Assembly (NCBI GenBank): GCA_022797145.1
Contig: JAAWKA010000005.1
Location: 15,874-79,873 of the forward strand
Reading direction: 5' to 3'
Origin: Clostridia bacterium
GTDB taxonomy: Bacteria; Bacillota; Clostridia; TANB77; CAG-508
Length of the DNA stretch: 64,000 nt
The notes beneath the pieces were generated by a model. The model ran no database searches. It was given only the letters and a program-made list of their open reading frames with translations, and had not been told where the DNA came from. A program made the translations under genes and the position numbers. Positions within the stretch are counted from its first letter, which is position 1. Each line of letters opens with the position of its first letter. Below, one piece after another: positions 1 to 64,000 of this stretch.

Positions 1-294
1 AGCTGGTCCAATAGTTAATTTCGCTTTTGGGAATAATCTTTTTATTGCTTGTGCCATAATATGAGCACTTGTATGCCAGTATGCTTTTTTTCCTTTTTCA
101 TCATTTTCAAATGTAAGAATTGTCACTTTACAATCTTTTTCTAATTTACATCTTAGATCTTTTATTTCACCATCTACTTCAGCTGATGTAGCAGTTTTAG
201 CAAGCTCCTCACTTATTTGTTTTGCCAATTCTAATAATGTTGTTCCTTTAGGAACATCTTTTATAATTCCATTTTTCAAACCTACTTTTATCAT
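1..294 (-). CDS. thrS: Threonyl-tRNA synthetase, N-terminal part (runs off window)
   Basis: Manual translation MIKVGLKNGIIKDVPKGTT...AYWHTSAHIMAQAIKRLFPKAKLTIGPA: TGS domain plus the ThrRS HTSAH editing motif. Confidence 0.95.
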   Translation of the reverse strand, partial: MIKVGLKNGIIKDVPKGTTLLELAKQISEELAKTATSAEVDGEIKDLRCKLEKDCKVTILTFENDEKGKKAYWHTSAHIMAQAIKRLFPKAKLTIGPA

Positions 295-327
295 AATTAT
301 TTCCCCTTTCTATATTAAATATATACT

Positions 328-540
328 AAACACCTCTATGGAATTAAAATCCCATAGAGGTGTTTTTATAAACACGGTTCCACTCTATTTTTTACTTAAA
401 TATAGATTATAACGTTATCAACGTCTAGCTTTACTAGAAACCTATATGAGGTAGTTTTTCAGATGTTTTCCTTTTGATTAGTTTCCAGCCTAAGACTAAT
501 CAATCTCTATTAGTAACTAATATCTTACTTTGTCTCATTT
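328..540 (-). promoter_or_regulatory. T-box riboswitch leader of thrS
   Basis: Minus strand has AGAGA and GCTGGAA motifs, T-box AGAGTGGAACCGTG (373-386) and terminator hairpin AAACACCTCTATGG...CCATAGAGGTGTTT upstream of thrS. Confidence 0.85.
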
Positions 541-594
541 GTTTTACATTATTTACTTATATATATTACTCCTATTTTATAATTTTGTCAATAT

Positions 595-813
595 TTATAA
601 ACTATTTATCTCTTTATATAGGTTATATGTATTTTGTTCTAGCATGTTAATATATTCCAGCTTTTCAATGTTATGTACTAAATATCCTACTATAAATCCA
701 AGTACAAATATTCCAACTACTAACAATACACTTTTTATAATTTGTTCTTTTTGATATATTTCTTTATCATATATTTTCATAAAACTTTCCTCTTTTCCTT
801 TATTTATTTTCAT
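595..813 (-). CDS. Small single-TM membrane protein (likely start 780)
   Basis: Hydrophobic stretch [18 protein letters not shown]; directly downstream of pgi. Confidence 0.55.
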
Positions 814-2107
814 AGCCTGGTTTTCCCAAAAGTCTGAACATATTATTTTTGTATTCTTCTACACCTGGTTGATTAAAAGGATTTACCCCTAATATATTGC
901 CAGACATTGCACATGCTAATTCAAAAAAGTATATTAATTGTCCAACTGTTTCTTCATCTAATTTGGTAATATTTATTATTATATTTGGAACTCCCCCTTT
1001 TTTGTGTGCCTGTATTGTTCCTTCCATTGCTTTTTTATTAACAAAATTTACTGTTTTTCCTGCAACAAAATTTAATCCATCTAGATTATCTTCATCACTT
1101 TTTATAGTTATATCGCTTTGAGGAGTTGAAATTGATAGTACTGTTTCAAATAAATTTCTTCTTCCTTCTTGAATATATTGTCCCATTGAATGCAAATCAG
1201 TTGTAAAGTCTACTCCTGTAGGGAAAATTCCTCTTAACTGTTTTCCTTCACTCTCACCATATAATTGTTTCCACCATTCTGTAAAATAATGCAATTTAGG
1301 TTCATAATTTACAAGTATTTCTATATTTTTTCTATTTTCATATAAAATATTTCTTACTACAGCATACTGATAACATTCATTATATTTTAAATTATCATCA
1401 ATATATTTATCTTGTGCAATTTTTGCACCTATCATTAATTTATCAATATCTATTCCTGCTACCGCTATTGGTAATAATCCTACAGCAGTTAATACAGAAT
1501 ATCTTCCTCCTACATTATTTGGTATTATAAAAGTTTCATATCCTTCCTCTATTGATAAAGTCTTTAGAGCTCCTTTTTCCTTATCTGTTGTAACATATAT
1601 TCTTTTTCTTGCTTCTTCAATTCCATATTTAGTTTCTAAAAATTCTCTAAAAATTCTAAATGCAATTGCTGGTTCTGTTGTAGTTCCTGATTTTGATATT
1701 ACATTAACCGATATATCTTTGTCTCCAATTATATCAATTAAATCATTAATATAATCTGAACTTAAATTGTTACCAACATATAAAATCTGTGGAGTCTTTT
1801 CTTTTTTATAATTATAGAAAGAATGTGTTAATGAGTCTATCACAGCTCTTGCTCCTAAATAAGACCCCCCTATACCAATACATAAAAATACATCAGAATT
1901 ATTTATTATTTTTTGTGCAGCTTTTTTTATTCTCAAAAATTCTTCTTTATCATAATTAGTTGGTAATTTTAACCATCCTAAATATTGTTCTTCTTCATTT
2001 TCTTTTTCATGTAAAGTTTTATGTATGTTCTGTACTTTTAATTTATATTCCAGAATATTTTCCATTGAAATGTTGGTGTTGCTTATATCCAATTTTATAT
2101 TTGACAT
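800..2107 (-). CDS. pgi: Glucose-6-phosphate isomerase
   Basis: [45 protein letters not shown] motifs. Confidence 0.97.
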
Positions 2108-2274
2108 ATCTTCACTTCCTTTTCTATTTGTATTATATTCTATAATAAGTAAATTTGATATGCAATAGAATTTTATAAAAAGTATTTCTTTTTATATTTA
2201 TATAGCATATAATATAAATTATAAAATATATAATTACATATTTTATATTAGTATGCTTTAAGGAGCGTGTTTTT

Positions 2275-3162
2275 ATGAAAAAAATAATATTTAAAGGTTG
2301 TGCAACAGCTATTGCAACTCCTTTTAATAGTGAAGGAGTAAATTTAAATGAATTTGAAAAATTAATTGAATTTCAAATTCAAGAAGGAATTGATGCTTTG
2401 GTAGTTTGTGGAACTACTGGTGAATCTGCTACTATGACTGAAGATGAAAGAAAGGAAACTATGAAGTTTGCAATAAAAAAAGTGGCAAATAGAGTTCCTG
2501 TTATTTTGGGAACTGGTAGTAATAACACCAAATCTGCTATAGAATTATCAAAATATGCTGAAAGTATTGGAGCTGATGCTGTTCTGATAGTTACACCATA
2601 TTACAATAAAGCAACACAAGAAGGACTTATAAGACATTATGCATCCATTGCGAATTCTATTTCCTTGCCTATTATAATGTACAATGTCCCTAGTAGAACT
2701 GGTGTAAATATAGCACCTAATACTTGTCTTGAATTATCAAAAATAGAAAATATTGTAGCTATTAAAGAAGCAAGTGGAAATATTTCTCAAGTTGCTGAAA
2801 TTGCTTCTCTTTGTGGTGAAAATTTACATATTTATAGTGGAAATGATGATCAAGTATTACCTGTTCTTTCTTTAGGAGGACTTGGTGTAATTTCCGTTTT
2901 TTCTAATATTGCTCCAAAACCATTCACTACTATGATCCATAACTTTTATAGTGGTAATATTAATACTGCTATTAACATGCAATTATCAAGTATAAAACTA
3001 ATAAATGCTTTATTTTGTGAAGTAAATCCAATTCCTGTAAAAGCTGCTTTAAATATTTTGGGATATGATTTTGGTATTCCTCGTTTACCTCTAACAGAAT
3101 TATCTATTAATCATAAAAAAAATTTAGAAATTATTATGAAAGATTATGGACTTATAAAATAA
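2275..3162 (+). CDS. dapA: 4-hydroxy-tetrahydrodipicolinate synthase
   Basis: GTTGES, TPYYNK, YNVPSRTG, IKEASG, NPIPVK motifs. Confidence 0.97.
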   Translation: MKKIIFKGCATAIATPFNSEGVNLNEFEKLIEFQIQEGIDALVVCGTTGESATMTEDERKETMKFAIKKVANRVPVILGTGSNNTKSAIELSKYAESIGADAVLIVTPYYNKATQEGLIRHYASIANSISLPIIMYNVPSRTGVNIAPNTCLELSKIENIVAIKEASGNISQVAEIASLCGENLHIYSGNDDQVLPVLSLGGLGVISVFSNIAPKPFTTMIHNFYSGNINTAINMQLSSIKLINALFCEVNPIPVKAALNILGYDFGIPRLPLTELSINHKKNLEIIMKDYGLIK

Positions 3163-3257
3163 ATTATTACAAAAATGTTAAATTTGTATTAACTTAATAG
3201 TAATATATTTCATAATATGTTATAATTTATTCTAGATAGTACATAAGATTAAAGGAG

Positions 3258-3815
3258 ATGAATATTCTATTTATGCCAAATATTATGATTAAAAATATTT
3301 CATTATATAAGCTAAGAGAATTTGAGAATATTATTGATGATCTAATTTGTAATGAAACTGTTCAAAAAATGAAAGATTTCAAACATCATTATAATACATC
3401 TTGTTTTGAACATTGTAAAAATGTTGCTTATTATAGCTTTTTAATATGTAAAAAATATAACTTGGATTATACATCAGCAACACGTGCTGCTATGCTTCAT
3501 GATTTATTTTTATATGATTGGAGAAAAAGAGAACATGGGCGAAAAGGTTTACATGCCTTTACTCATCCTAAAACTGCTCTTAACAATGCAACTCAATTAT
3601 TTAAATTAAATAAAATAGAAAAAGATATTATTTTAAAACATATGTGGCCTGTAACTTTAGGATTTCCTAGATATAAAGAAAGTTTTATTATAACTTTTGT
3701 AGATAAATATTGTGCTATTAAAGAATCTATAAAAGAATATAAATCAAAATATAAGTTACAGCTTGTATATCGTTATGCTTATGTATTTTTAAGTATGCTA
3801 ATTATTTTAAGATAA
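3258..3815 (+). CDS. HD-domain phosphohydrolase
   Basis: H...LHDLFLYDW...HAFTHP...HMWP...DK pattern. Confidence 0.85.
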   Translation: MNILFMPNIMIKNISLYKLREFENIIDDLICNETVQKMKDFKHHYNTSCFEHCKNVAYYSFLICKKYNLDYTSATRAAMLHDLFLYDWRKREHGRKGLHAFTHPKTALNNATQLFKLNKIEKDIILKHMWPVTLGFPRYKESFIITFVDKYCAIKESIKEYKSKYKLQLVYRYAYVFLSMLIILR

Positions 3816-3839
3816 TTAGCTTTAAAAAAGGAGAAATTT

Positions 3840-4592
3840 ATGATAAAAGTTTTAATTAATGGATGTAATGGTCGAATGGGACAAGAACTTATAAAAGAAA
3901 TTGATAATTTTGAAAATTTATTGTTATTAGCTGGCTTTGATAGGAATGATACTGGTAAAAATACTTTTCCAGTATATTCAAAAATAGAAGATATTAAGGA
4001 AAAGCCTGATGTTATAGTAGACTTTAGTGTACCTATTGCTAGTTTAAATATTTTAAAATATGCTATTAATTGGAAAATTCCATTAGTTATAGCAACTACT
4101 GGATTTTCTAAAGAAAATATTGATGAAATTCAAAAAGCATCACAGCACATTCCTATTTTTAAATCTTCTAACATGTCATATGATATAAGTTTAATGAAAA
4201 AAATTGTTATGGAAGTAGCCAAAGCTTTAAATAATTGTGATATTGAAATTATAGAAACACATCATAATAAAAAAATAGATGCTCCAAGTGGAACAGCAAT
4301 CTCACTTGCTGATTCTATTAATTCTGTTTTAAATAATAATATGAATTATGTATTTGACAGACATAATTCACATGAAAAAAGAACGAAAAATGAAATTGGT
4401 TTTTCTTCAATTCGTGGAGGAAATATTGTTGGAGAACATAGTGTTCAGTTCTTAGGACAATATGAAACTTTTGAAATTAAGCATACTTCCTATTCTAGAA
4501 GTGTATTTGCTGAAGGGGCTCTAAAAGCTGCTGAATTTATATCTAAACAACCAAAAGGTCTTTATGGTATGGAAGATTTGTTTAAAAATTAG
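3840..4592 (+). CDS. dapB: 4-hydroxy-tetrahydrodipicolinate reductase
   Basis: GCNGRMG, VIATTG, ETHHNKKIDAPSGTA, RGGNIVGEH motifs. Confidence 0.97.
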   Translation: MIKVLINGCNGRMGQELIKEIDNFENLLLLAGFDRNDTGKNTFPVYSKIEDIKEKPDVIVDFSVPIASLNILKYAINWKIPLVIATTGFSKENIDEIQKASQHIPIFKSSNMSYDISLMKKIVMEVAKALNNCDIEIIETHHNKKIDAPSGTAISLADSINSVLNNNMNYVFDRHNSHEKRTKNEIGFSSIRGGNIVGEHSVQFLGQYETFEIKHTSYSRSVFAEGALKAAEFISKQPKGLYGMEDLFKN

Positions 4593-4601
4593 ATGGATAT
4601 A

Positions 4602-4991
4602 TTAAAAAATATTATCCAAACTAATTTTTTCTTTTTCATCTATATATTCTAGAACGTAAATAGATTTATCTATATTTTCTATTGCTTGGGAATATTCCTG
4701 AACTTCTATATAACTTCTTACTGATATTAATGATGATTTTATCTTCTCTATTTCATTGTGTTCTATATAAAATGCAAGTTTATCATCTAATTCCTCCCAC
4801 TTTTCATATGTTTTATTTATATTTTGTTTTAAGTCTTCATTGTTAAAATTTCCTGTCATAATATCTTGTCTTATACTTTCTAAGTCTTCTCTTATAGTCT
4901 CAACAGTTTTATCTGTATAATCTTGTGTTATTTTATTTAAAGAAAATATAAGAATACTTATTATAACTATAGTTATTACTTGCTTATACAT
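4602..4991 (-). CDS. DUF4363-like protein
   Basis: N-terminal TM, W...LAFYIEHNEIEKI, C-terminal SLDNIF; usual partner of DUF421. Confidence 0.7.
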   Translation of the reverse strand: MYKQVITIVIISILIFSLNKITQDYTDKTVETIREDLESIRQDIMTGNFNNEDLKQNINKTYEKWEELDDKLAFYIEHNEIEKIKSSLISVRSYIEVQEYSQAIENIDKSIYVLEYIDEKEKISLDNIF

Positions 4992-5012
4992 AAAATACCT
5001 TCCTTCAATTCT

Positions 5013-5696
5013 CTACTTTCTTTCTTTTTTTTGACAAAAAATTTGTCCTTTTCCATCAAAAGTTACAATTAAGGCTTCCTCAGGCAACATTTTAAATTTA
5101 GAAACTTCTTTTCTTAGCCAATCATAATTTCTTCCAATTGCTTTTAAATTATCATGCATTACCTCCCCGTCTACCACTAAATCATATGGAATCCCCTCAT
5201 AATCAGGCATAATATTAAAATCTTCAGGAATAGTATTTCTTTTGTTTGGCTTTTGTATTACTGTAACTTGTCCACTAGTTTCTAAAATAGCATATTCTAC
5301 ATCTCCTATATTTACAACATTATTTCCTCTTAATCTTTCTTGTAATTCATTTATTGTAAATCGTTCTTTAATTAATTGTTTTTCATCTATTTTTCCTCTA
5401 TAAATAAGGATACTTGGTTTTCCGCATATAATTTTTCTTGCACGTATACTTTTTAAATTGATTATTGAAATTAACAAATGCATAACTAATAATCCAAGTA
5501 TAGGAATAATACCTTTTGTTATTGGAATTCCTGTCTCTGTCATTGGAATAGAAGCAAGATCAGCAATCATAATGGATATAACAAGTTCAAATGGCTGTAA
5601 TTGCCCAATTTCTCTTTTCCCCATTAATCTCATTACAATTAATACAATTATATAAAGCATAATTGCTCTAGCAAAAGTAATTAACATCAAATTCAT
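5013..5696 (-). CDS. DUF421 (YetF-like) membrane protein
   Basis: RLMGKREIGQLQPFELV, GKPSILI, YAILETSG motifs. Confidence 0.9.
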   Translation of the reverse strand: MNLMLITFARAIMLYIIVLIVMRLMGKREIGQLQPFELVISIMIADLASIPMTETGIPITKGIIPILGLLVMHLLISIINLKSIRARKIICGKPSILIYRGKIDEKQLIKERFTINELQERLRGNNVVNIGDVEYAILETSGQVTVIQKPNKRNTIPEDFNIMPDYEGIPYDLVVDGEVMHDNLKAIGRNYDWLRKEVSKFKMLPEEALIVTFDGKGQIFCQKKERK

Positions 5697-5848
5697 TCCT
5701 TTAAATTTAATTTTTATTTTATTTTTTACATTTTTCCATTTTTTATACTTTTTATTTTGAATAATTTATTTATTTTGGAGAATAATAAAATTATGAACTA
5801 TGAAAATAGCATTTAATATATATTTTCTAAGATTGGAGGTTCAATATT

Positions 5849-6226
5849 ATGGATGAAAATAATAGTAATGTTCAAACATCTACTACAACAAGCACTGTTG
5901 GACAAATAGTATGGCGTTTTGTAGCTGCTGCGATAGTTCTTGCAATTACAGCATTTTTTACTCCTGGATTTACTATAAATAATGTATGGGCATTAGCATT
6001 AGCTGCAGTTGTACTTACAGCTATAGATTATTTAATAGTAAAATTTACTGGATTACATGCTAGTCCATTTGGTAAAGGATTTGTAGGTTTTATACTTTCA
6101 GCTGTGGTACTATATGTCACTCAGTTTTTTGTTGCTGGATATACAATTTCATGGATAGCAGCAATTATTGGGGCACTTGTTTATGGTGTAGTAGATTATT
6201 TTATTCCTGGTGATAATAAATTATAG
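5849..6226 (+). CDS. 4-TM phage-holin-family membrane protein
   Basis: Four hydrophobic helices, TPGFTI and SPFGKGFVGF motifs; GGAGG RBS. Confidence 0.75.
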   Translation: MDENNSNVQTSTTTSTVGQIVWRFVAAAIVLAITAFFTPGFTINNVWALALAAVVLTAIDYLIVKFTGLHASPFGKGFVGFILSAVVLYVTQFFVAGYTISWIAAIIGALVYGVVDYFIPGDNKL

Positions 6227-6230
6227 GATA

Positions 6231-6270
6231 AAATAAAAATAGGTATTAAATTTAATACCTATTTTTATTT
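6231..6270. terminator. Bidirectional intrinsic terminator
   Basis: Palindrome AAATAAAAATAGGTATTAAA/TTTAATACCTATTTTTATTT. Confidence 0.8.
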
Positions 6271-6690
6271 TTTATACTATTGTAATAATCAAAAAAGTTT
6301 TCAACACAAGAATTGTCTAACCAATTTCCTTTTCTAGACATACTTTGTTTAATGCCTTTTTCTCTAAAAAAATCTGCTATTTCGGCAAATATTTTTTCTA
6401 GAATATCTATCACTTGATGAACTAAATCTAAAATATTTTATTAAACTCAAGTACACTCAGTGAACTTTTTAGGAATTTTAGTTCACTATTTTTAATTTGT
6501 AACGAAGATTAGGGGGGGTGATCCAATTCACCGAGTGAATTTTTGCATCATATTTGCTTAAAATTTTTGTTCTTTTATTAACTCTTGAAAGCTTGCCTTT
6601 CGATGTGTATAGGCGATGTGTGAACACTCGCTTTCCTGCCCTCAATTTTTGATTGAGGTATAAAAATTTTATAAAATTTTTATCGTTTTA

Positions 6691-9600
6691 TTATTTTTGA
6701 TATATTTTAGGTATTTCTTTTACTAAATCTTCGCAAAATTTTTTTAATTTCTTATTATATTTAATTGTGTACTTGCAAATTGTATATAATGTTCTGCACG
6801 CAAATTTTCTATTGCTTAATTCCATAGTAATAGCATCATTCTTATATCTAGTCCAGCATTCCTTTGCTTTAATTTCATCCATATCCTCAAAAATTTCTTT
6901 TATTGCTAATTTGTCTATGTTATATATTAATTCTATAAAATTAACCCAATCTAAATCATAGCATCCATTGTATGGAATAATATTATTTATTTTACTCTGT
7001 ATTTTTTGTTTTGAATCTTTAATGGCATTTATTGCTATATTACTATTTTGTTCATTTAATATATTTAGCATTAAAAATGCTAGCCCCTCACTATCATTAT
7101 GTCCAAAAATATCTATTTTTTGCTTTGCTTCAAAACATTTAATTGCAAGTTGAGGTTCTAAATACGTAAGTAATGGGTCTGCTATTTCAACTTTTTCGAT
7201 ATTATCATTTATCCATGTTTTTATTGGTTCATGGTTTTTTGTGCTTTCAGCCAATGATACTAATAATAATTTCATTTCACTTGGTGGTTCTCTCCAGTAA
7301 TCATTAAAGTTGTTATTTATCCTAGCATAATCTATATATTTTACTGTTTCTCTAGTCTTACTTTTATCAACTCTATTTATCCAATCTATAAATCTTGCAT
7401 ACCTTTCCCAATCATGTCTATTACTTGAACAAATTTCACTTGCCACTAGTTTTGCATCTATTGCTTTTACTAGAATTTTCACCTTACCTTTATACTCCTT
7501 TTTAGGACTTTTGTGATCAAGCATTGAATATCCAAAAATCATCCACAATAAATGTTCTTGCATTTCCTCATATGAACTAAGTGGATATTTTCTTATGTTG
7601 TATGTAAAAGCACCCTCGCTCACTTCATATAACTCAATTCCTATTTTAGCATTAATATAATACATAGAAACAATAAACTCCGATAATTCATATACATCAA
7701 TCTTATATTTATTACTCCTAATTTTTTCTTTTAACAACTGTATATTAATATTATTTATTATATCTTCTTTCCATTTTTGATCTTTAAAAACCAAAAATCT
7801 ATTTAACACTTTTCCCATTGCTCCTAAATCATTATATGAAGACTTATTAATATTCTTTGCTAATTTTTTAAAATCAATTAATTGTTCAAATTTATTATTT
7901 ATATCACTATTTTTTTCTCTATAATCTAAAATACTATTTACTAACCAACTCAATGCATATCCAGTATTATGATTTACTTCTTCTATCCATTTGACTAATA
8001 ACGGAAGATGTTTATTTATTATATCTTTTTTTGCATTATCATAAAATCTAATCAATGTATCGAAAAGAAAACATGAATTTCTAATATCAATATCATTATT
8101 GGAGTTTATGCATCTATTTTCTATTTTTTTCCAAATTTCAGATGTTATAATATTTCTCTCATAATACAATGAACATATAGTACTTCTAAATTCGTTTAAG
8201 AGCCAACTTATTCCTTGTATTGGTGTATTTTCATTTTCAATAATACTTCTAATTATTTTGATTAAAATATTTCTATCCTTTTCTTCGCAATTATCAGCAA
8301 ATTTAGATATTATAATCGAAGCATACTGTATGAATACATCTATATTGTTCATCTTCTATAATAATTAATTTATTGTCCAGCATATATTTTAAGTTCTTTT
8401 TAAACCAATTTATATCATATTCTAGAAAATCAAGTACTCTTTTCAATTCTTCTTTAGTAACTGATTTGTCTAACATAGCTATTTGCTTCATTGCTAAAAA
8501 TAATATTATCCAGTCTGCTCTATTTTTTTCTCTTAATCTCAAAAAATCCTCTTTTGCAATATTCCACCCACCTCTTAGAATATAGTTAAACATCCATGGT
8601 GTTGTAGCTTCTTTTGCTGCTTTTTCTATTCTTCTTTCTATAGTTTCAGAAAAATAGCTATCACCAATATTTTTATCTATTTTATGAACAATCTCATATA
8701 TTTTTTTCTTATTTTGTAAATATTCATGTTTTATTTTTTCTATTGATTCTGTATTAGATGTATAAGTAGTTTCTGCATTTATATTAATTTCATCTGTTAT
8801 AGTACAAATAACTTTGATATTTTCTGATGTATTAGCAATAACTTTTTCAATATATACGTTTTGTATATTTTGTAGATCATCAATTATAAAAATACTGTTT
8901 TCACTTGTAATTTTTTTAAAGTTATAATCAAAAAATTCATTTTTATTTGTATATTTAAATACTCTCCAACCTTTCATATAGAAATGATATGCTACTTGAT
9001 AAGCTGTTATAGATTTTCCACTTCCAGCAATACCTAGTATTATTGAATAATTTAATAATTCTAAATTTTCTTCTATCTTCTTAATTATAGGCAATTCTGG
9101 ACAAGACTTAACATTGTAAGGGAACAATTTATTTCCTATTATTGCATCAGTAATATCTCTTTTTACATCAAAACTAACACTTTCCCATTGTGTATTTTTA
9201 GGAAAATTATTTAACGTTACAGTTTTATCTTTTTCTTTCATTTTAATTAAATTGTTATAGTCTAAAATTATAGACAAATCGCTCCAACTATCAACTAAAT
9301 TAATAACTTTATCTTTAAATAATAATTTATCAGCATTATATTCTTTAAGTTTATATATTTCTATATCATTTCCATTTGTTATTACATAAACTATACATCT
9401 TGTCCACATAGCATAAAATGTCGCTTGATCTTTGGCATTTTCGATTTTCTCTTTTGGTTTTTTCAATTCAAAAACAACTAATGAATTATTCATTACCCAT
9501 CCAGTCTCTTTTTTATCTCTATGCCTATTTGCGTTACTATCTTTAAAGATCATTATATCTGCTGATTTAGTATTTAAATCCTTTCTACCCTCCTTTCCAT

Positions 9601-9751
9601 AAACAGGATATTCTTCAGCAATATTCTCAGTTGGATATCTGAGTAAATCTAAAAGCGGATTTACTATTTTACTTCTTACCTCAGTTTCTTGAACTATATC
9701 TTCTTTTTTATTTGTTCTATATATTCTTCTATATTTGCTATCCTCATACAT
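6691..9751 (-). pseudogene. HsdR-N-like PD-(D/E)xK nuclease + STAND-like NTPase + helical C-terminal region, split by a frameshift near 8330
   Basis: ADIMIF...VFELKK nuclease motif, Walker A GIAGSGKS, Walker B FIIDD; ORFs 8303..9751 and 6691..8352 overlap and join across TGT ATT CAT A CAG TAT. Confidence 0.65.
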
Positions 9752-10597
9752 TTACTTCCTTAATAACAACTTTATTTCTTCTAATACTTCCATCGTATCC
9801 TCATAACTTATATCTTCTGCATAACTAAACCTACTCTGATAATTCTTCCAATGTTCTTTTAATGCATCGTTTTCTTTTATTACTTTCATTATCTCATCAA
9901 TATTTTCTAAATTATGCATAGACTCTCTATATTCAAATTTCTTCATAATAGCTTGTCCTAACAATTCTTTATCAAAGTTTTGTTGTTGTGTAGTCCAAAG
10001 TATGTATATATCATAAAAGTCTCTTGCTCTTGTTGTATCAATATTTCTCGATATAATTGTTTCAAATTTATCTGCTATTACTGTTTCCATATTATATGCA
10101 AGAATTTCTATTGAACGATCTTCAAACATCAAGTCAAACTTATAATTTACTTCTTTAGGTACAATTATATCTCCTGTTGTTATGTCCAATTTCATAGGTA
10201 CAACTAATTTATCAAATTTTGCATCCAATGATACTCTATATCCTCCATATTCATCTTCTTGTCTTATTTCCTTTATGTTTCTAAATTCAAAAATTACTCC
10301 ATCATCTAAGTCTATACTAAATATTTCGTTTAATATATTTTCAAGGTTATCTTTTTCTAAATTAAAGCCTTTTATTGTTGCATCCATATCTAGTGTATTT
10401 CTCATATCTATTCCAACTATAGCTGTTATCAGCATTCCACCTTTTAATACAAATTTATATTTATAATCTGATACTGAAATCCTTTCTAATAGTCTCTCTA
10501 GCATATAGTTTTGTAAAATGATATTTTCATTTACATCAACTTTTGCTGACATGTTTTTTATCCATGCCTTTAATTGTGCTCTATTCTTAGCAATCAT
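9752..10597 (-). CDS. abiEii: AbiEii nucleotidyltransferase toxin (type IV TA)
   Basis: FVLKGG, RNTLDMD, KLDITTGD, ADKFETI, RARDFYDI motifs. Confidence 0.92.
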   Translation of the reverse strand: MIAKNRAQLKAWIKNMSAKVDVNENIILQNYMLERLLERISVSDYKYKFVLKGGMLITAIVGIDMRNTLDMDATIKGFNLEKDNLENILNEIFSIDLDDGVIFEFRNIKEIRQEDEYGGYRVSLDAKFDKLVVPMKLDITTGDIIVPKEVNYKFDLMFEDRSIEILAYNMETVIADKFETIISRNIDTTRARDFYDIYILWTTQQQNFDKELLGQAIMKKFEYRESMHNLENIDEIMKVIKENDALKEHWKNYQSRFSYAEDISYEDTMEVLEEIKLLLRK

Positions 10598-11187
10598 AGT
10601 AACACCTCCAAGTATTTTCTTACTTCATCTTCTATATTAAATAGTTTTGCATATTTATGTAGTTTTATTGAATTTCTATCTTTTCTTTCCGCATATCTTT
10701 TCATGGCATCTGTAAATAATGCAATCTCAATTTTCTTTTTATTTCTTATAATATCACATATGGTTCTTTCCAAATCATATACCTTAACCTTGTTACCATA
10801 TGGTGTTTTCATTTCTATAATACCAACATTATATAATTCTTCTTTTAAATAAAAAAATTGATAGTTACTATTCTTAATTGATATGTTATTATAATTGCTT
10901 GGTACTGTTAATTGAAATTTTATAGGCGTTCTGTCACATAAATCATGAAAATATAATGCCGTTTCATGAGAGAATATTCCTTTCTTACATATTGCTTGTG
11001 TTGTAAAATATGTATCTTCTATTGTATCTACACTTATATAAATACCTCTCGCTACTCTTTCAATTATTCCTCTTTCAATCATTCTCGTTAGAATTCTACT
11101 ATTAATCCCTAAATCTTCTACTTCACTTGTTGTTATAATCCCGTTTCTTTTTTTTAATAATTTTTCAATTTTCTCAATATTATCCAT
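10594..11187 (-). CDS. abiEi: AbiEi antitoxin/transcriptional regulator (start at MDNIEK)
   Basis: wHTH with IERVARGIY, FSHETALYFHDL, YDLERTICD; stop overlaps abiEii start. Confidence 0.9.
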   Translation of the reverse strand: MDNIEKIEKLLKKRNGIITTSEVEDLGINSRILTRMIERGIIERVARGIYISVDTIEDTYFTTQAICKKGIFSHETALYFHDLCDRTPIKFQLTVPSNYNNISIKNSNYQFFYLKEELYNVGIIEMKTPYGNKVKVYDLERTICDIIRNKKKIEIALFTDAMKRYAERKDRNSIKLHKYAKLFNIEDEVRKYLEVLL

Positions 11188-11201
11188 TTTTCTCTTCTCC
11201 T

Positions 11202-11251
11202 TTGTCGGAAATCTTCGTAAATATTGTATCATTTACGAAGATTTCCGACAA
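11202..11251. promoter_or_regulatory. 21-bp inverted repeat, probable AbiEi operator
   Basis: TTGTCGGAAATCTTCGTAAAT-8 nt-ATTTACGAAGATTTCCGACAA just upstream of abiEi; AbiE operons autoregulate through such inverted repeats. Confidence 0.75.
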
Positions 11252-11552
11252 GTATTTTGATGAAATTTTATAAAATTATTGATTTTTAATAAAATTTCTA
11301 TTATACTTTTATTAGATGACCGAGAAGGCTTACTCTGGTAAGCAGTTATGATTTAGAATGTAGCTTATATAGAAATATATGAGCTATAGTTTTTTTATTT
11401 TAAAATTTATTTAAAAATGTTGATTTCTGCTAAAATACCTATTATAATTTTATTACATTAATTGTTGCACACTTATAAAGTGTGGAGTTTGTTTCATCTT
11501 TTATAAAGATGCTTAAAAGCCTTCTATCAAAAGAAGGCTTTACCATATTAAA

Positions 11553-12104
11553 CTATAAATAACTTACTATATCTTCAAATGTATCATATCCACTTTTACT
11601 ATTGATATGTCCTGCATTTGGTATTAAAATCTGTTCTGTAGCAATTTTATCTGCAAAATCTTTTTCTACTTCATATTTTACATATGGATCATTATCTGAA
11701 TAGAAACAAATAATTTCATCTGCATATTGTTTTACATCTTCTAAGTTATTAAAATACATTGTTCTATTTACTGAATCGTATTCTTCATTTATTCCTAAAT
11801 AGTTGTTAAATCCACATACAAATATTAATTTTTTAACTTTTAATTTATTCTCTACTAAAAATTTGCAAACAAATACTGGTGCAATACTATGTGCTATTAT
11901 TGTTGTATTTTCATTAATTAGTCCTAATTCTAAATAATATTTAAGCAGTTTACTCCAATTCTCATAATTTTGATAACCTACTCCTATTGGAAATTGTGGT
12001 ACATATACTTGTTTTTCATCTGATGATATAAAATCTTATAACCAATTAAACCAATTTCCAAATGGACTTTCAAAACTTCCATGTATTATAAAATAATTTT
12101 TCAT
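11553..12104 (-). pseudogene. RBBP9/YdeN alpha/beta hydrolase with premature TAA
   Basis: MKNYFIIHGSF...GNWFNWL*DF..., IAHSIAP nucleophile motif, SDNDPYV and AGHIN. Confidence 0.8.
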
Positions 12105-12448
12105 TTACTTTTCCTCCAATTGTTTTTTTAGTATTTTATTTATTAATTCAGTCAATTCTGGAATTTTATATATTCTATGATAACCATCAAAATGATTATA
12201 ATATTTTAAATATATACCAACTGAATTTGTATCTTTTATAAATCTTTTAAACATTTCTTCCTTTGGTTCATCTTCCTCTGAATATAAACAGTATTTAACT
12301 TCTACTTTCTCTTTTATAAAATTTAATTGTTCTTTTTTACAATATGCTTGTTCTTTAACTTTTACTATATAATCATTTCTATTGCCAGGTCTGAACAAGA
12401 ACTAGATTCCTTTGTATGTAAATGTAGTTCTGTTAAATATTTATTCAT
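12105..12448 (-). pseudogene. Chimeric remnant: PHP-domain N-terminus followed by an unrelated fragment
   Basis: Coupled start reads MNKYLTELHLHTKESSSCS then stops; ORF 12105..12398 is in another frame. Confidence 0.45.
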
Positions 12449-12914
12449 CTACTTCATCCTCCTTAATTTCTCTTTTCATAATTAATTCATCATGTACAAA
12501 ACCTTGTCCTTGATATATTCTTATTGCCTCTGGATTATTACTCGAAAGTTTTAATTCAATAATATTATTTTTCTTTGAAAATTTAATACATTCTTTTATT
12601 AAGTTAGTTTGTATTCCTTTTCTTCTATATTCATTCAATGTAAATACATCACATATATATCCCTCAATTCCACTTTCTACACATTGTGGCATATATTTTA
12701 TTACTTGTAATCCACAAGTTGCAACTATTTTATTTTCTATAATCTCTATAAAAAAGATTATATCTTTGTTTAAATGTTCTTCCAAATAGTTCTTTGTTGT
12801 CATATAAAATTCTTCATCTTTATTTGGATATAATTCTTTCCAATCATCTTTTTGTTGCATTACTCTTAATTTTGATATTTCTTCTATATCTTCATATTTT
12901 GCTATTCTAAACAT
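12441..12914 (-). CDS. GNAT acetyltransferase
   Basis: Motif A VFTLNEYRRKGIQTNL and AIRIYQGQGF. Confidence 0.88.
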   Translation of the reverse strand: MFRIAKYEDIEEISKLRVMQQKDDWKELYPNKDEEFYMTTKNYLEEHLNKDIIFFIEIIENKIVATCGLQVIKYMPQCVESGIEGYICDVFTLNEYRRKGIQTNLIKECIKFSKKNNIIELKLSSNNPEAIRIYQGQGFVHDELIMKREIKEDEVDE

Positions 12915-13166
12915 AAATTTCTCCTAAACTAATATTGATTATGCTAAAATCTTACCATAAAATAAAGCATATAACAAATAATTTATTACATACTTTATCT
13001 TTCAAGTTTTATCTCCAAACATTCTATTTTTTATTATAAAATTATACTACTTCGCACACCATATCAACTTCTATCGTTACCTTAATTTTATTATTTTCTA
13101 CTCTTTTAACCTTATTTTTGCCTTTTCTCTCAAAGCTAACAAAATCCTCAAAAGCAGTAAACTGGG

Positions 13167-13650
13167 CTATTGTATCGTATCTTTTAGATATAGTACCGAG
13201 CAACACTCCACGTGACTTGTATATGGAAACATATCTATAGGTATTATTTCTTTTATATAATATTTATCTTCAAACTTTTTCAAATCTCTTATTAATGTTC
13301 TAGGATTGCAACTTATATATATTAATCTTGAAATTTCCATTTTTAATATGATTTGTATTGTATTATCATCAATACCTTTTCTAGGTGGATCCAAAAATAC
13401 TATTGAAGGTTTAACATTCTTTTTTAATATTATTTTTTCAAATATATTTTTAACATCCCCACATAAAAAATTAATATTATTTATATTATTTATTTTAGCA
13501 TTCTCTTTTGCATCTTCTATTGCTTCTTCTAAAATTTCAATACCATATACTTCTTTTACATATCTTGAAACAAATATTGCAATAGTTCCTATCCCACAAT
13601 ACAAATCTACTGCTACATCTTCTTTTGTAAGTTTTGCCATTTTTACTGTC
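13167..13650 (-). pseudogene. rlmD: 3' portion of 23S rRNA m5U1939 methyltransferase, cut off from its 5' part by the ICE
   Basis: DLYCGIGTI, LDPPRKG, YISCNPRTL, DMFPYTSHVEC; TRAM/Fe-S N-terminal two-thirds absent. Confidence 0.88.
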
Positions 13651-13790
13651 CTGACATTTCTTCTTCCTCCTTTTTAATTTTTCTATCTATTTTCAAGGCT
13701 TTCGAGCCTCTAACCACTTGATTTGCTCATTTTTTTGCTTTGTTGAACTTTGTTGATTTTAGTGGGTTTTGGTAGTTCTGTGTTGAAACG

Positions 13791-13823
13791 ATTGCACCAA
13801 AATTGCACCAAAATTGCTCCAAA
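13791..13823. repeat. 3x 11-bp tandem repeat ATTGC(A/T)CCAAA, probable integrase arm-binding sites
   Basis: ATTGCACCAAA ATTGCACCAAA ATTGCTCCAAA about 140 bp inside the element end. Confidence 0.65.
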
Positions 13824-14011
13824 AAATATTATGTCAAATTGTTTTTTCATTTTTGATAAACATTCGTTTCATACATTTCAATGTGCTTTTTATAATTTTC
13901 GTTTTTTATTGTATCATATTATTTTTTATTTGTGTAGTCTTTTTACAAATAAAATTTGTATTTTACTAATTCTAGTTGTATGAGGGCATCTAAATTTACA
14001 TTATTTTATGT

Positions 14012-14635
14012 TTACTGTTCTTCTTCATCATTTTCTTTTTTTAAGTCTTCTGCAATTTCTTCTTCAATGCTTTTATTTATTTCATCTTCCATTCCTAATA
14101 ATATCATATCATTATAAGATATATAAAAATCCCATTCATTATTTTTTCCATTAAATAATCCTAAATCTCTTATATCCTCCAATATGAAATCTTTTACAAA
14201 TGCTTCATAAAAATCTTCATATGTATCATATTCATAAACAGATTCTTCACCATTTAAATATTCTTTATAATTTTGAAGATTTATCTTCTTTTCATATTTT
14301 AAGTCTATAGCTTCATCTCTAATATAAGCATGAACGATTGAGTTATTATTTTGAGGACTTTGAAACAATACTTGTGTATCCATTGTTTTTATATAATTCT
14401 CGCAAATTCTTTTATAAAACAGTTCTCTAATATCTATTATTTCTTTTTTTTCTATCCAACTTGAAAGAACTTTTATTTCTGTATCTTTATATTTTCTTTT
14501 AAATCTTTCTAAATTTGAAATTACAACATCTTTATCAAAATATGTATAAATTGAAACAATAAAAGGCTTTTCATTAGGACTTTGGCATACTGCTAAAGCA
14601 TTATAATTCATTTTCTTCTTCCTCCTCATTTTCAT
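14012..14635 (-). CDS. Hypothetical, acidic C-terminal tail (likely start MNYNAL)
   Basis: Ends KENDEEEQ; last gene of the array. Confidence 0.75.
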   Translation of the reverse strand: MKMRRKKKMNYNALAVCQSPNEKPFIVSIYTYFDKDVVISNLERFKRKYKDTEIKVLSSWIEKKEIIDIRELFYKRICENYIKTMDTQVLFQSPQNNNSIVHAYIRDEAIDLKYEKKINLQNYKEYLNGEESVYEYDTYEDFYEAFVKDFILEDIRDLGLFNGKNNEWDFYISYNDMILLGMEDEINKSIEEEIAEDLKKENDEEEQ

Positions 14636-14939
14636 TATTCAAATTAGTTTCCTCCTGTTCTGCTGAAAACTGATATGGATTGAAGTATCCTTCTTGATAA
14701 TTATCTACTAATTTAATTAATTCTTGTTTAGACATATTACATATAGATCTCATCCAATGATTTGCAAGTAATGTTGCATTACCACAGTTTTCTCTACTAT
14801 CTCTTAATATTTTTATATCAGCTTTAAATTTTTCATATCCTTTGCAATCTTTTACGAGCATCATTTTTCTACTTAAAATTTTTGAAAATTCTTTATATTT
14901 CATACCATATGTTACATCTTTATATTCTTTCTTCTTCAT
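14601..14939 (-). CDS. Hypothetical, acidic tail
   Basis: Ends ENEEEEENEL. Confidence 0.75.
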   Translation of the reverse strand: MKKKEYKDVTYGMKYKEFSKILSRKMMLVKDCKGYEKFKADIKILRDSRENCGNATLLANHWMRSICNMSKQELIKLVDNYQEGYFNPYQFSAEQEETNLNNENEEEEENEL

Positions 14940-14950
14940 ACTTTCACATC

Positions 14951-15517
14951 CTAATCTTCTTGTAATTCAATTTCATCTTCTTCAGTTATATCTCTTGTGA
15001 TATATTTTTCATAAAATGTTAGTTTTAAAATTTCTAATTGCCTTTCATCATCATAATCATATTCCTTGCATATTTCTTTATAATTCTTATATAATTCTGG
15101 CTTTTTATCACAATGAGTTCTAAATTCTAATTTTTGAGATATTCTTTCCATTTCATTTATTAAAATATTTTGAGGATATTTATTCTTTAGACTACTGCAA
15201 GCAACATACATTCCATCACTTTTTACTTCTTTTTCAAACAGTTCAATATCTTCATTTGAAATATCATCATTTTCTTGTACTATAAGTGCTTTTGCAAACA
15301 ATTTAAAACCTTCATTTTTTGATTTGTATAACTCTTTTTGATAATTTACAACTTCAAGTTCATTCTTATTTTTTATAATATTTTCTGCATCTTCTTTTTC
15401 ATATCTTTTAGCATTTTTTATATCAAAAGTGTACATATCAGTTTTGCTTTCTAAACTTTTTATGTATGCTTGTGAATCTTTAAACTTAATAATATATTCT
15501 TTTTTCATTATAATCAC
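14951..15517 (-). CDS. Hypothetical, acidic tail
   Basis: Ends EEDEIELQED. Confidence 0.75.
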   Translation of the reverse strand: MIIMKKEYIIKFKDSQAYIKSLESKTDMYTFDIKNAKRYEKEDAENIIKNKNELEVVNYQKELYKSKNEGFKLFAKALIVQENDDISNEDIELFEKEVKSDGMYVACSSLKNKYPQNILINEMERISQKLEFRTHCDKKPELYKNYKEICKEYDYDDERQLEILKLTFYEKYITRDITEEDEIELQED

Positions 15518-15532
15518 TTCATTATTCTAAAT

Positions 15533-16003
15533 TTATTCCATTTCTTCCTCTTCTTGATTCTCTTTTATATAATCCTCCAACCAATCTTTCAAAATTTGTT
15601 TTATCTCTTCTTTATTTCCTCCTATTTCATCTATCCCATAATATACTTCACTATCACAATTTAAATAATCATCTTCTCCATTCTCCATTTCCTCATAATA
15701 GCATATTTCAAGCCAATTATTATGAATAACATTATACTTATTTTGAAATGTTCCATCTTCAATAGCTTTTTTTAACTCATCATCATATAAAGGGATTTCT
15801 ATGCCTTTTTTATTTTCAATCTCTACTTCTCCATTGACTTCAATAGTTATTAAGTATCCATTTTTCCTAAAACTAGAAATTATTTCATTATCTTTTAATA
15901 AAAGTTTATCACCTGTATAGTCTTCTAAATTATCTACTATTTTAAATATTTCTTTATTCTTTTCCATCGTTTTTTTACCTTTCTTCAGTCTCTTCATCTT
16001 CAC
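15533..16003 (-). CDS. Hypothetical, acidic tail (likely start MEKNKE)
   Basis: Ends QEEEEME. Confidence 0.75.
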   Translation of the reverse strand: MKMKRLKKGKKTMEKNKEIFKIVDNLEDYTGDKLLLKDNEIISSFRKNGYLITIEVNGEVEIENKKGIEIPLYDDELKKAIEDGTFQNKYNVIHNNWLEICYYEEMENGEDDYLNCDSEVYYGIDEIGGNKEEIKQILKDWLEDYIKENQEEEEME

Positions 16004-16604
16004 ACATATATGGTGGCTTATTTATATGTGTTTGATCTACATTTTTATTTTTAAAGCAGTTTCCTTTATAAATCCAATGTGCAGCTTCTTTTTCAAAAGT
16101 TGTATATGTTTCTTTCCATTTGTTATCTTCAGTATCAAATCTTTCACCATATGGTTCTCCTGCTTGTATAAATGTTTCATAATGTGTTACTGGTGGTACT
16201 GAATTTAGAAAGTCATTTACTATATCTTCACTTACGAGGTCTCCTGCTTTGAAAAAATCATCAAAATATGTTGTTTTTGAATTATGCCAATCTGTCATTG
16301 TTTTTGTTTTTACATATAAATCATACTCACTCTTCGCCATATCATAATTATCAAATATACGAAAAGAATATCCTTTATCAGTTTCTTTCTTAGAAATATA
16401 AAAGCATGTAGTTTCTTCTATTTTTAATTTATTTAATGTTATATCCTTTTTTTCTTCTAATTCTAACACTTCTTTATTCTGCAAAATATTAAAAACATCT
16501 TCTTGTATATCAAAAAGGTCTCTCTCTAAATCTAATTTAAATATAGATGCTATTTCACCTTTAAAATCATTCTCATCTAATTCTACATATTTATAGTAAT
16601 CCAT
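15975..16604 (-). CDS. Hypothetical phage/ICE-type protein, acidic tail
   Basis: GDLV...PP...QAGEPY...TYTTF...WIYKGNCF module; ends EDEETEER. Confidence 0.75.
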   Translation of the reverse strand: MDYYKYVELDENDFKGEIASIFKLDLERDLFDIQEDVFNILQNKEVLELEEKKDITLNKLKIEETTCFYISKKETDKGYSFRIFDNYDMAKSEYDLYVKTKTMTDWHNSKTTYFDDFFKAGDLVSEDIVNDFLNSVPPVTHYETFIQAGEPYGERFDTEDNKWKETYTTFEKEAAHWIYKGNCFKNKNVDQTHINKPPYMCEDEETEER

Positions 16605-16926
16605 TTTCTTCCTCCTCTATTTGTGCTAATCTATCTAATTTGTTGCAATGTTTTAAGTAATTTTCTTTTAAATTTTCCATGCTTTTTTCTATTGCTTCTT
16701 CATAATACTTCAGTCCTTCTTTGATATTAGATATAGTTTCCTTATCATCCTTGTATTTTTTTAAATTTTGTTTTCCACCTTCTATAAGTTCTAAATTTTG
16801 TAATATATAATTAACTTGATCCATTGTATCAGCCATATATACATATTCATCTGTTTCAAACTGAAATTGTAGTCTTGGAATATTAGTATATATTTGTAAT
16901 TTTTTCAATATCTCCTCTAATTTCAT
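16591..16926 (-). CDS. Hypothetical, acidic tail
   Basis: Ends IEEEENGLL. Confidence 0.7.
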   Translation of the reverse strand: MKLEEILKKLQIYTNIPRLQFQFETDEYVYMADTMDQVNYILQNLELIEGGKQNLKKYKDDKETISNIKEGLKYYEEAIEKSMENLKENYLKHCNKLDRLAQIEEEENGLL

Positions 16927-16928
16927 AT

Positions 16929-17120
16929 CTAATCTCTTTCTTGTTCATCTTCTAGTTCACTATAATTTTTTTCAAACTCAATACCTAATTCATTCATTTC
17001 TTCTTTTGTTAAACCTATTATTTTTGTAAATGCAATGTACTCATCTTCTTCTGTACTACAATGTTCAGAAACATAACCCACTAGTTTATTAAATATTTCT
17101 TCTTTTCTTTTTTGTTCCAT
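16929..17120 (-). CDS. Small hypothetical, acidic tail
   Basis: IGLTKEEMNELG motif; ends EDEQERD. Confidence 0.7.
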   Translation of the reverse strand: MEQKRKEEIFNKLVGYVSEHCSTEEDEYIAFTKIIGLTKEEMNELGIEFEKNYSELEDEQERD

Positions 17121-17125
17121 TTGTT

Positions 17126-17920
17126 TTACCTCTCTTCTTCTAAATTTTCTGATAATGCTTCTAACATAGCTCGTATATTTTTATCTATCATATTTAATTC
17201 TTCTTCTAAACTCATATTATCTTTCAATTCTGAAAAACATTTTTCTGACAATTTGAGTAAATTATTATTTAGAAAATCAAACTCATTCTGTTTTAACCAT
17301 CCATCTTGTAAATATTCATCTAGTTTATTTTTAATAAATTCATCATAATTTTTCTTATCATTAATACAATCATTTATTTCATTTTCTAAAATATTACCCT
17401 TTATTTGTTCATAAAGAATTTCCTTTGTTATTTGCTTCTTATTTAATATTTCATCAATCCCTTCATCATCTCGTAAAATTTCAATTATTTGTTTCTGCAT
17501 TTCTTCTAGTTTTTCATAATCTCTAAATACCCATTCTCCATATCCTAATTCAAACATTAGATTTGCCAATCTTATTGAGTGCTTTTCTCCAACTTCTTTT
17601 ATGGTTATGTACTTTATATCTTCTGAATCTTTTTGTTTATTGTAGAATGTTTCTATTCTATTCTTTGCAAACTCTATTCCATCTTGCCATAGAGATAGGT
17701 TTCTTTTAAAAATTATATGTTGTTCTTCTTCATATCTTAATATGTCATCTACTGTAATTTCTTTAATTTTTTCTGTATTTATATAATCTATTTTTTCTTG
17801 CTCACTTTTGGTTACAATTCCTTGCATCCAATTTTGTACACATCTTTTAGCTTGTTCATATGTTACATCTTTCCAACCATTAAATAAGGTTTTTATTTGT
17901 ATTTTTCTTATTTTATCCAT
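17126..17920 (-). CDS. Hypothetical, acidic tail
   Basis: Ends ENLEEER. Confidence 0.75.
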   Translation of the reverse strand: MDKIRKIQIKTLFNGWKDVTYEQAKRCVQNWMQGIVTKSEQEKIDYINTEKIKEITVDDILRYEEEQHIIFKRNLSLWQDGIEFAKNRIETFYNKQKDSEDIKYITIKEVGEKHSIRLANLMFELGYGEWVFRDYEKLEEMQKQIIEILRDDEGIDEILNKKQITKEILYEQIKGNILENEINDCINDKKNYDEFIKNKLDEYLQDGWLKQNEFDFLNNNLLKLSEKCFSELKDNMSLEEELNMIDKNIRAMLEALSENLEEER

Positions 17921-17922
17921 TG

Positions 17923-18339
17923 TTATATTTCAACCTCATTACTTTCTTCATTTTTATTCTCTGTATTTGAATCAACAAATTTATTTTCTTTATATGCTTC
18001 TAAAAAAGCATCATAGTAGGGTTTTCCTTCATATCCATTAATCATAGCAACTATAATGTTAAGGTATTCATCTTGTGGATCATGACAAGGAATATCAATT
18101 ATATTATCAAGTACATTAAAATTTTCATACACAAAGCCAGATAAGTCTAAAGTTGCTACATTGGTTTTTTCATTATAATTAACTACTTCAACCTTTTCGG
18201 CAATAATCTCTAAAAGCATATTGTAAGAATCTTCTTCATTTAAATTATCATAGTCAATAGAAAAACAACATCCTGGTATTTCAACTTCAGTATCTTCTAT
18301 ATCTACTTCATTCAATTTTAAACTCTTTAATGTATTCAA
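17923..18339 (-). CDS. Hypothetical, acidic
   Basis: Ends EESNEVEI. Confidence 0.72.
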   Translation of the reverse strand: MNTLKSLKLNEVDIEDTEVEIPGCCFSIDYDNLNEEDSYNMLLEIIAEKVEVVNYNEKTNVATLDLSGFVYENFNVLDNIIDIPCHDPQDEYLNIIVAMINGYEGKPYYDAFLEAYKENKFVDSNTENKNEESNEVEI

Positions 18340-18350
18340 ATCTTTACCTC

Positions 18351-18599
18351 CTATGTTTCTCTTTCATTTTCTTCTTCATTTTCAAAAAATTTAAGATGAT
18401 TCTTTTCATCTATATATACAACTAAGGCTTCATATAGACTTTCTGTTGTTAAATTATAATCAGATTTTAAAAAGTCTTCTGCTATTTGTTTACACTTATC
18501 ATAAACAATATCGCATTCTGGATTGGAACTATTTGAGAACTCTTTATTTAATAAATCATAACCTAAAACAAACATTATATAATCTCTATCACTTTCCAA
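18351..18599 (-). CDS. Small hypothetical, acidic tail
   Basis: Ends EEENERET. Confidence 0.7.
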   Translation of the reverse strand: MESDRDYIMFVLGYDLLNKEFSNSSNPECDIVYDKCKQIAEDFLKSDYNLTTESLYEALVVYIDEKNHLKFFENEEENERET

Positions 18600-18600
18600 T

Positions 18601-19566
18601 TTACATTTCCTCCTCTTCTTCCTGATTGTAAAAATTATTAATTAAATCCATGTTCTCTACATATACATTTATAAAATAATTCATCATATAATCTTTTAAA
18701 CTTTCTTCACTTTTCATTATTTCATCATTTATAGGATCACTTGTTAAATTATCTGTTTTACATTCTTTATTATCATACAAATAAGATATAAGATATAATC
18801 TGCCTTCTTCTGATATTAATGCAACATTTAAAGGATTTTCATCAACTTTATCCATTTGCATTGTTATAAGTTCTCCATCAGATTCTAAATCTTTTATATT
18901 AGATTTTTTTAATTTTTCCCAGTCTCGTATTCCATCAAATGAAAAATATAAATTACCAGATAAACTAACTTCAGGTACATTAATATCAATTTTTTCAGTT
19001 GCTTTTACATCTATTTCCTCATAATCTTCATAATCAAATGTTATTTCTCTATCGTTGTATTGTTGCATAGCATTTTCTAAGGCTTCTTCTTTAGAAGTTG
19101 CCTCTATTGTAACAACTGTACTTGCTTTTTCTGTAAGCCTTACATCAAACTTTCTTTTACTATTTCTATATGTTTCAATAGGTTCTATTATTATTTTAAA
19201 ATCTTTTAGGATTTCATCAATATTAGGATTGTAATTTGACATTTCTTCTTGCCATTTATTTAATTTTGCTTTTGCAACATCAATACCAGCTTTAACATAA
19301 TATTTGATAGAAACACTTAAAGCAGCCATTTCAAAATCTCTTAATTTTATTTCTTGATTTAAGTCTTTATACAATTTTAGTAAGTTTTCTCTTTTGCAAG
19401 ATGTCTCATAGATTCTTTTATCATCTGCAACAACATATATCATGTCATTATCTGTATTTTCATTTATTACATGGTCCAATTCTTCTAATGGATAATCCCA
19501 ATTATTTTCTGGTTTATAATATTTTGATTTCAATAATAAATCTTTATTTCCTAATACAAAAATCAT
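18601..19566 (-). CDS. Multidomain protein with internal DpnD/PcfM-like domain, acidic tail
   Basis: KFDVRLTEKASTVVTIEATSKEEALENAMQQYNDREITFDYED; ends QEEEEEM. Confidence 0.75.
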   Translation of the reverse strand: MIFVLGNKDLLLKSKYYKPENNWDYPLEELDHVINENTDNDMIYVVADDKRIYETSCKRENLLKLYKDLNQEIKLRDFEMAALSVSIKYYVKAGIDVAKAKLNKWQEEMSNYNPNIDEILKDFKIIIEPIETYRNSKRKFDVRLTEKASTVVTIEATSKEEALENAMQQYNDREITFDYEDYEEIDVKATEKIDINVPEVSLSGNLYFSFDGIRDWEKLKKSNIKDLESDGELITMQMDKVDENPLNVALISEEGRLYLISYLYDNKECKTDNLTSDPINDEIMKSEESLKDYMMNYFINVYVENMDLINNFYNQEEEEEM

Positions 19567-19639
19567 TTACAAATTCCTCTTTATATAAAATTAAAAGTTA
19601 TAAGTTTATGCGTGTACAAACCTATAACTTCATAATATT

Positions 19640-19685
19640 ATTATAAATACTTGTATTTGAGCTTTCAATTCCCTTTTTATTCCCT
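19640..19685 (-). promoter_or_regulatory. Sigma-A promoter with GGGAA-N6-GGGAA box (P1)
   Basis: AGGGAATAAAAAGGGAA-TTGAAA-17 nt-TATAAT, followed by hairpin at 19593-19631. Confidence 0.75.
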
Positions 19686-20846
19686 AACTTCATCTTCTTC
19701 AGTATCTTCAATTTTAACTCCATATAATTCGGATATTTCACTAATGGTATCTATAATATCTGTTTTAATCTCTTCGTATGACATTTTTTCTTGAAGATGA
19801 TTCATTTCGATTACTTCTAGTTTATCTAAAATTGCTCTTTTTAGTTCAAATGTAAAAAATGTATTTGCTAAATCTAAAGATTCAGCACTAGTTTTTATTT
19901 TAAGTATATCTATTTTTTCCATATTTTTTATAATATCAACTAATTCTTGTGTACTCTCTATTTGGCTATTATCTAATTCATATAGTAAAAAATGTACACC
20001 TTTTGAGTAGTTATGGTCAAAATAGTGCCAAATATCTTCTTTAGTTGTTAGTCCTTTTGTAAAATCCCAATATGTACCATCTAGTATTTCTTCACCCTTT
20101 TTTTCTATAAAGGGTATATCTGTAAGATCCTCCCACTTTTTTTCTAAAAAGCGATCAATATATTTTTGTTCCAACCTAAATTTTAAATTAGATATATTAG
20201 ATACTTTAATAATATTTTTAGATACAAGATAATTTAATTCAGTAATTGAATAATCAGCTAACTCTATATCTTTGTTTAATTCAAATTTATTTCTATTTGT
20301 GTTTAATTGATTTTCAAATGTACTAACAATCTTTTCTTCTAATTCTTTTTTTATCATTGTAGTTCCTTTTATTCTTTGTGTCATTTCATTTAATCCATAT
20401 TTGTCCCATACATATCCTATAATATCATTATACATATAACTGATATTAGTTTTTGGATCATCTATAATATCTCCATATTCCACTTTCCATGTAATAAGAA
20501 TCTCTAATAATTTATCTTTAGTTATTGCATATAATTGTTCAAGTGCTTTATTGTCTCCATTATTCATAAACATGTCAATAACTTCTAGTATTTTAGGATT
20601 ATCTTTTATCCCATTTTCAAGTGCTTTTCTAGCAACTAATAAGTCTAACTTTTCATTTACTATGTATTCATGTATATATTTTTCAGGATTATTTACTTCT
20701 TCTGTTTCTTTATGCAAAACCATATTATCAATTTCATCTATAAAATCTGGATCTGAATAAAATTGTATAAAATATCCCCCTGTATTTTCTCCAACATCAT
20801 CACATGTAGTATAATAAACATCATTATATTTGTTTTCTATTCTCAC
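19677..20846 (-). CDS. Multidomain hypothetical, acidic tail
   Basis: Contains W.DLTDIP...DIWHYFD...GV module; ends EEDEVRE. Confidence 0.75.
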   Translation of the reverse strand: MRIENKYNDVYYTTCDDVGENTGGYFIQFYSDPDFIDEIDNMVLHKETEEVNNPEKYIHEYIVNEKLDLLVARKALENGIKDNPKILEVIDMFMNNGDNKALEQLYAITKDKLLEILITWKVEYGDIIDDPKTNISYMYNDIIGYVWDKYGLNEMTQRIKGTTMIKKELEEKIVSTFENQLNTNRNKFELNKDIELADYSITELNYLVSKNIIKVSNISNLKFRLEQKYIDRFLEKKWEDLTDIPFIEKKGEEILDGTYWDFTKGLTTKEDIWHYFDHNYSKGVHFLLYELDNSQIESTQELVDIIKNMEKIDILKIKTSAESLDLANTFFTFELKRAILDKLEVIEMNHLQEKMSYEEIKTDIIDTISEISELYGVKIEDTEEDEVRE

Positions 20847-21943
20847 ATTTCTTCCTCCTCACTTTCAATATTTTCTATTTCTTCTTTATTATTAAGAAAA
20901 CTATAGTATTTATTTTGAAGGTCTTGGATATATTCCATATCTTTGTATTTCTCGAAAAAGAATTCATTAATTTTGTCTTTATTATATATATTTTCATAAA
21001 TATAATTTAAATTTTTATTAATAGTTCCCACATTAAAATCATTACTTCCAATTACCATATATTCATTGATTTTAGCTGATATTTCTAATGCTTCAATATC
21101 TATTTGTTTTTTATCAAAGACACATTTTTCTAAATAAGTATCATATATTGGAAATAAAGTTTTTTTTCCTATTGTTATTGGTAAATCTAGGTTATGTTCA
21201 AATTCAAAAGTTCGTGGTTCTACTTTCATTATAGAAAATGATTCTCTCTCATTATATAAGATATATTTATTCCCTAGATTACTTTGAAAAGCTACTGGAT
21301 AATTATGATTAAGAGAATATATTAGTTTTAATTTTGTAGGCTCTTTTTCTAAGTTTCTTTTCATTTTAGCAATTTTATTAATATATTCTTCTACTTCTTT
21401 CTTTAACTTATTATCTAATGTAGGTTCTATTTGAAAATCTTCTATTGTTCCTAATCTATAAGATTGTTTGGTTATTATATTTTCCGTTGGGTACATATCA
21501 AGAAAGTATAGATAACTTTCTAATACTTTACTGAAAATTTTTTCACATTTCATAGTTAAATCTTTATAAATAAATTCTCCTTTATTTGCCACATTTATAA
21601 GATATTCTCTATTTAATTCTTCTGGATTGTATAGATATATTTTTCCATCTTTATTTACCATATAAATTTCATCATTATATTCTACATTTTCTTTTTCCTC
21701 TATTGGAAGAATTGTGTCTCCTAAAAAAGAATGATAATAGCTTTGAGATTTATTTGATGCCATTTCAAATTCTTTAAGTGTTTTTACTCCTTCAAATTCC
21801 TGTAAAATTTCATTAAAATTTTTATCACATGAATCTTCAGCTTTTCTAAATTTTACAAACTCTTCCTTATCTCCGTTAAACTCTGGTGTAGAATATAGTT
21901 TATTTTGTTCGTGATCATAAAAATATATTCTTCTTCTTGTCAT
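20843..21943 (-). CDS. Hypothetical, acidic tail
   Basis: N-terminal YSTPEFNGDK motif; ends ESEEEEM. Confidence 0.75.
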   Translation of the reverse strand: MTRRRIYFYDHEQNKLYSTPEFNGDKEEFVKFRKAEDSCDKNFNEILQEFEGVKTLKEFEMASNKSQSYYHSFLGDTILPIEEKENVEYNDEIYMVNKDGKIYLYNPEELNREYLINVANKGEFIYKDLTMKCEKIFSKVLESYLYFLDMYPTENIITKQSYRLGTIEDFQIEPTLDNKLKKEVEEYINKIAKMKRNLEKEPTKLKLIYSLNHNYPVAFQSNLGNKYILYNERESFSIMKVEPRTFEFEHNLDLPITIGKKTLFPIYDTYLEKCVFDKKQIDIEALEISAKINEYMVIGSNDFNVGTINKNLNYIYENIYNKDKINEFFFEKYKDMEYIQDLQNKYYSFLNNKEEIENIESEEEEM

Positions 21944-21970
21944 CTTTGTTATACCTCTTTTCTCTTTTTA

Positions 21971-22678
21971 TTATTGTTCTATTTCTTCGCTATCATCATT
22001 TGATAAAACTCCATCAAATAACACATTATCATAATCTCCAATTTCAACAGCATCAAATAAATCACACAACATACATAAAGCCACTCTATCTTGTTCATCT
22101 GATTCAAATTTGATACCATCATTAAACTCATCTTGTAATCTTTTGCATAAGTCATCTATATTTTTATAATAGGCTTTAAATGCTTCATAAAATTTTTTAT
22201 ACCCTTCTCCTATATTTTCCTTATCTGGATTCAAACTGTATTTATAACTGTGAAAAATTTTATTGATGTCTACTTTTTCTTCTAAATTTAAGACAAATAA
22301 TTCATCTGCTGTAATCTTTGAAATATTATCAGGATAAACATAAATATCATCTTTACTTAATTTAATCGGTTGTAATTTATTTTCTTCATTTCTTTTTTGA
22401 ATTACTGTAACTAAAAGAGATTTATAATTTAAGTCAAAATAACTACAACTAGAATGGTAATTTTCTATTTCTAAGTTATGACCATTTAATTTATTGCATA
22501 AGTCACTCAAACTTTCATTATTTTTATTAGCAACATCAATTATATGTTCTAGTTCTTTTAGTTCATTTTGAGCTAATGTTATTGCTTTCAGTACATCATA
22601 AGGGCTTATTTTTAAGTTGTTTAAATATTCTTCATCTTTCATAGTTTCTATAATTATCTGTTCATTTGTTTTTAACAT
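21971..22678 (-). CDS. Hypothetical, acidic tail
   Basis: Ends DDSEEIEQ. Confidence 0.75.
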   Translation of the reverse strand: MLKTNEQIIIETMKDEEYLNNLKISPYDVLKAITLAQNELKELEHIIDVANKNNESLSDLCNKLNGHNLEIENYHSSCSYFDLNYKSLLVTVIQKRNEENKLQPIKLSKDDIYVYPDNISKITADELFVLNLEEKVDINKIFHSYKYSLNPDKENIGEGYKKFYEAFKAYYKNIDDLCKRLQDEFNDGIKFESDEQDRVALCMLCDLFDAVEIGDYDNVLFDGVLSNDDSEEIEQ

Positions 22679-22696
22679 TTTTATACTCCTATTTTT

Positions 22697-23698
22697 TTAT
22701 TCTTGTATTTCTTCTTTTTCTAATTCTAAATTGTCAAGCCAATCAATTGCTTCTAAATTATTATTTATCAGTAAACCATCAGGTCCACTTGCTATAATTC
22801 CATCTTCTCTAATGCAATATTTGGGAATATCAATATTGTGTTTTTGACAGAAATCTTCTAGTTCTTCTTTAGAGTTTATTATTTGTACTAACTTAGGATT
22901 AATAACTCTATATGCACAATTAAAATCAAATCCTCCTGTCAAGTCTATTTCAAAATTAGTTTCCAAATCGTTTGGATCTTTTACTAATAAAAATTGATGT
23001 TCATATAATTTAGAACTTGCTTCCAAAGTACATTCAAAAATATAAGAATATTTTTCTGTTTCTTTGTTTGAATAGTAACTAAATTCTTCTATTCCATTTT
23101 GTTGATTAACAATATTTCCAGAAAAATAGTTATTGAAATTAATAGTTTTCTTTAGTTCGTTTTTTGCCTCTTCAAAATCCGAATACACATTTAATTGAAA
23201 AGGTTCACCTTTGTTGTAATCTTCTTCTGTTTCATATATACGAATCTCATATTTGCATTCTTCATCTCTTAATTTATCAATTTCTTCTCCTTGTAAATAT
23301 CTTATTGCATATTCCTTTTCTTTAAATTCTTCTGTCCACATATTTCCATTTCTATTATCTATAGCAATAAAACTATCATCTTTTTTATCAACCATTAAAA
23401 AAGATTGCTTTTCTTCATCTGTAAATTCTTCCTGATTATTTAACTTTTCAATTAATATATTAAATTCTTTTTCAGTAATTGTTTTTATGTCTTTATCTTG
23501 TATTACTTCATTTTCAAACTCTTTTAATTTCTGTTCTTCTATAATTTCTTGATAATCATTTTCAAAAAATTCATATATTGATACTGGTCGCATTCCTTCT
23601 TCGTGTGTGTCAAAAAATTCTACAACATAATTGTTGTAATATCCTAATAAACTCAACAAATCCTCTTTATCCATATTTTCTATTTGTTCTGTGGTCAT
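22697..23698 (-). CDS. Multidomain hypothetical, acidic tail
   Basis: FIAIDNRNGNMWTEEF module; ends EKEEIQE. Confidence 0.75.
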   Translation of the reverse strand: MTTEQIENMDKEDLLSLLGYYNNYVVEFFDTHEEGMRPVSIYEFFENDYQEIIEEQKLKEFENEVIQDKDIKTITEKEFNILIEKLNNQEEFTDEEKQSFLMVDKKDDSFIAIDNRNGNMWTEEFKEKEYAIRYLQGEEIDKLRDEECKYEIRIYETEEDYNKGEPFQLNVYSDFEEAKNELKKTINFNNYFSGNIVNQQNGIEEFSYYSNKETEKYSYIFECTLEASSKLYEHQFLLVKDPNDLETNFEIDLTGGFDFNCAYRVINPKLVQIINSKEELEDFCQKHNIDIPKYCIREDGIIASGPDGLLINNNLEAIDWLDNLELEKEEIQE

Positions 23699-24153
23699 TA
23701 TATTTCCTCCTCTTCTTCTCTATCATTTGAAGTTTGGTGGTATTTTTGTAGTGCTAATTCTAATCCTCTTTGTATATTTGTATTTGAATTAATATCCTTA
23801 ATTGTTAATCCACAAGCCATTAAAGTATCTCGCAACTCTCCAGTATAACCATATTCGTGATTTCCAAGTTCTTCTTCAAACATTCCCTGAATAAATTTTT
23901 CCCCTGTTATATCATTTTTTATTGCTTCTTTTAATTCTTTATAGTGATTATTGTTCATATCATTATATGCTTGCTTGTCCTCTATTTTTACGAAACCACC
24001 AAAACCTATTGATACTATTTTATCTTTATCATTTTCAGCTAATCCCAATTTTTTTAGTCCTTCTTTTATGTCTTCTTCTGTAAATGCAAAAGCTACTGGA
24101 AAATTATTAAATTCCGCTTGATGCCTATTCTTCATTTCTACATATGTTTCCAT
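23698..24153 (-). CDS. Conserved phage/ICE hypothetical, acidic tail
   Basis: YVEMKNRHQAEFNNFPVAFAF...ELGNHEYGYTG; ends REEEEEI. Confidence 0.78.
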   Translation of the reverse strand: METYVEMKNRHQAEFNNFPVAFAFTEEDIKEGLKKLGLAENDKDKIVSIGFGGFVKIEDKQAYNDMNNNHYKELKEAIKNDITGEKFIQGMFEEELGNHEYGYTGELRDTLMACGLTIKDINSNTNIQRGLELALQKYHQTSNDREEEEEI

Positions 24154-24172
24154 TTATATCTACCTCTTTATA

Positions 24173-25126
24173 TTATTGTTCTTCTTCGTTTTCTTCGCTT
24201 TCTTCTGGTTCTTCTTTATATAATTCTTCATTGATAAATTTTACAAAATCTACTGCTGTTTTTTTATAACCTGCTGCGTGTATTAAATTTTCAATTTTTA
24301 CACTAAAATCCTTATCTATTTCTCCATTGTCATATTGTTCTAATACTTCTATTACTATATAAGGTTTAATATTTTTTATGTTTATTCCATTCAATATCTC
24401 GTCTATTTTCTTAGTCATCCAATTAATATCTTCTTCAAAGAAACACATATCACTACCATAATAAAAATTACCATTTTCTTCTCTAACCGAATCAACATAT
24501 CCTATAGCAATTTCCCTTTTCATTTCTTCTGATAACATATTAACTAAGTCTTCTTTATTTATTTCATCATCCATTAAATAATCAAATAATGTGTCAATAT
24601 TTTCAAATTTTAAAACATTGTGATTTTCTAGTGTTTTTTCACCTAAATCATTAAAAATAATATCGTTTAAATTCTTGTTTATTCCTGTTCTTTCTTCAAA
24701 GACTTTACTCGCTTCAGTTAAACTTGTATAATATGAACCTTGCAACCAGTCAAAATATGTTTTACTTTTATGAACTCCTAGTCCATTAGTTACTACATAT
24801 GGAGATTCTTCAACACCTAATTTCTTTATTAAAGCCCAGTCTTTTTCTTTTTCTAAAATAATTGCTTGTCCAAAGTTAATATCTATAATAGCATCTCTGA
24901 CTAAGTCTTCTTCTCTTACACAATTTCTATATTCTCTTACTTCGTGATCCTTAAAATCTTCGTAATCTAATACAATTTCACCAGCATTATATTTATCTTC
25001 TACTTTTTCTAATGCTTCTTCTAAATTGTTAGCTTCAATATCTTCTACTCTTTGTGATATTTCTTCTATTTCGATTTGGAATTTTTTCATATATGTTCCT
25101 CCTACTTTACTATATTTCTTCTTCAT
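24173..25126 (-). CDS. DpnD/PcfM-domain multidomain protein, acidic tail (likely start MKKFQIEI)
   Basis: KFQIEIEEISQRVEDIEANNLEEALEKVEDKYNAGEIVLDYEDF; ends EENEEEQ. Confidence 0.8.
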   Translation of the reverse strand: MKKKYSKVGGTYMKKFQIEIEEISQRVEDIEANNLEEALEKVEDKYNAGEIVLDYEDFKDHEVREYRNCVREEDLVRDAIIDINFGQAIILEKEKDWALIKKLGVEESPYVVTNGLGVHKSKTYFDWLQGSYYTSLTEASKVFEERTGINKNLNDIIFNDLGEKTLENHNVLKFENIDTLFDYLMDDEINKEDLVNMLSEEMKREIAIGYVDSVREENGNFYYGSDMCFFEEDINWMTKKIDEILNGINIKNIKPYIVIEVLEQYDNGEIDKDFSVKIENLIHAAGYKKTAVDFVKFINEELYKEEPEESEENEEEQ

Positions 25127-25880
25127 TATTTTTCTCTAACATTTCATTCATTTGTGTTTGATAATTTTCTATGTCCTTTAAGTTTATCCATTCTGGTTTT
25201 TCTTCTTCAGAAAAAGAATTATATATTTTTTTCATTTCTGCTATGTGTTTATCTACATCTTTATAATATAAATGACCTACAAAACCATTTCCATTACCTA
25301 AAAAATAATCACAATCAGCTCTTAATCTATCTAACATCATATAATTATGTTGGTTGGCTTTTTCTTTTTCATAATTAGGATCATCTTTTGGATTATTCAC
25401 TAATTCATATTTTTCCAAATCTTCAACCTCTCTCATAGGTTCTTCGTAATCTTTTGAGCAATACATTAAATGTACTTCACCTATATTTTGATTTCCATTT
25501 TCACAATATAAATTCTCATTTTCATCTTCATAATAGTAATTGTTATTTTCTTCATATTTATATATTAATTTGATTTTTTCATTTAAGTATTTTTCTATAT
25601 TGCTATATCTATTTTTTATACTAGCATTTTCATTAAAATCATTAACTATATGTAAAAGAGCTTCTTTAATTCCTATGTATCTTCTACTCCATGTCTCGTT
25701 TGTTCCTATCTTTTTACCATTAATTGAAAATAGAAATGGTGAATACTTTTCTTCTTCTCTTGTTATTGTAATATCCCAAGTATTTTTGTATAAAAATGTT
25801 ATTTGTTCACCGATTTTTAATTCATTTTCTTTATCAATTATTTCTTTTGCTAAATTTCTATTAAATTTTATTTTTTCCAT
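25110..25880 (-). CDS. LPD11 (large polyvalent protein-associated domain) protein, acidic tail
   Basis: YMMLDRLRADCDYFLGNG...HL...HIAEMKKIYNSF...KPEWI; ends NNEEEI. Confidence 0.8.
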   Translation of the reverse strand: MEKIKFNRNLAKEIIDKENELKIGEQITFLYKNTWDITITREEEKYSPFLFSINGKKIGTNETWSRRYIGIKEALLHIVNDFNENASIKNRYSNIEKYLNEKIKLIYKYEENNNYYYEDENENLYCENGNQNIGEVHLMYCSKDYEEPMREVEDLEKYELVNNPKDDPNYEKEKANQHNYMMLDRLRADCDYFLGNGNGFVGHLYYKDVDKHIAEMKKIYNSFSEEEKPEWINLKDIENYQTQMNEMLEKNNEEEI

Positions 25881-25901
25881 AGAGTTATTCCTCCTACAAT
25901 T

Positions 25902-26489
25902 TTAAATAGTTTCCTCATCTTCCTCTTCTTCTATATTGTTAGTTTCTTTATACTGTTCTATTTCATTATGAATTAATGAGTCTACATAGTCATTAAATTC
26001 TTCATCTTCAGCTATTTTATTGCTAATTTCATCTAACATAGATTCAGTAATTTGATTACTTTGTAATAAAGTAGGATGTGCAACTTCTAATATGTTTAAC
26101 AAAGTTAATTTTATACTGTCTTGATAACTACTGTTAATATTTTCTCTATATTCATCAATATTTTCTTCATTTATTATATTTTCTATAATACATTCTCCAT
26201 TTATGTATTCTTTAAAAAAGTATTCTATTGGATATTTATATTTGTAAATATCATTTGGCTTACGAGATAAGTGCCATAACCCTTCATCCGTTATAGAATT
26301 AACATCTAGGTCCAAATCTTGATATGATTGATTACATTCTAATTTAATGTATTTAATAACAAGATTTGTTTCTTTATAAAAAACTTCCATATTACAATTA
26401 TATTTTTCTTTAAATTCTTTAAGTCTAATCCAAACTTTTTCAATTGTATCAATATTCATTTTTAACCAATGTGTATATTTATATTTCAT
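25902..26489 (-). CDS. Hypothetical, acidic tail
   Basis: Ends EEEEDEETI. Confidence 0.75.
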   Translation of the reverse strand: MKYKYTHWLKMNIDTIEKVWIRLKEFKEKYNCNMEVFYKETNLVIKYIKLECNQSYQDLDLDVNSITDEGLWHLSRKPNDIYKYKYPIEYFFKEYINGECIIENIINEENIDEYRENINSSYQDSIKLTLLNILEVAHPTLLQSNQITESMLDEISNKIAEDEEFNDYVDSLIHNEIEQYKETNNIEEEEDEETI

Positions 26490-26505
26490 ATTTAACTCCT
26501 AAAAT

Positions 26506-27318
26506 TTATAATTCTTCAATCTCTTCTTGCTCTAATTCACTATTCAATGTATTCTTAAATTCATTATCTAAACCTCTTTGATATATATATGGATATTTCA
26601 TTATAAATTCAATAAATTTGTTTGAACCATCCACATTTTCAATTCCATGTTTTTCTATGGCATCTATGTATTCTCCTATTTTTATATAGTCTGGAGATTG
26701 TGTTAGATGACCAAGTCTTCTTTCATAAATAATAGTTCCATTATTGCTATTAAAATTCATATATTCATCATATACTTCTCCATGACCTTCATCAATTTTA
26801 TGAATAGGAATGATTTCATATATACCATCTCTTAATTCTTTAGGTTCTTTTTTACTATTTTTAATTATTGAACCTCTTTCTTTTTTTATCATCTTAATAA
26901 CAAATTCATTTCTCTTATCTTCTGCTTTTTGTACTTTAGGTTTAAATTCATTGTATATAGTTGTAGATTCTTCCTTAGTTAAATCTTTATAATTTCCCCA
27001 TCTATTTGCTATATCAATTGCTTTACTTTCTAAGCTGCGATGTTCATTTATAATTTCTATAAATTCATTATCGTTCATAGCTTTATCTATTGCTATTCTA
27101 TATGGCATAATACTTTCATTACTTCCTCTAAAATCACAATTACTAAAATACATGGAAATAACTGCTTTATCTAGCCCATTTATACCACCAGTTATATATG
27201 CTTTAGTTAGATAATCGGACTTAACACTATGGTATGGGCTATCATCGTTGCTACTATGTGTACTTATATATATTCCATCTTTTTTAAATGTAATTCTATT
27301 AATAAGCTCTACTGACAT
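26506..27318 (-). CDS. Hypothetical, acidic tail
   Basis: Ends EQEEIEEL. Confidence 0.75.
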   Translation of the reverse strand: MSVELINRITFKKDGIYISTHSSNDDSPYHSVKSDYLTKAYITGGINGLDKAVISMYFSNCDFRGSNESIMPYRIAIDKAMNDNEFIEIINEHRSLESKAIDIANRWGNYKDLTKEESTTIYNEFKPKVQKAEDKRNEFVIKMIKKERGSIIKNSKKEPKELRDGIYEIIPIHKIDEGHGEVYDEYMNFNSNNGTIIYERRLGHLTQSPDYIKIGEYIDAIEKHGIENVDGSNKFIEFIMKYPYIYQRGLDNEFKNTLNSELEQEEIEEL

Positions 27319-27321
27319 TTT

Positions 27322-28098
27322 TTACAAAACCTCCTCTGTTTCTTCTGTGATAATATCAGGAAAATTATTTCTACCTTGATGCTCTTCTCTATATTTTTCA
27401 CCTTCTATTTGAAACATTAGCATTTCAAATGATCTAACTAGATTTATATCATCTAGTTCTCTAAATTTTTGTTTATCAAGAATTATACCTTTTTTTAATC
27501 TGTCTATGTAAACATCCATTATTTCGTGAATATCTATTATTTCATCAATATCCATTATTTTGTGAACATCCATTATCTCATTTCGTGTACTGTTTTTTTC
27601 ATAGAAGTTCCTTATTTTGTTAATTCCTTCTGCTAATATAAAACAATCTTCACACTCAACATTTGGATCATATTCAAAATTCTCATCATATAAAACTTTA
27701 GTAATATAAAATTCTATTAATGTTATTGGTCTTTCAATAGGATTAAAATCAGCCCATTCATGTTGTATATATTTTTCAGCATATTCTCTTAATTCTTCAT
27801 ATTCATCTTTGTATAATTCTATTTTTTCTAATGTTTTATTTGAATCTGAATGAACTATTCTAATATTAGCTTTTGATTCCAATACATTAATGTCAAAGTA
27901 TATTTCATACTCATCTTTATTTAAATTATTCTTTTGAGCAATATTTTCAATATCTAGTTTTTTAATTAATGGTTGGCTAAACTCTAAATCACACCAAAAA
28001 CTTAAAATTCCACTTTTTTCTTTTAATGGATTAGATTCAGGAGAATAATCAAATTCATAATCGTTTTTTTCTATTTGTTTTCTATCTTTATTCAACAT
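27322..28098 (-). CDS. Hypothetical, acidic tail
   Basis: Short internal repeat EIMDVHKIMDIDEIIDIHEIMDV; ends EETEEVL. Confidence 0.75.
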   Translation of the reverse strand: MLNKDRKQIEKNDYEFDYSPESNPLKEKSGILSFWCDLEFSQPLIKKLDIENIAQKNNLNKDEYEIYFDINVLESKANIRIVHSDSNKTLEKIELYKDEYEELREYAEKYIQHEWADFNPIERPITLIEFYITKVLYDENFEYDPNVECEDCFILAEGINKIRNFYEKNSTRNEIMDVHKIMDIDEIIDIHEIMDVYIDRLKKGIILDKQKFRELDDINLVRSFEMLMFQIEGEKYREEHQGRNNFPDIITEETEEVL

Positions 28099-28490
28099 AT
28101 TTCTTCTTCCTCACTTTCATTATCAAGTGTTGAATTTTCTTCTAAACAAGGTTGTAGCATTTTTTCTAAATATTCTGCCATTTCTTTTTGTGTTTGAAAT
28201 TGCATATACTTATAACTCTCGTGATATGCTGATGAATCTATATCTAAATCAAGTTGAGCAGTTGCTATTTCTAATTTTCCCCAATTATGTGTTATCCACA
28301 TTCTCTTATTTAAAATTTTACTTTCACAAATAATCCAAAGTGGAGTTTTTCTATCTACCAGATATTGATTTGTCATATACCATGTTGAATGGTCTACCAA
28401 TCTATCTAAATCAGCTGTAAAAAGAATTCTATATATTTCTCTGTATTTCTTCTTGTACATTGGATTCTCTAAATCCATTATTCTTCTCAT
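28092..28490 (-). CDS. Hypothetical, acidic tail
   Basis: Ends ESEEEEIC. Confidence 0.75.
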   Translation of the reverse strand: MRRIMDLENPMYKKKYREIYRILFTADLDRLVDHSTWYMTNQYLVDRKTPLWIICESKILNKRMWITHNWGKLEIATAQLDLDIDSSAYHESYKYMQFQTQKEMAEYLEKMLQPCLEENSTLDNESEEEEIC

Positions 28491-28888
28491 ACTATCTCCT
28501 CTTCTAGGCAGTCAATGTCTTCATATTGTTTGTCTTTTTCTATTTCTTCTTTATATGTCATATCCCAATCTTTAATCTTTAAAGTTTCAACTCCCCAACC
28601 TATTTCAAAAGTTATATATAAATCTTTATATGGAATTGCAATATTATGTGTATATATTTTATTTCCCCAAATTGTATCTTTTGTTAATTTATATAGTATT
28701 GAACCTTCTTCAAATTTGTCATCATTTATTTCTTTATATATCTTACCTGCAATATCATAAGCTAGTTCACTAAGACTATAACAGGAATATCCTGTATTTA
28801 TAATCTCATCTATGCAACTATAATAAAAATCGTGTAATGCAAATCCATATTTTTCTGTAAATTCATTTTCACTCAAATTTAAACTCAT
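28487..28888 (-). CDS. Hypothetical, acidic tail
   Basis: Ends LEEEIV; ATGA overlaps at both ends. Confidence 0.72.
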   Translation of the reverse strand: MSLNLSENEFTEKYGFALHDFYYSCIDEIINTGYSCYSLSELAYDIAGKIYKEINDDKFEEGSILYKLTKDTIWGNKIYTHNIAIPYKDLYITFEIGWGVETLKIKDWDMTYKEEIEKDKQYEDIDCLEEEIV

Positions 28889-29739
28889 AATTCTTCTTCC
28901 TCATCAATTTTATTTTCTATATTTTCTTTATAAAACAATGTATCTTCTTCATTTACATCTAAGCAGCTACAATGATTGCAAAATAATTGTATATTCAAAG
29001 ATTTAACAAGTGGTAAATAGTGATTTTTAAAATTATTCCATCTATTTAATTCTTTTCTTATCCATATTTTATCTTCACAATCAGCTTCTTTAAGCATTTC
29101 TTTTCTAAAATTCATTTGAAAGTCACTCTCTGCAACAAGGTCAGCTAATGTCCATTTTTCTGGATATGCTTCTGGCTGTCCTAATTTAGCACCATTGGCT
29201 AAAGCTATTTTTTGATCTAAGACTAAATGTTCTCTTCCTGTACACATACAAATATCATTAAATCTTTTTTTAGCTTTTTCAAATTCTTTATTAAAGTCTT
29301 TATTGTATTTAAAATTATTTATATCCCTTTTAGATTCTTTTAAATTCTCTTGTTTTCTTAATTCAGTAAGACTTATGAAAGGTTTTCCATTAAAAGTTAT
29401 CTCCTGAATTCTTTTAAATTGCTTTAAAACTCCATTTTGCAATTTATCAAATTCCTCATACAATTCCATTGTAAAATACTGTAGCATTTCTTTTTGAGAT
29501 AATACCCAACCAGAACTATATAAAAAACTAAATATTTTATCATTATTACTTATAAAACATAGTGAATTATCTTCATTGTCATAATATGCTTCTTTTCCTG
29601 GTGTAAAATGATAGTTTTCACTCTTTCCAAGATATACTCTATCTTCTGTATCAACTAAAGCTGTCATTCCTTCATAGTTACTTATACAAGCTGAAATTAT
29701 TTTTACTTTTTTAGTATTCATAAATGATTTTCCTTTCAT
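28885..29739 (-). CDS. Hypothetical, acidic tail
   Basis: Ends IDEEEEL. Confidence 0.75.
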   Translation of the reverse strand: MKGKSFMNTKKVKIISACISNYEGMTALVDTEDRVYLGKSENYHFTPGKEAYYDNEDNSLCFISNNDKIFSFLYSSGWVLSQKEMLQYFTMELYEEFDKLQNGVLKQFKRIQEITFNGKPFISLTELRKQENLKESKRDINNFKYNKDFNKEFEKAKKRFNDICMCTGREHLVLDQKIALANGAKLGQPEAYPEKWTLADLVAESDFQMNFRKEMLKEADCEDKIWIRKELNRWNNFKNHYLPLVKSLNIQLFCNHCSCLDVNEEDTLFYKENIENKIDEEEEL

Positions 29740-29761
29740 TATATTTTTTACCTTATTACTT

Positions 29762-30890
29762 TTATAGAGTTGTTTCTTCTTCAGTTACATTTATTTGTTG
29801 TTCCAATCCTTCTACAATCAATCTGTAGCAATTATTTTTTACTTCTTCTAAACTTTTCATATTATCTAAATTAAAATTATCTGATAAAATCCTTTTAGAT
29901 ATTAATTCACATTTATCAATATTGTTATCACTTGTATAAATTGAGGCTATCATTTTCCCTTTTTCTTTTGTTATCTCTAAAATATTTCCATTTTCTCTGA
30001 TTGCAATAAGTGGGCTTCTGTAATTTTCATAAAAATAATTGTCTTTGGCTTTCCATTGTAAATCTGCTAAATCTTCTGCATCTACCATGAAAGCTGCAAT
30101 ATCTTTTTCAAATTCTTTTCCCATTTCATACATATATTGTTTTATTCGGTTTTCTTCTCCTGGATTTGTTAAATATCCAATCATCATTGAAGTATCAGTA
30201 TATTTTAATTGATACTGATTATTTTTAACAACAATATCGTAAGATAAATAAGCATTTTCATTGCTAGTATCTTTTAATGTTGGATAGAAGTAAACTTTTA
30301 ATTCTTCATTATCTTTATCTATTAATTCAAATATTGGTCTACCTTTCATATCAAAACTTTTAAGTACATTATCTAACATTTCTATCTTGTCTTGCTTTGT
30401 TAAATCGCATCTTTTCTCAAATACCATTTCCATTCTATTAAATAAAGAACATACTTCGTTTAAATTGTTATTCAATTTGTTTGGTATAATATTTAAAATA
30501 AATCTTTCTTCGTAAACTGATGGAATTATATGTAGTTCTCTATGTCCAGTTCCATTTTTTATTATTTCATTTATCTTATTTTCATATTTTTTGTATGTAC
30601 CTAAATCCCCTAAGACAGCAATATCATTATAATAATTTTTAATTTCTCTCAAATCATATGGGCTACTAAAAGAAATTTTATAAAGTTCATTGCTTCTATC
30701 TGAAAACTGAAGCATTCCGAGAAATAATACTTCTTATTAATGAAGCATATTTTTCTTCAAATGTTTCTTTCCATTTATACATTTCACATTTTCGATATGA
30801 AAGAGGAGTCATATTTCCATCAGCAATATATCCTGTTATCTTATTGTTTTCTTTATCTATCTCTAATTTTTTTATATAATCACAGGCCAT
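29762..30890 (-). CDS. Hypothetical, acidic tail; 375 aa after one +1 shift at C-GGA (30719)
   Basis: ATT TCT C GGA ATG CTT joins ORFs 30696..30890 and 29762..30715; ends EEETTL. Confidence 0.75.
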
Positions 30891-30892
30891 CT

Positions 30893-32116
30893 TTATAACT
30901 CCTCACTTTCTTCATCTTCTTCTCCACCAAACATATAATAAATTTTTTTAAGTTCTTCATCTTCAGTTTTTATAGCTTCATCCTTTATATCTTCTAAATT
31001 ATCAATATTTTCTAGTGTTTTAATTCTTTCATAATCTTGCCATAAATTTGTAAATTCTTTAGAATACCAACCTGGATATTTTTCTTTTTCTTGTTCTTGC
31101 TCAATTTTAAAATTATTTTTTTCCAAAGTTGTTATTCTTTCAATACATTCTTTTATAGTATCTGGCATATAATATTCAGTTTCATTTCTATACTTATCAA
31201 ATTTATCTTTTAATTCTTCTTTCAGTTGATCCACTTTATGTAATATAATATCTTCTGTTGTTCTTATTATTTGTTTTTCTATATCACTAAAATCTTCTGA
31301 ATTTATTGTAACCTCCGATTTATTAAAAGTTACTGCATTTAAATTTTCAAGTTCATTACTTGAATGCAAACTAATTTTTTTACCATATATATTAAATATT
31401 TCATCTAGTTCTGCTTCTGTTTTTATCTTGTTTCCATCATTAAATATTAAATTAACATTTTTCTTTTCTTTAAGAAAAGTATTTATCTCTGCCAATTTCA
31501 AAATAAATTTTGGAGCTTTCTTATGCTGTATTTCTTTTAAAATCAATCCTGCTTTAATTTCATTATCAAATAATCCCTTTTTATAGAGTTCTTCTAAATT
31601 ATGTATTTCTTCAGTATATGGATCAAAAATTATTGAATCACCATTATCTAGTGCATAAACAAGTTTGCTTGTATTGAAATTTATTTTTGTATTATAAGAA
31701 AGGCTACATTTTATATCAGTATCTAAACTTTGTAATTTTCTTATAGATATGTCTTTATATAACTCGTAGCTTGAATAATTATTATTCTTAAATATTTCAA
31801 ATGTCTTATCACTTATAAATTTTTGTATTCTATTATGAATCAAAGAACTGTACTCTAATATGTAATATCTCTTTAATAATTCTTGTTCAAATTTATAATA
31901 TTCTTTATTTTCTTTATCAAAATCACTTCTACTATGCACATATAAAGTATCTTCTTTACCATCCATATAAAAATAACTAAACATTGAATAACTATTATCT
32001 TGAAACAGCCTAAATTCTTCTTTATTCTCACTCACAAAATTAAATTTTCCTATTTTAATTATCATAAAATTACTCCTCCAAGTCTTGCGTGTCTTCCTTT
32101 TCTGGATAATACTCAT
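30893..32116 (-). CDS. Hypothetical, acidic tail (likely start MIIKIG)
   Basis: Ends EEDEESEEL. Confidence 0.75.
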   Translation of the reverse strand: MSIIQKRKTRKTWRSNFMIIKIGKFNFVSENKEEFRLFQDNSYSMFSYFYMDGKEDTLYVHSRSDFDKENKEYYKFEQELLKRYYILEYSSLIHNRIQKFISDKTFEIFKNNNYSSYELYKDISIRKLQSLDTDIKCSLSYNTKINFNTSKLVYALDNGDSIIFDPYTEEIHNLEELYKKGLFDNEIKAGLILKEIQHKKAPKFILKLAEINTFLKEKKNVNLIFNDGNKIKTEAELDEIFNIYGKKISLHSSNELENLNAVTFNKSEVTINSEDFSDIEKQIIRTTEDIILHKVDQLKEELKDKFDKYRNETEYYMPDTIKECIERITTLEKNNFKIEQEQEKEKYPGWYSKEFTNLWQDYERIKTLENIDNLEDIKDEAIKTEDEELKKIYYMFGGEEDEESEEL

Positions 32117-32609
32117 TTAAATAATTATCTATAATTCCATTCATAGTTTCATTAAAGAAGATATGATCTGTAATCTTGTCTGCTATATCAACTATGTTAT
32201 CTAATTCTAATGGAATATTCCTTCCATCTTCATTCATATCTTCTATTCTTGTAACAACTTCACTAGCAATACCTTTTAATAGAAATGTTTCATTAAGCTC
32301 TTTTATTTGTTTAAAAATTTCTTTTGAATTTTCTATTTCTACAGTCATTTGCTTTATAAAGTTATTACTATTTTTAATAAAACTTTCAAAATTTTCTTTT
32401 TCTTCTTGATTTGTATAAAATATCGTTTGAAAATATAATCCATTTTTATTATTTTCAGTTTCATAGAATAATGCTTTTTCTCCTAAATTTTCAAATGAAA
32501 TAAGATTTATATTGTGATTTTTTAAATAATCTTTTATTCTTTTAATTTCTTCGCTTATTTCTGTTTCTTTCATATTAGCTTTTAATATTAATATGTTCTC
32601 ATATTTCAT
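32070..32609 (-). CDS. Ribosomal protein bS6-like N-terminal domain fused to an acidic helical domain
   Basis: MKYENILILK...ENLGEKALFYE...GLYF...F...IKQMTV follows the S6 pattern YE..I.......WG.R.LAYEI....GYY....F......R. Confidence 0.65.
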   Translation of the reverse strand: MKYENILILKANMKETEISEEIKRIKDYLKNHNINLISFENLGEKALFYETENNKNGLYFQTIFYTNQEEKENFESFIKNSNNFIKQMTVEIENSKEIFKQIKELNETFLLKGIASEVVTRIEDMNEDGRNIPLELDNIVDIADKITDHIFFNETMNGIIDNYLNEYYPEKEDTQDLEE

Positions 32610-32956
32610 AATTCTTCTTCCTCTTCTTTTATATCTAATTCATACCTGTCAAATTCATCTATTAAACCTTTATCAACTAAAAACCTTTCAAATATGTCAA
32701 TTCTTCTTTGCAATGAAAATATTTTGTCTTTTTTTTCTTTTTCCACTAATTCTTTCAATTTAAGTTTTGATTTTAGATTATCAAGTTCTAAGGATATTTT
32801 ATATTTTTTGTTTGCTATTCTTCCTGCTTCTCTGTTCATATCAGCTTCTTTATATTCTATATATTCTCTGTCTAATTCTTCATACTGATTAGATAAAATA
32901 TCTATTTGCTTTTTAATTCCTTCTATACTAGTTAAATCTATCTTTTCTTTATTCAT
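32606..32956 (-). CDS. Coiled-coil hypothetical, acidic tail
   Basis: Ends KEEEEEL. Confidence 0.72.
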   Translation of the reverse strand: MNKEKIDLTSIEGIKKQIDILSNQYEELDREYIEYKEADMNREAGRIANKKYKISLELDNLKSKLKLKELVEKEKKDKIFSLQRRIDIFERFLVDKGLIDEFDRYELDIKEEEEEL

Positions 32957-34166
32957 TTTCTAATACCTCATTTTTACCATTAACAAAGTATTCATCTGGA
33001 AAATCTTCTAAATATCCTTCTAACCAATCATCTTGAATTAATGAACATACAAATTGCCAATCAACTTGTTCAAAAACATCTTCAGCCATTATTTCAATGT
33101 CCTCAAAAGGAACTTTGTTTAAATCTACTCCATTAACTACCAAATAATCTCTAACATCTTCACATATTCCTTCAAAAGTAATACCTGCATCATTTATATT
33201 ATTTTCATCAAGTTCAGATACATAGCATATTCCTTCTCGTTTATAAAAATTCTCAAAATTCTTATAGATATAACCTTGCCTAAAATATTCTTTTTCAATT
33301 GTTCCATCTGGCAATATTTCTCCTATCTGTCTGCACATAATTTCTTTTACATATTTATTTATGTCTCGTATTGAATCTTCTTTATTTACAAATAGGGTAT
33401 TTACTTTTATTAATTCTTTTTCCTTTTTAATGTAAATGTTTAACTGTTTTTGGTTATCTGGTAATTTATACCTTTTATCAGTTTTATCTGGAAATTTACA
33501 GTAAAAATCTTTTATCTTAAAAAAGCCTTTTATCTCATTTATTGGTTCTAAATTAGCTTTTGCTTCTTCAATGGATTGTATGATATTTTCATAAGTAGTA
33601 TTGTTGCTTTTGGCTATATCTTGAATATCTCTATCATTTTCTATAATTTCTTTCATTTGTTCTTTATAATCTTCTAAAGTATCTTGCTTGAAGATTTTCC
33701 AGCACGAATATTCGCAATTAAACATTATATTTGCTAATTCAATCGAAATTTCTCTACCTAATTCCTCTAAGGTCATTATTTCATCTTTTTCATAGTCTTG
33801 TTTTTCTTCTTCAACATGAAGAAGATCGACTTCATATTTATTTACATTATTAAAAAAATCTTCTTTTTCATTACTAAAGTATAGGTAATCTAATCTATTA
33901 TCAATCTCTTCTTTTGCTTTTAGTATATTAACAGACATGAAAGGATCTTTAGGAACATAACCTTTAGCAGCTACATCTTCCACTTTAACAATAAAACCTC
34001 TTTTTAATGATTCTAATGTTGTTGCATATTCTTCATGCTTAAATGTGAAATTGTAAGAATCAATTAAACTAACTTTATCCATTAGCAACTTATTTATATT
34101 ATTTTCCTTACTAAAATCTTTTTTTAATATTTCTTTACATTTCTTATAATCAGTAATATTATTCAT
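32949..34166 (-). CDS. Multidomain hypothetical, acidic C-terminus
   Basis: QGYIYKNFENF...ICYVSE module; ends NEVLENE. Confidence 0.75.
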   Translation of the reverse strand: MNNITDYKKCKEILKKDFSKENNINKLLMDKVSLIDSYNFTFKHEEYATTLESLKRGFIVKVEDVAAKGYVPKDPFMSVNILKAKEEIDNRLDYLYFSNEKEDFFNNVNKYEVDLLHVEEEKQDYEKDEIMTLEELGREISIELANIMFNCEYSCWKIFKQDTLEDYKEQMKEIIENDRDIQDIAKSNNTTYENIIQSIEEAKANLEPINEIKGFFKIKDFYCKFPDKTDKRYKLPDNQKQLNIYIKKEKELIKVNTLFVNKEDSIRDINKYVKEIMCRQIGEILPDGTIEKEYFRQGYIYKNFENFYKREGICYVSELDENNINDAGITFEGICEDVRDYLVVNGVDLNKVPFEDIEIMAEDVFEQVDWQFVCSLIQDDWLEGYLEDFPDEYFVNGKNEVLENE

Positions 34167-34167
34167 T

Positions 34168-35009
34168 TTATTCCTTTCTTAAATTGCAACAATCATCTTT
34201 ATTTACATTTACATTTCTTTTCCAATACAAATAATGATTAGAAACATCTTCACATATTGTTACTTCTTCAAATCCAGTTATTTTCTTTAACATTTTAATC
34301 TTATCTTTTAACTGTAAATGACAATATCCACTTTGTTTTAAAGTATATTTAGAATAATCTAAGTCAAACCATCTCTTTATCCATGAATTTACTCTCAAAA
34401 ATTCAATTAAAATTTTGTCACATTTAATGTTGTTTAAAATATCAAAGTCTATATATTGTTCAATAAATGGTGAAAGTCTAACCTGTACATCAAATCCATG
34501 TTCTTGTAATTTTTCAATGGCTTCAATTCGTTTACTTGGAACAGTTGCTTTTTCATAAGTAAGTGATAAATCATCTTGTGTAGTTGTTATTGTAATTTGA
34601 ATATGTGCTAACTTTTTGTCTAATATTTTTATATATTCATCATCAGCTATTAAATTTGATTTAGTAACTATTAAATAACCTATTCCATACTTATTTAATA
34701 GCTTTATCGTGTTATATGTAACTTTATATTTCTTTTCAATTGGTTGGAAACAATCGGTCATTCCGACCTAATCGCAATATTGTTCCTTTAGGTAATTTTT
34801 TTATTTTTCTCTCTATCTTGCTTGTATCAGCTACACTCGGATCATTTGGATTCCATAAATTTCTAAAATCTAATAATGATTTTGCATAACAATATTTGCA
34901 ATCATGCTGACAGCCACAACCATATGTATCAAGTCGTGTAGGATATTTGCATTTACTTCCTTCATTTCCTTCTACTGTTTTATAAAAACTCTTAAATTCT
35001 TTGCTTCAA
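34168..35009 (-). CDS. Radical SAM protein (spore-photoproduct-lyase-like); needs +1 shifts near 35003 and at C-GGA 34765
   Basis: RLDTYGCGCQHDCKYCYA (CxxxCxxC), RLG-[C]-GMTDCFQP, IVTKS, VRLSPFI; AGGAGG RBS before TTG. Confidence 0.75.
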
Positions 35010-35026
35010 TTTTCCTCCTATTATAA

Positions 35027-35098
35027 TGGTTGCAAAGGTGGGTACTGCCCCCACATCGCCAGCAAAGCAGACTGGAATGTTCTTTACACTACATTGCG
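35027..35098 (-). ncRNA. Non-canonical tRNA-like RNA (72 nt, encoded CCA)
   Basis: Cloverleaf CGCAATG-TA-GTGT/AAAGA/ACAT-T-CCAGT/CTGCTTT/GCTGG-CGAT-GTGGG/GGCAGTA/CCCAC-CTTTGCA-A-CCA; GC-rich patch in AT-rich DNA. Confidence 0.7.
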
Positions 35099-35156
35099 AT
35101 AAATAAAAAAACTCACAAGTCACTTTTTCAAGCAACTTATAAGTTTTGATATTAAC

Positions 35157-35202
35157 ATCATAATATTTTATATAGGGGTTTTCAATTCCCAAATTTTTCC
35201 CT
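35157..35202 (-). promoter_or_regulatory. Sigma-A promoter with GGGAA box (P2)
   Basis: AGGGAAAAATTTGGGAA-TTGAAA-17 nt-TATGAT, then hairpin plus U-tract at 35103-35148. Confidence 0.8.
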
Positions 35203-35208
35203 ATTTAT

Positions 35209-36183
35209 TCATATGGAGTTTTCTTCCTCAATATCATTAGAGTCATTTATATCCATTAAAAAACTTTCATAATTAGAATAACATAAAAAGTATAATACTG
35301 AATCCAAATTTAATTTTCCTTCATAACTTTTTATATACTGCTTTTCTTCTTTTGCTTTACTATATAATCTAAATTCTGATAGTTCTTTATTAATGTCAAC
35401 TTCTAATTCTAATTTATATTGAGTTCCATTATCATATTGATTTGTAATTTTTTCTATTAATTTACAATCATAATCAAAGAAATCCAATATATCCTGTTTG
35501 TCGATATACACATAATTTTGACTTGTTTTAGTATAAATTTGTTTTAATTCAAAAATATCCTTTTCTATATGTTTTTCTACTTCGTTTTGCTTTTCTTTTA
35601 CATAATTACATAATTTTTCCTCAATTTCTTCCCAATGTGCATTAACAAAATTTCTCTCATTTTTAGAGTAACAATCAATACATTCTAATACTAGATCTTC
35701 CTTAATTAAATGATGTACTCTAAACAATCCATTCATCTTTTTTTTCTCATACACTATAGTAAAGTATAAATATTTATCACCTTTTTTAAAATCAATATCT
35801 TTAAATTGAACTTGGTAACGGTTATCTTCATAAGCATCATAAACCTTTGCAATTTCTTGCCAATCTTTTGCAGTAATAATAGTTTGTAATTTTATATGTG
35901 TATCAAATTTGCGAGCTATAGTATTAATGTCTGCTACAAAATCAAGTAATAAATCTGGAGTAATATCTTCTCGTATATCACAAAACAACAAACTACATTG
36001 TTCTTTATTTACTATAATATTTTCTTTATCAAAATTAAATTTAATCCATTCAACCCACTTTTTAGCACTATTTTTAGCACATATTGCAATTTCATTATTA
36101 GATATTTCTTTAAGTTTCAATCTGTATTTCGCACAAATTATTTTTATACCTTCTTCACATTGTTTTTTTCTCTGCTTTTCCAT
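35209..36183 (-). CDS. Hypothetical, acidic tail
   Basis: Ends DIEEENSI. Confidence 0.75.
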   Translation of the reverse strand: MEKQRKKQCEEGIKIICAKYRLKLKEISNNEIAICAKNSAKKWVEWIKFNFDKENIIVNKEQCSLLFCDIREDITPDLLLDFVADINTIARKFDTHIKLQTIITAKDWQEIAKVYDAYEDNRYQVQFKDIDFKKGDKYLYFTIVYEKKKMNGLFRVHHLIKEDLVLECIDCYSKNERNFVNAHWEEIEEKLCNYVKEKQNEVEKHIEKDIFELKQIYTKTSQNYVYIDKQDILDFFDYDCKLIEKITNQYDNGTQYKLELEVDINKELSEFRLYSKAKEEKQYIKSYEGKLNLDSVLYFLCYSNYESFLMDINDSNDIEEENSI

Positions 36184-36198
36184 CTATAGTTCCTCCTA

Positions 36199-37195
36199 TT
36201 ATATTGTTTCTTCTTCATCTTCTTCATTCTCATTTATTTTAGTATTTTTATCTATAAAATTTTCAATAATTTCATTATCTTTATTTTTATATTTACTGCA
36301 AATCACATTGCCTAAATCATAATCCATATCAATAATTTCTGAACTACCATTGTATATACTGTTAAACTCTTCTTCATTTACTTTTATGCAAGATATTATT
36401 CCATATGTATTATTATTTCCATTTTTTACATAGTTATCTATAAATTCTAATGCTTCATCATATTTTTTAGTAAATCCCCAATTTTCATTATAATATCCAT
36501 TTTTATAATCCCAAACTTCATTATAACATTCATATTCTGGATCATCTTTATCTAATAAAACACCAACTTCAAATTGATATGCTTCGTATTTGTCATTTAT
36601 TATATTATCCATTTTTATCTCTAATGCTTTTTCTATATCTATTATTACTTCAGGAACAAAATGATATTTCAAAACATCTATAAGATTAGGTTGCAATTCT
36701 TCTTTTCCACAAAAAAATATTTCATCTTTAGAAAATACTTTTTCATCTTTTTCAAGCATAAACATAATTTTTAAATTTTCAAATGGATTCAATGGATAGC
36801 TAGGACCATTTCTTGGTTCATACATTTGTATATCATCTTTTAGTTCCATATAATCTTCTATATACTTTTTGTTTAATTCATATAAATTACAGCATTCATC
36901 TTGTTTTAAATTGTTTAATTCTGATTTTAATATTATAGCTTTAAATTTGCTATCAATTTTTTCTAGTTCATTAATAGCATTAATTATTTGACAGTTTTCT
37001 TCAAAATTAACATACTTGTTTTCATTAAAAACATTTTTTAATATTAATTTATATTTTTCTTTTAGTTCTTCGCTTATATTATTTGTTCTAAATAACCTTA
37101 AATACTCATCTTCAACAAACTTCTTTGCTTCTTCTGGAATTGGTTCAAATATTCTTAATCCGATTAAGTATCTTTTTATATTCTTCTTTATTCAA
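36199..37195 (-). CDS. Hypothetical, acidic tail; 331 aa after one +1 shift at C-GGA (37162)
   Basis: TTG AAT AAA...CTT AAT C GGA TTA AGA opens 104 stop-free codons into ORF 36199..36849; ends EDEEETI. Confidence 0.72.
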
Positions 37196-37246
37196 TTTTA
37201 TCACCTACCTATTTTTAAAGGACAGTATTGTACTGCCCTTTAAAAT

Positions 37247-39709
37247 CTATATAATATTTGCAACAACAATACTTTTTGTTATTGTATTTCCTGCAATATC
37301 TCTAATTGTTACTGTTTGAGTATCATTTTCATCAAATACTTTAGTTAAAGTTGTTTCATCATTTGATAAAGTCCAACCTTCAATTCCTTGTATTCTTTCA
37401 TTTGCTTTTATTGTTACTGTTACTGAATCTATTGTTTGTGAAGTTGTTGAATAATTTATTTCAATTTCTGGGTTAGTTTTATCAATATTATTAATTTCTA
37501 TTTTAGCAGTTGATTCATTTCCTGCTATATCTCTTACTGCAACATTAGTATTTGTATTAGCTGAAAATGTTTTACTTAATTGTCTTTTATCTAAAGATAA
37601 ATTCCAACCAGATACTGGTTGTATCTCCTCATTAGCTTTTATTGTTACTGTTACATTTTCATTAGTAATTTGAGTATTGCTATATGAAATCTCTAATTCT
37701 GGTTTTGTTGAATCTACTATAATTTTATGAGTTGTAGTTTTTTCGTTTCCAACTTCATCTTTTAAGAATGTATGTAAATAATAAATTCCATCTTGTTCTA
37801 CTTTCAATTTTAATGTTTCATTTTCACTCTTAAATGTAGTTGCTCCTTCAAAATTAGCTTTTTCATTTGAAGATAGAATATATTTACATTCTTCTAAATT
37901 CAATCCAAATCCAACATCTGAAATTCTAGTTACTACATCAAACTCTTTTGTATTGAATGTATTTTTATTAATTACAGAATCGTTTGGTTTATCTTGATCA
38001 ATATTAGAAATAGTTACATCTACAGAAACAGGATTTCCTCCTAAATCATAAAATGTATAAATTGTTCTTCCAATATTTTTGTTAAACTCTTTTCTCAAAG
38101 TTTTTCCGTTATCATAAACTTCCCAGCCCTCTGTTCCTTTTAGTGTTTCATTAGATTTAATTGTTACAATAACATTTTTGTTTGTGTGTTCTTTAATATT
38201 ATATTCTCTTGTAACAACAGGGTTCAAAGTATCACTAATAATTGTTTGTGTTGTTACTCTTTCATTGCCTGCATTGTCAACTAATTGAATATGTAAATAA
38301 TAAGTAGAATTCTCTTTTATTGTAAAATATAATGTTTGGTCTTGTTTTGTAAATGTAGCTGCTGAATTAAAGTTGCTTGGAGTATCTTTACTTTGATTCA
38401 ATACATATTTACATTTACTTAAATTTAGTCCAGAACCACCTTCATTATCGCTTATGTTAGCTGTTAGAGTAATGTCTATATTTTTAGAATTATCAATAGG
38501 TCTTGTATTAAATACATTTTGAGATAGTTTTGGCTCTACTGGTTCTACTTTATCTATATTATTTATTCTTATATGAGCTTTTATTTTTCTTCCTACTAAA
38601 TCTGTAAATTCTACTTCCTCATCTATATTTTTTGAATAAGTTTTTGTAAATACAGTTTTAGTTTTATTTGATTTCCAGTCTGATACTTCTTGCATTTCTT
38701 TGTTTGATGTAATTGTAACCACTACATCTTTATTAGTAATTGCTGTATTTGAATATTTAATATGAAGTGTTGGCATTACTGTATCAACAATTAATTTGAT
38801 TGTGTCTTTTCTTACATTTCCAGCATTGTCCATTGAAATAACATGTAAATAATATACTCCATCATTATCAACTGTTTTTTCTATTAATGATGTTAAATCT
38901 GTAATTTTAGTATAATTGCTCTCATCTTTCATTTCTTCTTTATTGTCAATTTTATATTTGCAACCATTTAAGTTAATACCTGATTCATTATCTGCCATCG
39001 TTAATTTAGTTTGAATTTTTTTAGATGCAAATATCGAATCTGATACTTTTGCTACTTGTGGTTTTACTTTGTCGATGTTTTTAATTTCTATTTTAGTAGT
39101 TGCTTTGTTCCCTGCCAAATCATATACTTTAACTTCTTCTGAAGTATTTTCTTTATATTCTTTATAAGCACTCATTCTATCTTCTGCTAATGTATATCCA
39201 CTAGTTATATTACTTACTTGCTCATTAAATCTTAATGTTACAATAACATTTTCATTAGTTATATCTTGTTTACTATAAGTAACATTTATAGTAGGTGCTG
39301 TTTTATCTGTTTGATTATCTATAATAGTAACTGGTTTTTTGTTAATATTGGGATTATATGTATTACCAGAAGGAGTATAAATATCCCCTTTATAGCCACT
39401 TACATTTACTTTAATTAACCCATTTGTATTTTCTTGCTCTAAAGATGAAAATTGATTTGTAACAATTATTAAGTCATCTTCTTCATTTTCTATTGTTGTT
39501 TCATTGTTTTCTATTGAATTAACATTTTCTATATTATTAATATCCATTGATTTATTATCTTTTATATTAGTTGTATTACTTATATTATTATCTTTAGTAC
39601 TATCATCACTTTTATTAAATATGTTTATCATCATAATAGTGCCTAATAGTAGCACTATTATGAGAATAACTACAATTACTTTTTTATTAATTCCTTCTGA
39701 ATTCCCCAT
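37247..39709 (-). CDS. N-terminally anchored surface protein with tandem Ig-like repeats
   Basis: TM helix, repeated YS...TNxNVxVTIxxNE...GW...K.F..N....V.DLAGN...I.NIDK units. Confidence 0.8.
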   Translation of the reverse strand: MGNSEGINKKVIVVILIIVLLLGTIMMINIFNKSDDSTKDNNISNTTNIKDNKSMDINNIENVNSIENNETTIENEEDDLIIVTNQFSSLEQENTNGLIKVNVSGYKGDIYTPSGNTYNPNINKKPVTIIDNQTDKTAPTINVTYSKQDITNENVIVTLRFNEQVSNITSGYTLAEDRMSAYKEYKENTSEEVKVYDLAGNKATTKIEIKNIDKVKPQVAKVSDSIFASKKIQTKLTMADNESGINLNGCKYKIDNKEEMKDESNYTKITDLTSLIEKTVDNDGVYYLHVISMDNAGNVRKDTIKLIVDTVMPTLHIKYSNTAITNKDVVVTITSNKEMQEVSDWKSNKTKTVFTKTYSKNIDEEVEFTDLVGRKIKAHIRINNIDKVEPVEPKLSQNVFNTRPIDNSKNIDITLTANISDNEGGSGLNLSKCKYVLNQSKDTPSNFNSAATFTKQDQTLYFTIKENSTYYLHIQLVDNAGNERVTTQTIISDTLNPVVTREYNIKEHTNKNVIVTIKSNETLKGTEGWEVYDNGKTLRKEFNKNIGRTIYTFYDLGGNPVSVDVTISNIDQDKPNDSVINKNTFNTKEFDVVTRISDVGFGLNLEECKYILSSNEKANFEGATTFKSENETLKLKVEQDGIYYLHTFLKDEVGNEKTTTHKIIVDSTKPELEISYSNTQITNENVTVTIKANEEIQPVSGWNLSLDKRQLSKTFSANTNTNVAVRDIAGNESTAKIEINNIDKTNPEIEINYSTTSQTIDSVTVTIKANERIQGIEGWTLSNDETTLTKVFDENDTQTVTIRDIAGNTITKSIVVANII

Positions 39710-39728
39710 TTTGTTACTCCTCTCTTTT

Positions 39729-42700
39729 TTACCTACCTGTTCTAGGTAGTTTTTTAATTTCTAATTCTTTACCATAACTGATAGTTGTCCATTCATCTCT
39801 ATCTTCTAGTGGAACATCTAAATATGTTGCTGTTAATGAAACTTCATTAGTCCATTTATCATCAGGCTTAACAGTTGATTTTACTTTTGCGAACATGAAT
39901 GGAGTTATTTCTGCTTTAAATCCTACTGGAACTGTACCAAATGATAATCTAAAATCAGTAACATATTCTCCTTCTTTTAATTCAATTTCTTCAAAATCAA
40001 CATAGTTATTTACTTTTGAATTTAGGTTTTCTTTAAATAAAACATAATCATCTGTTAAATTAGTTTTATATAATACATTAAAGTTTAATTCATGTGAGTA
40101 AATTCCTGTGAACAATTTTTTCATTTCAATATAATCTGTAGGTAAGTTATCTGTCATAGTGAAATTGTCTACTGGTACATTAGAATTGTTAGCAACTGTA
40201 TTGAAGTCATAACGAATTTCATCATTTGGTTGTGCCTGGATAATTCCTGTTTTTTCTACTTCAATTTTTGCTTCTGCTGGTTTGTTTTTTATATCTATAA
40301 TAACTTTTTGTCCATTCTCTGTTATTTCAAATACATCAGGTTCTTCTTTCTTTACATAAAAATCTGGACATTTTGTTTCCCACAAATAATAAGTGCCTTT
40401 ATCAAGCATAATATCTTCACTAAATTTTCCATTTTTATCGGTTACTAAGGTTAATAAAACATTATCTTCTGAATCTCTTAATTCAAATTCAACACCCTCT
40501 AATGGCATACCTGCTGGATCTCTATTCAATGTATTGTCTTCTAATACCGTTTTATTTATATTTAAAAATCCAACTGGAACTGGTTCATTAGTAAAATTAA
40601 AGTATTTATTATCTTCATTTTTGTCTATTGTAAAATATACTGGTTCTTCATTAAGTATCCAGTCCTCATTTACCCAAGTTTCTTTGATACAATAGCTTCC
40701 TTTTCCAAGAACTACTTTATTAGTTGTTCCATCCTTTGTGGTAGTTAATGTTGCAACTTCTTTATTATCTTCAACATTGTAAATCTTATAAATTGCACCA
40801 ACAACAGGCTCACCTTTTTTTACATCATTTTTATAGTTGTAATCTGCTGCTGTTTTTGTAACTTGAACTTCTCCAGCTTCTTCTGGAATGTCTTTTAAAC
40901 TAATTTTAATAGATTCTTCGTTTTTATCTAATGAAAAATATTTTTCTTCATCATTTACCTTAAATCCGATTTGGAGCTGAAATTTCATAGCATTTGTAAT
41001 TTCCTAAAGCAAGTTCTATATCATTACTTGTAAAGTTTGGTTCATTAATTTCGCCTTTTTCATTCGTTGTAACATCAATATGCCAATCTTTGTCTAGGGA
41101 TTCAATTCTATATGTAGCATTAGCAACTGGTTGTCCTTCAATATGTCCTGTCCATAAATTATTCCCTCCACTTACTTTTTTAAGATTAACATATCCACCT
41201 TCTTCAGACCTATTTTGCACATCTAAATTAACTACTGCTTCATTTTCTCCAACAGTAAAATAGTGTTTCGTTTCATCTTTGTGGAAATATGGTGCTGGTT
41301 CTATTTCCTGCATATAATAATCGCCTAGTTTTAGCTTATATCTATTGAAAATCATACCGTCTGCTCCACTTTTTTTGATTGCTTTTTCTCCATTAAAGTC
41401 TACTATTGTTCCATCTAAATTATAGATTCCATATGTTGCACCAGCAACTGGATCATTTACTTTATGACCTGTCCAAACATTATTAAGACTAGCTGTTTTT
41501 TTAGCAGAAAAATATCCACCTTCTACAACACTTTCTTTTACCTTAAAATTAGACACTTCTCCATGATATGTAATTTCAAATTCATATACCTTAGAATCTT
41601 TTTTGAAAAAATTAGGGCTATTGGTTTCTTGAATAGTATATCGGCCAATAGGTAATGATAGTTGTGCTTTTCCCTCTTGGTTTGTAATAACTGTTTTTAC
41701 AACTTCTCCAGCTAAATTCTTAATAGTGTATTCAGCACCTGGTACAGCACTTCCTACAACATTACCAGTCCAAATATTATTTTTTGCACTAACCTTTTCT
41801 AAATCGAATTTTCCTTCTGCTTTTACTTCTAATGTTGCTACTCCTGAACTATCTCCATATGGATCAAAAGTAACTAGGTAATTTTGCCATTCATCACTAG
41901 GACTTTTTCCAAAAAATACAGGATATGTTTTACATTTTGCTTGAACACTTACAATACCATTTAAATCTGTTCTTAAATTTGTTTTTTGCACTAATATTTT
42001 AAATGTTTCTCCAGCATTAAATGTAGTTCTTGGATTATTATTCATATCTGTTACAACAGTACCTTCTGGAAATCCTGCTATATTAGTAACTGTATAATTT
42101 CCCATTTGTACACTACTTGATACTGAATAAGTTTGAGAATAATAATTAGAATTACTATCTTGTGTAAAATCCCCTTGTTTGCTTATTGTTACTCTAGCAT
42201 CTCCTGGTGTTTCTGTTCCATTTCTACCAATATTAACCAATCTATCAATAGCATTAAGTATTTTCTCTCCTCTTTCATCTCCTGCATGATAAAAAGATCT
42301 TACATCAGTATCTCTTATTATGCTATAAATCGCATGTTTTGTCGCAACAAAAGCATCATCGTTATTGTCTACTCCAATTTCTGCTGCTGTTTTATATGGA
42401 TAACCGTTTACTGCTACTCTCCACACTCTAACATCATTCATAATATTATCTATTGAAACACTATAGTTTGGTATATCTGGTCCTACTCCATCTCGTTCAG
42501 GGTTCAAACAATAGGCTGGATAATATTGTCCATTTGGTGCTTGATATTGTACATAACTAACAGTTACATAGTACCACATATTGTTATGCCAATATTGCAA
42601 GTGATGTCCACAGTCGTGGTCATAAATAATATTAGCTTCTTTAATTTCTGTTGCTGCTAGTGATACATTTTGAAAAACTGGTAATAAATACATAATAATT

Positions 42701-42738
42701 AAAAGTACACATACTACTTTTTTTAATGTTTTTTTCAT
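39729..42738 (-). CDS. SpaA/CnaB-repeat adhesin with terminal LPRTG; 1002 aa after one +1 shift at C-GGA (40968)
   Basis: Signal peptide, AYCLNP (thioester-domain-like), repeated GAxYxI...GxYxxxExxAPxGY units; EISAPN-[C]-GFKV restores the repeat; ends LPRTGR. Confidence 0.82.
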
Positions 42739-42844
42739 TTTAATAAAACCTCCCTCATCTCATATATTTAAGTAATTTTCTTACTTAAATAAAAAGCCAA
42801 CAGCTCAAAGCATTGCTTTGTCTATTGACTTTTTTGATGTTACC

Positions 42845-42890
42845 ATTATATAGGGGAGATTTTATATAATCAATTCCCAAATTTTTCCCT
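42845..42890 (-). promoter_or_regulatory. Sigma-A promoter with GGGAA box (P3)
   Basis: AGGGAAAAATTTGGGAA-TTGATT-17 nt-TATAAT, then hairpin at 42791-42836. Confidence 0.78.
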
Positions 42891-42907
42891 CATCAAAATT
42901 ATGTGGC

Positions 42908-43690
42908 TTAAATGATATATGCTTCTGTGTACATGTAATTTCCATTAAGATAATAATCCCTTGCATAAATCCTGATTGTTCCAAATTTGTTTATTATCAT
43001 ATTTTTTACCCTATTGTTTGTATAAGTAAATTGGTTCGTTTGAGTTACTATACTCTCATCAATTACGATAGTATAGCCATATTGTTTCATATAAGTAGAT
43101 TCATTATTTTTAATATCTTGTTTAATTTTTTCTGTTATAGTTGCATTATATTTATATGTGTGAACATCTTTCTTAGGTTCTTCTTTTACTTTTGGTGGTT
43201 CTACCTCTGGTGCTTTATTAGTATCTTCTTTTTTTACAGGATTCGTTGGTACTGTACTAGTAGTTGTTGTGACAGTTGGATTTTCTACTTTTTCCTGTTT
43301 AGGTGTTTCTTGTTTATTTTTATTAACAGTTACATCTTTTTTATCATTATTTACTACTGATGTACTTTTTGTATTCGCTTTTATTTCTTCTTTTGCTTTT
43401 TCTTGAACAACTGGAATTTCTTCGTTAGTAGATATATTTTCTTCTGGAGTATTTTCAACTTCTGTTTCCATTTCTTTTTCTGAAATATCTACAACAATTT
43501 CTTCATCTTGTGTTTCTTCTTTAGGATTTTGACTTTCTTCAAAAACTTCAGTAGCTACACCTGGAGCTTCTTTACTTTCTGAAATAAGATACATTCCCCC
43601 TACAGTTAATAAAATAATAACACCTACAATAATGGTAATAATTAAACTACCTTTTAAAATTTTCTTGCCTTGCTTCTTCATAGCAATCAC
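42908..43690 (-). CDS. Membrane-anchored protein with E/K/T/P-rich linker and C-terminal globular domain
   Basis: N-terminal TM, low-complexity middle region. Confidence 0.75.
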   Translation of the reverse strand: MIAMKKQGKKILKGSLIITIIVGVIILLTVGGMYLISESKEAPGVATEVFEESQNPKEETQDEEIVVDISEKEMETEVENTPEENISTNEEIPVVQEKAKEEIKANTKSTSVVNNDKKDVTVNKNKQETPKQEKVENPTVTTTTSTVPTNPVKKEDTNKAPEVEPPKVKEEPKKDVHTYKYNATITEKIKQDIKNNESTYMKQYGYTIVIDESIVTQTNQFTYTNNRVKNMIINKFGTIRIYARDYYLNGNYMYTEAYII

Positions 43691-43851
43691 TCCTTTGACT
43701 ATTTAATTTCGAGTTTCCTCTTAATTGACAAAAATGTATAAATGAAAAACTGTAAAGGTTAGGCAAAGCCTATTCATTTTAACCTTTACAGTTTTTTGTT
43801 TATACAATATACTTTCAAAGGGAGGAAAATCGTAATTAGTCAAAGCAAGGC

Positions 43852-44394
43852 TTATTGCTTACTTGCTATTACACATAATCTTTTTTCTCTTTGATTTTTT
43901 ATACAAGTTATCATTGTTATTTGATCTTCTTCTGTTGGATTTAATACTGTTAAATCTGTTTCACTTATTTCTTTTATTTCAGATATGTAATATTCTTGTG
44001 TTTCATATTTTGTTATATATTCAACTTTATCTCCTTTTTTTACTTCATTTAATCTTTCAAAAAAGTTTTGATTATATCCTCTGTTATGTGCTGCAAAGCA
44101 TATGTTACCGCTGAAATATGGTGTATCTTTAAAATGCCCTATTCCTGTTTTTAGAATACTTAATTCTGTTCCATCTTTTATAGGACCATTTAATCCAATA
44201 CTATCTATTTTTAAATGTCCTATTACATCTGTATTTTCTTCTGCTAATATCGTTTCAGTTTTTTCGTCTATTACCTCTTCTATAATCTCATTTTCAGTTT
44301 TGCTATTATTATTTCTATTAATTAGCAAATATGTTCCTATTCCTCCAAGTATAACAATTAATATAATAGCAAAAATCATAATTTTCTTTTTCAT
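43852..44394 (-). CDS. Sortase (class D-like)
   Basis: N-terminal TM, GIGHF, AAHNRG, ITMITC...R catalytic H/C/R. Confidence 0.9.
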   Translation of the reverse strand: MKKKIMIFAIILIVILGGIGTYLLINRNNNSKTENEIIEEVIDEKTETILAEENTDVIGHLKIDSIGLNGPIKDGTELSILKTGIGHFKDTPYFSGNICFAAHNRGYNQNFFERLNEVKKGDKVEYITKYETQEYYISEIKEISETDLTVLNPTEEDQITMITCIKNQREKRLCVIASKQ

Positions 44395-44927
44395 AAAACT
44401 TCATCCTCCTCTTTTTCTCCTTTTATACCTACTACTAAATATCTTCCAGTATCTAATTTAATTTTGTATCTTTCTTCTATTTTTCTATAATCATCTTTTG
44501 TATAAATCTCTTTTGTTAGCATGTCCTTTAATTCTTCATAATTAAAACAATTGTTAATTAGTTCTTCATTACTGTAGTATTGATTTGTAATATCTTTAAT
44601 TTTATCTTTAAACTGTTTAAGATTTTTGCATTTAATTTCTTTATAAATATTTAAATTCAATTTAATATTCTCATTGCTTTTATTTATATATAAGTTTTCC
44701 ATATTTAATAATAAATTTGAGTATTTACTATTATCTAATAATTTTTCTAAGTCTTGTTGTAAATCACCATATGCTCCAGATGTAATTGTTTCATTTGTTA
44801 TGTCAAAATCAATATTTTCATTAGTAACAATTATTTTCAATTCTTTAAGGTTTAAAATTATAAATTTGTTTATATTGTAATCGTAATTAATATCGAATCT
44901 TTTATTCAATTTCTTCTTCCTCCTCAT
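44391..44927 (-). CDS. Hypothetical, acidic tail
   Basis: Ends EKEEDEVL. Confidence 0.72.
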   Translation of the reverse strand: MRRKKKLNKRFDINYDYNINKFIILNLKELKIIVTNENIDFDITNETITSGAYGDLQQDLEKLLDNSKYSNLLLNMENLYINKSNENIKLNLNIYKEIKCKNLKQFKDKIKDITNQYYSNEELINNCFNYEELKDMLTKEIYTKDDYRKIEERYKIKLDTGRYLVVGIKGEKEEDEVL

Positions 44928-45279
44928 CTACCTCTTCTTCTAAACTTTCAAAAGATCCTATTCCGATTGCAGCATCTAGTATTTCTGTTGCTTTTGCTTT
45001 TTCTAATGTATCTAATGTGACATCTCCATCTGTATATGCTTTTACAATTTCATCTGCTACTGTTATATTGCTTGTTTCTGTCGAATTTTCTGAACATACA
45101 TAATCTATAACTACAAATAATCTATTTTGCTCTTCTTCTGTAAATTTTTTTTCACTTGCACTTCTTATAGCATTAATATATTGAAAATCCTGCAAATGAA
45201 TTCTTTGTTGTGGTGTTAATTGGTCATATAATTCAAATTCTAATCTTTTTGACATATTATAATTCCTCACTTTCTTCAT
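44902..45279 (-). CDS. Hypothetical, acidic tail (likely start MSKRLE)
   Basis: Ends VDEEEEEIE. Confidence 0.72.
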   Translation of the reverse strand: MKKVRNYNMSKRLEFELYDQLTPQQRIHLQDFQYINAIRSASEKKFTEEEQNRLFVVIDYVCSENSTETSNITVADEIVKAYTDGDVTLDTLEKAKATEILDAAIGIGSFESLEEEVDEEEEEIE

Positions 45280-46114
45280 CTTCTATGTTTTCTGCATATT
45301 CTAAATCTTTATTTAGATAATTCAAACATTTTTCAATATTATCAAAATCCTGCATTTTCATTTCACCATTTACATTATTTATTCCTAAATAAATGCCATT
45401 TTCTTTTGTGATAAATTTTCCTAATTCATTAGGTTTAAATTGAATTTCTTTATTATGTTTGTTTAATATCTCTAAAAACTGGTAATATGTAATTTGTTTA
45501 ATATTAGAATTTTTTTTGATATATAATTTATCAATTTCATTTTCTAATCCTTCAATTAATTCTTCTGCATTATTCCTATCAATATATACTTCATACTTCT
45601 CTATATATTTTTCATTAAATCCTGTATTGCATATATGTTCTTTTAGGTTATAATAAACATTATCCTTAAACTCATCACTTAATCTGTGATATTTATCTAA
45701 TATTGAATCAATAAAATGTCTTAAAACCTCTCTTGTTGTTGTAACTCCTTTATGGTTTGAAACACCATTTAATATTTCTTTTTCAAATAGCTTTAAATTA
45801 TTTATTTCATCTGATATACAAATGTTACTTTCTTCATAATAATATGGACAATAATCAATCCAAAAGACCATATCAAATGATAATTTCTCATCTTCTTCAT
45901 CTATATATACATCAGCAACTCTTTCATCTTTTTTTATTCTATCTAGTATTTGTTCTTTATGATTTATGATAAATTCTCTATGCTCATAGTTTTGGTCTAT
46001 AGATAAACAATAATTAAATTCGCTACAATCTTCTAGTGCATCTTCAACAAATTTATTTGCATAATACCTTATTGTTTCTTCTTCATTCAAGTCAATTTCA
46101 TACACATTGGTCAT
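45257..46114 (-). CDS. Multidomain hypothetical, acidic tail
   Basis: YLGINNVNGEMKMQDF module shared with 22697..23698; ends EDEESEEL. Confidence 0.75.
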   Translation of the reverse strand: MTNVYEIDLNEEETIRYYANKFVEDALEDCSEFNYCLSIDQNYEHREFIINHKEQILDRIKKDERVADVYIDEEDEKLSFDMVFWIDYCPYYYEESNICISDEINNLKLFEKEILNGVSNHKGVTTTREVLRHFIDSILDKYHRLSDEFKDNVYYNLKEHICNTGFNEKYIEKYEVYIDRNNAEELIEGLENEIDKLYIKKNSNIKQITYYQFLEILNKHNKEIQFKPNELGKFITKENGIYLGINNVNGEMKMQDFDNIEKCLNYLNKDLEYAENIEDEESEEL

Positions 46115-47145
46115 ATACTCTCTTCCTCCATTTCTTCTAAGCCATTAACTGTTTTGAATTCTTTAAATTCTGCTTTTAAATGTTCAATTTTATTAAAAAT
46201 ATCGGTGTTATTTTCACTATTTAGTTCTTCTGTTAGTCTTGCTATTTCTTTAAATATTGCAATATCTTCCACTATATTTAAAAAGTTGTTTAACTTCATA
46301 TCATTTTCTATTAATTGTGTTCCATTGTAAATATCAATTAAGTCAACTAAAACTAGATTTCCATTATTAGTTTTTTCAACAGACATTGTGCTGCTTTCAT
46401 TATGAATAAAAGTACATCCTTGTTTTAAATCTTCTTTAAACATTAAATAATTTATTTCAAGAGTATTTTCTACAATTCTTTCTTGCTCTTTTTCATTAGA
46501 ATTATTAAATTTTTCTATTGCTTTTTTCAATTCTTTATATTCTTTATAAACCTCTAAATATGTATCTTGATAGATTAAATATTTTATTGTTTCTCTACTA
46601 TATTCATTTCCAAAATAGTAGTCTTCTGCTTCATACAAAATGTCTTTTATTTTTTCTATATATTCTTCTTCACATCTAGGTAGGCTGTCCTCATATAGAT
46701 TATATAAATGTTGTAACACTTTATATGGAATCTTGTTTTTACTGGCTTCTTCTATAATTTCTTCTTTGAATGTATTTTTTAAATAGTTTTCGGTATAATA
46801 CCCACAGAAAATATCAGCAATTTTATTAATCAATTTTAAATTGATTGCTATATCTCTGTTTTCAAGTTCAATTTCCTTTAAAAAGTCTTCTAATACTGTT
46901 TCATCAACCATACTTGGAGCATCTATCCAATTCATAAATTTGTTATATAATTTTATTAAAAGATTCTTGCTTTCTAAAACACTTTTATATTTATCTACTT
47001 CTATCATTTCATTTTCTAATGTATTACTTACTAGTTGATAAAAATTATATTGATATACTAAACTATTAAATTCTTCATCTTTGCAATTTCTTATTTGTTC
47101 TTTTAAACTGTTTAATTGTTGTTTAAAATTTTCTTTATAACTCAT
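46111..47145 (-). CDS. Hypothetical, acidic tail
   Basis: Ends EEMEEESI. Confidence 0.75.
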   Translation of the reverse strand: MSYKENFKQQLNSLKEQIRNCKDEEFNSLVYQYNFYQLVSNTLENEMIEVDKYKSVLESKNLLIKLYNKFMNWIDAPSMVDETVLEDFLKEIELENRDIAINLKLINKIADIFCGYYTENYLKNTFKEEIIEEASKNKIPYKVLQHLYNLYEDSLPRCEEEYIEKIKDILYEAEDYYFGNEYSRETIKYLIYQDTYLEVYKEYKELKKAIEKFNNSNEKEQERIVENTLEINYLMFKEDLKQGCTFIHNESSTMSVEKTNNGNLVLVDLIDIYNGTQLIENDMKLNNFLNIVEDIAIFKEIARLTEELNSENNTDIFNKIEHLKAEFKEFKTVNGLEEMEEESI

Positions 47146-47516
47146 AGTTCCTGATTTTCCTCTTCTTCTGATTTTTTAATTTCATATTCTTGTATTTCTT
47201 CCTCTGTTAGTTCATCAAATTCAATTTGCTTTAAAATAGAATTTATTTTTTCCGAATCATATCTATCGCAATATTTGTCCAAAATATCACATTTATATAC
47301 TTTTTGTTGATATACATCTATAATATATCTTTTTGCCATTTCAGGATTATAATAGATAAAATTATCTAACATTTGACCTGTAATTTCATTTAGTTCAAAT
47401 CTCCTTTTGAATTCTCTTTTCCAAAAATCAAAATCAAAATTATTGTTCATTTTCTCCCTCCTCATTTTCAAGCATTTCATCATTTTCTCCATATATTGCT
47501 TTTTGTGTAAATTCAC
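47142..47516 (-). CDS. Hypothetical, acidic tail (likely start MNNNFD)
   Basis: Ends SEEEENQEL. Confidence 0.72.
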   Translation of the reverse strand: MNLHKKQYMEKMMKCLKMRREKMNNNFDFDFWKREFKRRFELNEITGQMLDNFIYYNPEMAKRYIIDVYQQKVYKCDILDKYCDRYDSEKINSILKQIEFDELTEEEIQEYEIKKSEEEENQEL

Positions 47517-48540
47517 ATATAAACTCTTCTATATTTTCTTCATTTATGTAAGCATTATTTTTTGTGAAATTTAAACTATTTAATTCATCTCTAATATTAC
47601 ATTTAATATCAAATTTAACATGTCTAATAAAACATTCTTGTAGTTCTAAATCTTCTTTTAACTTACTAAGTGGACTTATATATTCTTTTGTTCTTTCATA
47701 TATTGTTGTATTATAATCTTCCAAAAATTTTTCAATTATATCTATTGTGTTTAAACCTAGTTTAAAGTAATCTTTTTCAACTTTATTTTTAAATTCAATT
47801 AAATAATCAAAAATCATTTGTCCATATTTTTGTTTTGTATTAAAGTCATATTGTGTAATATCTAATTCTTTGCTTTCTATTCTTTCGTAATCATTTTCTA
47901 ATAAATAATCATTCATTCCAAATTTTGTATTTACATCATTTGTCTTATGTTTAACAATATATCTGTTTTGTTCAATGTCTTTAATTAAATACCAAGCACC
48001 CAAAAATTCTTCTGTATAAACTTCATATATTTTTTCAATCGCTTTATTTTCATTTAATTCTTTTACTTTATTGAACCATACACACTCTAAATCGCTTTTC
48101 CCATAATACTCTTTTATAAGTTCCTTTTTGTCTTTTTCTATTGAATCCATATATTCTTGTGTTGCCTTAGTATATATATAACCGCTTCTATAATTCCATA
48201 GTGATTTCTTAGCGTCTTCTAATGTTAGAAATAATTGATTCTCCTTATGATAGATACTTAAACCATCTGTATATCTTTCAAACTTATATGGTTCAATCTT
48301 TAAATAATCTATTTGCATTTGATTATCTTTATATACAACTGCAAATACTTTTTTGTTTTTTATTTCATTATCAAATTTCCATTTTTCAAACTGATCCCAA
48401 TTTTCTTTGTTATAATATAAATTAGTTAGGAGCAAATTTGGATTTTCATCTAAATATTTTTGTACATTAACAAATTCTTTATAATCCGCTTTTTCTCCTA
48501 ACTTTTCTTTTATCTTTTTAAACTCTGTATAATTAACCAT
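47440..48540 (-). CDS. Hypothetical, acidic tail
   Basis: Ends ENEEGENEQ. Confidence 0.75.
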   Translation of the reverse strand: MVNYTEFKKIKEKLGEKADYKEFVNVQKYLDENPNLLLTNLYYNKENWDQFEKWKFDNEIKNKKVFAVVYKDNQMQIDYLKIEPYKFERYTDGLSIYHKENQLFLTLEDAKKSLWNYRSGYIYTKATQEYMDSIEKDKKELIKEYYGKSDLECVWFNKVKELNENKAIEKIYEVYTEEFLGAWYLIKDIEQNRYIVKHKTNDVNTKFGMNDYLLENDYERIESKELDITQYDFNTKQKYGQMIFDYLIEFKNKVEKDYFKLGLNTIDIIEKFLEDYNTTIYERTKEYISPLSKLKEDLELQECFIRHVKFDIKCNIRDELNSLNFTKNNAYINEENIEEFICEFTQKAIYGENDEMLENEEGENEQ

Positions 48541-48549
48541 TTAATTTTC

Positions 48550-49314
48550 CTATGCTTCTGCAACTTCTTCTTCAATTTGGTCCAACTCTTTATTTTTGTC
48601 TTGTGCTTCTAGTTTTCTGTTTTCACAAATCTTTGAATAATAATTTAAAGCATAATTAGGATCATTTTTAATTTCTTTCTTAAATACATTTAATTCATCA
48701 CAACTTATTTCTTCTTTATATTTTTCTTTAATTTCATTTATTTCTTGTTCTTCCATAGCTTCAGCTAGATATGCTCCTCCAACATTGGTTATTTTTAGAG
48801 CATCTTCAATAACTAATTTATCGTCTACTACTTTTTCTTTTATACAGTAAAATTCTTCTTTGGTTACATCATCAATGGTTGTAATATAATTAAGTTCTCC
48901 ATATGATTCTGCTATTTCTGATAGTCTTTTTACTTTTTCTTCTAAAGATCTAAACATTAATGTACCTGGATGTTCAGGCATTCTTTCTCCACTTCTTAAA
49001 GTTTTGGCATAAATAGTTCTATTTATTTGAGCTAAATATTTTTTGTCATCTACCTCTAAATTCTCTCTTTTTTGTAATTGAGATAATGTCTCCTTTAATG
49101 GATTAATTTTCATAATATTATGATATTTCTCATATCCTGTAACAAAGTCCTTAATATCTGCAATGAAATTTTTTATGTCTTTAGATAGTTTTTCCTTTTC
49201 TTTTTGTTCTTCTGTTTTCTCTTCTACAACTTCTTGATTCTCAATTTTTTCGCCTTGTACATTAGTTTCTTCTTTGTGGTTTTCTTGTACTTTATTTTTT
49301 TTACTTTTGGCCAT
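48550..49314 (-). CDS. Hypothetical, acidic tail
   Basis: GAGGAGG RBS; ends QIEEEVAEA. Confidence 0.75.
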   Translation of the reverse strand: MAKSKKNKVQENHKEETNVQGEKIENQEVVEEKTEEQKEKEKLSKDIKNFIADIKDFVTGYEKYHNIMKINPLKETLSQLQKRENLEVDDKKYLAQINRTIYAKTLRSGERMPEHPGTLMFRSLEEKVKRLSEIAESYGELNYITTIDDVTKEEFYCIKEKVVDDKLVIEDALKITNVGGAYLAEAMEEQEINEIKEKYKEEISCDELNVFKKEIKNDPNYALNYYSKICENRKLEAQDKNKELDQIEEEVAEA

Positions 49315-49330
49315 TTTATTTTCCTCCTCT

Positions 49331-50449
49331 TCAAATTATAAATTCAATATATCTATTGTTGATTGTTACTGGTTTAGATATATTTTCTATTTTTACATAA
49401 ACTATTTTTCCTTTTAACTTTTCATATATAGATTTCTTTAATTTCAAACTATATATATTGCTATTTATTTTATAGTTATATTTACTTATATCTATAATAT
49501 TTTTTTGTTCTTTTGATAATCTAAAACTTTTTAATACTTTATATCCAGAATCTGTCTTATTATAAATAACTGCATTTCCACTTAATAATAAAAAGATTAA
49601 TGCTGCTAGTCCAATTCCCATACCACTTATTACAATGACTGGAACTGTGTTGTTTTCTTCTATAATTTGCGGTTCTTCTATTGGTTTATTTACTACTTTG
49701 TTATATACAGCTTTATAAGTATATTCTGTGCTTTCTTTACTAACATCTCCTGTATATGTAACTGTAATTTCATATTCGTTAGGATTATTTATTTCTACAA
49801 CTGTTTGATATATCATTGTTCCCTTATAAGTTTTTGGAACTTCTTGATTATCAATTACTTCTGTATCTTCAATTTGCCAATCCACATTAATTAAATAGTA
49901 AGTATCATTTTCCTCTGTTATTTCTTTCTTAATATTATTTAAATCATTTTGAGAATACTTATTAAACTCTATTTTCTTTTCTCTAAGTTCTTGATATTTG
50001 CCATGACTTATCGTATTAATATTAATATGTGATATTGGAATATTCCCTCTATATCCCTCTTCATCTTCATAGTCATACTTTTCTCCAAAATATTTCTTAA
50101 TATAATTTTGGTCTCTTGACTTTAAAGTTTCTTTCTTTTGTTCAGATACTTGTTTTGTTTCATCTTCATTTTTTGTTTTTTCTATTGTTGCAATAGCATA
50201 AGTATTAGAATTGATTACGATATTATGATTCAATAATTCTACAACTTCATCTTCTTCTGACAAATTTGCTTCTATACTTTTTGTAAAACTGTTATTCTCT
50301 TCTTTTAGTGGATATTCTGTGTAAGCATTCACTTTTGTTTGTGCTAGTAACATTAATAAAGATGTTCCTACTATTAATAACTTTTTAACTTTCACATAAA
50401 GTCCTCCTTTTCTTTTATTTGCAAAAAGAAAGTGCCAATTTCTTGACAC
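49331..50449 (-). CDS. Secreted/membrane protein (signal peptide plus internal TM; likely start VKVKK)
   Basis: KKLLIVGTSLLMLLAQTKVNA signal; TM VIVISGMGIGLAALIFLLL. Confidence 0.75.
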   Translation of the reverse strand: MSRNWHFLFANKRKGGLYVKVKKLLIVGTSLLMLLAQTKVNAYTEYPLKEENNSFTKSIEANLSEEDEVVELLNHNIVINSNTYAIATIEKTKNEDETKQVSEQKKETLKSRDQNYIKKYFGEKYDYEDEEGYRGNIPISHININTISHGKYQELREKKIEFNKYSQNDLNNIKKEITEENDTYYLINVDWQIEDTEVIDNQEVPKTYKGTMIYQTVVEINNPNEYEITVTYTGDVSKESTEYTYKAVYNKVVNKPIEEPQIIEENNTVPVIVISGMGIGLAALIFLLLSGNAVIYNKTDSGYKVLKSFRLSKEQKNIIDISKYNYKINSNIYSLKLKKSIYEKLKGKIVYVKIENISKPVTINNRYIEFII

Positions 50450-50464
50450 TTTCTTTGCATTAAC

Positions 50465-50510
50465 ATCATATTATTTAATTATATATATTTCAATTCCCAA
50501 ATTTTTCCCT
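50465..50510 (-). promoter_or_regulatory. Sigma-A promoter with GGGAA box (P4)
   Basis: AGGGAAAAATTTGGGAA-TTGAAA-17 nt-TATGAT, then hairpin at 50419-50459. Confidence 0.78.
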
Positions 50511-51349
50511 TTACAATATTTCTTGATTATTAAAATCTTTTTCAAGTTGATTTATGAAATCTCCTAGTTCAATACTTTGATTTGATGGAAATTGTAAAAT
50601 GTATTTTGATTTATATTTTCCCATATATTGATAAGTTTTATATATTTCTTCAGCTAATTCTTTTTTTGGTAAAATTCCAAATTGAGCAAGACTATTTAAT
50701 AAGTATTGTGTAGCTACTACCACATAATCTGTATTAACAACAAATTTTTCTTCATTATTAATAGTAACTTTTTGATTAATCTCGTCTTTTTTTAGTTCTT
50801 CAACATCATATATATTTTCATAGTCTACTATTACTTCTTTTTCTCCACATGCTGTTTCATCTAAATAACATATTATATCTTCTTTTTTTATTTTTGCTTT
50901 AAATACTGTACCTACCTTTTCGTACTTTTGATAAAACCAAATAGCTCTTTTTTTATCAATTGTCCATGATATTGCAGGTATATATTCTCTATTTGTAGTT
51001 CCTCTGTAGATTTCTACTTCTTCTGGTAATTCTAAAAATTTATTATAATCTTCTTTCATTAATGTTTTAGCATCTGCCATTTTAAATAAATTTAATGTTT
51101 CTTTTAAAGATAATTTTGCATTTTTAGTATTTATTCCTTCTGTTCTTATATAAGATTCTTTTAGTCCTATGCAATAATCTTTTTCATCTAAAAACTTATA
51201 TATATCATAAAAAACATCATTCTATATTCTGGTTCTATACTCTGAATTATCATACATAAATCTGTATTATCTTCATCAATATTAAGTATAAGATTTTGAT
51301 TGTATTTGTTTTGTACTAAATTAATTATTTCTTCTATATCGCTTTTCAT
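50511..51349 (-). pseudogene. ADP-ribosyltransferase-like (R-S-E) protein; frameshift in a T6 run near 51209-51214
   Basis: IYRG...ISWT...GEKEVIV; upstream frame from 51349 joins if one T is restored. Confidence 0.55.
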
Positions 51350-51357
51350 AACTCCCT

Positions 51358-51594
51358 CTACTCTTCTTTGTTATTCTGTTTATTATGGTTTTCTATCTCT
51401 TGTTCTTCTAAATCCTTTAAAGCCATTTCTACTGCTTTTCTAATAAAGGAACTAAATGTGTAATCTGTTCCTTCAATATATTTTTCTACTTCTTCAATTA
51501 AGTCATCTGGAAATCTAATAGTTCGTTGTTCTGAGGATGGTATCTTAGGTATTCTAAATTTGCTCATACAAACTTCTTCTCTCTTTTGATACAA
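51358..51594 (-). CDS. Ribbon-helix-helix DNA-binding protein (likely start MSKFRIP)
   Basis: QRTIRFPDDLIEEVE...TFSSFIRKAVEMAL. Confidence 0.78.
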   Translation of the reverse strand: MYQKREEVCMSKFRIPKIPSSEQRTIRFPDDLIEEVEKYIEGTDYTFSSFIRKAVEMALKDLEEQEIENHNKQNNKEE

Positions 51595-51815
51595 TTTGTT
51601 CTTTGTTTAATTTTATTATCTTTTTTTATAATTTCAAACTGTTCTATCAGTTCTTTTGCTTCTAACACATTATATCCTTCTAATATTGCGAAATTTATCA
51701 TTAGCCTAATTAGTTTTTCTTTTTTATTGTATTTTTTTCCTAAATCTTCAACTATTTTATTTGATAAACTTTCATACAATTCGACAATCATTTTCTCTGT
51801 TAAATCAATGTGCAT
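51564..51815 (-). CDS. Small hypothetical protein
   Basis: Helical ORF coupled to the RHH gene. Confidence 0.55.
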   Translation of the reverse strand: MHIDLTEKMIVELYESLSNKIVEDLGKKYNKKEKLIRLMINFAILEGYNVLEAKELIEQFEIIKKDNKIKQRTNCIKREKKFV

Positions 51816-51836
51816 TTTCTATCATCCTTTGTTTAA

Positions 51837-52346
51837 TTAAATATATTTTACAATTTCGTTAATGTCCTTTTTTCGTTTAGGCAATAAATTACAAGTGAAA
51901 TCACTTGCTTTCCAACCTATTGAATCATCTGTTTTATAACCTAAGTAAATTAAACTTACAGGCATACTATTAATATCTAATTTAAATGCTTTTTCTAATT
52001 TATTTCCAAAATCAAGGTATCTATCATATATATTATCAATACCTAAATATGTAGCTTCTAATATCATATGAATTGATACTAAGAGACAATCTTGTAAATA
52101 TGATATTGCATGATTTTCTCTGTAACATTTTTCTGCATCTCCACAAACCATTAATACAGTTGGTGATTTACGATTAGTTATCTTTTGTATTTTATTCAAT
52201 CCTTCTTTAGATTCAATAACATATATTTTTTGTGGTTGTAAACTTTTTGCTGTAGGTGATAAAATTCCAGCTTCTAGTATTCTATTTAAATCTTCTCTGC
52301 TAATTTTTTTGTCTTTAAATTCTAATTTTTCATTCAATTTGGTCAC
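51837..52346 (-). CDS. Nitroreductase family protein (N-terminus short)
   Basis: ILEAGILSPTAKSLQP, HMILEATYLGI, PVSLIYLGY. Confidence 0.8.
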   Translation of the reverse strand: MTKLNEKLEFKDKKISREDLNRILEAGILSPTAKSLQPQKIYVIESKEGLNKIQKITNRKSPTVLMVCGDAEKCYRENHAISYLQDCLLVSIHMILEATYLGIDNIYDRYLDFGNKLEKAFKLDINSMPVSLIYLGYKTDDSIGWKASDFTCNLLPKRKKDINEIVKYI

Positions 52347-52356
52347 TCCTAGAAAT

Positions 52357-52521
52357 TTATTTATTAGTTTTACTTTTTAAGTTATCATTCATTTTTTTTA
52401 CTAATAATTCATCTATAATTTTACTTTGATTCCATAATTCTTCATAAGAACATTTATTTTTAACCATTTCCTTTAATTTTTCTCCATTTTCTTTTATTAA
52501 ATCGTTTTCTTTTACTTCCAT
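52357..52521 (-). CDS. 54-aa Spo0E-like protein (not in ORF track)
   Basis: MEVKENDLIKENGEKLKEMVKNKCSYEELWNQSKIIDELLVKKM...; two helices with SKIID in place of SQELD; start abuts the ssb stop. Confidence 0.5.
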   Translation of the reverse strand: MEVKENDLIKENGEKLKEMVKNKCSYEELWNQSKIIDELLVKKMNDNLKSKTNK

Positions 52522-53169
52522 TTATACTTCCTTTCTTACATTTTCTTCTATTAACATAACAGATAATTCGTAAGCTGTCTTTATTTCTGTCTTTCCATTA
52601 TCACACTTTTTTTCATACTCTCTTGATTGGAATCTTCCAGTTACACTTACTTCAGTACCTACTTCAAACTTTTTGCACATTCTTGCCATTCTTCCCCAAG
52701 TTATAGCAGGAATGTAATCTGATTTGTTATATGCTCGGTTTACAGCTAATAATAAATCTGTAATTTCCCTTCCTTTTGGTGTTTCTCGATATATAGGTTT
52801 TTTACAGATATATCCTATTAAATTCACTTGATTTAATGTTTGTTCTTTATTTTCTTTTATTTGTTCATCAACTTCTTCATTATAAAAAATATCTTTTGCA
52901 AATATTGTTAATTTTAATTTATTTTTCTCCTCTTCTGTGGTATTGTAGGATCTAAATTGACCTTTTACTAATATTTTTGTTCCTATACCAAATCTGCTAT
53001 CTATCAACACTTCTGAAGCTGTTACAGGAATAATATCTTTTTCATCACTTAATCTCTTTACTTCTACATTAAAATTATAAAATATTTCTCCATACATTTC
53101 GTGACTAAATGTCTTTTCACTTACAATTATTCCAACTAATATTGTATTATTAGTATTATTTAAACTCAT
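52522..53169 (-). CDS. ssb: Clostridial two-OB-fold single-stranded DNA-binding protein
   Basis: FSHEMYGEIFY...KRLS, GQFRSYN, YRETPKGREITDLLLAVNRAYNKSDYIP...GRFQSREY. Confidence 0.9.
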   Translation of the reverse strand: MSLNNTNNTILVGIIVSEKTFSHEMYGEIFYNFNVEVKRLSDEKDIIPVTASEVLIDSRFGIGTKILVKGQFRSYNTTEEEKNKLKLTIFAKDIFYNEEVDEQIKENKEQTLNQVNLIGYICKKPIYRETPKGREITDLLLAVNRAYNKSDYIPAITWGRMARMCKKFEVGTEVSVTGRFQSREYEKKCDNGKTEIKTAYELSVMLIEENVRKEV

Positions 53170-53340
53170 TTGTGTTCCTCCTATTATTCTTTCGTAAATG
53201 ATATAAAAACTTATAAAATACCATTTTCATACAATTATACTTTATTTTTACATTTTATTCAATAGAAGAAAAACAAAAAATGGAAATTTTCCCCTATTAT
53301 TATGGATATGATACTTATATTACACAAAAAAATAAGAGTA

Positions 53341-53694
53341 TTAACTCTTATCCTTTATTTGTTTCTCATTTAAAACTCTTATCATTTCACTAATAACTTC
53401 TTGATTCGTTTCATTCAACGAATTAAATCCTACTAAGAGTGAATTGGTTAAATTTATATCAAAATTGATTAAAGGCTTCAAAATATCGTTCGGTGTGATT
53501 TTATATAGATTACACAATGAAATCAATGTGTGAATGCTTCCAAGTGATTTTCCTCGTTCAAGATCTGATAAATATGATGGTGACAATTCTGGCACTTCTG
53601 CTGCTACCTCTTGTGTAATTCCATTAGCAATCCTTGCTTTTTGATAGTTTTGTCCAACTATTTTTAATTTTTCTTTTTCATATTTGCTTGTCAT
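53341..53694 (-). CDS. XRE-family HTH regulator
   Basis: ARIANGITQEVAAE...LSPSYLSDLERG. Confidence 0.88.
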   Translation of the reverse strand: MTSKYEKEKLKIVGQNYQKARIANGITQEVAAEVPELSPSYLSDLERGKSLGSIHTLISLCNLYKITPNDILKPLINFDINLTNSLLVGFNSLNETNQEVISEMIRVLNEKQIKDKS

Positions 53695-53915
53695 TTAAAT
53701 TACTCCTCATTATTATAGTTAATATTATAATAACAAGGATTTCCAAATTTATACATAAGATAAAAACCAAGTTATATAGGTAAAATATTCTATATTACTT
53801 TGTTAAAAAAGAAGACACCTTTTATTGATGTCTTCTTTTAAAAAAATAAATGAAAGGAGAGATATTCTTTGATAGAATATATAAAACTACTCAAGAATAA
53901 TTTTGGAATAACTAG

Positions 53916-53961
53916 ATTATATATTTATTATTTTAAAAAAACAATTCCCTTTTTTTTCCCT
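53916..53961 (-). promoter_or_regulatory. Sigma-A promoter with GGGAA box (P5), upstream of the XRE gene
   Basis: AGGGAAAAAAAAGGGAA-TTGTTT-17 nt-TATAAT; hairpin at 53805-53845. Confidence 0.7.
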
Positions 53962-53973
53962 TTGAAATATTTT

Positions 53974-54690
53974 TTACATTTCTTCTTCCTCTTCATTATC
54001 ACAATCATTTGAATTAGTTTCCATATTTGCATCTAATAAATTATTCAACCTAATTTGTAATTCTTTATCACTTATATTAAGTTGTGCTTTTTCTTCTAAA
54101 GCCCATTCTACTATATCTTCTGTGTCTAATTCGTTTATATATTCTATGGGTAAAATTGGGGTTAGTGCATTTTTTAAAATATCCAATTTTTCTGTATTTG
54201 TTTCTAAATAATTATAAAATGATTCATACATACTTTTTATTGTATGATCTTCTCTACCATTATATTTATTGTCTACAAAATTAATATATTCAGTTGCTGT
54301 TCCTTTTATATTATTCTTCTTTGCATAACATTGAAATATTTCGTATCTAACATTATGTCCAAAATTCATTTCTTTTGGTTTATCTAAAATCTTGATAAAA
54401 TCTTTATACTCTGCTGGTATTTTTCTTTTCTTTATAAAACAATCAAAGCACTCATTCAAATACATATTTTCATATCCGTTTAAATTATTTATATTAATTC
54501 TTTTTCCGTTTAAGTCTTCAAGAGAATATCTCATATCACTTTTATTTTCTTGTAAAGTATAATAAGCGGAAAATCCTTTTATATCATCTAATCTTTTTTG
54601 TAGTTCTTCTTCAGATAACTGTGGTTTTTTCTTCTTTAACAATTTTTCAAATCCTACTTTATCATCAATTAAATATGTTATTCTTCTCAT
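53974..54690 (-). CDS. Hypothetical, acidic tail
   Basis: Ends DNEEEEEM; followed by a promoter, not by a coupled gene. Confidence 0.75.
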   Translation of the reverse strand: MRRITYLIDDKVGFEKLLKKKKPQLSEEELQKRLDDIKGFSAYYTLQENKSDMRYSLEDLNGKRININNLNGYENMYLNECFDCFIKKRKIPAEYKDFIKILDKPKEMNFGHNVRYEIFQCYAKKNNIKGTATEYINFVDNKYNGREDHTIKSMYESFYNYLETNTEKLDILKNALTPILPIEYINELDTEDIVEWALEEKAQLNISDKELQIRLNNLLDANMETNSNDCDNEEEEEM

Positions 54691-54694
54691 AATA

Positions 54695-54979
54695 TTATCC
54701 TCCCATAAAATTCAATATATAATTCAATAATTCCTTATTTAATACAACAGTTGCCCCTATTGTGACTAATCCAACAATTCCTACTATTATTGTTAATTTC
54801 AAAATTTTTACAAAAACATCTATTATTAATGATAAAAACTTAATAATCTTATTTGAATTTTGATTTATAACTATTGTATTTTTATCTGAAGATAAATTGT
54901 ATTTTTTTATTGTTTTGTCATTTTTCTCTTTTTGTTTCTTTTCTTTAATATATGCTTTATATAATGTGTGCTTTTCCAT
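54695..54979 (-). CDS. Small membrane protein of the transfer region
   Basis: C-terminal TM helix. Confidence 0.7.
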   Translation of the reverse strand: MEKHTLYKAYIKEKKQKEKNDKTIKKYNLSSDKNTIVINQNSNKIIKFLSLIIDVFVKILKLTIIVGIVGLVTIGATVVLNKELLNYILNFMGG

Positions 54980-54981
54980 AT

Positions 54982-56139
54982 TTACTCCTTCTTTTTAAAT
55001 AACTGCATAAATTTATTCTTCTTTACTTCTTTAATGTCTGTATTCAAAATAAATGGATTGAATATTCTTTCCAAATATAATTTATTAGCCACTACAAAAG
55101 GATTATCTATATATTCGCTAAACATTGTATTTCCTTTGAAATCTCCCATATTATTTTTAAAGAATTGTCTATCTTCTTTTTTAGTAAAGTTGAATATAAA
55201 GTTTATGTTTTTATCATTCCCTATCTTTTCAAAACATCCAAATAAACCTGGAAGTTCCCATGATTTTGTTCCACTAACTATAAACTTTATATCTTTTGTT
55301 AAGAAATTGTTTACTTCACTATCATTCATGTCCTGCATTGATCCAAAATCAAAAATAAGAAAATCATATTTATCATTCATAATCTCACTTATGCCACTCT
55401 GCAAATACATTTCTATTCCTTGATATTCTATTTTTCCAGATTGTTCATAATAATTCACTTCTTCTTTGTTAGAAGTATTATAAATTTGAATTATACTGTT
55501 ATACCTATTATTTTCTATATAACATACATTAACATTAGGTAGTTCAGATAAATACTTAGTCATATTAATTGCTTGTGTAGTAGCTCCTATGTGTCTTTCG
55601 CTCGAACATATACCAACTGTTACTTTTTGCTTAATTTTTATGTAGTTTTCTTTTATAACCTTTGTTCCATTATTAATTGAAAGAAAATTGTTTTCTAATT
55701 GGAATTTAACAGAATTTGCAAAATTCATTCCTTTAGGTGTTAATGTCTTCTCTAGTTCTTCTTTGAAAAGAATATCATTTGTAGCAGTTATAAAATTATA
55801 TATTCCTAAATAAAACAATCTACCAAGTAATGTATTTCCTTTTCCTGCTCCTTCTAAAATAAATATAATTCTTAACTCACAAAATCTTCTTATTTTTTCT
55901 ACTGTTGTAATAATATCATTATCTTTTGTCATTTTATTTATAGCTGCATAATCTATAATTAAAAAATCTATGTTATTAAGTATTGGCAATTCAGTTTGTA
56001 AAAAACTATCGAGACTATAATCATTTATGTATCTATTTACCAAATGTATTTTATTTTCTTTACATACTTCTTCAATAATAGGATTCACTTTATTAGAAAT
56101 GTATATATACTTTTGATAAGTTTTTTCATCTTCTTCCAT
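54982..56139 (-). CDS. Receiver-like domain plus degenerate ParA/MinD-type P-loop domain
   Basis: VGICSSERHIGATTQA, YDFLIFDFG. Confidence 0.65.
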   Translation of the reverse strand: MEEDEKTYQKYIYISNKVNPIIEEVCKENKIHLVNRYINDYSLDSFLQTELPILNNIDFLIIDYAAINKMTKDNDIITTVEKIRRFCELRIIFILEGAGKGNTLLGRLFYLGIYNFITATNDILFKEELEKTLTPKGMNFANSVKFQLENNFLSINNGTKVIKENYIKIKQKVTVGICSSERHIGATTQAINMTKYLSELPNVNVCYIENNRYNSIIQIYNTSNKEEVNYYEQSGKIEYQGIEMYLQSGISEIMNDKYDFLIFDFGSMQDMNDSEVNNFLTKDIKFIVSGTKSWELPGLFGCFEKIGNDKNINFIFNFTKKEDRQFFKNNMGDFKGNTMFSEYIDNPFVVANKLYLERIFNPFILNTDIKEVKKNKFMQLFKKKE

Positions 56140-56157
56140 TTAAATATCTCCTTTTCT

Positions 56158-56496
56158 CTAATTATCTCCATTCCAAATTTCCTCATATCGAATTACTTCA
56201 TTACTATTTGTTCTTAATTCATGTTTCACTCCTGTTTCTATTGGCTGTTTTATAGTTCCACTATCTTCAAATTCATTTTGAGTTGGTGCTTCTAACAAAC
56301 CTTTTAAATTATCAATCATTTCATTTTTATTTTCTTCAATAGTAGTATTTTGGCTATTTCTTACTGTGATTTCTTTATCATCTTTTTTTCCTTTTCCCAT
56401 ATTTAAGCAAATAGCCATTACAATAACTACAAATAAAGCTATTACTAGTATTACTACTTGTTTAATTAATTCTTCCTTACTTTTCACTTTTCTCAC
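56158..56496 (-). CDS. Single-TM protein of the transfer region
   Basis: N-terminal TM helix. Confidence 0.7.
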   Translation of the reverse strand: MRKVKSKEELIKQVVILVIALFVVIVMAICLNMGKGKKDDKEITVRNSQNTTIEENKNEMIDNLKGLLEAPTQNEFEDSGTIKQPIETGVKHELRTNSNEVIRYEEIWNGDN

Positions 56497-56503
56497 CTCT
56501 CTT

Positions 56504-57193
56504 TTATGCTTCTAATATATTTCCAAACAAAAATGGAGCTGGATTAATATCATTCCCATATCCAGACTTCGTTCTTACTTCAAAGTGTAAGTGATCTCCT
56601 GTTGATAGTCCTGTACTACCCATTATGCCAATTACTTCTCCTTTTTTTATAGTATCTCCTACTTTACAACTAACAGTTCCATCTTTCATATGAGCATAAA
56701 AAGTATATATTTTTGTACCATCTGGCAATGTATGTAATATCTCAACTCCATTTCCAAAACTAGAACCTAAATTATTATAAGTTCTTAAAGAAACAACACC
56801 ATCTTCTGCTGCAACTATTTTATTACTTGATAATGAAACTAAATCCATACCTGTATGTTTCTTTTTTACTCCAGTTACTGGATGAATTCTATAACCATGT
56901 TTTGATGTTATTTTTCCTGAAGCAGAATCCCATTTTGCAAATGGAATAATAAATTTTGCTTCTGCATATTTGGTTAAATCTTCATCTGAAATCACTTCTC
57001 CTGATACTACTGATGAAGTGGTTGTTTCTTCTGTATCTTCATTATTATCAGTTGTAAATAATCCTGCTATCAATAAAACTGGTATTATTATTAAAAAGAA
57101 CAATCCTATAATTATTCCTAATATAATTGCTTTTACTTTTAATGAAAGAAAATTAAAAGCAGTTGCTCCAATATCTTCAATAGATGTTGACAT
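56504..57193 (-). CDS. M23 peptidase (conjugative cell-wall hydrolase)
   Basis: HTGMD, YAHM, STGDHLHFE; N-terminal TM. Confidence 0.9.
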   Translation of the reverse strand: MSTSIEDIGATAFNFLSLKVKAIILGIIIGLFFLIIIPVLLIAGLFTTDNNEDTEETTTSSVVSGEVISDEDLTKYAEAKFIIPFAKWDSASGKITSKHGYRIHPVTGVKKKHTGMDLVSLSSNKIVAAEDGVVSLRTYNNLGSSFGNGVEILHTLPDGTKIYTFYAHMKDGTVSCKVGDTIKKGEVIGIMGSTGLSTGDHLHFEVRTKSGYGNDINPAPFLFGNILEA

Positions 57194-59021
57194 TAGATAC
57201 CACCTCCAACTAAGAATGGTTCTTCATATTTTAATCCTTTAACATTTATTAACATATGTCCAGATCCTATAAATAACAATCCTCTTCCGTTGGTCCTTTT
57301 GACTAATTATTGCTTTTTCATCTTGATTTAGATTGTAAATTCTTACAATTTCTACCAAATCTTGACCATCTGTTCCGAAAAAAAATTTATAAGTGCTATT
57401 GTCTAGTATTGCTTGTCCGATACTGTTTTACTTCTGGAGATAAAAAATCCACTAAATTTTGAGAAATTATCATTAGTCCGAGCCTGATATTTACGACATC
57501 TTTTACAAAAATTTCGTAAGAATTCAATAGATTCTTTTATTTTCTTATCTATAAGCAAATAAGCCTCATCACATGCTACATATACTTTTTCTGTTCTATC
57601 TCTAAATGCTAAATTTTCACAAAATCTCAAAATGTTTAAATATTGACATCTTTTAATATTTTCGTTTGAATTTTGTAACGCACTTACATCAAAACATACA
57701 AAAGAATTGTCAATCTTTATTGTAGAATGGCCATTAAATAATTCTTTGCTTTCTCCTATCGCAAGCCCTCTTATAACTGACCTTAATGTTTCATAATGTT
57801 TTTTATGTTCTGAAGGTTTATTAGCTTTATCTTCTAATAAATAATATAGGTTTTCCATAATTGGAAATTCTGTACTTTTCATTTTAGTTACATCTGTTTC
57901 CCAGTCAATATTAAAATTTTTATATAATTCTTCTAGTGATTCCATTAAGATACTCATTTGTAATGTTGTTATATCTGGGAAGTATAATTTGAAAAATGTA
58001 GATAAAAAATTCATATGTAATGATAAAGCTGATTTTGTTGATATATATTCATCTTCTTCATCACTTTCTGTTTGTGTTGGCAATGGATTGACTTGCAATG
58101 GATTTAATCTTCCAACATTCTCACCTGTTCCACCTGAACAATCTACCCACTTTCCTTTTACTCTTCTGCACATATCTCGCATTTCACCTTCTGGATCTAT
58201 TGCATAAATTTTTGTTCCATTCAACCATTCATTAAATAGTATTTTCTTAGCCAAGTATGATTTTCCACTTCCAGAAGCTCCTGTTATAACACAGTTTGAA
58301 TTTGGTCTTGCTGGTGTTTTACAAAATGGTGATAATATAATTATTTTTCCATCTTCATCCGTACCTAAATAGTAGCCTTCTTTGTCTACAATTCCACTTC
58401 CGACTGAATGGTAACCCTAGAAATAATGCTTCTAATGACATATTTTTATTTGACATATCTAGTATCTCTTGGTCAAAAGTATCATATGGTCCAGCTTGTC
58501 TTAATGCTTTTTCTTGAATAAATGCTGGTACTCTTGCTTTTAATCCCATTCCTGCAATTTCATTTTTAACTTTTCTACAATTTTCTAAAAAAGCATTATC
58601 TGTTTTTCCTGATGTTCTGGTTAAGAATGACAAATTCACATATGGAATATTATTTACTGTTATATCTCTAATAATTTTTTCTGCTGAAGCAATTTTGAAT
58701 TCTGCTTGTGTCTTTAGAGCTTCGTTATTAGTTGTATTATAGGTATTTTTATCTGTAGCAAGACCTTTACTAATTCCTTCTACATAACTTTGAATATCTT
58801 CTATAGGACTAACCAATAAACTTACTGTGCTACTTTTCATATCTTTCAAATTCATTAGCCATCCGAACATTTACAGTTGAAGGATACCCACTAATATATT
58901 GTAGTTTATGTGTTGTATCTCCTAACTGAACTTTATTGTTTTTTATTTCGATTCCTTGTGGTGTAATTAAATTTAGCAAATCAACATTAATAGGAATTGC
59001 TTCCATCTTTTTTGATTTCAT
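57193..59021 (-). CDS. virB4: VirB4/TraE-type conjugation ATPase; 607 aa after five +1 shifts at C-GGA (58865, 58402, 57480, 57419, 57289)
   Basis: Walker A GASGSGKS, IDPEGE, CDEAYLL, KRCRKY.[C]GLMIISQN, Y[C]GQAILDN, Q[C]GRGLL; restored stop overlaps the M23 start as TAATG. Confidence 0.88.
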
Positions 59022-59106
59022 TTTGTCCTAGCTCCTCTCTTCAATATAATAAAAAAGAGTAATGCCAGGTTGCTAAACCTAGTCTTTACTCTTTTTGTAT
59101 GTTATC

Positions 59107-59152
59107 ATTATATATTTGAAGAAATTAGCTTTCAATTCCCAAAATTTTCCCT
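59107..59152 (-). promoter_or_regulatory. Sigma-A promoter with GGGAA box (P6)
   Basis: AGGGAAAATTTTGGGAA-TTGAAA-17 nt-TATAAT, then hairpin plus U-tract at 59051-59096. Confidence 0.8.
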
Positions 59153-59154
59153 TA

Positions 59155-59763
59155 TTAAATATTAACAACTAAAGGACTTTCTAAATAGTTTGAATCTTCT
59201 AAATAAATATCATCAGTATTATTAAAGCTATTCACTAATTGTATAATTAATTTTTCTGTTAAAATTTCTGTTTTATACCCTACATTTGCAAATTTTAATT
59301 TTATTTCATTTAATCTTTTCATTAGATTATCTTCGGCATAATCATTATTTTCTTCCCAAATAATAAAATATATTTCCGATTCTACTGCTCTACCTCTTGT
59401 TGCAAGAGAATTAAAACTTGCATTTCTTTGTTCTAACAGATTATATTTGAAAGAATCGTTTTCTTTCTCAATTAGTGATAACTGATAATCTTGGTTTTTT
59501 GCAAGGTCTATTGGTCTATTTGTAAAGAATAATTTAAATGGTTTTAATTCTGCTACAAAACTTTTAGTTAAGTTTCTTCCATGTCCTACCTGCTCATCTT
59601 TGCTCATTAATTTACAATTTTTTGTATATATCTTTAAATAGGCTAATACTTTATTATCTATTGTATATAGAAAATTTCCCTGTATGTCTCGTATATTTAA
59701 AAACCTATTAGCTGAAATGTTTTCTTTCTTTTTAAATAAACTATCAAATAATAATAAGCTCAT
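59155..59763 (-). CDS. Conjugation protein upstream of virB4
   Basis: FLNIRDI...LYT...N..L.S..E pattern seen next to VirB4 in Firmicutes ICEs; position. Confidence 0.65.
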   Translation of the reverse strand: MSLLLFDSLFKKKENISANRFLNIRDIQGNFLYTIDNKVLAYLKIYTKNCKLMSKDEQVGHGRNLTKSFVAELKPFKLFFTNRPIDLAKNQDYQLSLIEKENDSFKYNLLEQRNASFNSLATRGRAVESEIYFIIWEENNDYAEDNLMKRLNEIKLKFANVGYKTEILTEKLIIQLVNSFNNTDDIYLEDSNYLESPLVVNI

Positions 59764-60115
59764 AATTATTTTCCCTCCTCCTTACAATTTTCTCATATTT
59801 AAAATATTGTTGACTATTATAAAATTTAATAATATTCCCTATTAACATTGCAATTGATGTATTGTGCTTATCTTTCATAACTGCAATAAAAGTTAAAACA
59901 GTTATTACTCCAAAAATCCCAACTGCTATAAGATAATTATGAAACATTAAGTTATAGATATATCCTAATAATATTCCTATTATTCCTGCTACCCCTGTAT
60001 TAACTAATTCTTCTATTCCTATTCCATTGATTAACTCCATACGAGTTCTGACATCTGCTGGTATAGGTATTTGGTATTGTTCATCATACATACTTTTCAC
60101 TCCTATTCTACCCAT
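59744..60115 (-). CDS. PrgI/VirB3-like two-TM protein
   Basis: IPADVRTRMELINGIG, two TM helices, KFYNSQQYF. Confidence 0.7.
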   Translation of the reverse strand: MGRIGVKSMYDEQYQIPIPADVRTRMELINGIGIEELVNTGVAGIIGILLGYIYNLMFHNYLIAVGIFGVITVLTFIAVMKDKHNTSIAMLIGNIIKFYNSQQYFKYEKIVRRRENNYELIII

Positions 60116-60727
60116 GTAAATTGTTGATATTTCTTATCTTTCCAATCTCCCATTAAATTATAAAAATCTTCTTTTGATTTAACTGTTCCTTTGGCATCTG
60201 CTGAAAATAAAAATCCTTGATATTCAGATTCCACTTTATCTTTCTCCCATGATATGTAATATTGGTCTTTTGCTATACTTCCACGAGTTATTCCGTTGGC
60301 AATCATCATACATTTTGTAGACCGAACACCATATTTTAAAACTATTAGTCCATGTTCCAAGATTAATCAATTTATCTTCAGTTTTTACATAGTATTGGTG
60401 GTCTACCTTTATAACTTGTCTCCCTTCTACATCTTTATGGTCTTCTTCTAAAGTTCCGTCTATAATGCTAGTTTTTATTCCTGAAAAATCTCCAATTACT
60501 TCTGGTGATTGCTCATATGGAAAATAATCTAAAATTAAAGTCTTTATATTAGTAATAGAGATGATTAAAACAAATGCTATTAATCCATGTTTTATTCTGT
60601 TTAAATATCTTTTTGAATCTCCTTCATCTCCCATCATAATTTTAAAAACTGCAATAAGTATCATAAGGACTGCTGCAAAGCCTGAAAGAATAGTTAGATA
60701 AGTTACTACTTGATCTAATGTATCCAT
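60103..60727 (-). CDS. Pilin-like protein with C-terminal extension; 207 aa after one +1 shift at C-GGA (60295)
   Basis: N-terminus paralogous to 63456..63834; TGC CAA C GGA ATA joins ORFs 60236..60727 and 60103..60360. Confidence 0.7.
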
Positions 60728-60785
60728 TTTTTTACTCCTCTTTTTTATATTATCCCTATATACTCTTTTTCATTTTCCTCTCATT

Positions 60786-61247
60786 TTAAATTTCTAGTTC
60801 TTCGTCCTCTTCTTTGTCTTGATATATTTCTATTATCTTTTTTTGAACATCTACTTGTTTTTTATAAACATCTCTTTGTTGTTTTACATTTTCTAATTCT
60901 TCCAGTTTTAAATTTTCGTTTCTAAAAGAATATATTTGATTTTTATTATAAGTAGCTTGAATAAGTGTTATATCAAGATGTTCTAAATTATTTATAATCG
61001 TAAATAATGCTTTTTTTGTATCAAACCCCCAAGCATATTTGCAAGCATTGTCAACATCAAAACTGTATTGTTCAATAATTCCATTTTCTATTAATTCACT
61101 TTCATTCATTAATGCCATACATAAACTGAATAAGTCCTTTTGACTTTTTAATGTCCTAGTTTCTCCTTTTTCGTTTAAATATGTTAAACTAAATTTTTTA
61201 TTTCTATGTATGACATTATTAATACTTTTCCTAAGGTATGTTACCAT
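60786..61247 (-). CDS. Hypothetical, acidic tail
   Basis: Ends EEDEELEI. Confidence 0.72.
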   Translation of the reverse strand: MVTYLRKSINNVIHRNKKFSLTYLNEKGETRTLKSQKDLFSLCMALMNESELIENGIIEQYSFDVDNACKYAWGFDTKKALFTIINNLEHLDITLIQATYNKNQIYSFRNENLKLEELENVKQQRDVYKKQVDVQKKIIEIYQDKEEDEELEI

Positions 61248-61266
61248 TTTTTGCTCCTAACTGTAA

Positions 61267-61650
61267 TCAAACTGTTTCTGTTAATTCCTTTAAGATTTCA
61301 GTTCTATTTACATAGTTTCCTTTTCTATTATTTATTGTCTGTAATCCTTTTAGTGCTTTTATTATATCTCCTGCAATTAGTTTATTATTGTATTTATTTG
61401 CCAATTTATCTTTTAAGCAATTTATTTTTTCTAATTCTTTTTTTATTTCTCTTCTTTCAACACTTACTCTTTTTAAAAGTTTCCCTACTCTAGCATATCC
61501 TGCTGCATTAAGTTCTGTATTTTCTATATAATGCAAAATATCTTGTCTTTCTAAATCTTTTTGACTTAACTCTTCAGATATTTTTTGTGCCTGTTTATCT
61601 ATATTTTGAAAAAAATTTAACATATATTTTAAAAAATCATCTACTTCCAT
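61267..61650 (-). CDS. Coiled-coil phage/ICE hypothetical
   Basis: QDILHYIE...L...RREIK...Y..R pattern. Confidence 0.7.
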   Translation of the reverse strand: MEVDDFLKYMLNFFQNIDKQAQKISEELSQKDLERQDILHYIENTELNAAGYARVGKLLKRVSVERREIKKELEKINCLKDKLANKYNNKLIAGDIIKALKGLQTINNRKGNYVNRTEILKELTETV

Positions 61651-61679
61651 TTTTCATTCTCCGTTCTCCGTTCTTTTGG

Positions 61680-62523
61680 TTATTTTTTACCTTTTCCAAT
61701 TCCACCTCTAAAGGTATTTACTACTCTTGTAACTGTACTTATTTTTCCTGATACACTACCACCACCAGCTGTACTCATAAACTCTTGTAACATATGAGGT
61801 GTTCTTAAAGCTATGGATGAGGTTGATAGCGATAGAACAAATTTACCTTTATTCATTAAAATAATTGCTAATTGCATTAATAATAATTGAACAATTATTG
61901 TAAAAGCATTAGTCATAAACTTTTTAATATATCCTTTGAATGCCCCACCATCGCTATTTAACAGACCGATGGAAGCAAAAGGCATTCCAAGTCTTAGGAT
62001 AAACATTTCTATTCCACGAGTTATAAATTGGAAATACAATAGTGCTAATTGTATTGCTATTACTAAATATAAAATCGCTCCAAAAACATTAAAAGCTAAA
62101 TTACTAGCTTCTACTGTTACTATATCTTTTGAGCCTGTCATTCCTTGTAATAGATTATAGAAAAACTCATAAAATACATTTGCGAATTTTGTATATATGA
62201 AACCAAATGTAATCATTATAATCATTGCCTTTAAAAATCCTATTAATATGTTTAATGGGTTATTATCTGGATCTCCACTTGACCAAGCAAGATAAGTTTC
62301 TATCATCTTTTTTATAAAAAGAATTATTAATACTGCTATGGCAAAAGTATAAATTGCATTATATAATCCACCAATATTGAAATTTTCCAAATTTCTAAAA
62401 TTAATTTCTATTGCAAATCCGATTCCAGAACATTGTATCGTAAACTCCACTAAACCACGAAAGTATAGCTTCTGCTAACCAACTTAATATATATGTAATA
62501 ATAGTTCCTACCAAAACTGCCAT
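61680..62523 (-). CDS. VirB6/TrbL-like conjugation membrane protein; 280 aa after one +1 shift at C-GGA (62421)
   Basis: AGGAAGGAG RBS + ATG GCA GTT...TGG AAT C GGA TTT GCA; multi-TM, QFITRGIEMFILRLGMPFASIGL. Confidence 0.8.
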
Positions 62524-62612
62524 TGCTTTTTCTCCTTCCTTAAATATAATTATAATGAAAAAAGAGTAATACCAAGTCGCAAGACTTAGTAATGACTCTT
62601 TTCAATACTATC

Positions 62613-62658
62613 ATTATATCTTTAGGAAAAGTTGCTTTCAATTCCCAATTTTTTCCCT
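62613..62658 (-). promoter_or_regulatory. Sigma-A promoter with GGGAA box (P7)
   Basis: AGGGAAAAAATTGGGAA-TTGAAA-17 nt-TATAAT, then hairpin plus U-tract at 62557-62603. Confidence 0.8.
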
Positions 62659-63436
62659 AGGGTTGTGGTGGCATTCTTTCTAGTTCTTCTTCCATTTCTT
62701 CTTCACATATCATTTGTTCTCTTTCGTTTTGTTCTTGCAATTTTGATTCTTTTTCTATTGCTTCATCTATTTTTTTGTTTATAACTTCCCTTGCTTTTTC
62801 AACTTCATTACTAAGTTGTTCTAATGCCTTTCTATCTTTTTGCAATTTTGAAACAACATCAGATTCTTTAATTAGTTTTTCTATTTTATCTATTTTATAA
62901 ACTCTGGAAAATTCTAGTTTTTTCTTTTGATAAGTTCTTTCTAATTCTACATTATTTGGATTTTGAATCATATCAATATGTGCTTCATACAAGTCTTCTA
63001 CCATCTTATTGTCTTGCCATCTGTCAAACAAATATGCAATAGCAATACCTGGTATTCCAGTCACTAATCCAATCAAAACATATCTTTTAATGTAGCCATA
63101 TATCTTTTCATTTTCTGAAACAGAACCCTGTATTTTATTTGAAAGATCTGCTTGTAATTTTCTTTCATCTTCTTCAAGTTCTTTCTTCCTTTGTTCTCTC
63201 ATCAGTATAATTTTTTTAGCTTCTTCTTCTTCTTTTTTTCTTTTTTCTTCTGTGGCCTTATTTAGAGTTTTTTCAACATCTTCAGACATAATAGCTTGAT
63301 CAATTCTTTCTTGTTGTATCATTCTTTCAAGTTCTCCTAATTGTTCAGCCAATTTGTCTAAATTGTTATTTTCCTTTTCTAATCTTTCTAACTCTATTTG
63401 CTTTTTAGTTTTTTCTAATTCTAATTCCTGTGCCAT
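62657..63436 (-). CDS. Coiled-coil protein with one hydrophobic segment and acidic C-terminus
   Basis: Ends EEEMEEELERMPPQP. Confidence 0.72.
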   Translation of the reverse strand: MAQELELEKTKKQIELERLEKENNNLDKLAEQLGELERMIQQERIDQAIMSEDVEKTLNKATEEKRKKEEEEAKKIILMREQRKKELEEDERKLQADLSNKIQGSVSENEKIYGYIKRYVLIGLVTGIPGIAIAYLFDRWQDNKMVEDLYEAHIDMIQNPNNVELERTYQKKKLEFSRVYKIDKIEKLIKESDVVSKLQKDRKALEQLSNEVEKAREVINKKIDEAIEKESKLQEQNEREQMICEEEMEEELERMPPQP

Positions 63437-63455
63437 TTTTCTTTACTCCTTTATT

Positions 63456-63834
63456 CTAAAAATATCCAGCAACTAAATTTACTATTGTAACTGCTAAAAT
63501 GCTAACTATAATACAAATTAAAACTTTTATAATTGTTTTCTTATATCTTTGTTGGTCTTGTTCATCTCCGAGTCATAATTTTAAAAACATAAAATAGTAT
63601 AACCATAACTCCAGCAGTTGGAATTATCCATTGAAGTGTACCTGTTAAGTCTTTTACCATTCTCATAATTCCTGTTCCAATTTTACTACTTTGAATTGAA
63701 CCTCCACCAGATACTTCATCAACTGCTGCGAAACATGATTTTGTCATTTGCATTGTAAATAACATTACTACCCATGCTGTTACCTTTGATATTCTTCTAA
63801 TTGTATTTCTAAAAAAACTTTTCATTTTAGTCAT
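63456..63834 (-). CDS. VirB2/TrbC-like pilin; 125 aa after one +1 shift at C-GGA (63570)
   Basis: Leader + IQSSKIGTG...L.W + two TM; ATG ACT C GGA GAT GAA restores the second helix ending VAGYF. Confidence 0.8.
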
Positions 63835-63850
63835 CTTATAGGACCTCCTT

Positions 63851-64000
63851 TTATATGTGTCTAAATCTTTCTGCTCTTTGTCTTTCTAATTCAGCCCTTT
63901 TTTCTTCTTCAAGAATCTTTTTGACTTCCTTAGTGACATCAGCAATATCCCATAATTTAACTTCTTGAACAGGTTTTTCTATTCTCTCTTTTTCTCTTTC
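63851..64000 (-). CDS. C-terminal 49 aa of an upstream transfer gene (possibly the coupling protein)
   Basis: Open frame ...KPVQEVKLWDIADVTKEVKKILEEEKRAELERQRAERFRHI*; identity inferred from position only. Confidence 0.4.
   Translation of the reverse strand, partial: EREKERIEKPVQEVKLWDIADVTKEVKKILEEEKRAELERQRAERFRHI

Follow-up and report, generated by a model that had tools for sequence, protein, structure and literature searches.

The window analysed here, a stretch of 64,000 nucleotides from a Clostridia bacterium, holds an integrated conjugative element, the setting that the preliminary description had given it; a relaxase, a VirD4-type coupling protein and a T4SS of the minimal Gram-positive type are all encoded there. 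Mechanical ORF calling (60-aa minimum, longest ORFs taken greedily and without overlap) yields 34 minus-strand ORFs between positions 14012 and 37195 (Table 1). Pfam, PHROGs and NCBIfam searches put names on almost none of this array, and Atlas look-ups and a fold search with the DUF7659 protein returned nothing usable. The LPD11 and DpnD/PcfM domains noticed earlier are indeed found by Pfam, in one and two of the 34 ORFs, respectively. At the BLAST level, the proteins are as unrelated as first described, with the exception of two weak domain-sharing pairs.

Glutamate tails of the element's soluble proteins

The acidic C-terminal tails are real and very strong. Glu and Asp together account on average for 5.09 of the last 10 residues in the 34 array ORFs, compared to 1.32 in a comparison set, namely the 1638 ORFs from the non-element part of the genome. 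At least five acidic residues are found in 23/34 versus 33/1638 ORFs (Fisher p = 1.6e-28), and at least four in 29/34 versus 78/1638. The five array ORFs below four are the weakly tailed 29762-30715 and 32949-34166, the radical-SAM fragment 34168-34761 (three E/D but no E run), and two small, doubtful ORFs without any E/D in the last 10 residues, 30696-30890 and 34992-35192, the latter overlapping a terminator-like hairpin at 35147-35108. Because 29 ORFs reach four and the remainder are weak, fragmentary or doubtful, the initial estimate of about 31 tailed proteins was fair. The range of 14012..37195 proposed for the array does contain it but is incomplete, since all six ORFs of a second block (44391-49314) and two single genes outside both blocks (53974-54690 and 60786-61247) are tailed as well.

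The tail is strictly C-terminal, spans positions -2 to -8, and is near-universal within the arrays. Only 1.8% of 8213 internal 10-residue windows of array proteins contain at least five acidic residues, and at least five Glu per eight residues occur in 0/7933 internal windows versus the C-termini of 18/40 array proteins. Among 110 homologues from two families, E blocks were counted in 17 of 25,202 internal windows versus 34 C-termini. The array proteins are acidic as a whole (median pI 4.9 vs 7.7), but overall acidity is insufficient to account for the tail because internal windows are so rarely acid-rich. There is a strong preference for Glu over Asp (6:1 in tails vs 1.6:1 in protein bodies), and Lys codons are depleted (17/480 tail codons vs 957/8533 in the bodies). 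An aliphatic end residue is frequent: L/I/M/V closes 21/40 array proteins but 443/1638 genome ORFs (p = 9e-4), whereas Lys is last in 0/40 versus 327/1638. The counts thus bear out the E/D-rich endings with frequent terminal L/I/M/V that had been noticed at the outset.

Table 1. Features of the element. E/D is the number of Glu and Asp among the last 10 residues.
Feature	Position	Strand	End	E/D	Remarks
E-tailed ORF, 207 aa, element's last gene	14012..14635	-	LKKENDEEEQ	5	
E-tailed ORF, 112 aa	14601..14939	-	ENEEEEENEL	7	
E-tailed ORF, 188 aa	14951..15517	-	EEDEIELQED	7	
E-tailed ORF, 156 aa	15533..16003	-	KENQEEEEME	6	
E-tailed ORF, 209 aa	15975..16604	-	MCEDEETEER	6	phrog_33611 (unknown function)
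E-tailed ORF, 111 aa	16591..16926	-	QIEEEENGLL	4	
E-tailed ORF, 63 aa	16929..17120	-	SELEDEQERD	6	
E-tailed ORF, 264 aa	17126..17920	-	ALSENLEEER	4	
E-tailed ORF, 138 aa	17923..18339	-	KNEESNEVEI	4	
E-tailed ORF, 82 aa	18351..18599	-	ENEEENERET	6	
E-tailed ORF, 321 aa, weak DpnD/PcfM domain	18601..19566	-	FYNQEEEEEM	5	PF14207 E=2.4e-5, slightly below cut-off
E-tailed ORF, 389 aa	19677..20846	-	EDTEEDEVRE	7	
E-tailed ORF, 366 aa	20843..21943	-	ENIESEEEEM	6	
E-tailed ORF, 235 aa	21971..22678	-	SNDDSEEIEQ	5	spacer 27 with own SD
E-tailed ORF, 333 aa, very acidic	22697..23698	-	LELEKEEIQE	5	pI 4.27
E-tailed ORF, 151 aa, DUF7659	23698..24153	-	SNDREEEEEI	6	PF24692 E=1.9e-45
E-tailed ORF, 317 aa, DpnD/PcfM domain	24173..25126	-	EESEENEEEQ	7	PF14207 E=1.2e-10
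E-tailed ORF, 256 aa, LPD11 domain	25110..25880	-	MLEKNNEEEI	4	PF18824 E=8.6e-28
E-tailed ORF, 195 aa	25902..26489	-	IEEEEDEETI	7	spacer 21 with own SD
E-tailed ORF, 270 aa	26506..27318	-	ELEQEEIEEL	6	
E-tailed ORF, 258 aa	27322..28098	-	IITEETEEVL	4	
E-tailed ORF, 132 aa	28092..28490	-	DNESEEEEIC	6	
E-tailed ORF, 133 aa	28487..28888	-	DIDCLEEEIV	5	
E-tailed ORF, 284 aa	28885..29739	-	ENKIDEEEEL	6	
Weakly tailed ORF, 317 aa	29762..30715	-	INVTEEETTL	3	
E-tailed ORF, 407 aa	30893..32116	-	GEEDEESEEL	7	
E-tailed ORF, 179 aa, ribosomal-S6-like domain	32070..32609	-	EKEDTQDLEE	6	PF01250 E=7.5e-14
E-tailed ORF, 116 aa	32606..32956	-	LDIKEEEEEL	6	
Weakly tailed ORF, 405 aa	32949..34166	-	NGKNEVLENE	3	
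Radical-SAM fragment within array	34168..34761	-	KDDCCNLRKE	3	partial PF04055, NF033668 matches
E-tailed ORF, 324 aa	35209..36183	-	SNDIEEENSI	4	
E-tailed ORF, 216 aa, array's first gene	36199..36849	-	ENEEDEEETI	7	spacer 15 with own SD
Three surface proteins (Ig-like; SpaA with LPRTG; thioester domain plus SpaA), tail-less	37247..42738	-		0-1	Pfam; signal/TM segments
Sortase, tail-less	43852..44394	-			PF04203 E=6e-23
E-tailed ORF, 178 aa, second block	44391..44927	-	KGEKEEDEVL	5	
E-tailed ORF, 125 aa, second block	44902..45279	-	EVDEEEEEIE	8	
E-tailed ORF, 285 aa, second block	45257..46114	-	NIEDEESEEL	6	
E-tailed ORF, 344 aa, second block	46111..47145	-	GLEEMEEESI	5	
E-tailed ORF, 366 aa, second block	47440..48540	-	LENEEGENEQ	5	spacer 294 nt
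E-tailed ORF, 254 aa, second block	48550..49314	-	DQIEEEVAEA	5	
Element SSB, 215 aa	52522..53169	-	..EENVRKEV		PF00436 E=3.7e-20
E-tailed ORF, 238 aa, adjoins T4SS genes	53974..54690	-	DCDNEEEEEM	7	
VirB4-like ATPase gene, 5 frame pieces	57266..59024	-			tblastn with intact homologue from G001, frames -3,-1,-2,-3,-1; NF045975 on fragments
T4SS membrane parts (PrgI-like, pilin-like, TrbL_4), tail-less	59744..62450	-			Pfam; TM segments
E-tailed soluble ORF, 153 aa, amid T4SS genes	60786..61247	-	DKEEDEELEI	7	

No tail is found on any ORF for which a membrane or signal segment is predicted, and the tagged proteins are all without TM segments. The element's recognisable DNA-processing and ATPase proteins are also tag-free; its tail-less soluble proteins include the relaxase (which ends ..DWFAL), a ParB-like protein, the SSB and the ATPases; the SSB has neither an E tail nor a canonical SSB tip. 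The list of tail-less proteins drawn up at the outset (radical SAM, surface proteins, sortase, SSB, regulators and T4SS parts) therefore stands. In this copy of the element, the VirB4 gene carries four frameshifts, and the coupling protein is split into at least two frame pieces, its gene being out of frame also in all three relatives examined. Reading the VirB4 breaks in genetic code 4 was rejected, as it does not restore the frame. All 40 array ORFs are open despite the broken T4SS ATPase genes, and RNA-library contigs cover the array in 30/30 bins, although DNA carry-over is possible.

Independence of translational coupling

The preliminary description maintained that overlapping Shine-Dalgarno (SD) sequences are insufficient as an explanation for the tails, and we arrive at the same conclusion. 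Host genes with the next start less than 8 nt away (n=184) have a mean of only 1.5-1.7 E/D, whereas array genes at such spacers have 5.0-5.2, and those at spacers of 15-30 nt, where a separate SD lies in the spacer, have 5.7, with 10/10 reaching at least four. The spacers also confirm three tails without a coupled partner: 14012..14635 ends the element and has no same-strand gene downstream, 19677..20846 is separated from the next start by 110 nt with a promoter-like site between (19668-19640), and 35209..36183 is followed by the terminator-like hairpin mentioned above. Despite its coupling (spacer 1 nt), the radical-SAM ORF has no E tail, and the leaders of five starts without a tailed ORF immediately upstream show no GAA tract. 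Overlap with the ribosome-binding site thus fails as an explanation, because coupled host genes are tail-free and uncoupled array tails are equally rich.

Spacers of at most 7 nt are nevertheless found at 22/40 array junctions, and synonymous codon choice varies with coupling. GAG makes up 0.24 of the Glu codons in all tails compared to 0.105 in the bodies; its share rises to 0.34 in SD-holding tails (19 genes, p = 6e-9 vs body) but is 0.17 in tails free of the SD need (13 genes, p = 0.10), the enrichment being significant in coupled junctions only. Where the next start lies within SD distance, the element hence favours GAG over GAA and so encodes the SD within the tail as well. The reading frame of the purine tract always gives Glu. 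The tag is accordingly positional, element-specific and independent of translational coupling.

Homologues and related elements

The comparison with phage and distant homologous domains that had been suggested shows nearly all of those homologues to be tail-free. Close homologues of the DUF7659 protein are tailed in 8/8 cases and distant ones in 1/14, and its structural model is confident up to the tail (pLDDT 93), where the score drops to 64 and then 49. Remote and phage homologues of the LPD11 protein stop directly past the domain, and the tail is absent from homologues in one phage that is equally AT-rich. In the family of 20843..21943, all 28 full-length homologues (97-40% identity) are tailed, with differing exact sequences. 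The two tailed blocks recur in three related elements (G001, G003 and L006), with at least four E/D in 53/73 ORFs, whereas only 8/40 array ORFs of the window have orthologues in these elements or in L001; in G001 and G003, the orthologues of 35209..36183 are neighbours of the relaxase gene. The tail is thus retained among related elements even as the gene content of the array turns over.

We consider it probable (roughly 0.75) that the glutamate tail is a modular protein-level tag of some kind, a view that is well supported because the tail is C-terminal, distant homologues lack it, ribosome-binding-site overlap fails, and the genes turn over. What stands of the shared translocation tag first proposed is therefore the modular, protein-level appendage of soluble accessory proteins; translocation itself and the anti-defence role suggested for the cargo are proposals.

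Possible readers of the tag

The most natural reading, which we put forward tentatively and at somewhat less than even odds, is that the element's T4SS, via its coupling protein or an adaptor, reads the tag for export. The restriction of the tag to soluble proteins without TM or signal segments resembles a sorting logic, and the Legionella E Block, invoked from the beginning, is a real precedent in kind. As described by Huang et al. 2010 (PMC3096851), that Dot/Icm signal has 3-6 acidic residues per 6-10 near the C-terminus together with a hydrophobic one close to the terminus, occurs on many unrelated proteins and, like the array tails, is compositional with no fixed sequence. However, it lies at about -25 to -7, is found on about half of the substrates and tolerates Asp, whereas the array tail lies at -2 to -8, is near-universal and strongly prefers Glu. 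Furthermore, the Legionella system is of type IVB and serves a Gram-negative pathogen that targets eukaryotic cells, whereas the array belongs to a Gram-positive conjugative element whose coupling protein is of the VirD4 type and whose ORFs matched no Dot/Icm family in Pfam scans.

Conjugative T4SSs transport many proteins (PMC11288057; the F-like pED208 'conjutome'), and element-encoded or accompanying proteins reach the recipient with the DNA (PMC11288057, PMC8406263), as would be the case here. For the array proteins, such transfer is putative. The relevant parts of PMC11288057 describe signals that are positively charged, hydrophobic or internal, but neither an acidic tag nor an array of tagged genes, and by analogy such non-acidic signals would count against T4SS export. 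So do the tail-free relaxase, which is the one certain T4SS substrate, the non-Dot/Icm nature of the system, and the 6:1 Glu:Asp ratio, which a purine tract would yield likewise. Moreover, VirB4 and the coupling protein are broken while the array is open, and a tag used only for export should therefore be dispensable here. Our literature searches found no precedent for such tail-tagged arrays. pBMB67 of Bacillus thuringiensis, whose T4SS is among the best matches in the plasmid collection (VirB4 about 34% identical), shares the order of the backbone genes (MobP-type relaxase, VirD4-like protein, TrbL, PrgI, 200-aa protein, VirB4) but is tail-free, the 61 ORFs of its first 50 kb having a mean of 1.33 E/D and none reaching five.

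Docking peptides of similar design, in which a hydrophobic residue follows an acidic run at the extreme C-terminus, are found in the SSB tip and in the tails of phage replication proteins. The array tails could similarly dock onto one common basic site of a non-secretion hub, such as the element's tail-less SSB or a host DNA-handling protein, or could play a DNA-like decoy role, in which case the proteins would act in whichever cell produces them. The open array and its overall acidity are consistent with this, the RNA-library contigs are a weak hint in the same direction given the possible DNA carry-over, and the acidic tip typical of SSBs is missing from that of the element, whereas the host SSB ends ..NDDLPF; contig C1 has a solitary SSB-like gene with the end ..EKEEENEEENKEAI. 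We nonetheless regard docking as unlikely, since the tails contain Glu rather than Asp, end in L/I/M/V and lack Pro-Phe, and since the SSB tip sits on one hub protein, whereas a single partner for about 40 unrelated proteins is implausible unless that partner sorts them.

Less likely again is a nucleotide-level feature of long operons for which Glu is merely a harmless reading frame, either because a GAA-rich, structure-free tract at gene ends aids re-initiation or ribosome loading, or because it is a microhomology linker for the shuffling of gene cassettes. The short spacers, the GAG enrichment and the Glu:Asp ratio would fit, as would the junction type, which is kept between relatives while array content turns over, and the domain fusions and swaps among LPD11 homologues. 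But coupled host genes and the coupled radical-SAM gene are tail-free, tails are as rich with an SD in the spacer or no following gene, and the five starts without an upstream tailed ORF show no GAA tract. The tract is never read in its Lys or Arg frame, with Lys even depleted, an aliphatic end residue is favoured over Lys, Asn, Phe and Tyr with equally AT-rich codons, and exact tail sequences vary among homologues. Finally, E. coli proteins are stabilised by charged C-terminal residues, and a general stability or solubility tag with no specific reader, shielding proteins from aggregation and C-terminal degron proteases in any host that the element enters, would suit the wide range of soluble proteins tailed, the conserved composition without conserved sequence, the low-confidence and probably flexible modelled tail, and an array open without a working T4SS, but it is the most doubtful reading, because the soluble relaxase, ParB-like protein, SSB and ATPases, host proteins, and homologues in the equally AT-rich phage are all tail-free, and because Glu over Asp and the aliphatic last residue suggest recognition rather than bare charge.

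Returning to T4SS export, a parallel in gene content is provided by the polyvalent proteins, with which the LPD domains were defined and whose delivery with the DNA is predicted (Iyer et al. 2017, PMC5512222). Like them, the array includes LPD11, and its conflict-type domains form a variable collection carried by a T4SS element, of a kind for which early action in the recipient is predicted. Polyvalent proteins are, however, single polypeptides of 2-15 domains, and the passages covered mention no acidic tail, whereas the array consists of standalone proteins with one tail each. The reader, the transfer and the roles of the proteins are what we infer in the following model. This family of integrated conjugative elements would equip its soluble accessory proteins with a tag of about 5-8 mostly Glu residues, in most cases with a single aliphatic residue at the end, and one common reader could thereby handle many unrelated proteins. 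That reader would most likely be the substrate-recruiting side of the conjugative T4SS, namely the VirD4-type coupling protein or an adaptor. The tagged proteins would be made in the donor from a long transfer operon and passed with the DNA to the recipient, and these separately tagged small proteins may thus be the equivalent of the single giant polyvalent proteins proposed in other elements.

The conjugative element that carries the tailed genes

The window (contig C23, bases 15874-79873) comes from a genome of 1.65 Mb and 25% G+C in 45 contigs, rated 99% complete and 0.67% contaminated. Almost all genes from about 14.0 kb through the end of the window to the end of the contig form one block, co-oriented on the minus strand, that has the parts of an integrative and conjugative element: Pfam and NCBIfam identify relaxase, coupling protein, and type IV secretion system (T4SS) genes in a single co-oriented block beside a disrupted chromosomal gene. 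In order of transcription, the part outside the window encodes an HTH protein, a ParB-N protein, an RHH protein, a MobA/VirD2-type relaxase, and a VirD4-type coupling protein, followed inside the window by TrbL_4, T4SS pilin-like, and PrgI-like proteins, a VirB4-like ATPase, an M23 peptidase, an HTH protein, and an SSB. Next come a short block of genes with glutamate-rich C-termini, a sortase, three surface proteins (thioester domain, SpaA, LPRTG), and finally the long array of tailed genes, which runs from 36849 down to 14012. The likely integration target is the uracil-5-methyltransferase gene, of which only the C-terminal fragment adjoining the element was seen; the integrase and the far end of the element lie off the contig. 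The G+C content of the T4SS module (0.28) is higher than that of the array (0.24). Two truncated genes, one for a radical-SAM protein and one for a nitroreductase, look like gene remnants inside the element, and the defence-type cluster just outside it includes a 553-aa protein that matches no family.

Features of the window and their coordinates
Feature	Coordinates	Description
Defence-type cluster	6691-11232	Just outside the element; AbiEi/AbiEii pair, HSDR_N + STAND NTPase protein, 553-aa protein
Uracil-5-methyltransferase C-terminal fragment	13167-13640	tRNA/rRNA type, 157 aa; adjoins element end
Promoter-like site	19640-19668	Strong, 11-of-12; in the array's only 110-nt gap
Truncated radical-SAM protein	34168-34761	Matches middle of PA0069-type models only
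Terminator-like hairpin	35108-35147	18 bp
Nitroreductase fragment	51837-52346	
Single tailed ORF	53974-54690	
VirB4 gene	57266-59024	Five frame pieces, 4 frameshifts
Single tailed ORF	60786-61247	

The array, with its promoter-like site after the ORF at 19677-20846 and its hairpin after that at 35209-36183, is probably divided into at least three transcription units. In the related elements of G001 and G003, orthologues of 35209-36183 lie directly upstream of the relaxase gene, and judging from this position the protein may be a relaxosome-associated one that was relocated into the array in the present element.

All 40 ORFs of the long array and the shorter block are open, and frameshifts are confined to the two T4SS ATPase genes, all other genes of the element being open. 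Besides the split VirB4 gene, the coupling-protein gene, which lies beyond the window (L008, about 932-2142 on the same contig), is in at least two frame pieces and carries at least 2 frameshifts. Genetic code 4 (TGA as Trp) was rejected as the cause of the split VirB4, because the pieces stay unjoined. The same VirB4 words are present at full share in sequencing runs from a study that is not marked as the source, so an error in a single assembly does not account for the split. In each of the three relatives examined the coupling-protein gene is also out of frame, and the shifts fall at three different places. A +1 shift inside the D-P-K-G-E motif is common to G001 (L015, about 14620-14710) and G003 (L024, about 11600-11650), around which nearby bases differ, and the shift in G002 (L053) lies elsewhere, at about residue 384. 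The common shift could be either inherited decay or recoding. Contigs from three metatranscriptome libraries (two studies) span all 30 bins of 17300-37290, with DNA carry-over possible, and give only a hint that the array is expressed.

Tail composition and its relation to ribosome-binding sites

With ORFs called mechanically, the 34 on the minus strand in 14012-37195 have a mean of 5.09 Glu+Asp in the last ten residues, compared to 1.32 for the 1638 ORFs outside the element. At least five acidic residues are found in 23 of 34 versus 33 of 1638 (Fisher p = 1.6e-28), and at least four in 29 of 34 versus 78 of 1638. The glutamate tails reported in a preliminary description are thus confirmed, but the range assigned to them there, 14012-37195, was too narrow: all six ORFs of the shorter block at 44391-49314 are also tailed, as are two single ORFs further along (table). 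The protein bodies are themselves acidic (19% versus 13% E+D; median pI 4.9 versus 7.7). This overall acidity is not the cause of the tail, however: of 8213 ten-residue windows from inside the same proteins, just 1.8% contain five or more acidic residues, and a stretch with at least five Glu per eight residues closes 18 of 40 proteins but is absent from all 7933 internal windows.

From position -2 back to -8, the most frequent residue is Glu throughout (15-26 of the 40 proteins per position), while position -1 is occupied by Leu (10), Ile (8), Glu (7), or Gln (4). The final residue is Leu, Ile, Met, or Val in 21 of 40 tails, compared to 443 of 1638 host ORFs, and is never Lys, the residue on which host ORFs most often end (327 of 1638). 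That an ATGA stop/start overlap forces the terminal Leu or Ile was considered and rejected, as the overlap merely requires a last codon ending in A, and Leu or Ile also closes tails that have a spacer behind them. The C-terminal tip of SSB proteins consists of acidic residues followed by (L/I)-P-F. The host SSB ends ..NDDLPF, whereas no array tail closes with P-F or has Phe as its final residue (0 of 40), which sets the array tails apart from mimics of this tip. At BLAST level the array proteins are unrelated, as first described, save for two weak domain-sharing pairs. At overlapping junctions, for example 14601-14635, several longest-ORF starts yield Lys/Arg-rich N-termini (MKMRRKKK.., MRRKKKL..). 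These come from translating the GAA tract of the gene upstream in a different frame, and the genes themselves therefore probably begin a few codons further in.

Many array junctions are SD-like, with GAGGAG or GAGGAA a few bases ahead of an overlapping ATG. Shine-Dalgarno (SD) sites were called with a generic anti-SD core in place of the organism's own, as the 16S 3' end was not found in the assembly. In coupled host genes, the mean number of acidic residues is 1.68 where the next start overlaps (n=114) and 1.46 where it follows within 7 nt (n=70), only barely above uncoupled host genes; a cruder distance measure gives 1.51 for coupled host genes (n=343). The corresponding array means are 5.15 for overlaps (n=13), 5.0 at 0-7 nt (n=9), 6.0 at 8-14 nt (n=3), and 5.7 at 15-30 nt (n=10), and in this last class ten of ten ORFs have at least four acidic residues while a separate canonical SD, e.g., TAGGAGGA, lies in the spacer. 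Since coupled host genes are tail-free and array tails are independent of spacing, SD overlap is insufficient to explain the tails, in agreement with the preliminary description. The same is seen where no coupled start follows, a point already made for three genes and extended here to a fourth: 14012-14635 is tailed though the element ends with it, 19677-20846 has 110 nt behind it, 35209-36183 the hairpin, and 47440-48540 a gap of 294 nt. The radical-SAM ORF is tightly coupled (spacer 1) and carries no E block, and the leaders of five starts without a tailed ORF just upstream have no GAA tract.

Codon choice separates the two signals. GAG accounts for 0.105 of Glu codons in protein bodies, 0.34 where the tail has to accommodate the SD of the following gene (19 genes, p = 6e-9), and 0.17 where it does not (13 genes, p = 0.10). 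The synonymous-site constraint that an origin in SD overlap would predict is therefore present at coupled junctions, but not at uncoupled ones. The SD is layered onto the tail where it is needed; the tail is present regardless, and the SD is not its cause.

Tagged proteins, their homologues, and related elements

None of the tagged proteins has predicted membrane segments, and all proteins with such segments (T4SS membrane parts, adhesins, sortase) are untagged, as are the relaxase, the ParB-like protein, the SSB, VirB4, and the coupling protein. The surface proteins, sortase, SSB, and T4SS parts that had been listed as tail-less are indeed so. The element also encodes conserved soluble proteins that have no tail, among them 54982-56139. 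This distribution fits the logic of a sorting mark on soluble cargo.

Pfam names five of the 34 array ORFs: LPD11 in one (E=8.6e-28), DpnD/PcfM in two, one above the cut-off and one just under, DUF7659, and an S6-like domain; in the other array ORFs it matched no LPD-type or associated family. PHROGs gave few array matches, all to families of no assigned function, and NCBIfam gave sub-threshold matches only, those of the S6-like and radical-SAM ORFs included. With so few family matches, the idea that the array is an anti-defence arsenal comes from context only. The ORF at 32070-32609 encodes a domain resembling ribosomal protein S6 that is extended by 90 residues and closed by an E tail; the host's own S6 (contig C25, 12357-12650) lacks the tail, and LPD11 is fused to an S6-like domain in the homologues P0105 and P0106. 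A fold search with the DUF7659 model against the PDB gave no match at E <= 0.001. Protein Atlas look-ups for 22697-23698 and 20843-21943, based on poor models, gave TM scores of at most 0.43, and their weak neighbours, which serve as leads only, include LPD11, LPD25, and MPTase-PolyVal clusters.

Within families, the tail follows the element. Eight of eight DUF7659 homologues at 65% identity or above end in an E run, whereas 13 of 14 more distant ones stop shortly past the domain without it; in the AlphaFold model of the window's DUF7659 protein, mean pLDDT is 93 up to residue 140 and falls to 64 and then 49 in the tail. Of 88 LPD11 homologues, 60 carry four or more acidic residues among their final ten, with ..EK(N/S)EEEEI as the typical ending, and remote ones end ..KKSK, ..KVRR, or ..LKNS. 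Compared with the homologous phage domains, as the preliminary description had proposed, the difference is clear: the LPD11 homologues of Psychrobacillus phage Perkons (ORF23) and Aeromonas phage Aeh1 (ORF145c) and a DUF7659 homologue on a faecal phage contig have no tail, and the same is true of the neighbouring proteins, those in a phage of 28.5% G+C included. In the family of 20843-21943, which has no Pfam name, every one of 28 full-length homologues, spanning 97 to 40% identity, has a tail, and the endings are as varied as ..ESEEEEM, ..NCEDEIL, ..EEEEEYEPTD, and ..ESVEEEI; composition is conserved and exact sequence is not. By these comparisons, the tail is an add-on bound to this family of elements.

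Related elements are present in other Clostridia assemblies, several of them labelled mouse-gut, and share the layout of a first tailed block ahead of the sortase and a second after an LPXTG adhesin. In three relatives, four or more acidic residues are present in 53 of 73 ORFs (mean 4.25), yet only eight of the window's 40 array ORFs have orthologues in these or in L001; the gene content of the array turns over while the tail persists. By contrast, none of 61 ORFs of pBMB67, which ranks among the closest T4SS matches in the plasmid collection, has at least five acidic residues. The LPD11 protein occurs in two of 399 sampled genomes of the class, one of which is the window's own. An exact-pattern probe for E5-I-stop, narrow in that it uses one codon spelling and would miss most arrays, found 5 stretches in viral contigs and 14 in genome contigs, with at most one tailed ORF per locus and no array. 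Within the reach of these probes, tail arrays are rare elsewhere.

A second dense array in the same genome was also considered and rejected, as contigs C18, C30, C31, C11, and C1 show only scattered single tails. A second mobile-looking region (C18, 8655-24332) has a few isolated E-tailed ORFs, e.g., ..EQTEEEEEM at 15125-15958, and no dense array. A lone chromosomal SSB-like gene (C1, 162749-163438; 229 aa) ends ..EKEEENEEENKEAI, an E tail outside any array, and its product has a long N-terminal extension resembling that of the element's SSB.

Possible roles of the tail

We consider it probable, at about 0.75, that the tail is a protein-level C-terminal tag read by a common partner. That this partner is the conjugative T4SS, to which the tag would recruit proteins for transfer into the recipient, is a reading to which we give somewhat less than even odds. 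It is favored by the location of the tagged genes in the transfer operons of a conjugative element and by the form of the tail, which, being C-terminal, unstructured, and compositional, suits T4SS substrates. The Legionella E Block shares this design, with 3-6 acidic residues in 6-10 and a hydrophobic residue near the end (PMC3096851); array tails likewise have an acidic block within the C-terminal 30 residues and often a near-terminal hydrophobic residue. Conjugative systems transfer many proteins (PMC11288057), and delivery alongside DNA is predicted for the polyvalent proteins, from which the LPD domains were defined (PMC5512222). The array includes such domains (LPD11, DpnD/PcfM), but its ORFs are stand-alone and of 63-407 aa instead of joining many domains in one polypeptide; fused forms occur among homologues (P0044, P0105). 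What would be new here is an E-Block-like tag in a different machine and lineage. A literature search covering mainly open-access main texts found no description of acidic C-terminal tails on conjugative-element proteins, nor of acidic tails in work on Gram-positive protein transfer.

Several observations count against export by the T4SS. The relaxase, which the preliminary description had proposed to check for the same tail, is untagged. The machinery is not that of Dot/Icm, a type IVB system with a coupling complex, as Pfam and NCBIfam models matched by the element's ORFs are only T4SS-DNA_transf/TraG-D_C, TrbL_4, PrgI, T4SS_pilin, and VirB4-like. The signals reported for conjugative systems (PMC11288057) are basic, hydrophobic, or internal. 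Finally, VirB4 and the coupling protein are broken, so this copy is hardly able to export alone, and yet the array ORFs stay open and are covered by metatranscriptome contigs. A co-fold that paired the 381-aa coupling-protein ORF and the final 47 residues of 32606-32956, run without controls, gave no answer (score 0.00 in both runs) and weighs on neither side.

These same points, namely open and RNA-covered ORFs beside broken ATPases, an untagged relaxase, machinery other than Dot/Icm, and reported signals that are not acidic, lend weight to the idea that the tail docks the proteins on some other hub in the resident cell, which we think unlikely. A feature acting at the RNA (nucleotide) level would accommodate the 6:1 preference of Glu over Asp in the tails, but the purine tract is always in the Glu frame and Lys codons are depleted (17 of 480 tail codons versus 957 of 8533 body codons), which makes a bare purine-tract requirement unlikely and the RNA-level explanation improbable. 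A plain stability tag, to which the points against export likewise lend weight, has little probability.

In its complete form, the export reading would make the poly-glutamate tag the export address of a Gram-positive conjugative element, by which about forty separate soluble proteins would be injected into the recipient together with the element DNA. They would constitute an "unbundled polyvalent protein" arsenal, its content freely swapped, in which any gene would become cargo on gaining an eight-residue tail. We put this forward tentatively, with the odds leaning against it.

The choice of protein substrates by conjugative secretion systems is poorly understood, in Gram-positive bacteria above all. 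If the tag does direct export, it would give Gram-positive T4SSs their first defined substrate signal and the Legionella E Block a convergent twin; if its reader is not the T4SS, it would have no known counterpart. A short, near-uniform, transplantable tag on dozens of natural proteins would make substrate choice directly testable, and would allow proteins transferred along with such elements to be picked out of gut metagenomes by a simple sequence rule. Even if it is not an export signal, the tag still labels the accessory proteome of one mobile element, and it shows how a coding tail and a ribosome-binding site are layered on the same bases.

Follow-up and report, generated by a model that had tools for sequence, protein, structure and literature searches.

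How is a gene translated when it has no usable canonical start codon, and what is the small tRNA-like element that stands at its head? Both questions are raised by a locus in a 64-kb stretch of DNA (the window, by which we mean the whole stretch that was analysed) from a 1.65-Mb Clostridia genome. The gene encodes a spore-photoproduct-lyase-like radical SAM protein and is here called RS. Upstream of it, on the minus strand from 35098 to 35027, lie 72 nucleotides that can be drawn as a cloverleaf with an encoded CCA. Segment by segment they read CGCAAUG UA GUGU AAAGA ACAU U CCAGU CUGCUUU GCUGG CGAU in the first part and, after CGAU, GUGGG GGCAGUA CCCAC CUUUGCA ACCA in the second. The preliminary description of this DNA had listed C1xA72 and U6xU67 mismatches, a 5-nt D-loop without GG, the T-loop GGCAGTA, a 4-nt variable region, the anticodon loop CTGCTTT and a terminal ACCA, and all of these are present. 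The C1xA72 mismatch is followed by G2:C71 and C3:G70, the residue at position 73 is A, the D-loop is AAAGA, and the anticodon loop CUGCUUU (35064..35070, minus strand) holds the anticodon GCU at 35068-35066. With 51% G+C, the element stands out from the surrounding window (23-30%).

The element had also been placed between a promoter with its hairpin and the radical SAM gene, and this position is confirmed from the sequence. A promoter-like site (TTGAAA, 17 nt, TATGAT; 35157..35185, minus strand) matches the consensus at 10 of 12 positions, a consensus match only, and is followed by a terminator-like hairpin with a U-run (35108..35147, minus strand) that ends 9 nt before the element and whose stem shows compensatory changes in the related loci L002 and L012. 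A second copy of the promoter-like stretch before the hairpin is found at 50459-50508 of the window (minus strand), with 83% identity over 50 nt.

Standard tools do not recognize this element. ARAGORN reported no genes in the 64-kb window at default settings and nothing but spurious calls at lowered thresholds. Rfam (15) had no match at the gathering score and no tRNA-family match at E<=10; the sole lead was a local match to alpha_tmRNA (RF01849) of 17.5 bits, with E = 0.0032 in a 601-nt search, where the gathering score is 50. Folded by minimum free energy (MFE), the 72 nt do not form a cloverleaf (z = -0.30), and thermodynamics alone lends no support. Given the lack of a detector call and of a cloverleaf fold, the window element taken by itself could have been a product of chance, and it is the comparison of relatives that settles the matter.

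The same element was found in 82 distinct contigs, which represent 14 sequence variants. It is present upstream of the close RS relatives L002 and L012. Among 401 genomes of the order, three carry it, the window's own genome included, and one of the three is L025, with 78% identity. A search pattern with a free anticodon arm gave 12 loci in a genome contig collection, including cultured Enterocloster (two species), Eisenbergiella tayi, Diplocloster, Bittarella, Ruthenibacterium and Allofournierella, as well as 67 metagenome contigs. A T-arm pattern added a copy in Pseudoflavonifractor (L136), and covariance-model searches of 151 genomes each added one in G439 (L153) and no further copy. A first metagenome pattern with a fixed 3' strand of the anticodon stem found no match and was too strict, because the anticodon stem covaries; an exact 28-nt pattern likewise had no match in the genome contig collection. 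Pattern searches of viral contigs and blastn searches of plasmid and phage collections detected no element. In the window's genome, the family covariance model gives the element 101.4 bits and has no other match, so it is present there in a single copy.

The pairing of the stems is maintained across these relatives. Among four variants, all 12 stem substitutions were compensatory, with six pairs changed on both sides and none on one side only, and none of 500 shuffles scored as high. With 14 variants, 97.9% of the 280 stem cells pair, 10 of the 20 pairs have changed on both sides, and the covariation score is 0.49 against 0.15 for shuffles, with slid controls pairing in 36-49% of cells; this alignment had been fitted to the model, a bias in favour of the structure. 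The changes on both sides fall in the acceptor, anticodon and T stems. The D stem hardly varies, with a single change from G.U to G:C and none on both sides, and so covariation says nothing about it. In the GC-richer variants, the MFE structure is the cloverleaf. The assignment of 35027..35098 as a tRNA-like gene thus has three bases: the sequence, covariation in three of the four helices, and the covariance model. Covariation across homologues was a check put forward in the preliminary description, and the comparative pairing bears out its view that a genuine non-canonical tRNA-type gene heads the radical SAM gene.

Invariant in the 14 variants are the D arm, the UGCUUU of the anticodon loop, the GG-GGCRGUA-CC of the T arm, the pairs G2:C71, C3:G70 and G7:C66, and residues A72 and A73. 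Conservation stops exactly at the CCA, which is encoded in 13 of 14 variants; the L153 variant has none, as in many true tRNA genes. The pairing, the invariant features and the end of conservation at the CCA together are what one would expect of a free RNA of tRNA type rather than of a simple hairpin in a leader, so far as comparison of sequences can tell. They do not fit a canonical tRNA, since all 14 variants have the T-loop GGCRGUA, the D-loop AAAGA and U37. The family is absent from Rfam 15, and we found no description of it in the literature searched.

In the type B group of variants, the element and RS sit in a conjugation module, after a gene for a TraG P-loop and AAA_10 protein and before DUF5697 and DUF6100 genes. 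In the window the surroundings are genes without assigned function, an S6-like protein, and SpaA-type pilin and sortase genes, and only the tRNA-like gene and RS are common to the two settings. The S6-like protein (32070-32609, minus strand; 179 aa) belongs to the same operon, and its N-terminus matches ribosomal protein S6, with E = 7.5e-14 in Pfam and 39.1 bits for NCBIfam S6, where the cut-off is 42.9. The 82 contigs are best explained by an unannotated family of tRNA-type genes borne on conjugative elements of Clostridia. A single origin of the linked RS clade is neither shown nor excluded by our RS tree, which is a quick tree from which the motif filter dropped L025, L057, L059, L005 and L010. 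In two transcriptomic libraries from one study, both the type B element (L054 2820-3083 and 2882-3042) and the RS body (L054 3240-4006) are covered by contigs that are 95-99% alike; DNA carry-over is possible, RNA ends are not visible in them, and the gap at L054 3110-3231 carries no meaning since these are contigs only.

RS lies downstream of the element in all 82 contigs. The N-terminal part of the window's RS (34766..35005, minus strand) contains a CX3CX2C motif and has no in-frame ATG, GTG or TTG before codon 76, a first canonical start that is beyond the motif. Its first codon is AGC (35003..35005, minus strand), preceded by an in-frame TGA, and this codon is complementary to the anticodon GCU. 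The frame without a start codon, opening with a codon that matches the anticodon upstream, is the key point of the locus, and the preliminary description had overlooked it. AAGC opens the RS frame within 140 nt of the element in 82/82 contigs. Immediately before AGC, that frame has a stop in 79/82 (TAA in 63 and TGA in 16); the remaining 3 have a sense codon there. Across the element-linked copies, the first in-frame ATG, GTG or TTG is found at codon 19-81; in L054 the longest ORF in the RS frame that starts with one of these begins at codon 42, past the Fe-S motif. RS relatives without the element have ATG, GTG or TTG at the equivalent place (L019 is ambiguous). In the 64-kb window, RS is the only ORF with a Shine-Dalgarno (SD) sequence followed by AGC 5-10 nt on.

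The frame that begins at AGC is under selection. Changes in its early part are mostly synonymous: over the first 17 codons after the start region, L054 and L071 differ by eight synonymous and no non-synonymous changes, and over the whole gene dN/dS is 0.04-0.11, with strong purifying selection from codon 2. Between L054 and L136, both without a canonical start, RS has 148 synonymous and 59 non-synonymous changes. The synonymous bias in the first codons and the low dN/dS argue that RS protein is made, in the AGC frame, from its very first codons. The frame is intact for at least 270 codons from AGC in 71 of the 78 contigs with enough sequence.

The window belongs to the seven with a broken frame. 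At 34765-34763 an extra C gives GGT CGG AAT where relatives have GGT GGA ATG, so that there is a zero-frame CGG (34763..34765, minus strand; GGT C GGA ATG), the RS frame moves by +1, and the C-terminal part (34168..34764, minus strand) continues in the +1 frame. This second break is unique to the window among the element-linked copies, and because of it the module may be decaying here. One could go further and regard the window's element as a decaying relic or a chance cloverleaf, functionless in this genome, as the broken RS and the non-cloverleaf MFE fold might suggest. We consider this very improbable: every family-invariant position is intact in the window element, its score is 101.4 bits, and the family is clearly under selection.

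That the element always adjoins RS could mean that it is a substrate or cofactor of the radical SAM enzyme, and radical SAM enzymes that act on tRNA exist; a decoy for a host or rival anticodon nuclease would be a related idea. Constant adjacency is the sole evidence for either. RS homologues occur in 16 loci without the element (in Clostridia, Bacteroides, Fibrobacter and Methanobrevibacter), so this RS family is widespread on its own and the substrate reading, which the preliminary description had offered, is not supported. The missing start codon would also go unexplained. We give such functions very little credence. Nothing was found in favour of two other roles suggested at the outset, a nuclease decoy and a T-box ligand, and both leave the matching AGC unaccounted for; the suggestion of a ribosome ligand came close to what the evidence now suggests.

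The match between anticodon and first codon is conserved. The first AGC is invariant in 10/10 subtypes examined, while the next Ser codon switches between AGT and AGC; this host uses AGT 4.7-fold over AGC. The A in front of the first AGC is invariant as well, and with U37 the anticodon can be extended to GCUU, complementary to AAGC. AGC also stands where a start codon should. In the window the SD sequence AGGAGG (35014..35019, minus strand) is 8 nt before AGC and 4 nt before an out-of-frame TTG, and in every context, read by eye, AGC is 8-11 nt after the SD core. In the host genome, the SD spacing of ATG starts peaks at 7 nt and that of TTG and GTG starts at 7-8 nt.

The commonest start context is that of type B, ...GAGGTGAT ATA A AGC, seen in cultured Enterocloster, Eisenbergiella, Diplocloster and Bittarella and also in Pseudoflavonifractor L136. 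L025 has TAG CCG A AGC. In these two contexts there is no canonical start near the SD sequence in any frame. The type B group also has a mini-ORF of 6-10 codons with its own strong SD sequence between the element and RS (L054 3079-3113, with equivalents in L063, L071 and L136); its peptides, MYPTIK, MYLIAM, MYSITE and MYWDDKRSKS, show that the ORF is kept and the peptide sequence is not. The ATG of this leader mini-ORF and the AGC of RS are each 8 nt after a GAGG.

The acceptor end of the element is that of an initiator. Position 1:72 is CxA in 12 variants, AxA in one and U:A, a weak pair, in one, and is thus unpaired in 13/14, and G2:C71, C3:G70, A73 and G30:C40 are each present in 14/14. The host's own initiator tRNA, CGCGGGG...CCCCGCAACCA, has the same acceptor-end determinants. 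When the family model was run on the Bittarella genome, the element there scored 99.9 bits and the sole other match was the true initiator tRNA (36.8 bits), which has exactly the acceptor stem of the type B element. The available part of PMC5389676 gives the 1:72 mismatch with 2:71 and 3:70 as the major determinant for Fmt and, of the three GC pairs of initiators, describes the middle one, G30:C40, as essential, with natural initiators of the au/GC/gu kind. In the element family only G30:C40 is constant among these three, 31:39 being G:C in 8/14 variants and 29:41 in 1/14. The anticodon is GCU, not CAU, in 14/14 variants, and its cognate codon is found at the start position behind an SD sequence, heading an ORF. 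As far as the accessible text of PMC11744186 goes, initiator tRNAs with a changed anticodon start at the complementary codon, a GCU mutant with an efficiency below 35%.

We consider it probable that this tRNA decodes (A)AGC and thereby opens the RS frame. The particular reading that we prefer is that the element provides RS with an initiator tRNA of its own, tRNA(GCU), for a start at AGC; to this we would assign a probability of roughly 0.45. Under it, the element would be co-transcribed with RS, a tRNA of 72-73 nt ending in CCA would be cut out of the transcript, and this tRNA would be charged with some amino acid. Its initiator-type acceptor end would then lead to formylation and to placement by IF2 in the ribosomal P site, where GCU would pair with AGC, perhaps extended by pairing of U37 with the preceding A. 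We infer processing, charging, formylation and P-site use from the features above; the outcome would be a private initiator tRNA for a gene that gave up ATG, GTG and TTG. A wider proposal, somewhat more tentative, is that gut-Clostridia conjugative elements carry an orthogonal start system of a private GCU initiator and an AGC-start client, in which the protein would be made only with the tRNA and would have a non-Met N-terminus.

Several features count against an initiator. Most variants have an 8-nt anticodon loop with U37, which resembles a +1 suppressor, and to our knowledge such a loop has not been seen in an initiator. The pair 11:24 is U:A, which is the elongator type. The T-loop GGCRGUA is unlike that of any initiator, and one variant has U1:A72. 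We know of no synthetase likely to accept a tRNA that combines anticodon GCU with a short variable arm; from identity rules, our guess at the charging enzyme is ArgRS, by way of C35 and U36.

Some of these features fit another mode of decoding, in which the element is a +1 frameshift (quadruplet) tRNA. A normal initiator would begin at an upstream TTG, ATG or ATA, and the anticodon GCUU would read AAGC in the A site and move the ribosome into the RS frame. In the window this would happen on the out-of-frame mini-ORF TTG AAG CAA AGA ATT TAA (34992..35009, minus strand), to which the RS frame is +1; by the unshifted route, normal tRNA-Lys would read AAG and translation would end within the mini-ORF. 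The anticodon loop has 8 nt (AUGCUUUA) in 9/14 variants and 7 nt in four, where it is closed only by U.G, and the invariance of U37 and of the A before AGC makes GCUU/AAGC a perfect 4-bp match in all variants. In 6/8 start contexts, an ATG or TTG is in register with AAGC, which would follow it as the next step or the next but one. Four distant lineages (L002, L059, L129 and L153) conserve ATGCTK, where the change from CTG to CTT is synonymous if read in the ATG frame. Read by quadruplet, L063 would begin with M-K-E-F-K-S-F-Y-K, as ordinary relatives such as L015 and L016 do. A U1:A72 pair, seen in one variant, would be favourable for EF-Tu, given the preference of that factor, and the RS family has other +1 sites that arise from an inserted C.

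The start contexts speak against this. The commonest of them, type B, has ATA only, and L025 has CCG preceded by TAG; AUA starts at 0.1-1% in the portion of PMC11744186 available to us, and yet the comparison of two ATA lineages shows strong purifying selection on RS. Where an upstream ATG or TTG does exist, it is only 1-5 nt from the SD core: the ATG is 1-3 nt after it in L129, L002, L153 and L059, and the window's TTG is at 4 nt. Starts at such spacings are rare in the host genome (for ATG, four at 1 nt and none at 2 or 3 nt; for TTG, one at 4 nt). The conserved 1:72 mismatch and the Fmt determinants would have no purpose in an elongator. As to initiator or FRAMESHIFTER, we rank initiation at AGC above +1 or quadruplet decoding, its main rival, which we regard as rather unlikely.

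It could also be that the element does not decode at all and acts in cis as a tRNA-shaped leader, either as a signal for cleavage by RNase P or RNase Z or as a switch that hides or frees the SD sequence and start, with RS starting by some other route. The element is indeed in the 5' leader, directly after the terminator-like hairpin, and in the AT-rich variants the RS start region is complementary over 6 bp to the 3' strand of the acceptor stem, a pairing that is also predicted when L025 is folded; in the window, the start region is predicted to pair instead with a similar UUUGCU in the anticodon arm. Of the 6 bp, type B retains only 3, and a leader leaves unexplained the invariant UGCUUU, the match to the first codon, the initiator-type end and the translation of a startless frame. 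We judge a purely cis-acting role improbable.

The start region has a further relationship to the element. Its sequence (A)AGC[A/G]AAG copies the 5' strand of the acceptor stem, and its complementarity to the 3' strand CUU[U/C]GC, which is the 6 bp lost in type B, includes one covarying position (34999-35005 against 35034-35040 in the window, minus strand; also in L002, L012, L025 and L059). The Rfam match to alpha_tmRNA had paired exactly the RS start region with the 3' acceptor strand. This may reflect an alternative hairpin that hides the SD sequence and AGC, or may be a trace of the module's origin. A two-piece tmRNA-like module was considered and dropped, as the SD sequence is conserved between the CCA end and AGC and a full cloverleaf is present. 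With the acceptor piece of the alpha-proteobacterial two-piece tmRNA (RF01849), the element shares a T-arm loop GGCRGUA followed by the acceptor 3' strand and ACCA, but it has a full cloverleaf, C:G rather than G3:U70 at 3:70, no tag frame and no pseudoknots. The host genome has its own tmRNA.

Compared with bacterial tRNAfMet, the element has the same unpaired C1xA72, G2:C71, C3:G70, A73-CCA and G30:C40, and its cognate codon is at start distance from the SD sequence. It differs in having GCU rather than CAU, a 7-8-nt loop with U37, U:A at 11:24, one constant GC pair, a 5-nt D-loop without GG and a T-loop GGCRGUA, and in being borne on a mobile element beside a single apparent client. Genes for tRNAs in an mRNA leader have a precedent in the E. 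coli tufB operon, where they are co-transcribed upstream of the protein gene and released by processing; the tufB tRNAs are ordinary, however, and the protein gene has its own AUG.

The closest functional parallels to a private initiator come from the laboratory. Engineered initiators with non-CAU anticodons start at complementary non-AUG codons in the available portions of PMC11744186 and 10.1101/2021.05.25.445580, and the amber initiator and i-tRNA-AAC are, as we propose for the element, initiator bodies without CAU that start at a matching non-AUG codon. Those are laboratory constructs, whereas the element occurs in nature, has been conserved across genera and is coupled to a natural startless gene. 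The +1 suppressors with 8-nt loops such as SufB2 and sufD, so far as the accessible parts of PMC8464047 and PMC9094753 describe them, resemble the element in the enlarged loop of most variants and the possible GCUU/AAGC match. They are mutant or engineered elongators with 1:72 paired, in contrast to the element, which has an initiator-type end and whose site is the first codon after the SD sequence. In the literature that we searched, the non-AUG initiators were all engineered and the quadruplet tRNAs all engineered or mutant, with no natural counterpart found, and the available part of PMC13092985 has nothing on a tRNA-like element.

If either decoding model is true, this would be the first natural case found of a mobile element that brings its own tRNA for one startless gene. 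It would provide natural exceptions to the rule that starts use AUG, GUG or UUG with tRNAfMet, would explain an RS gene without a usable canonical start, and would reveal a class of tRNA missed by ARAGORN and Rfam. It would also offer a ready-made pair of start codon and tRNA, with hosts from a genome of 25% G+C to cultured Enterocloster, Eisenbergiella and Bittarella. Such a lock might serve to keep expression of the enzyme low or conditional, to give the protein an N-terminus other than Met, or to make its synthesis independent of the host initiator.

A likeness to tRNA-Gly(UCC) had been noted in the preliminary description, and it holds in this genome: in global alignments against the 33 host tRNAs, the two best were the tRNA-Gly(UCC) copies. 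The anticodon and T stems concerned are replaced by compensatory changes in relatives, so the likeness is probably coincidental, and the end that is conserved is the initiator's. We dropped descent from tRNA-Gly(UCC) for the same reason. An att-site remnant was dropped as well, because the element is internal to the mobile element and under selection.

The RS family shows recurrent +1 breaks in which an extra C before a Gly codon creates a zero-frame CGG in genes that are otherwise intact. Besides the window (GGT C GGA), such sites are found in L009 (GGA C GGA), L003 (TAT C GGA TGT C GGT), L006 and L007 (TGT C GGT), L008 (TAT C GGA) and L011 (TGT C GGG). In the host genome CGG is the rarest Arg codon, at 0.11 per 1000 (GGA 37 per 1000), and the 33 host tRNAs identified include no tRNA-Arg(CCG). 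From the sequences, programmed +1 frameshifting at a hungry codon seems a better description than decay. A connection of the tRNA-like element with these sites was dropped, as the anticodon does not fit, and the link to Gly recoding raised earlier fails likewise, since GCU does not fit a CGG/GGN site. In the RS genes of L005 and L010 (Bacteroides nordii and B. timonensis), an in-frame TGA stands at a conserved Trp (F R K L * D against F R N L W N), spanned by a single tblastn segment.

Two more distant elements came to light. In L154 (G691), positions 1500-1576 match model R2 with 39.7 bits and are called tRNA-Ser(GCU) by ARAGORN; this element, as we read it, has a short variable region and no encoded CCA, and is clustered with tRNA-Trp and tRNA-Glu rather than beside an RS gene. 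In L145, a Chloroflexia MAG, an element at about 1045-1116 that ARAGORN missed lies in a tRNA array between tRNA-Lys and tRNA-Ile. It has an initiator-like end (GCGGGG...CGCCGCAACCA), a CUCAUAA loop (CAU) and the same odd T-loop, GGCAGUA.
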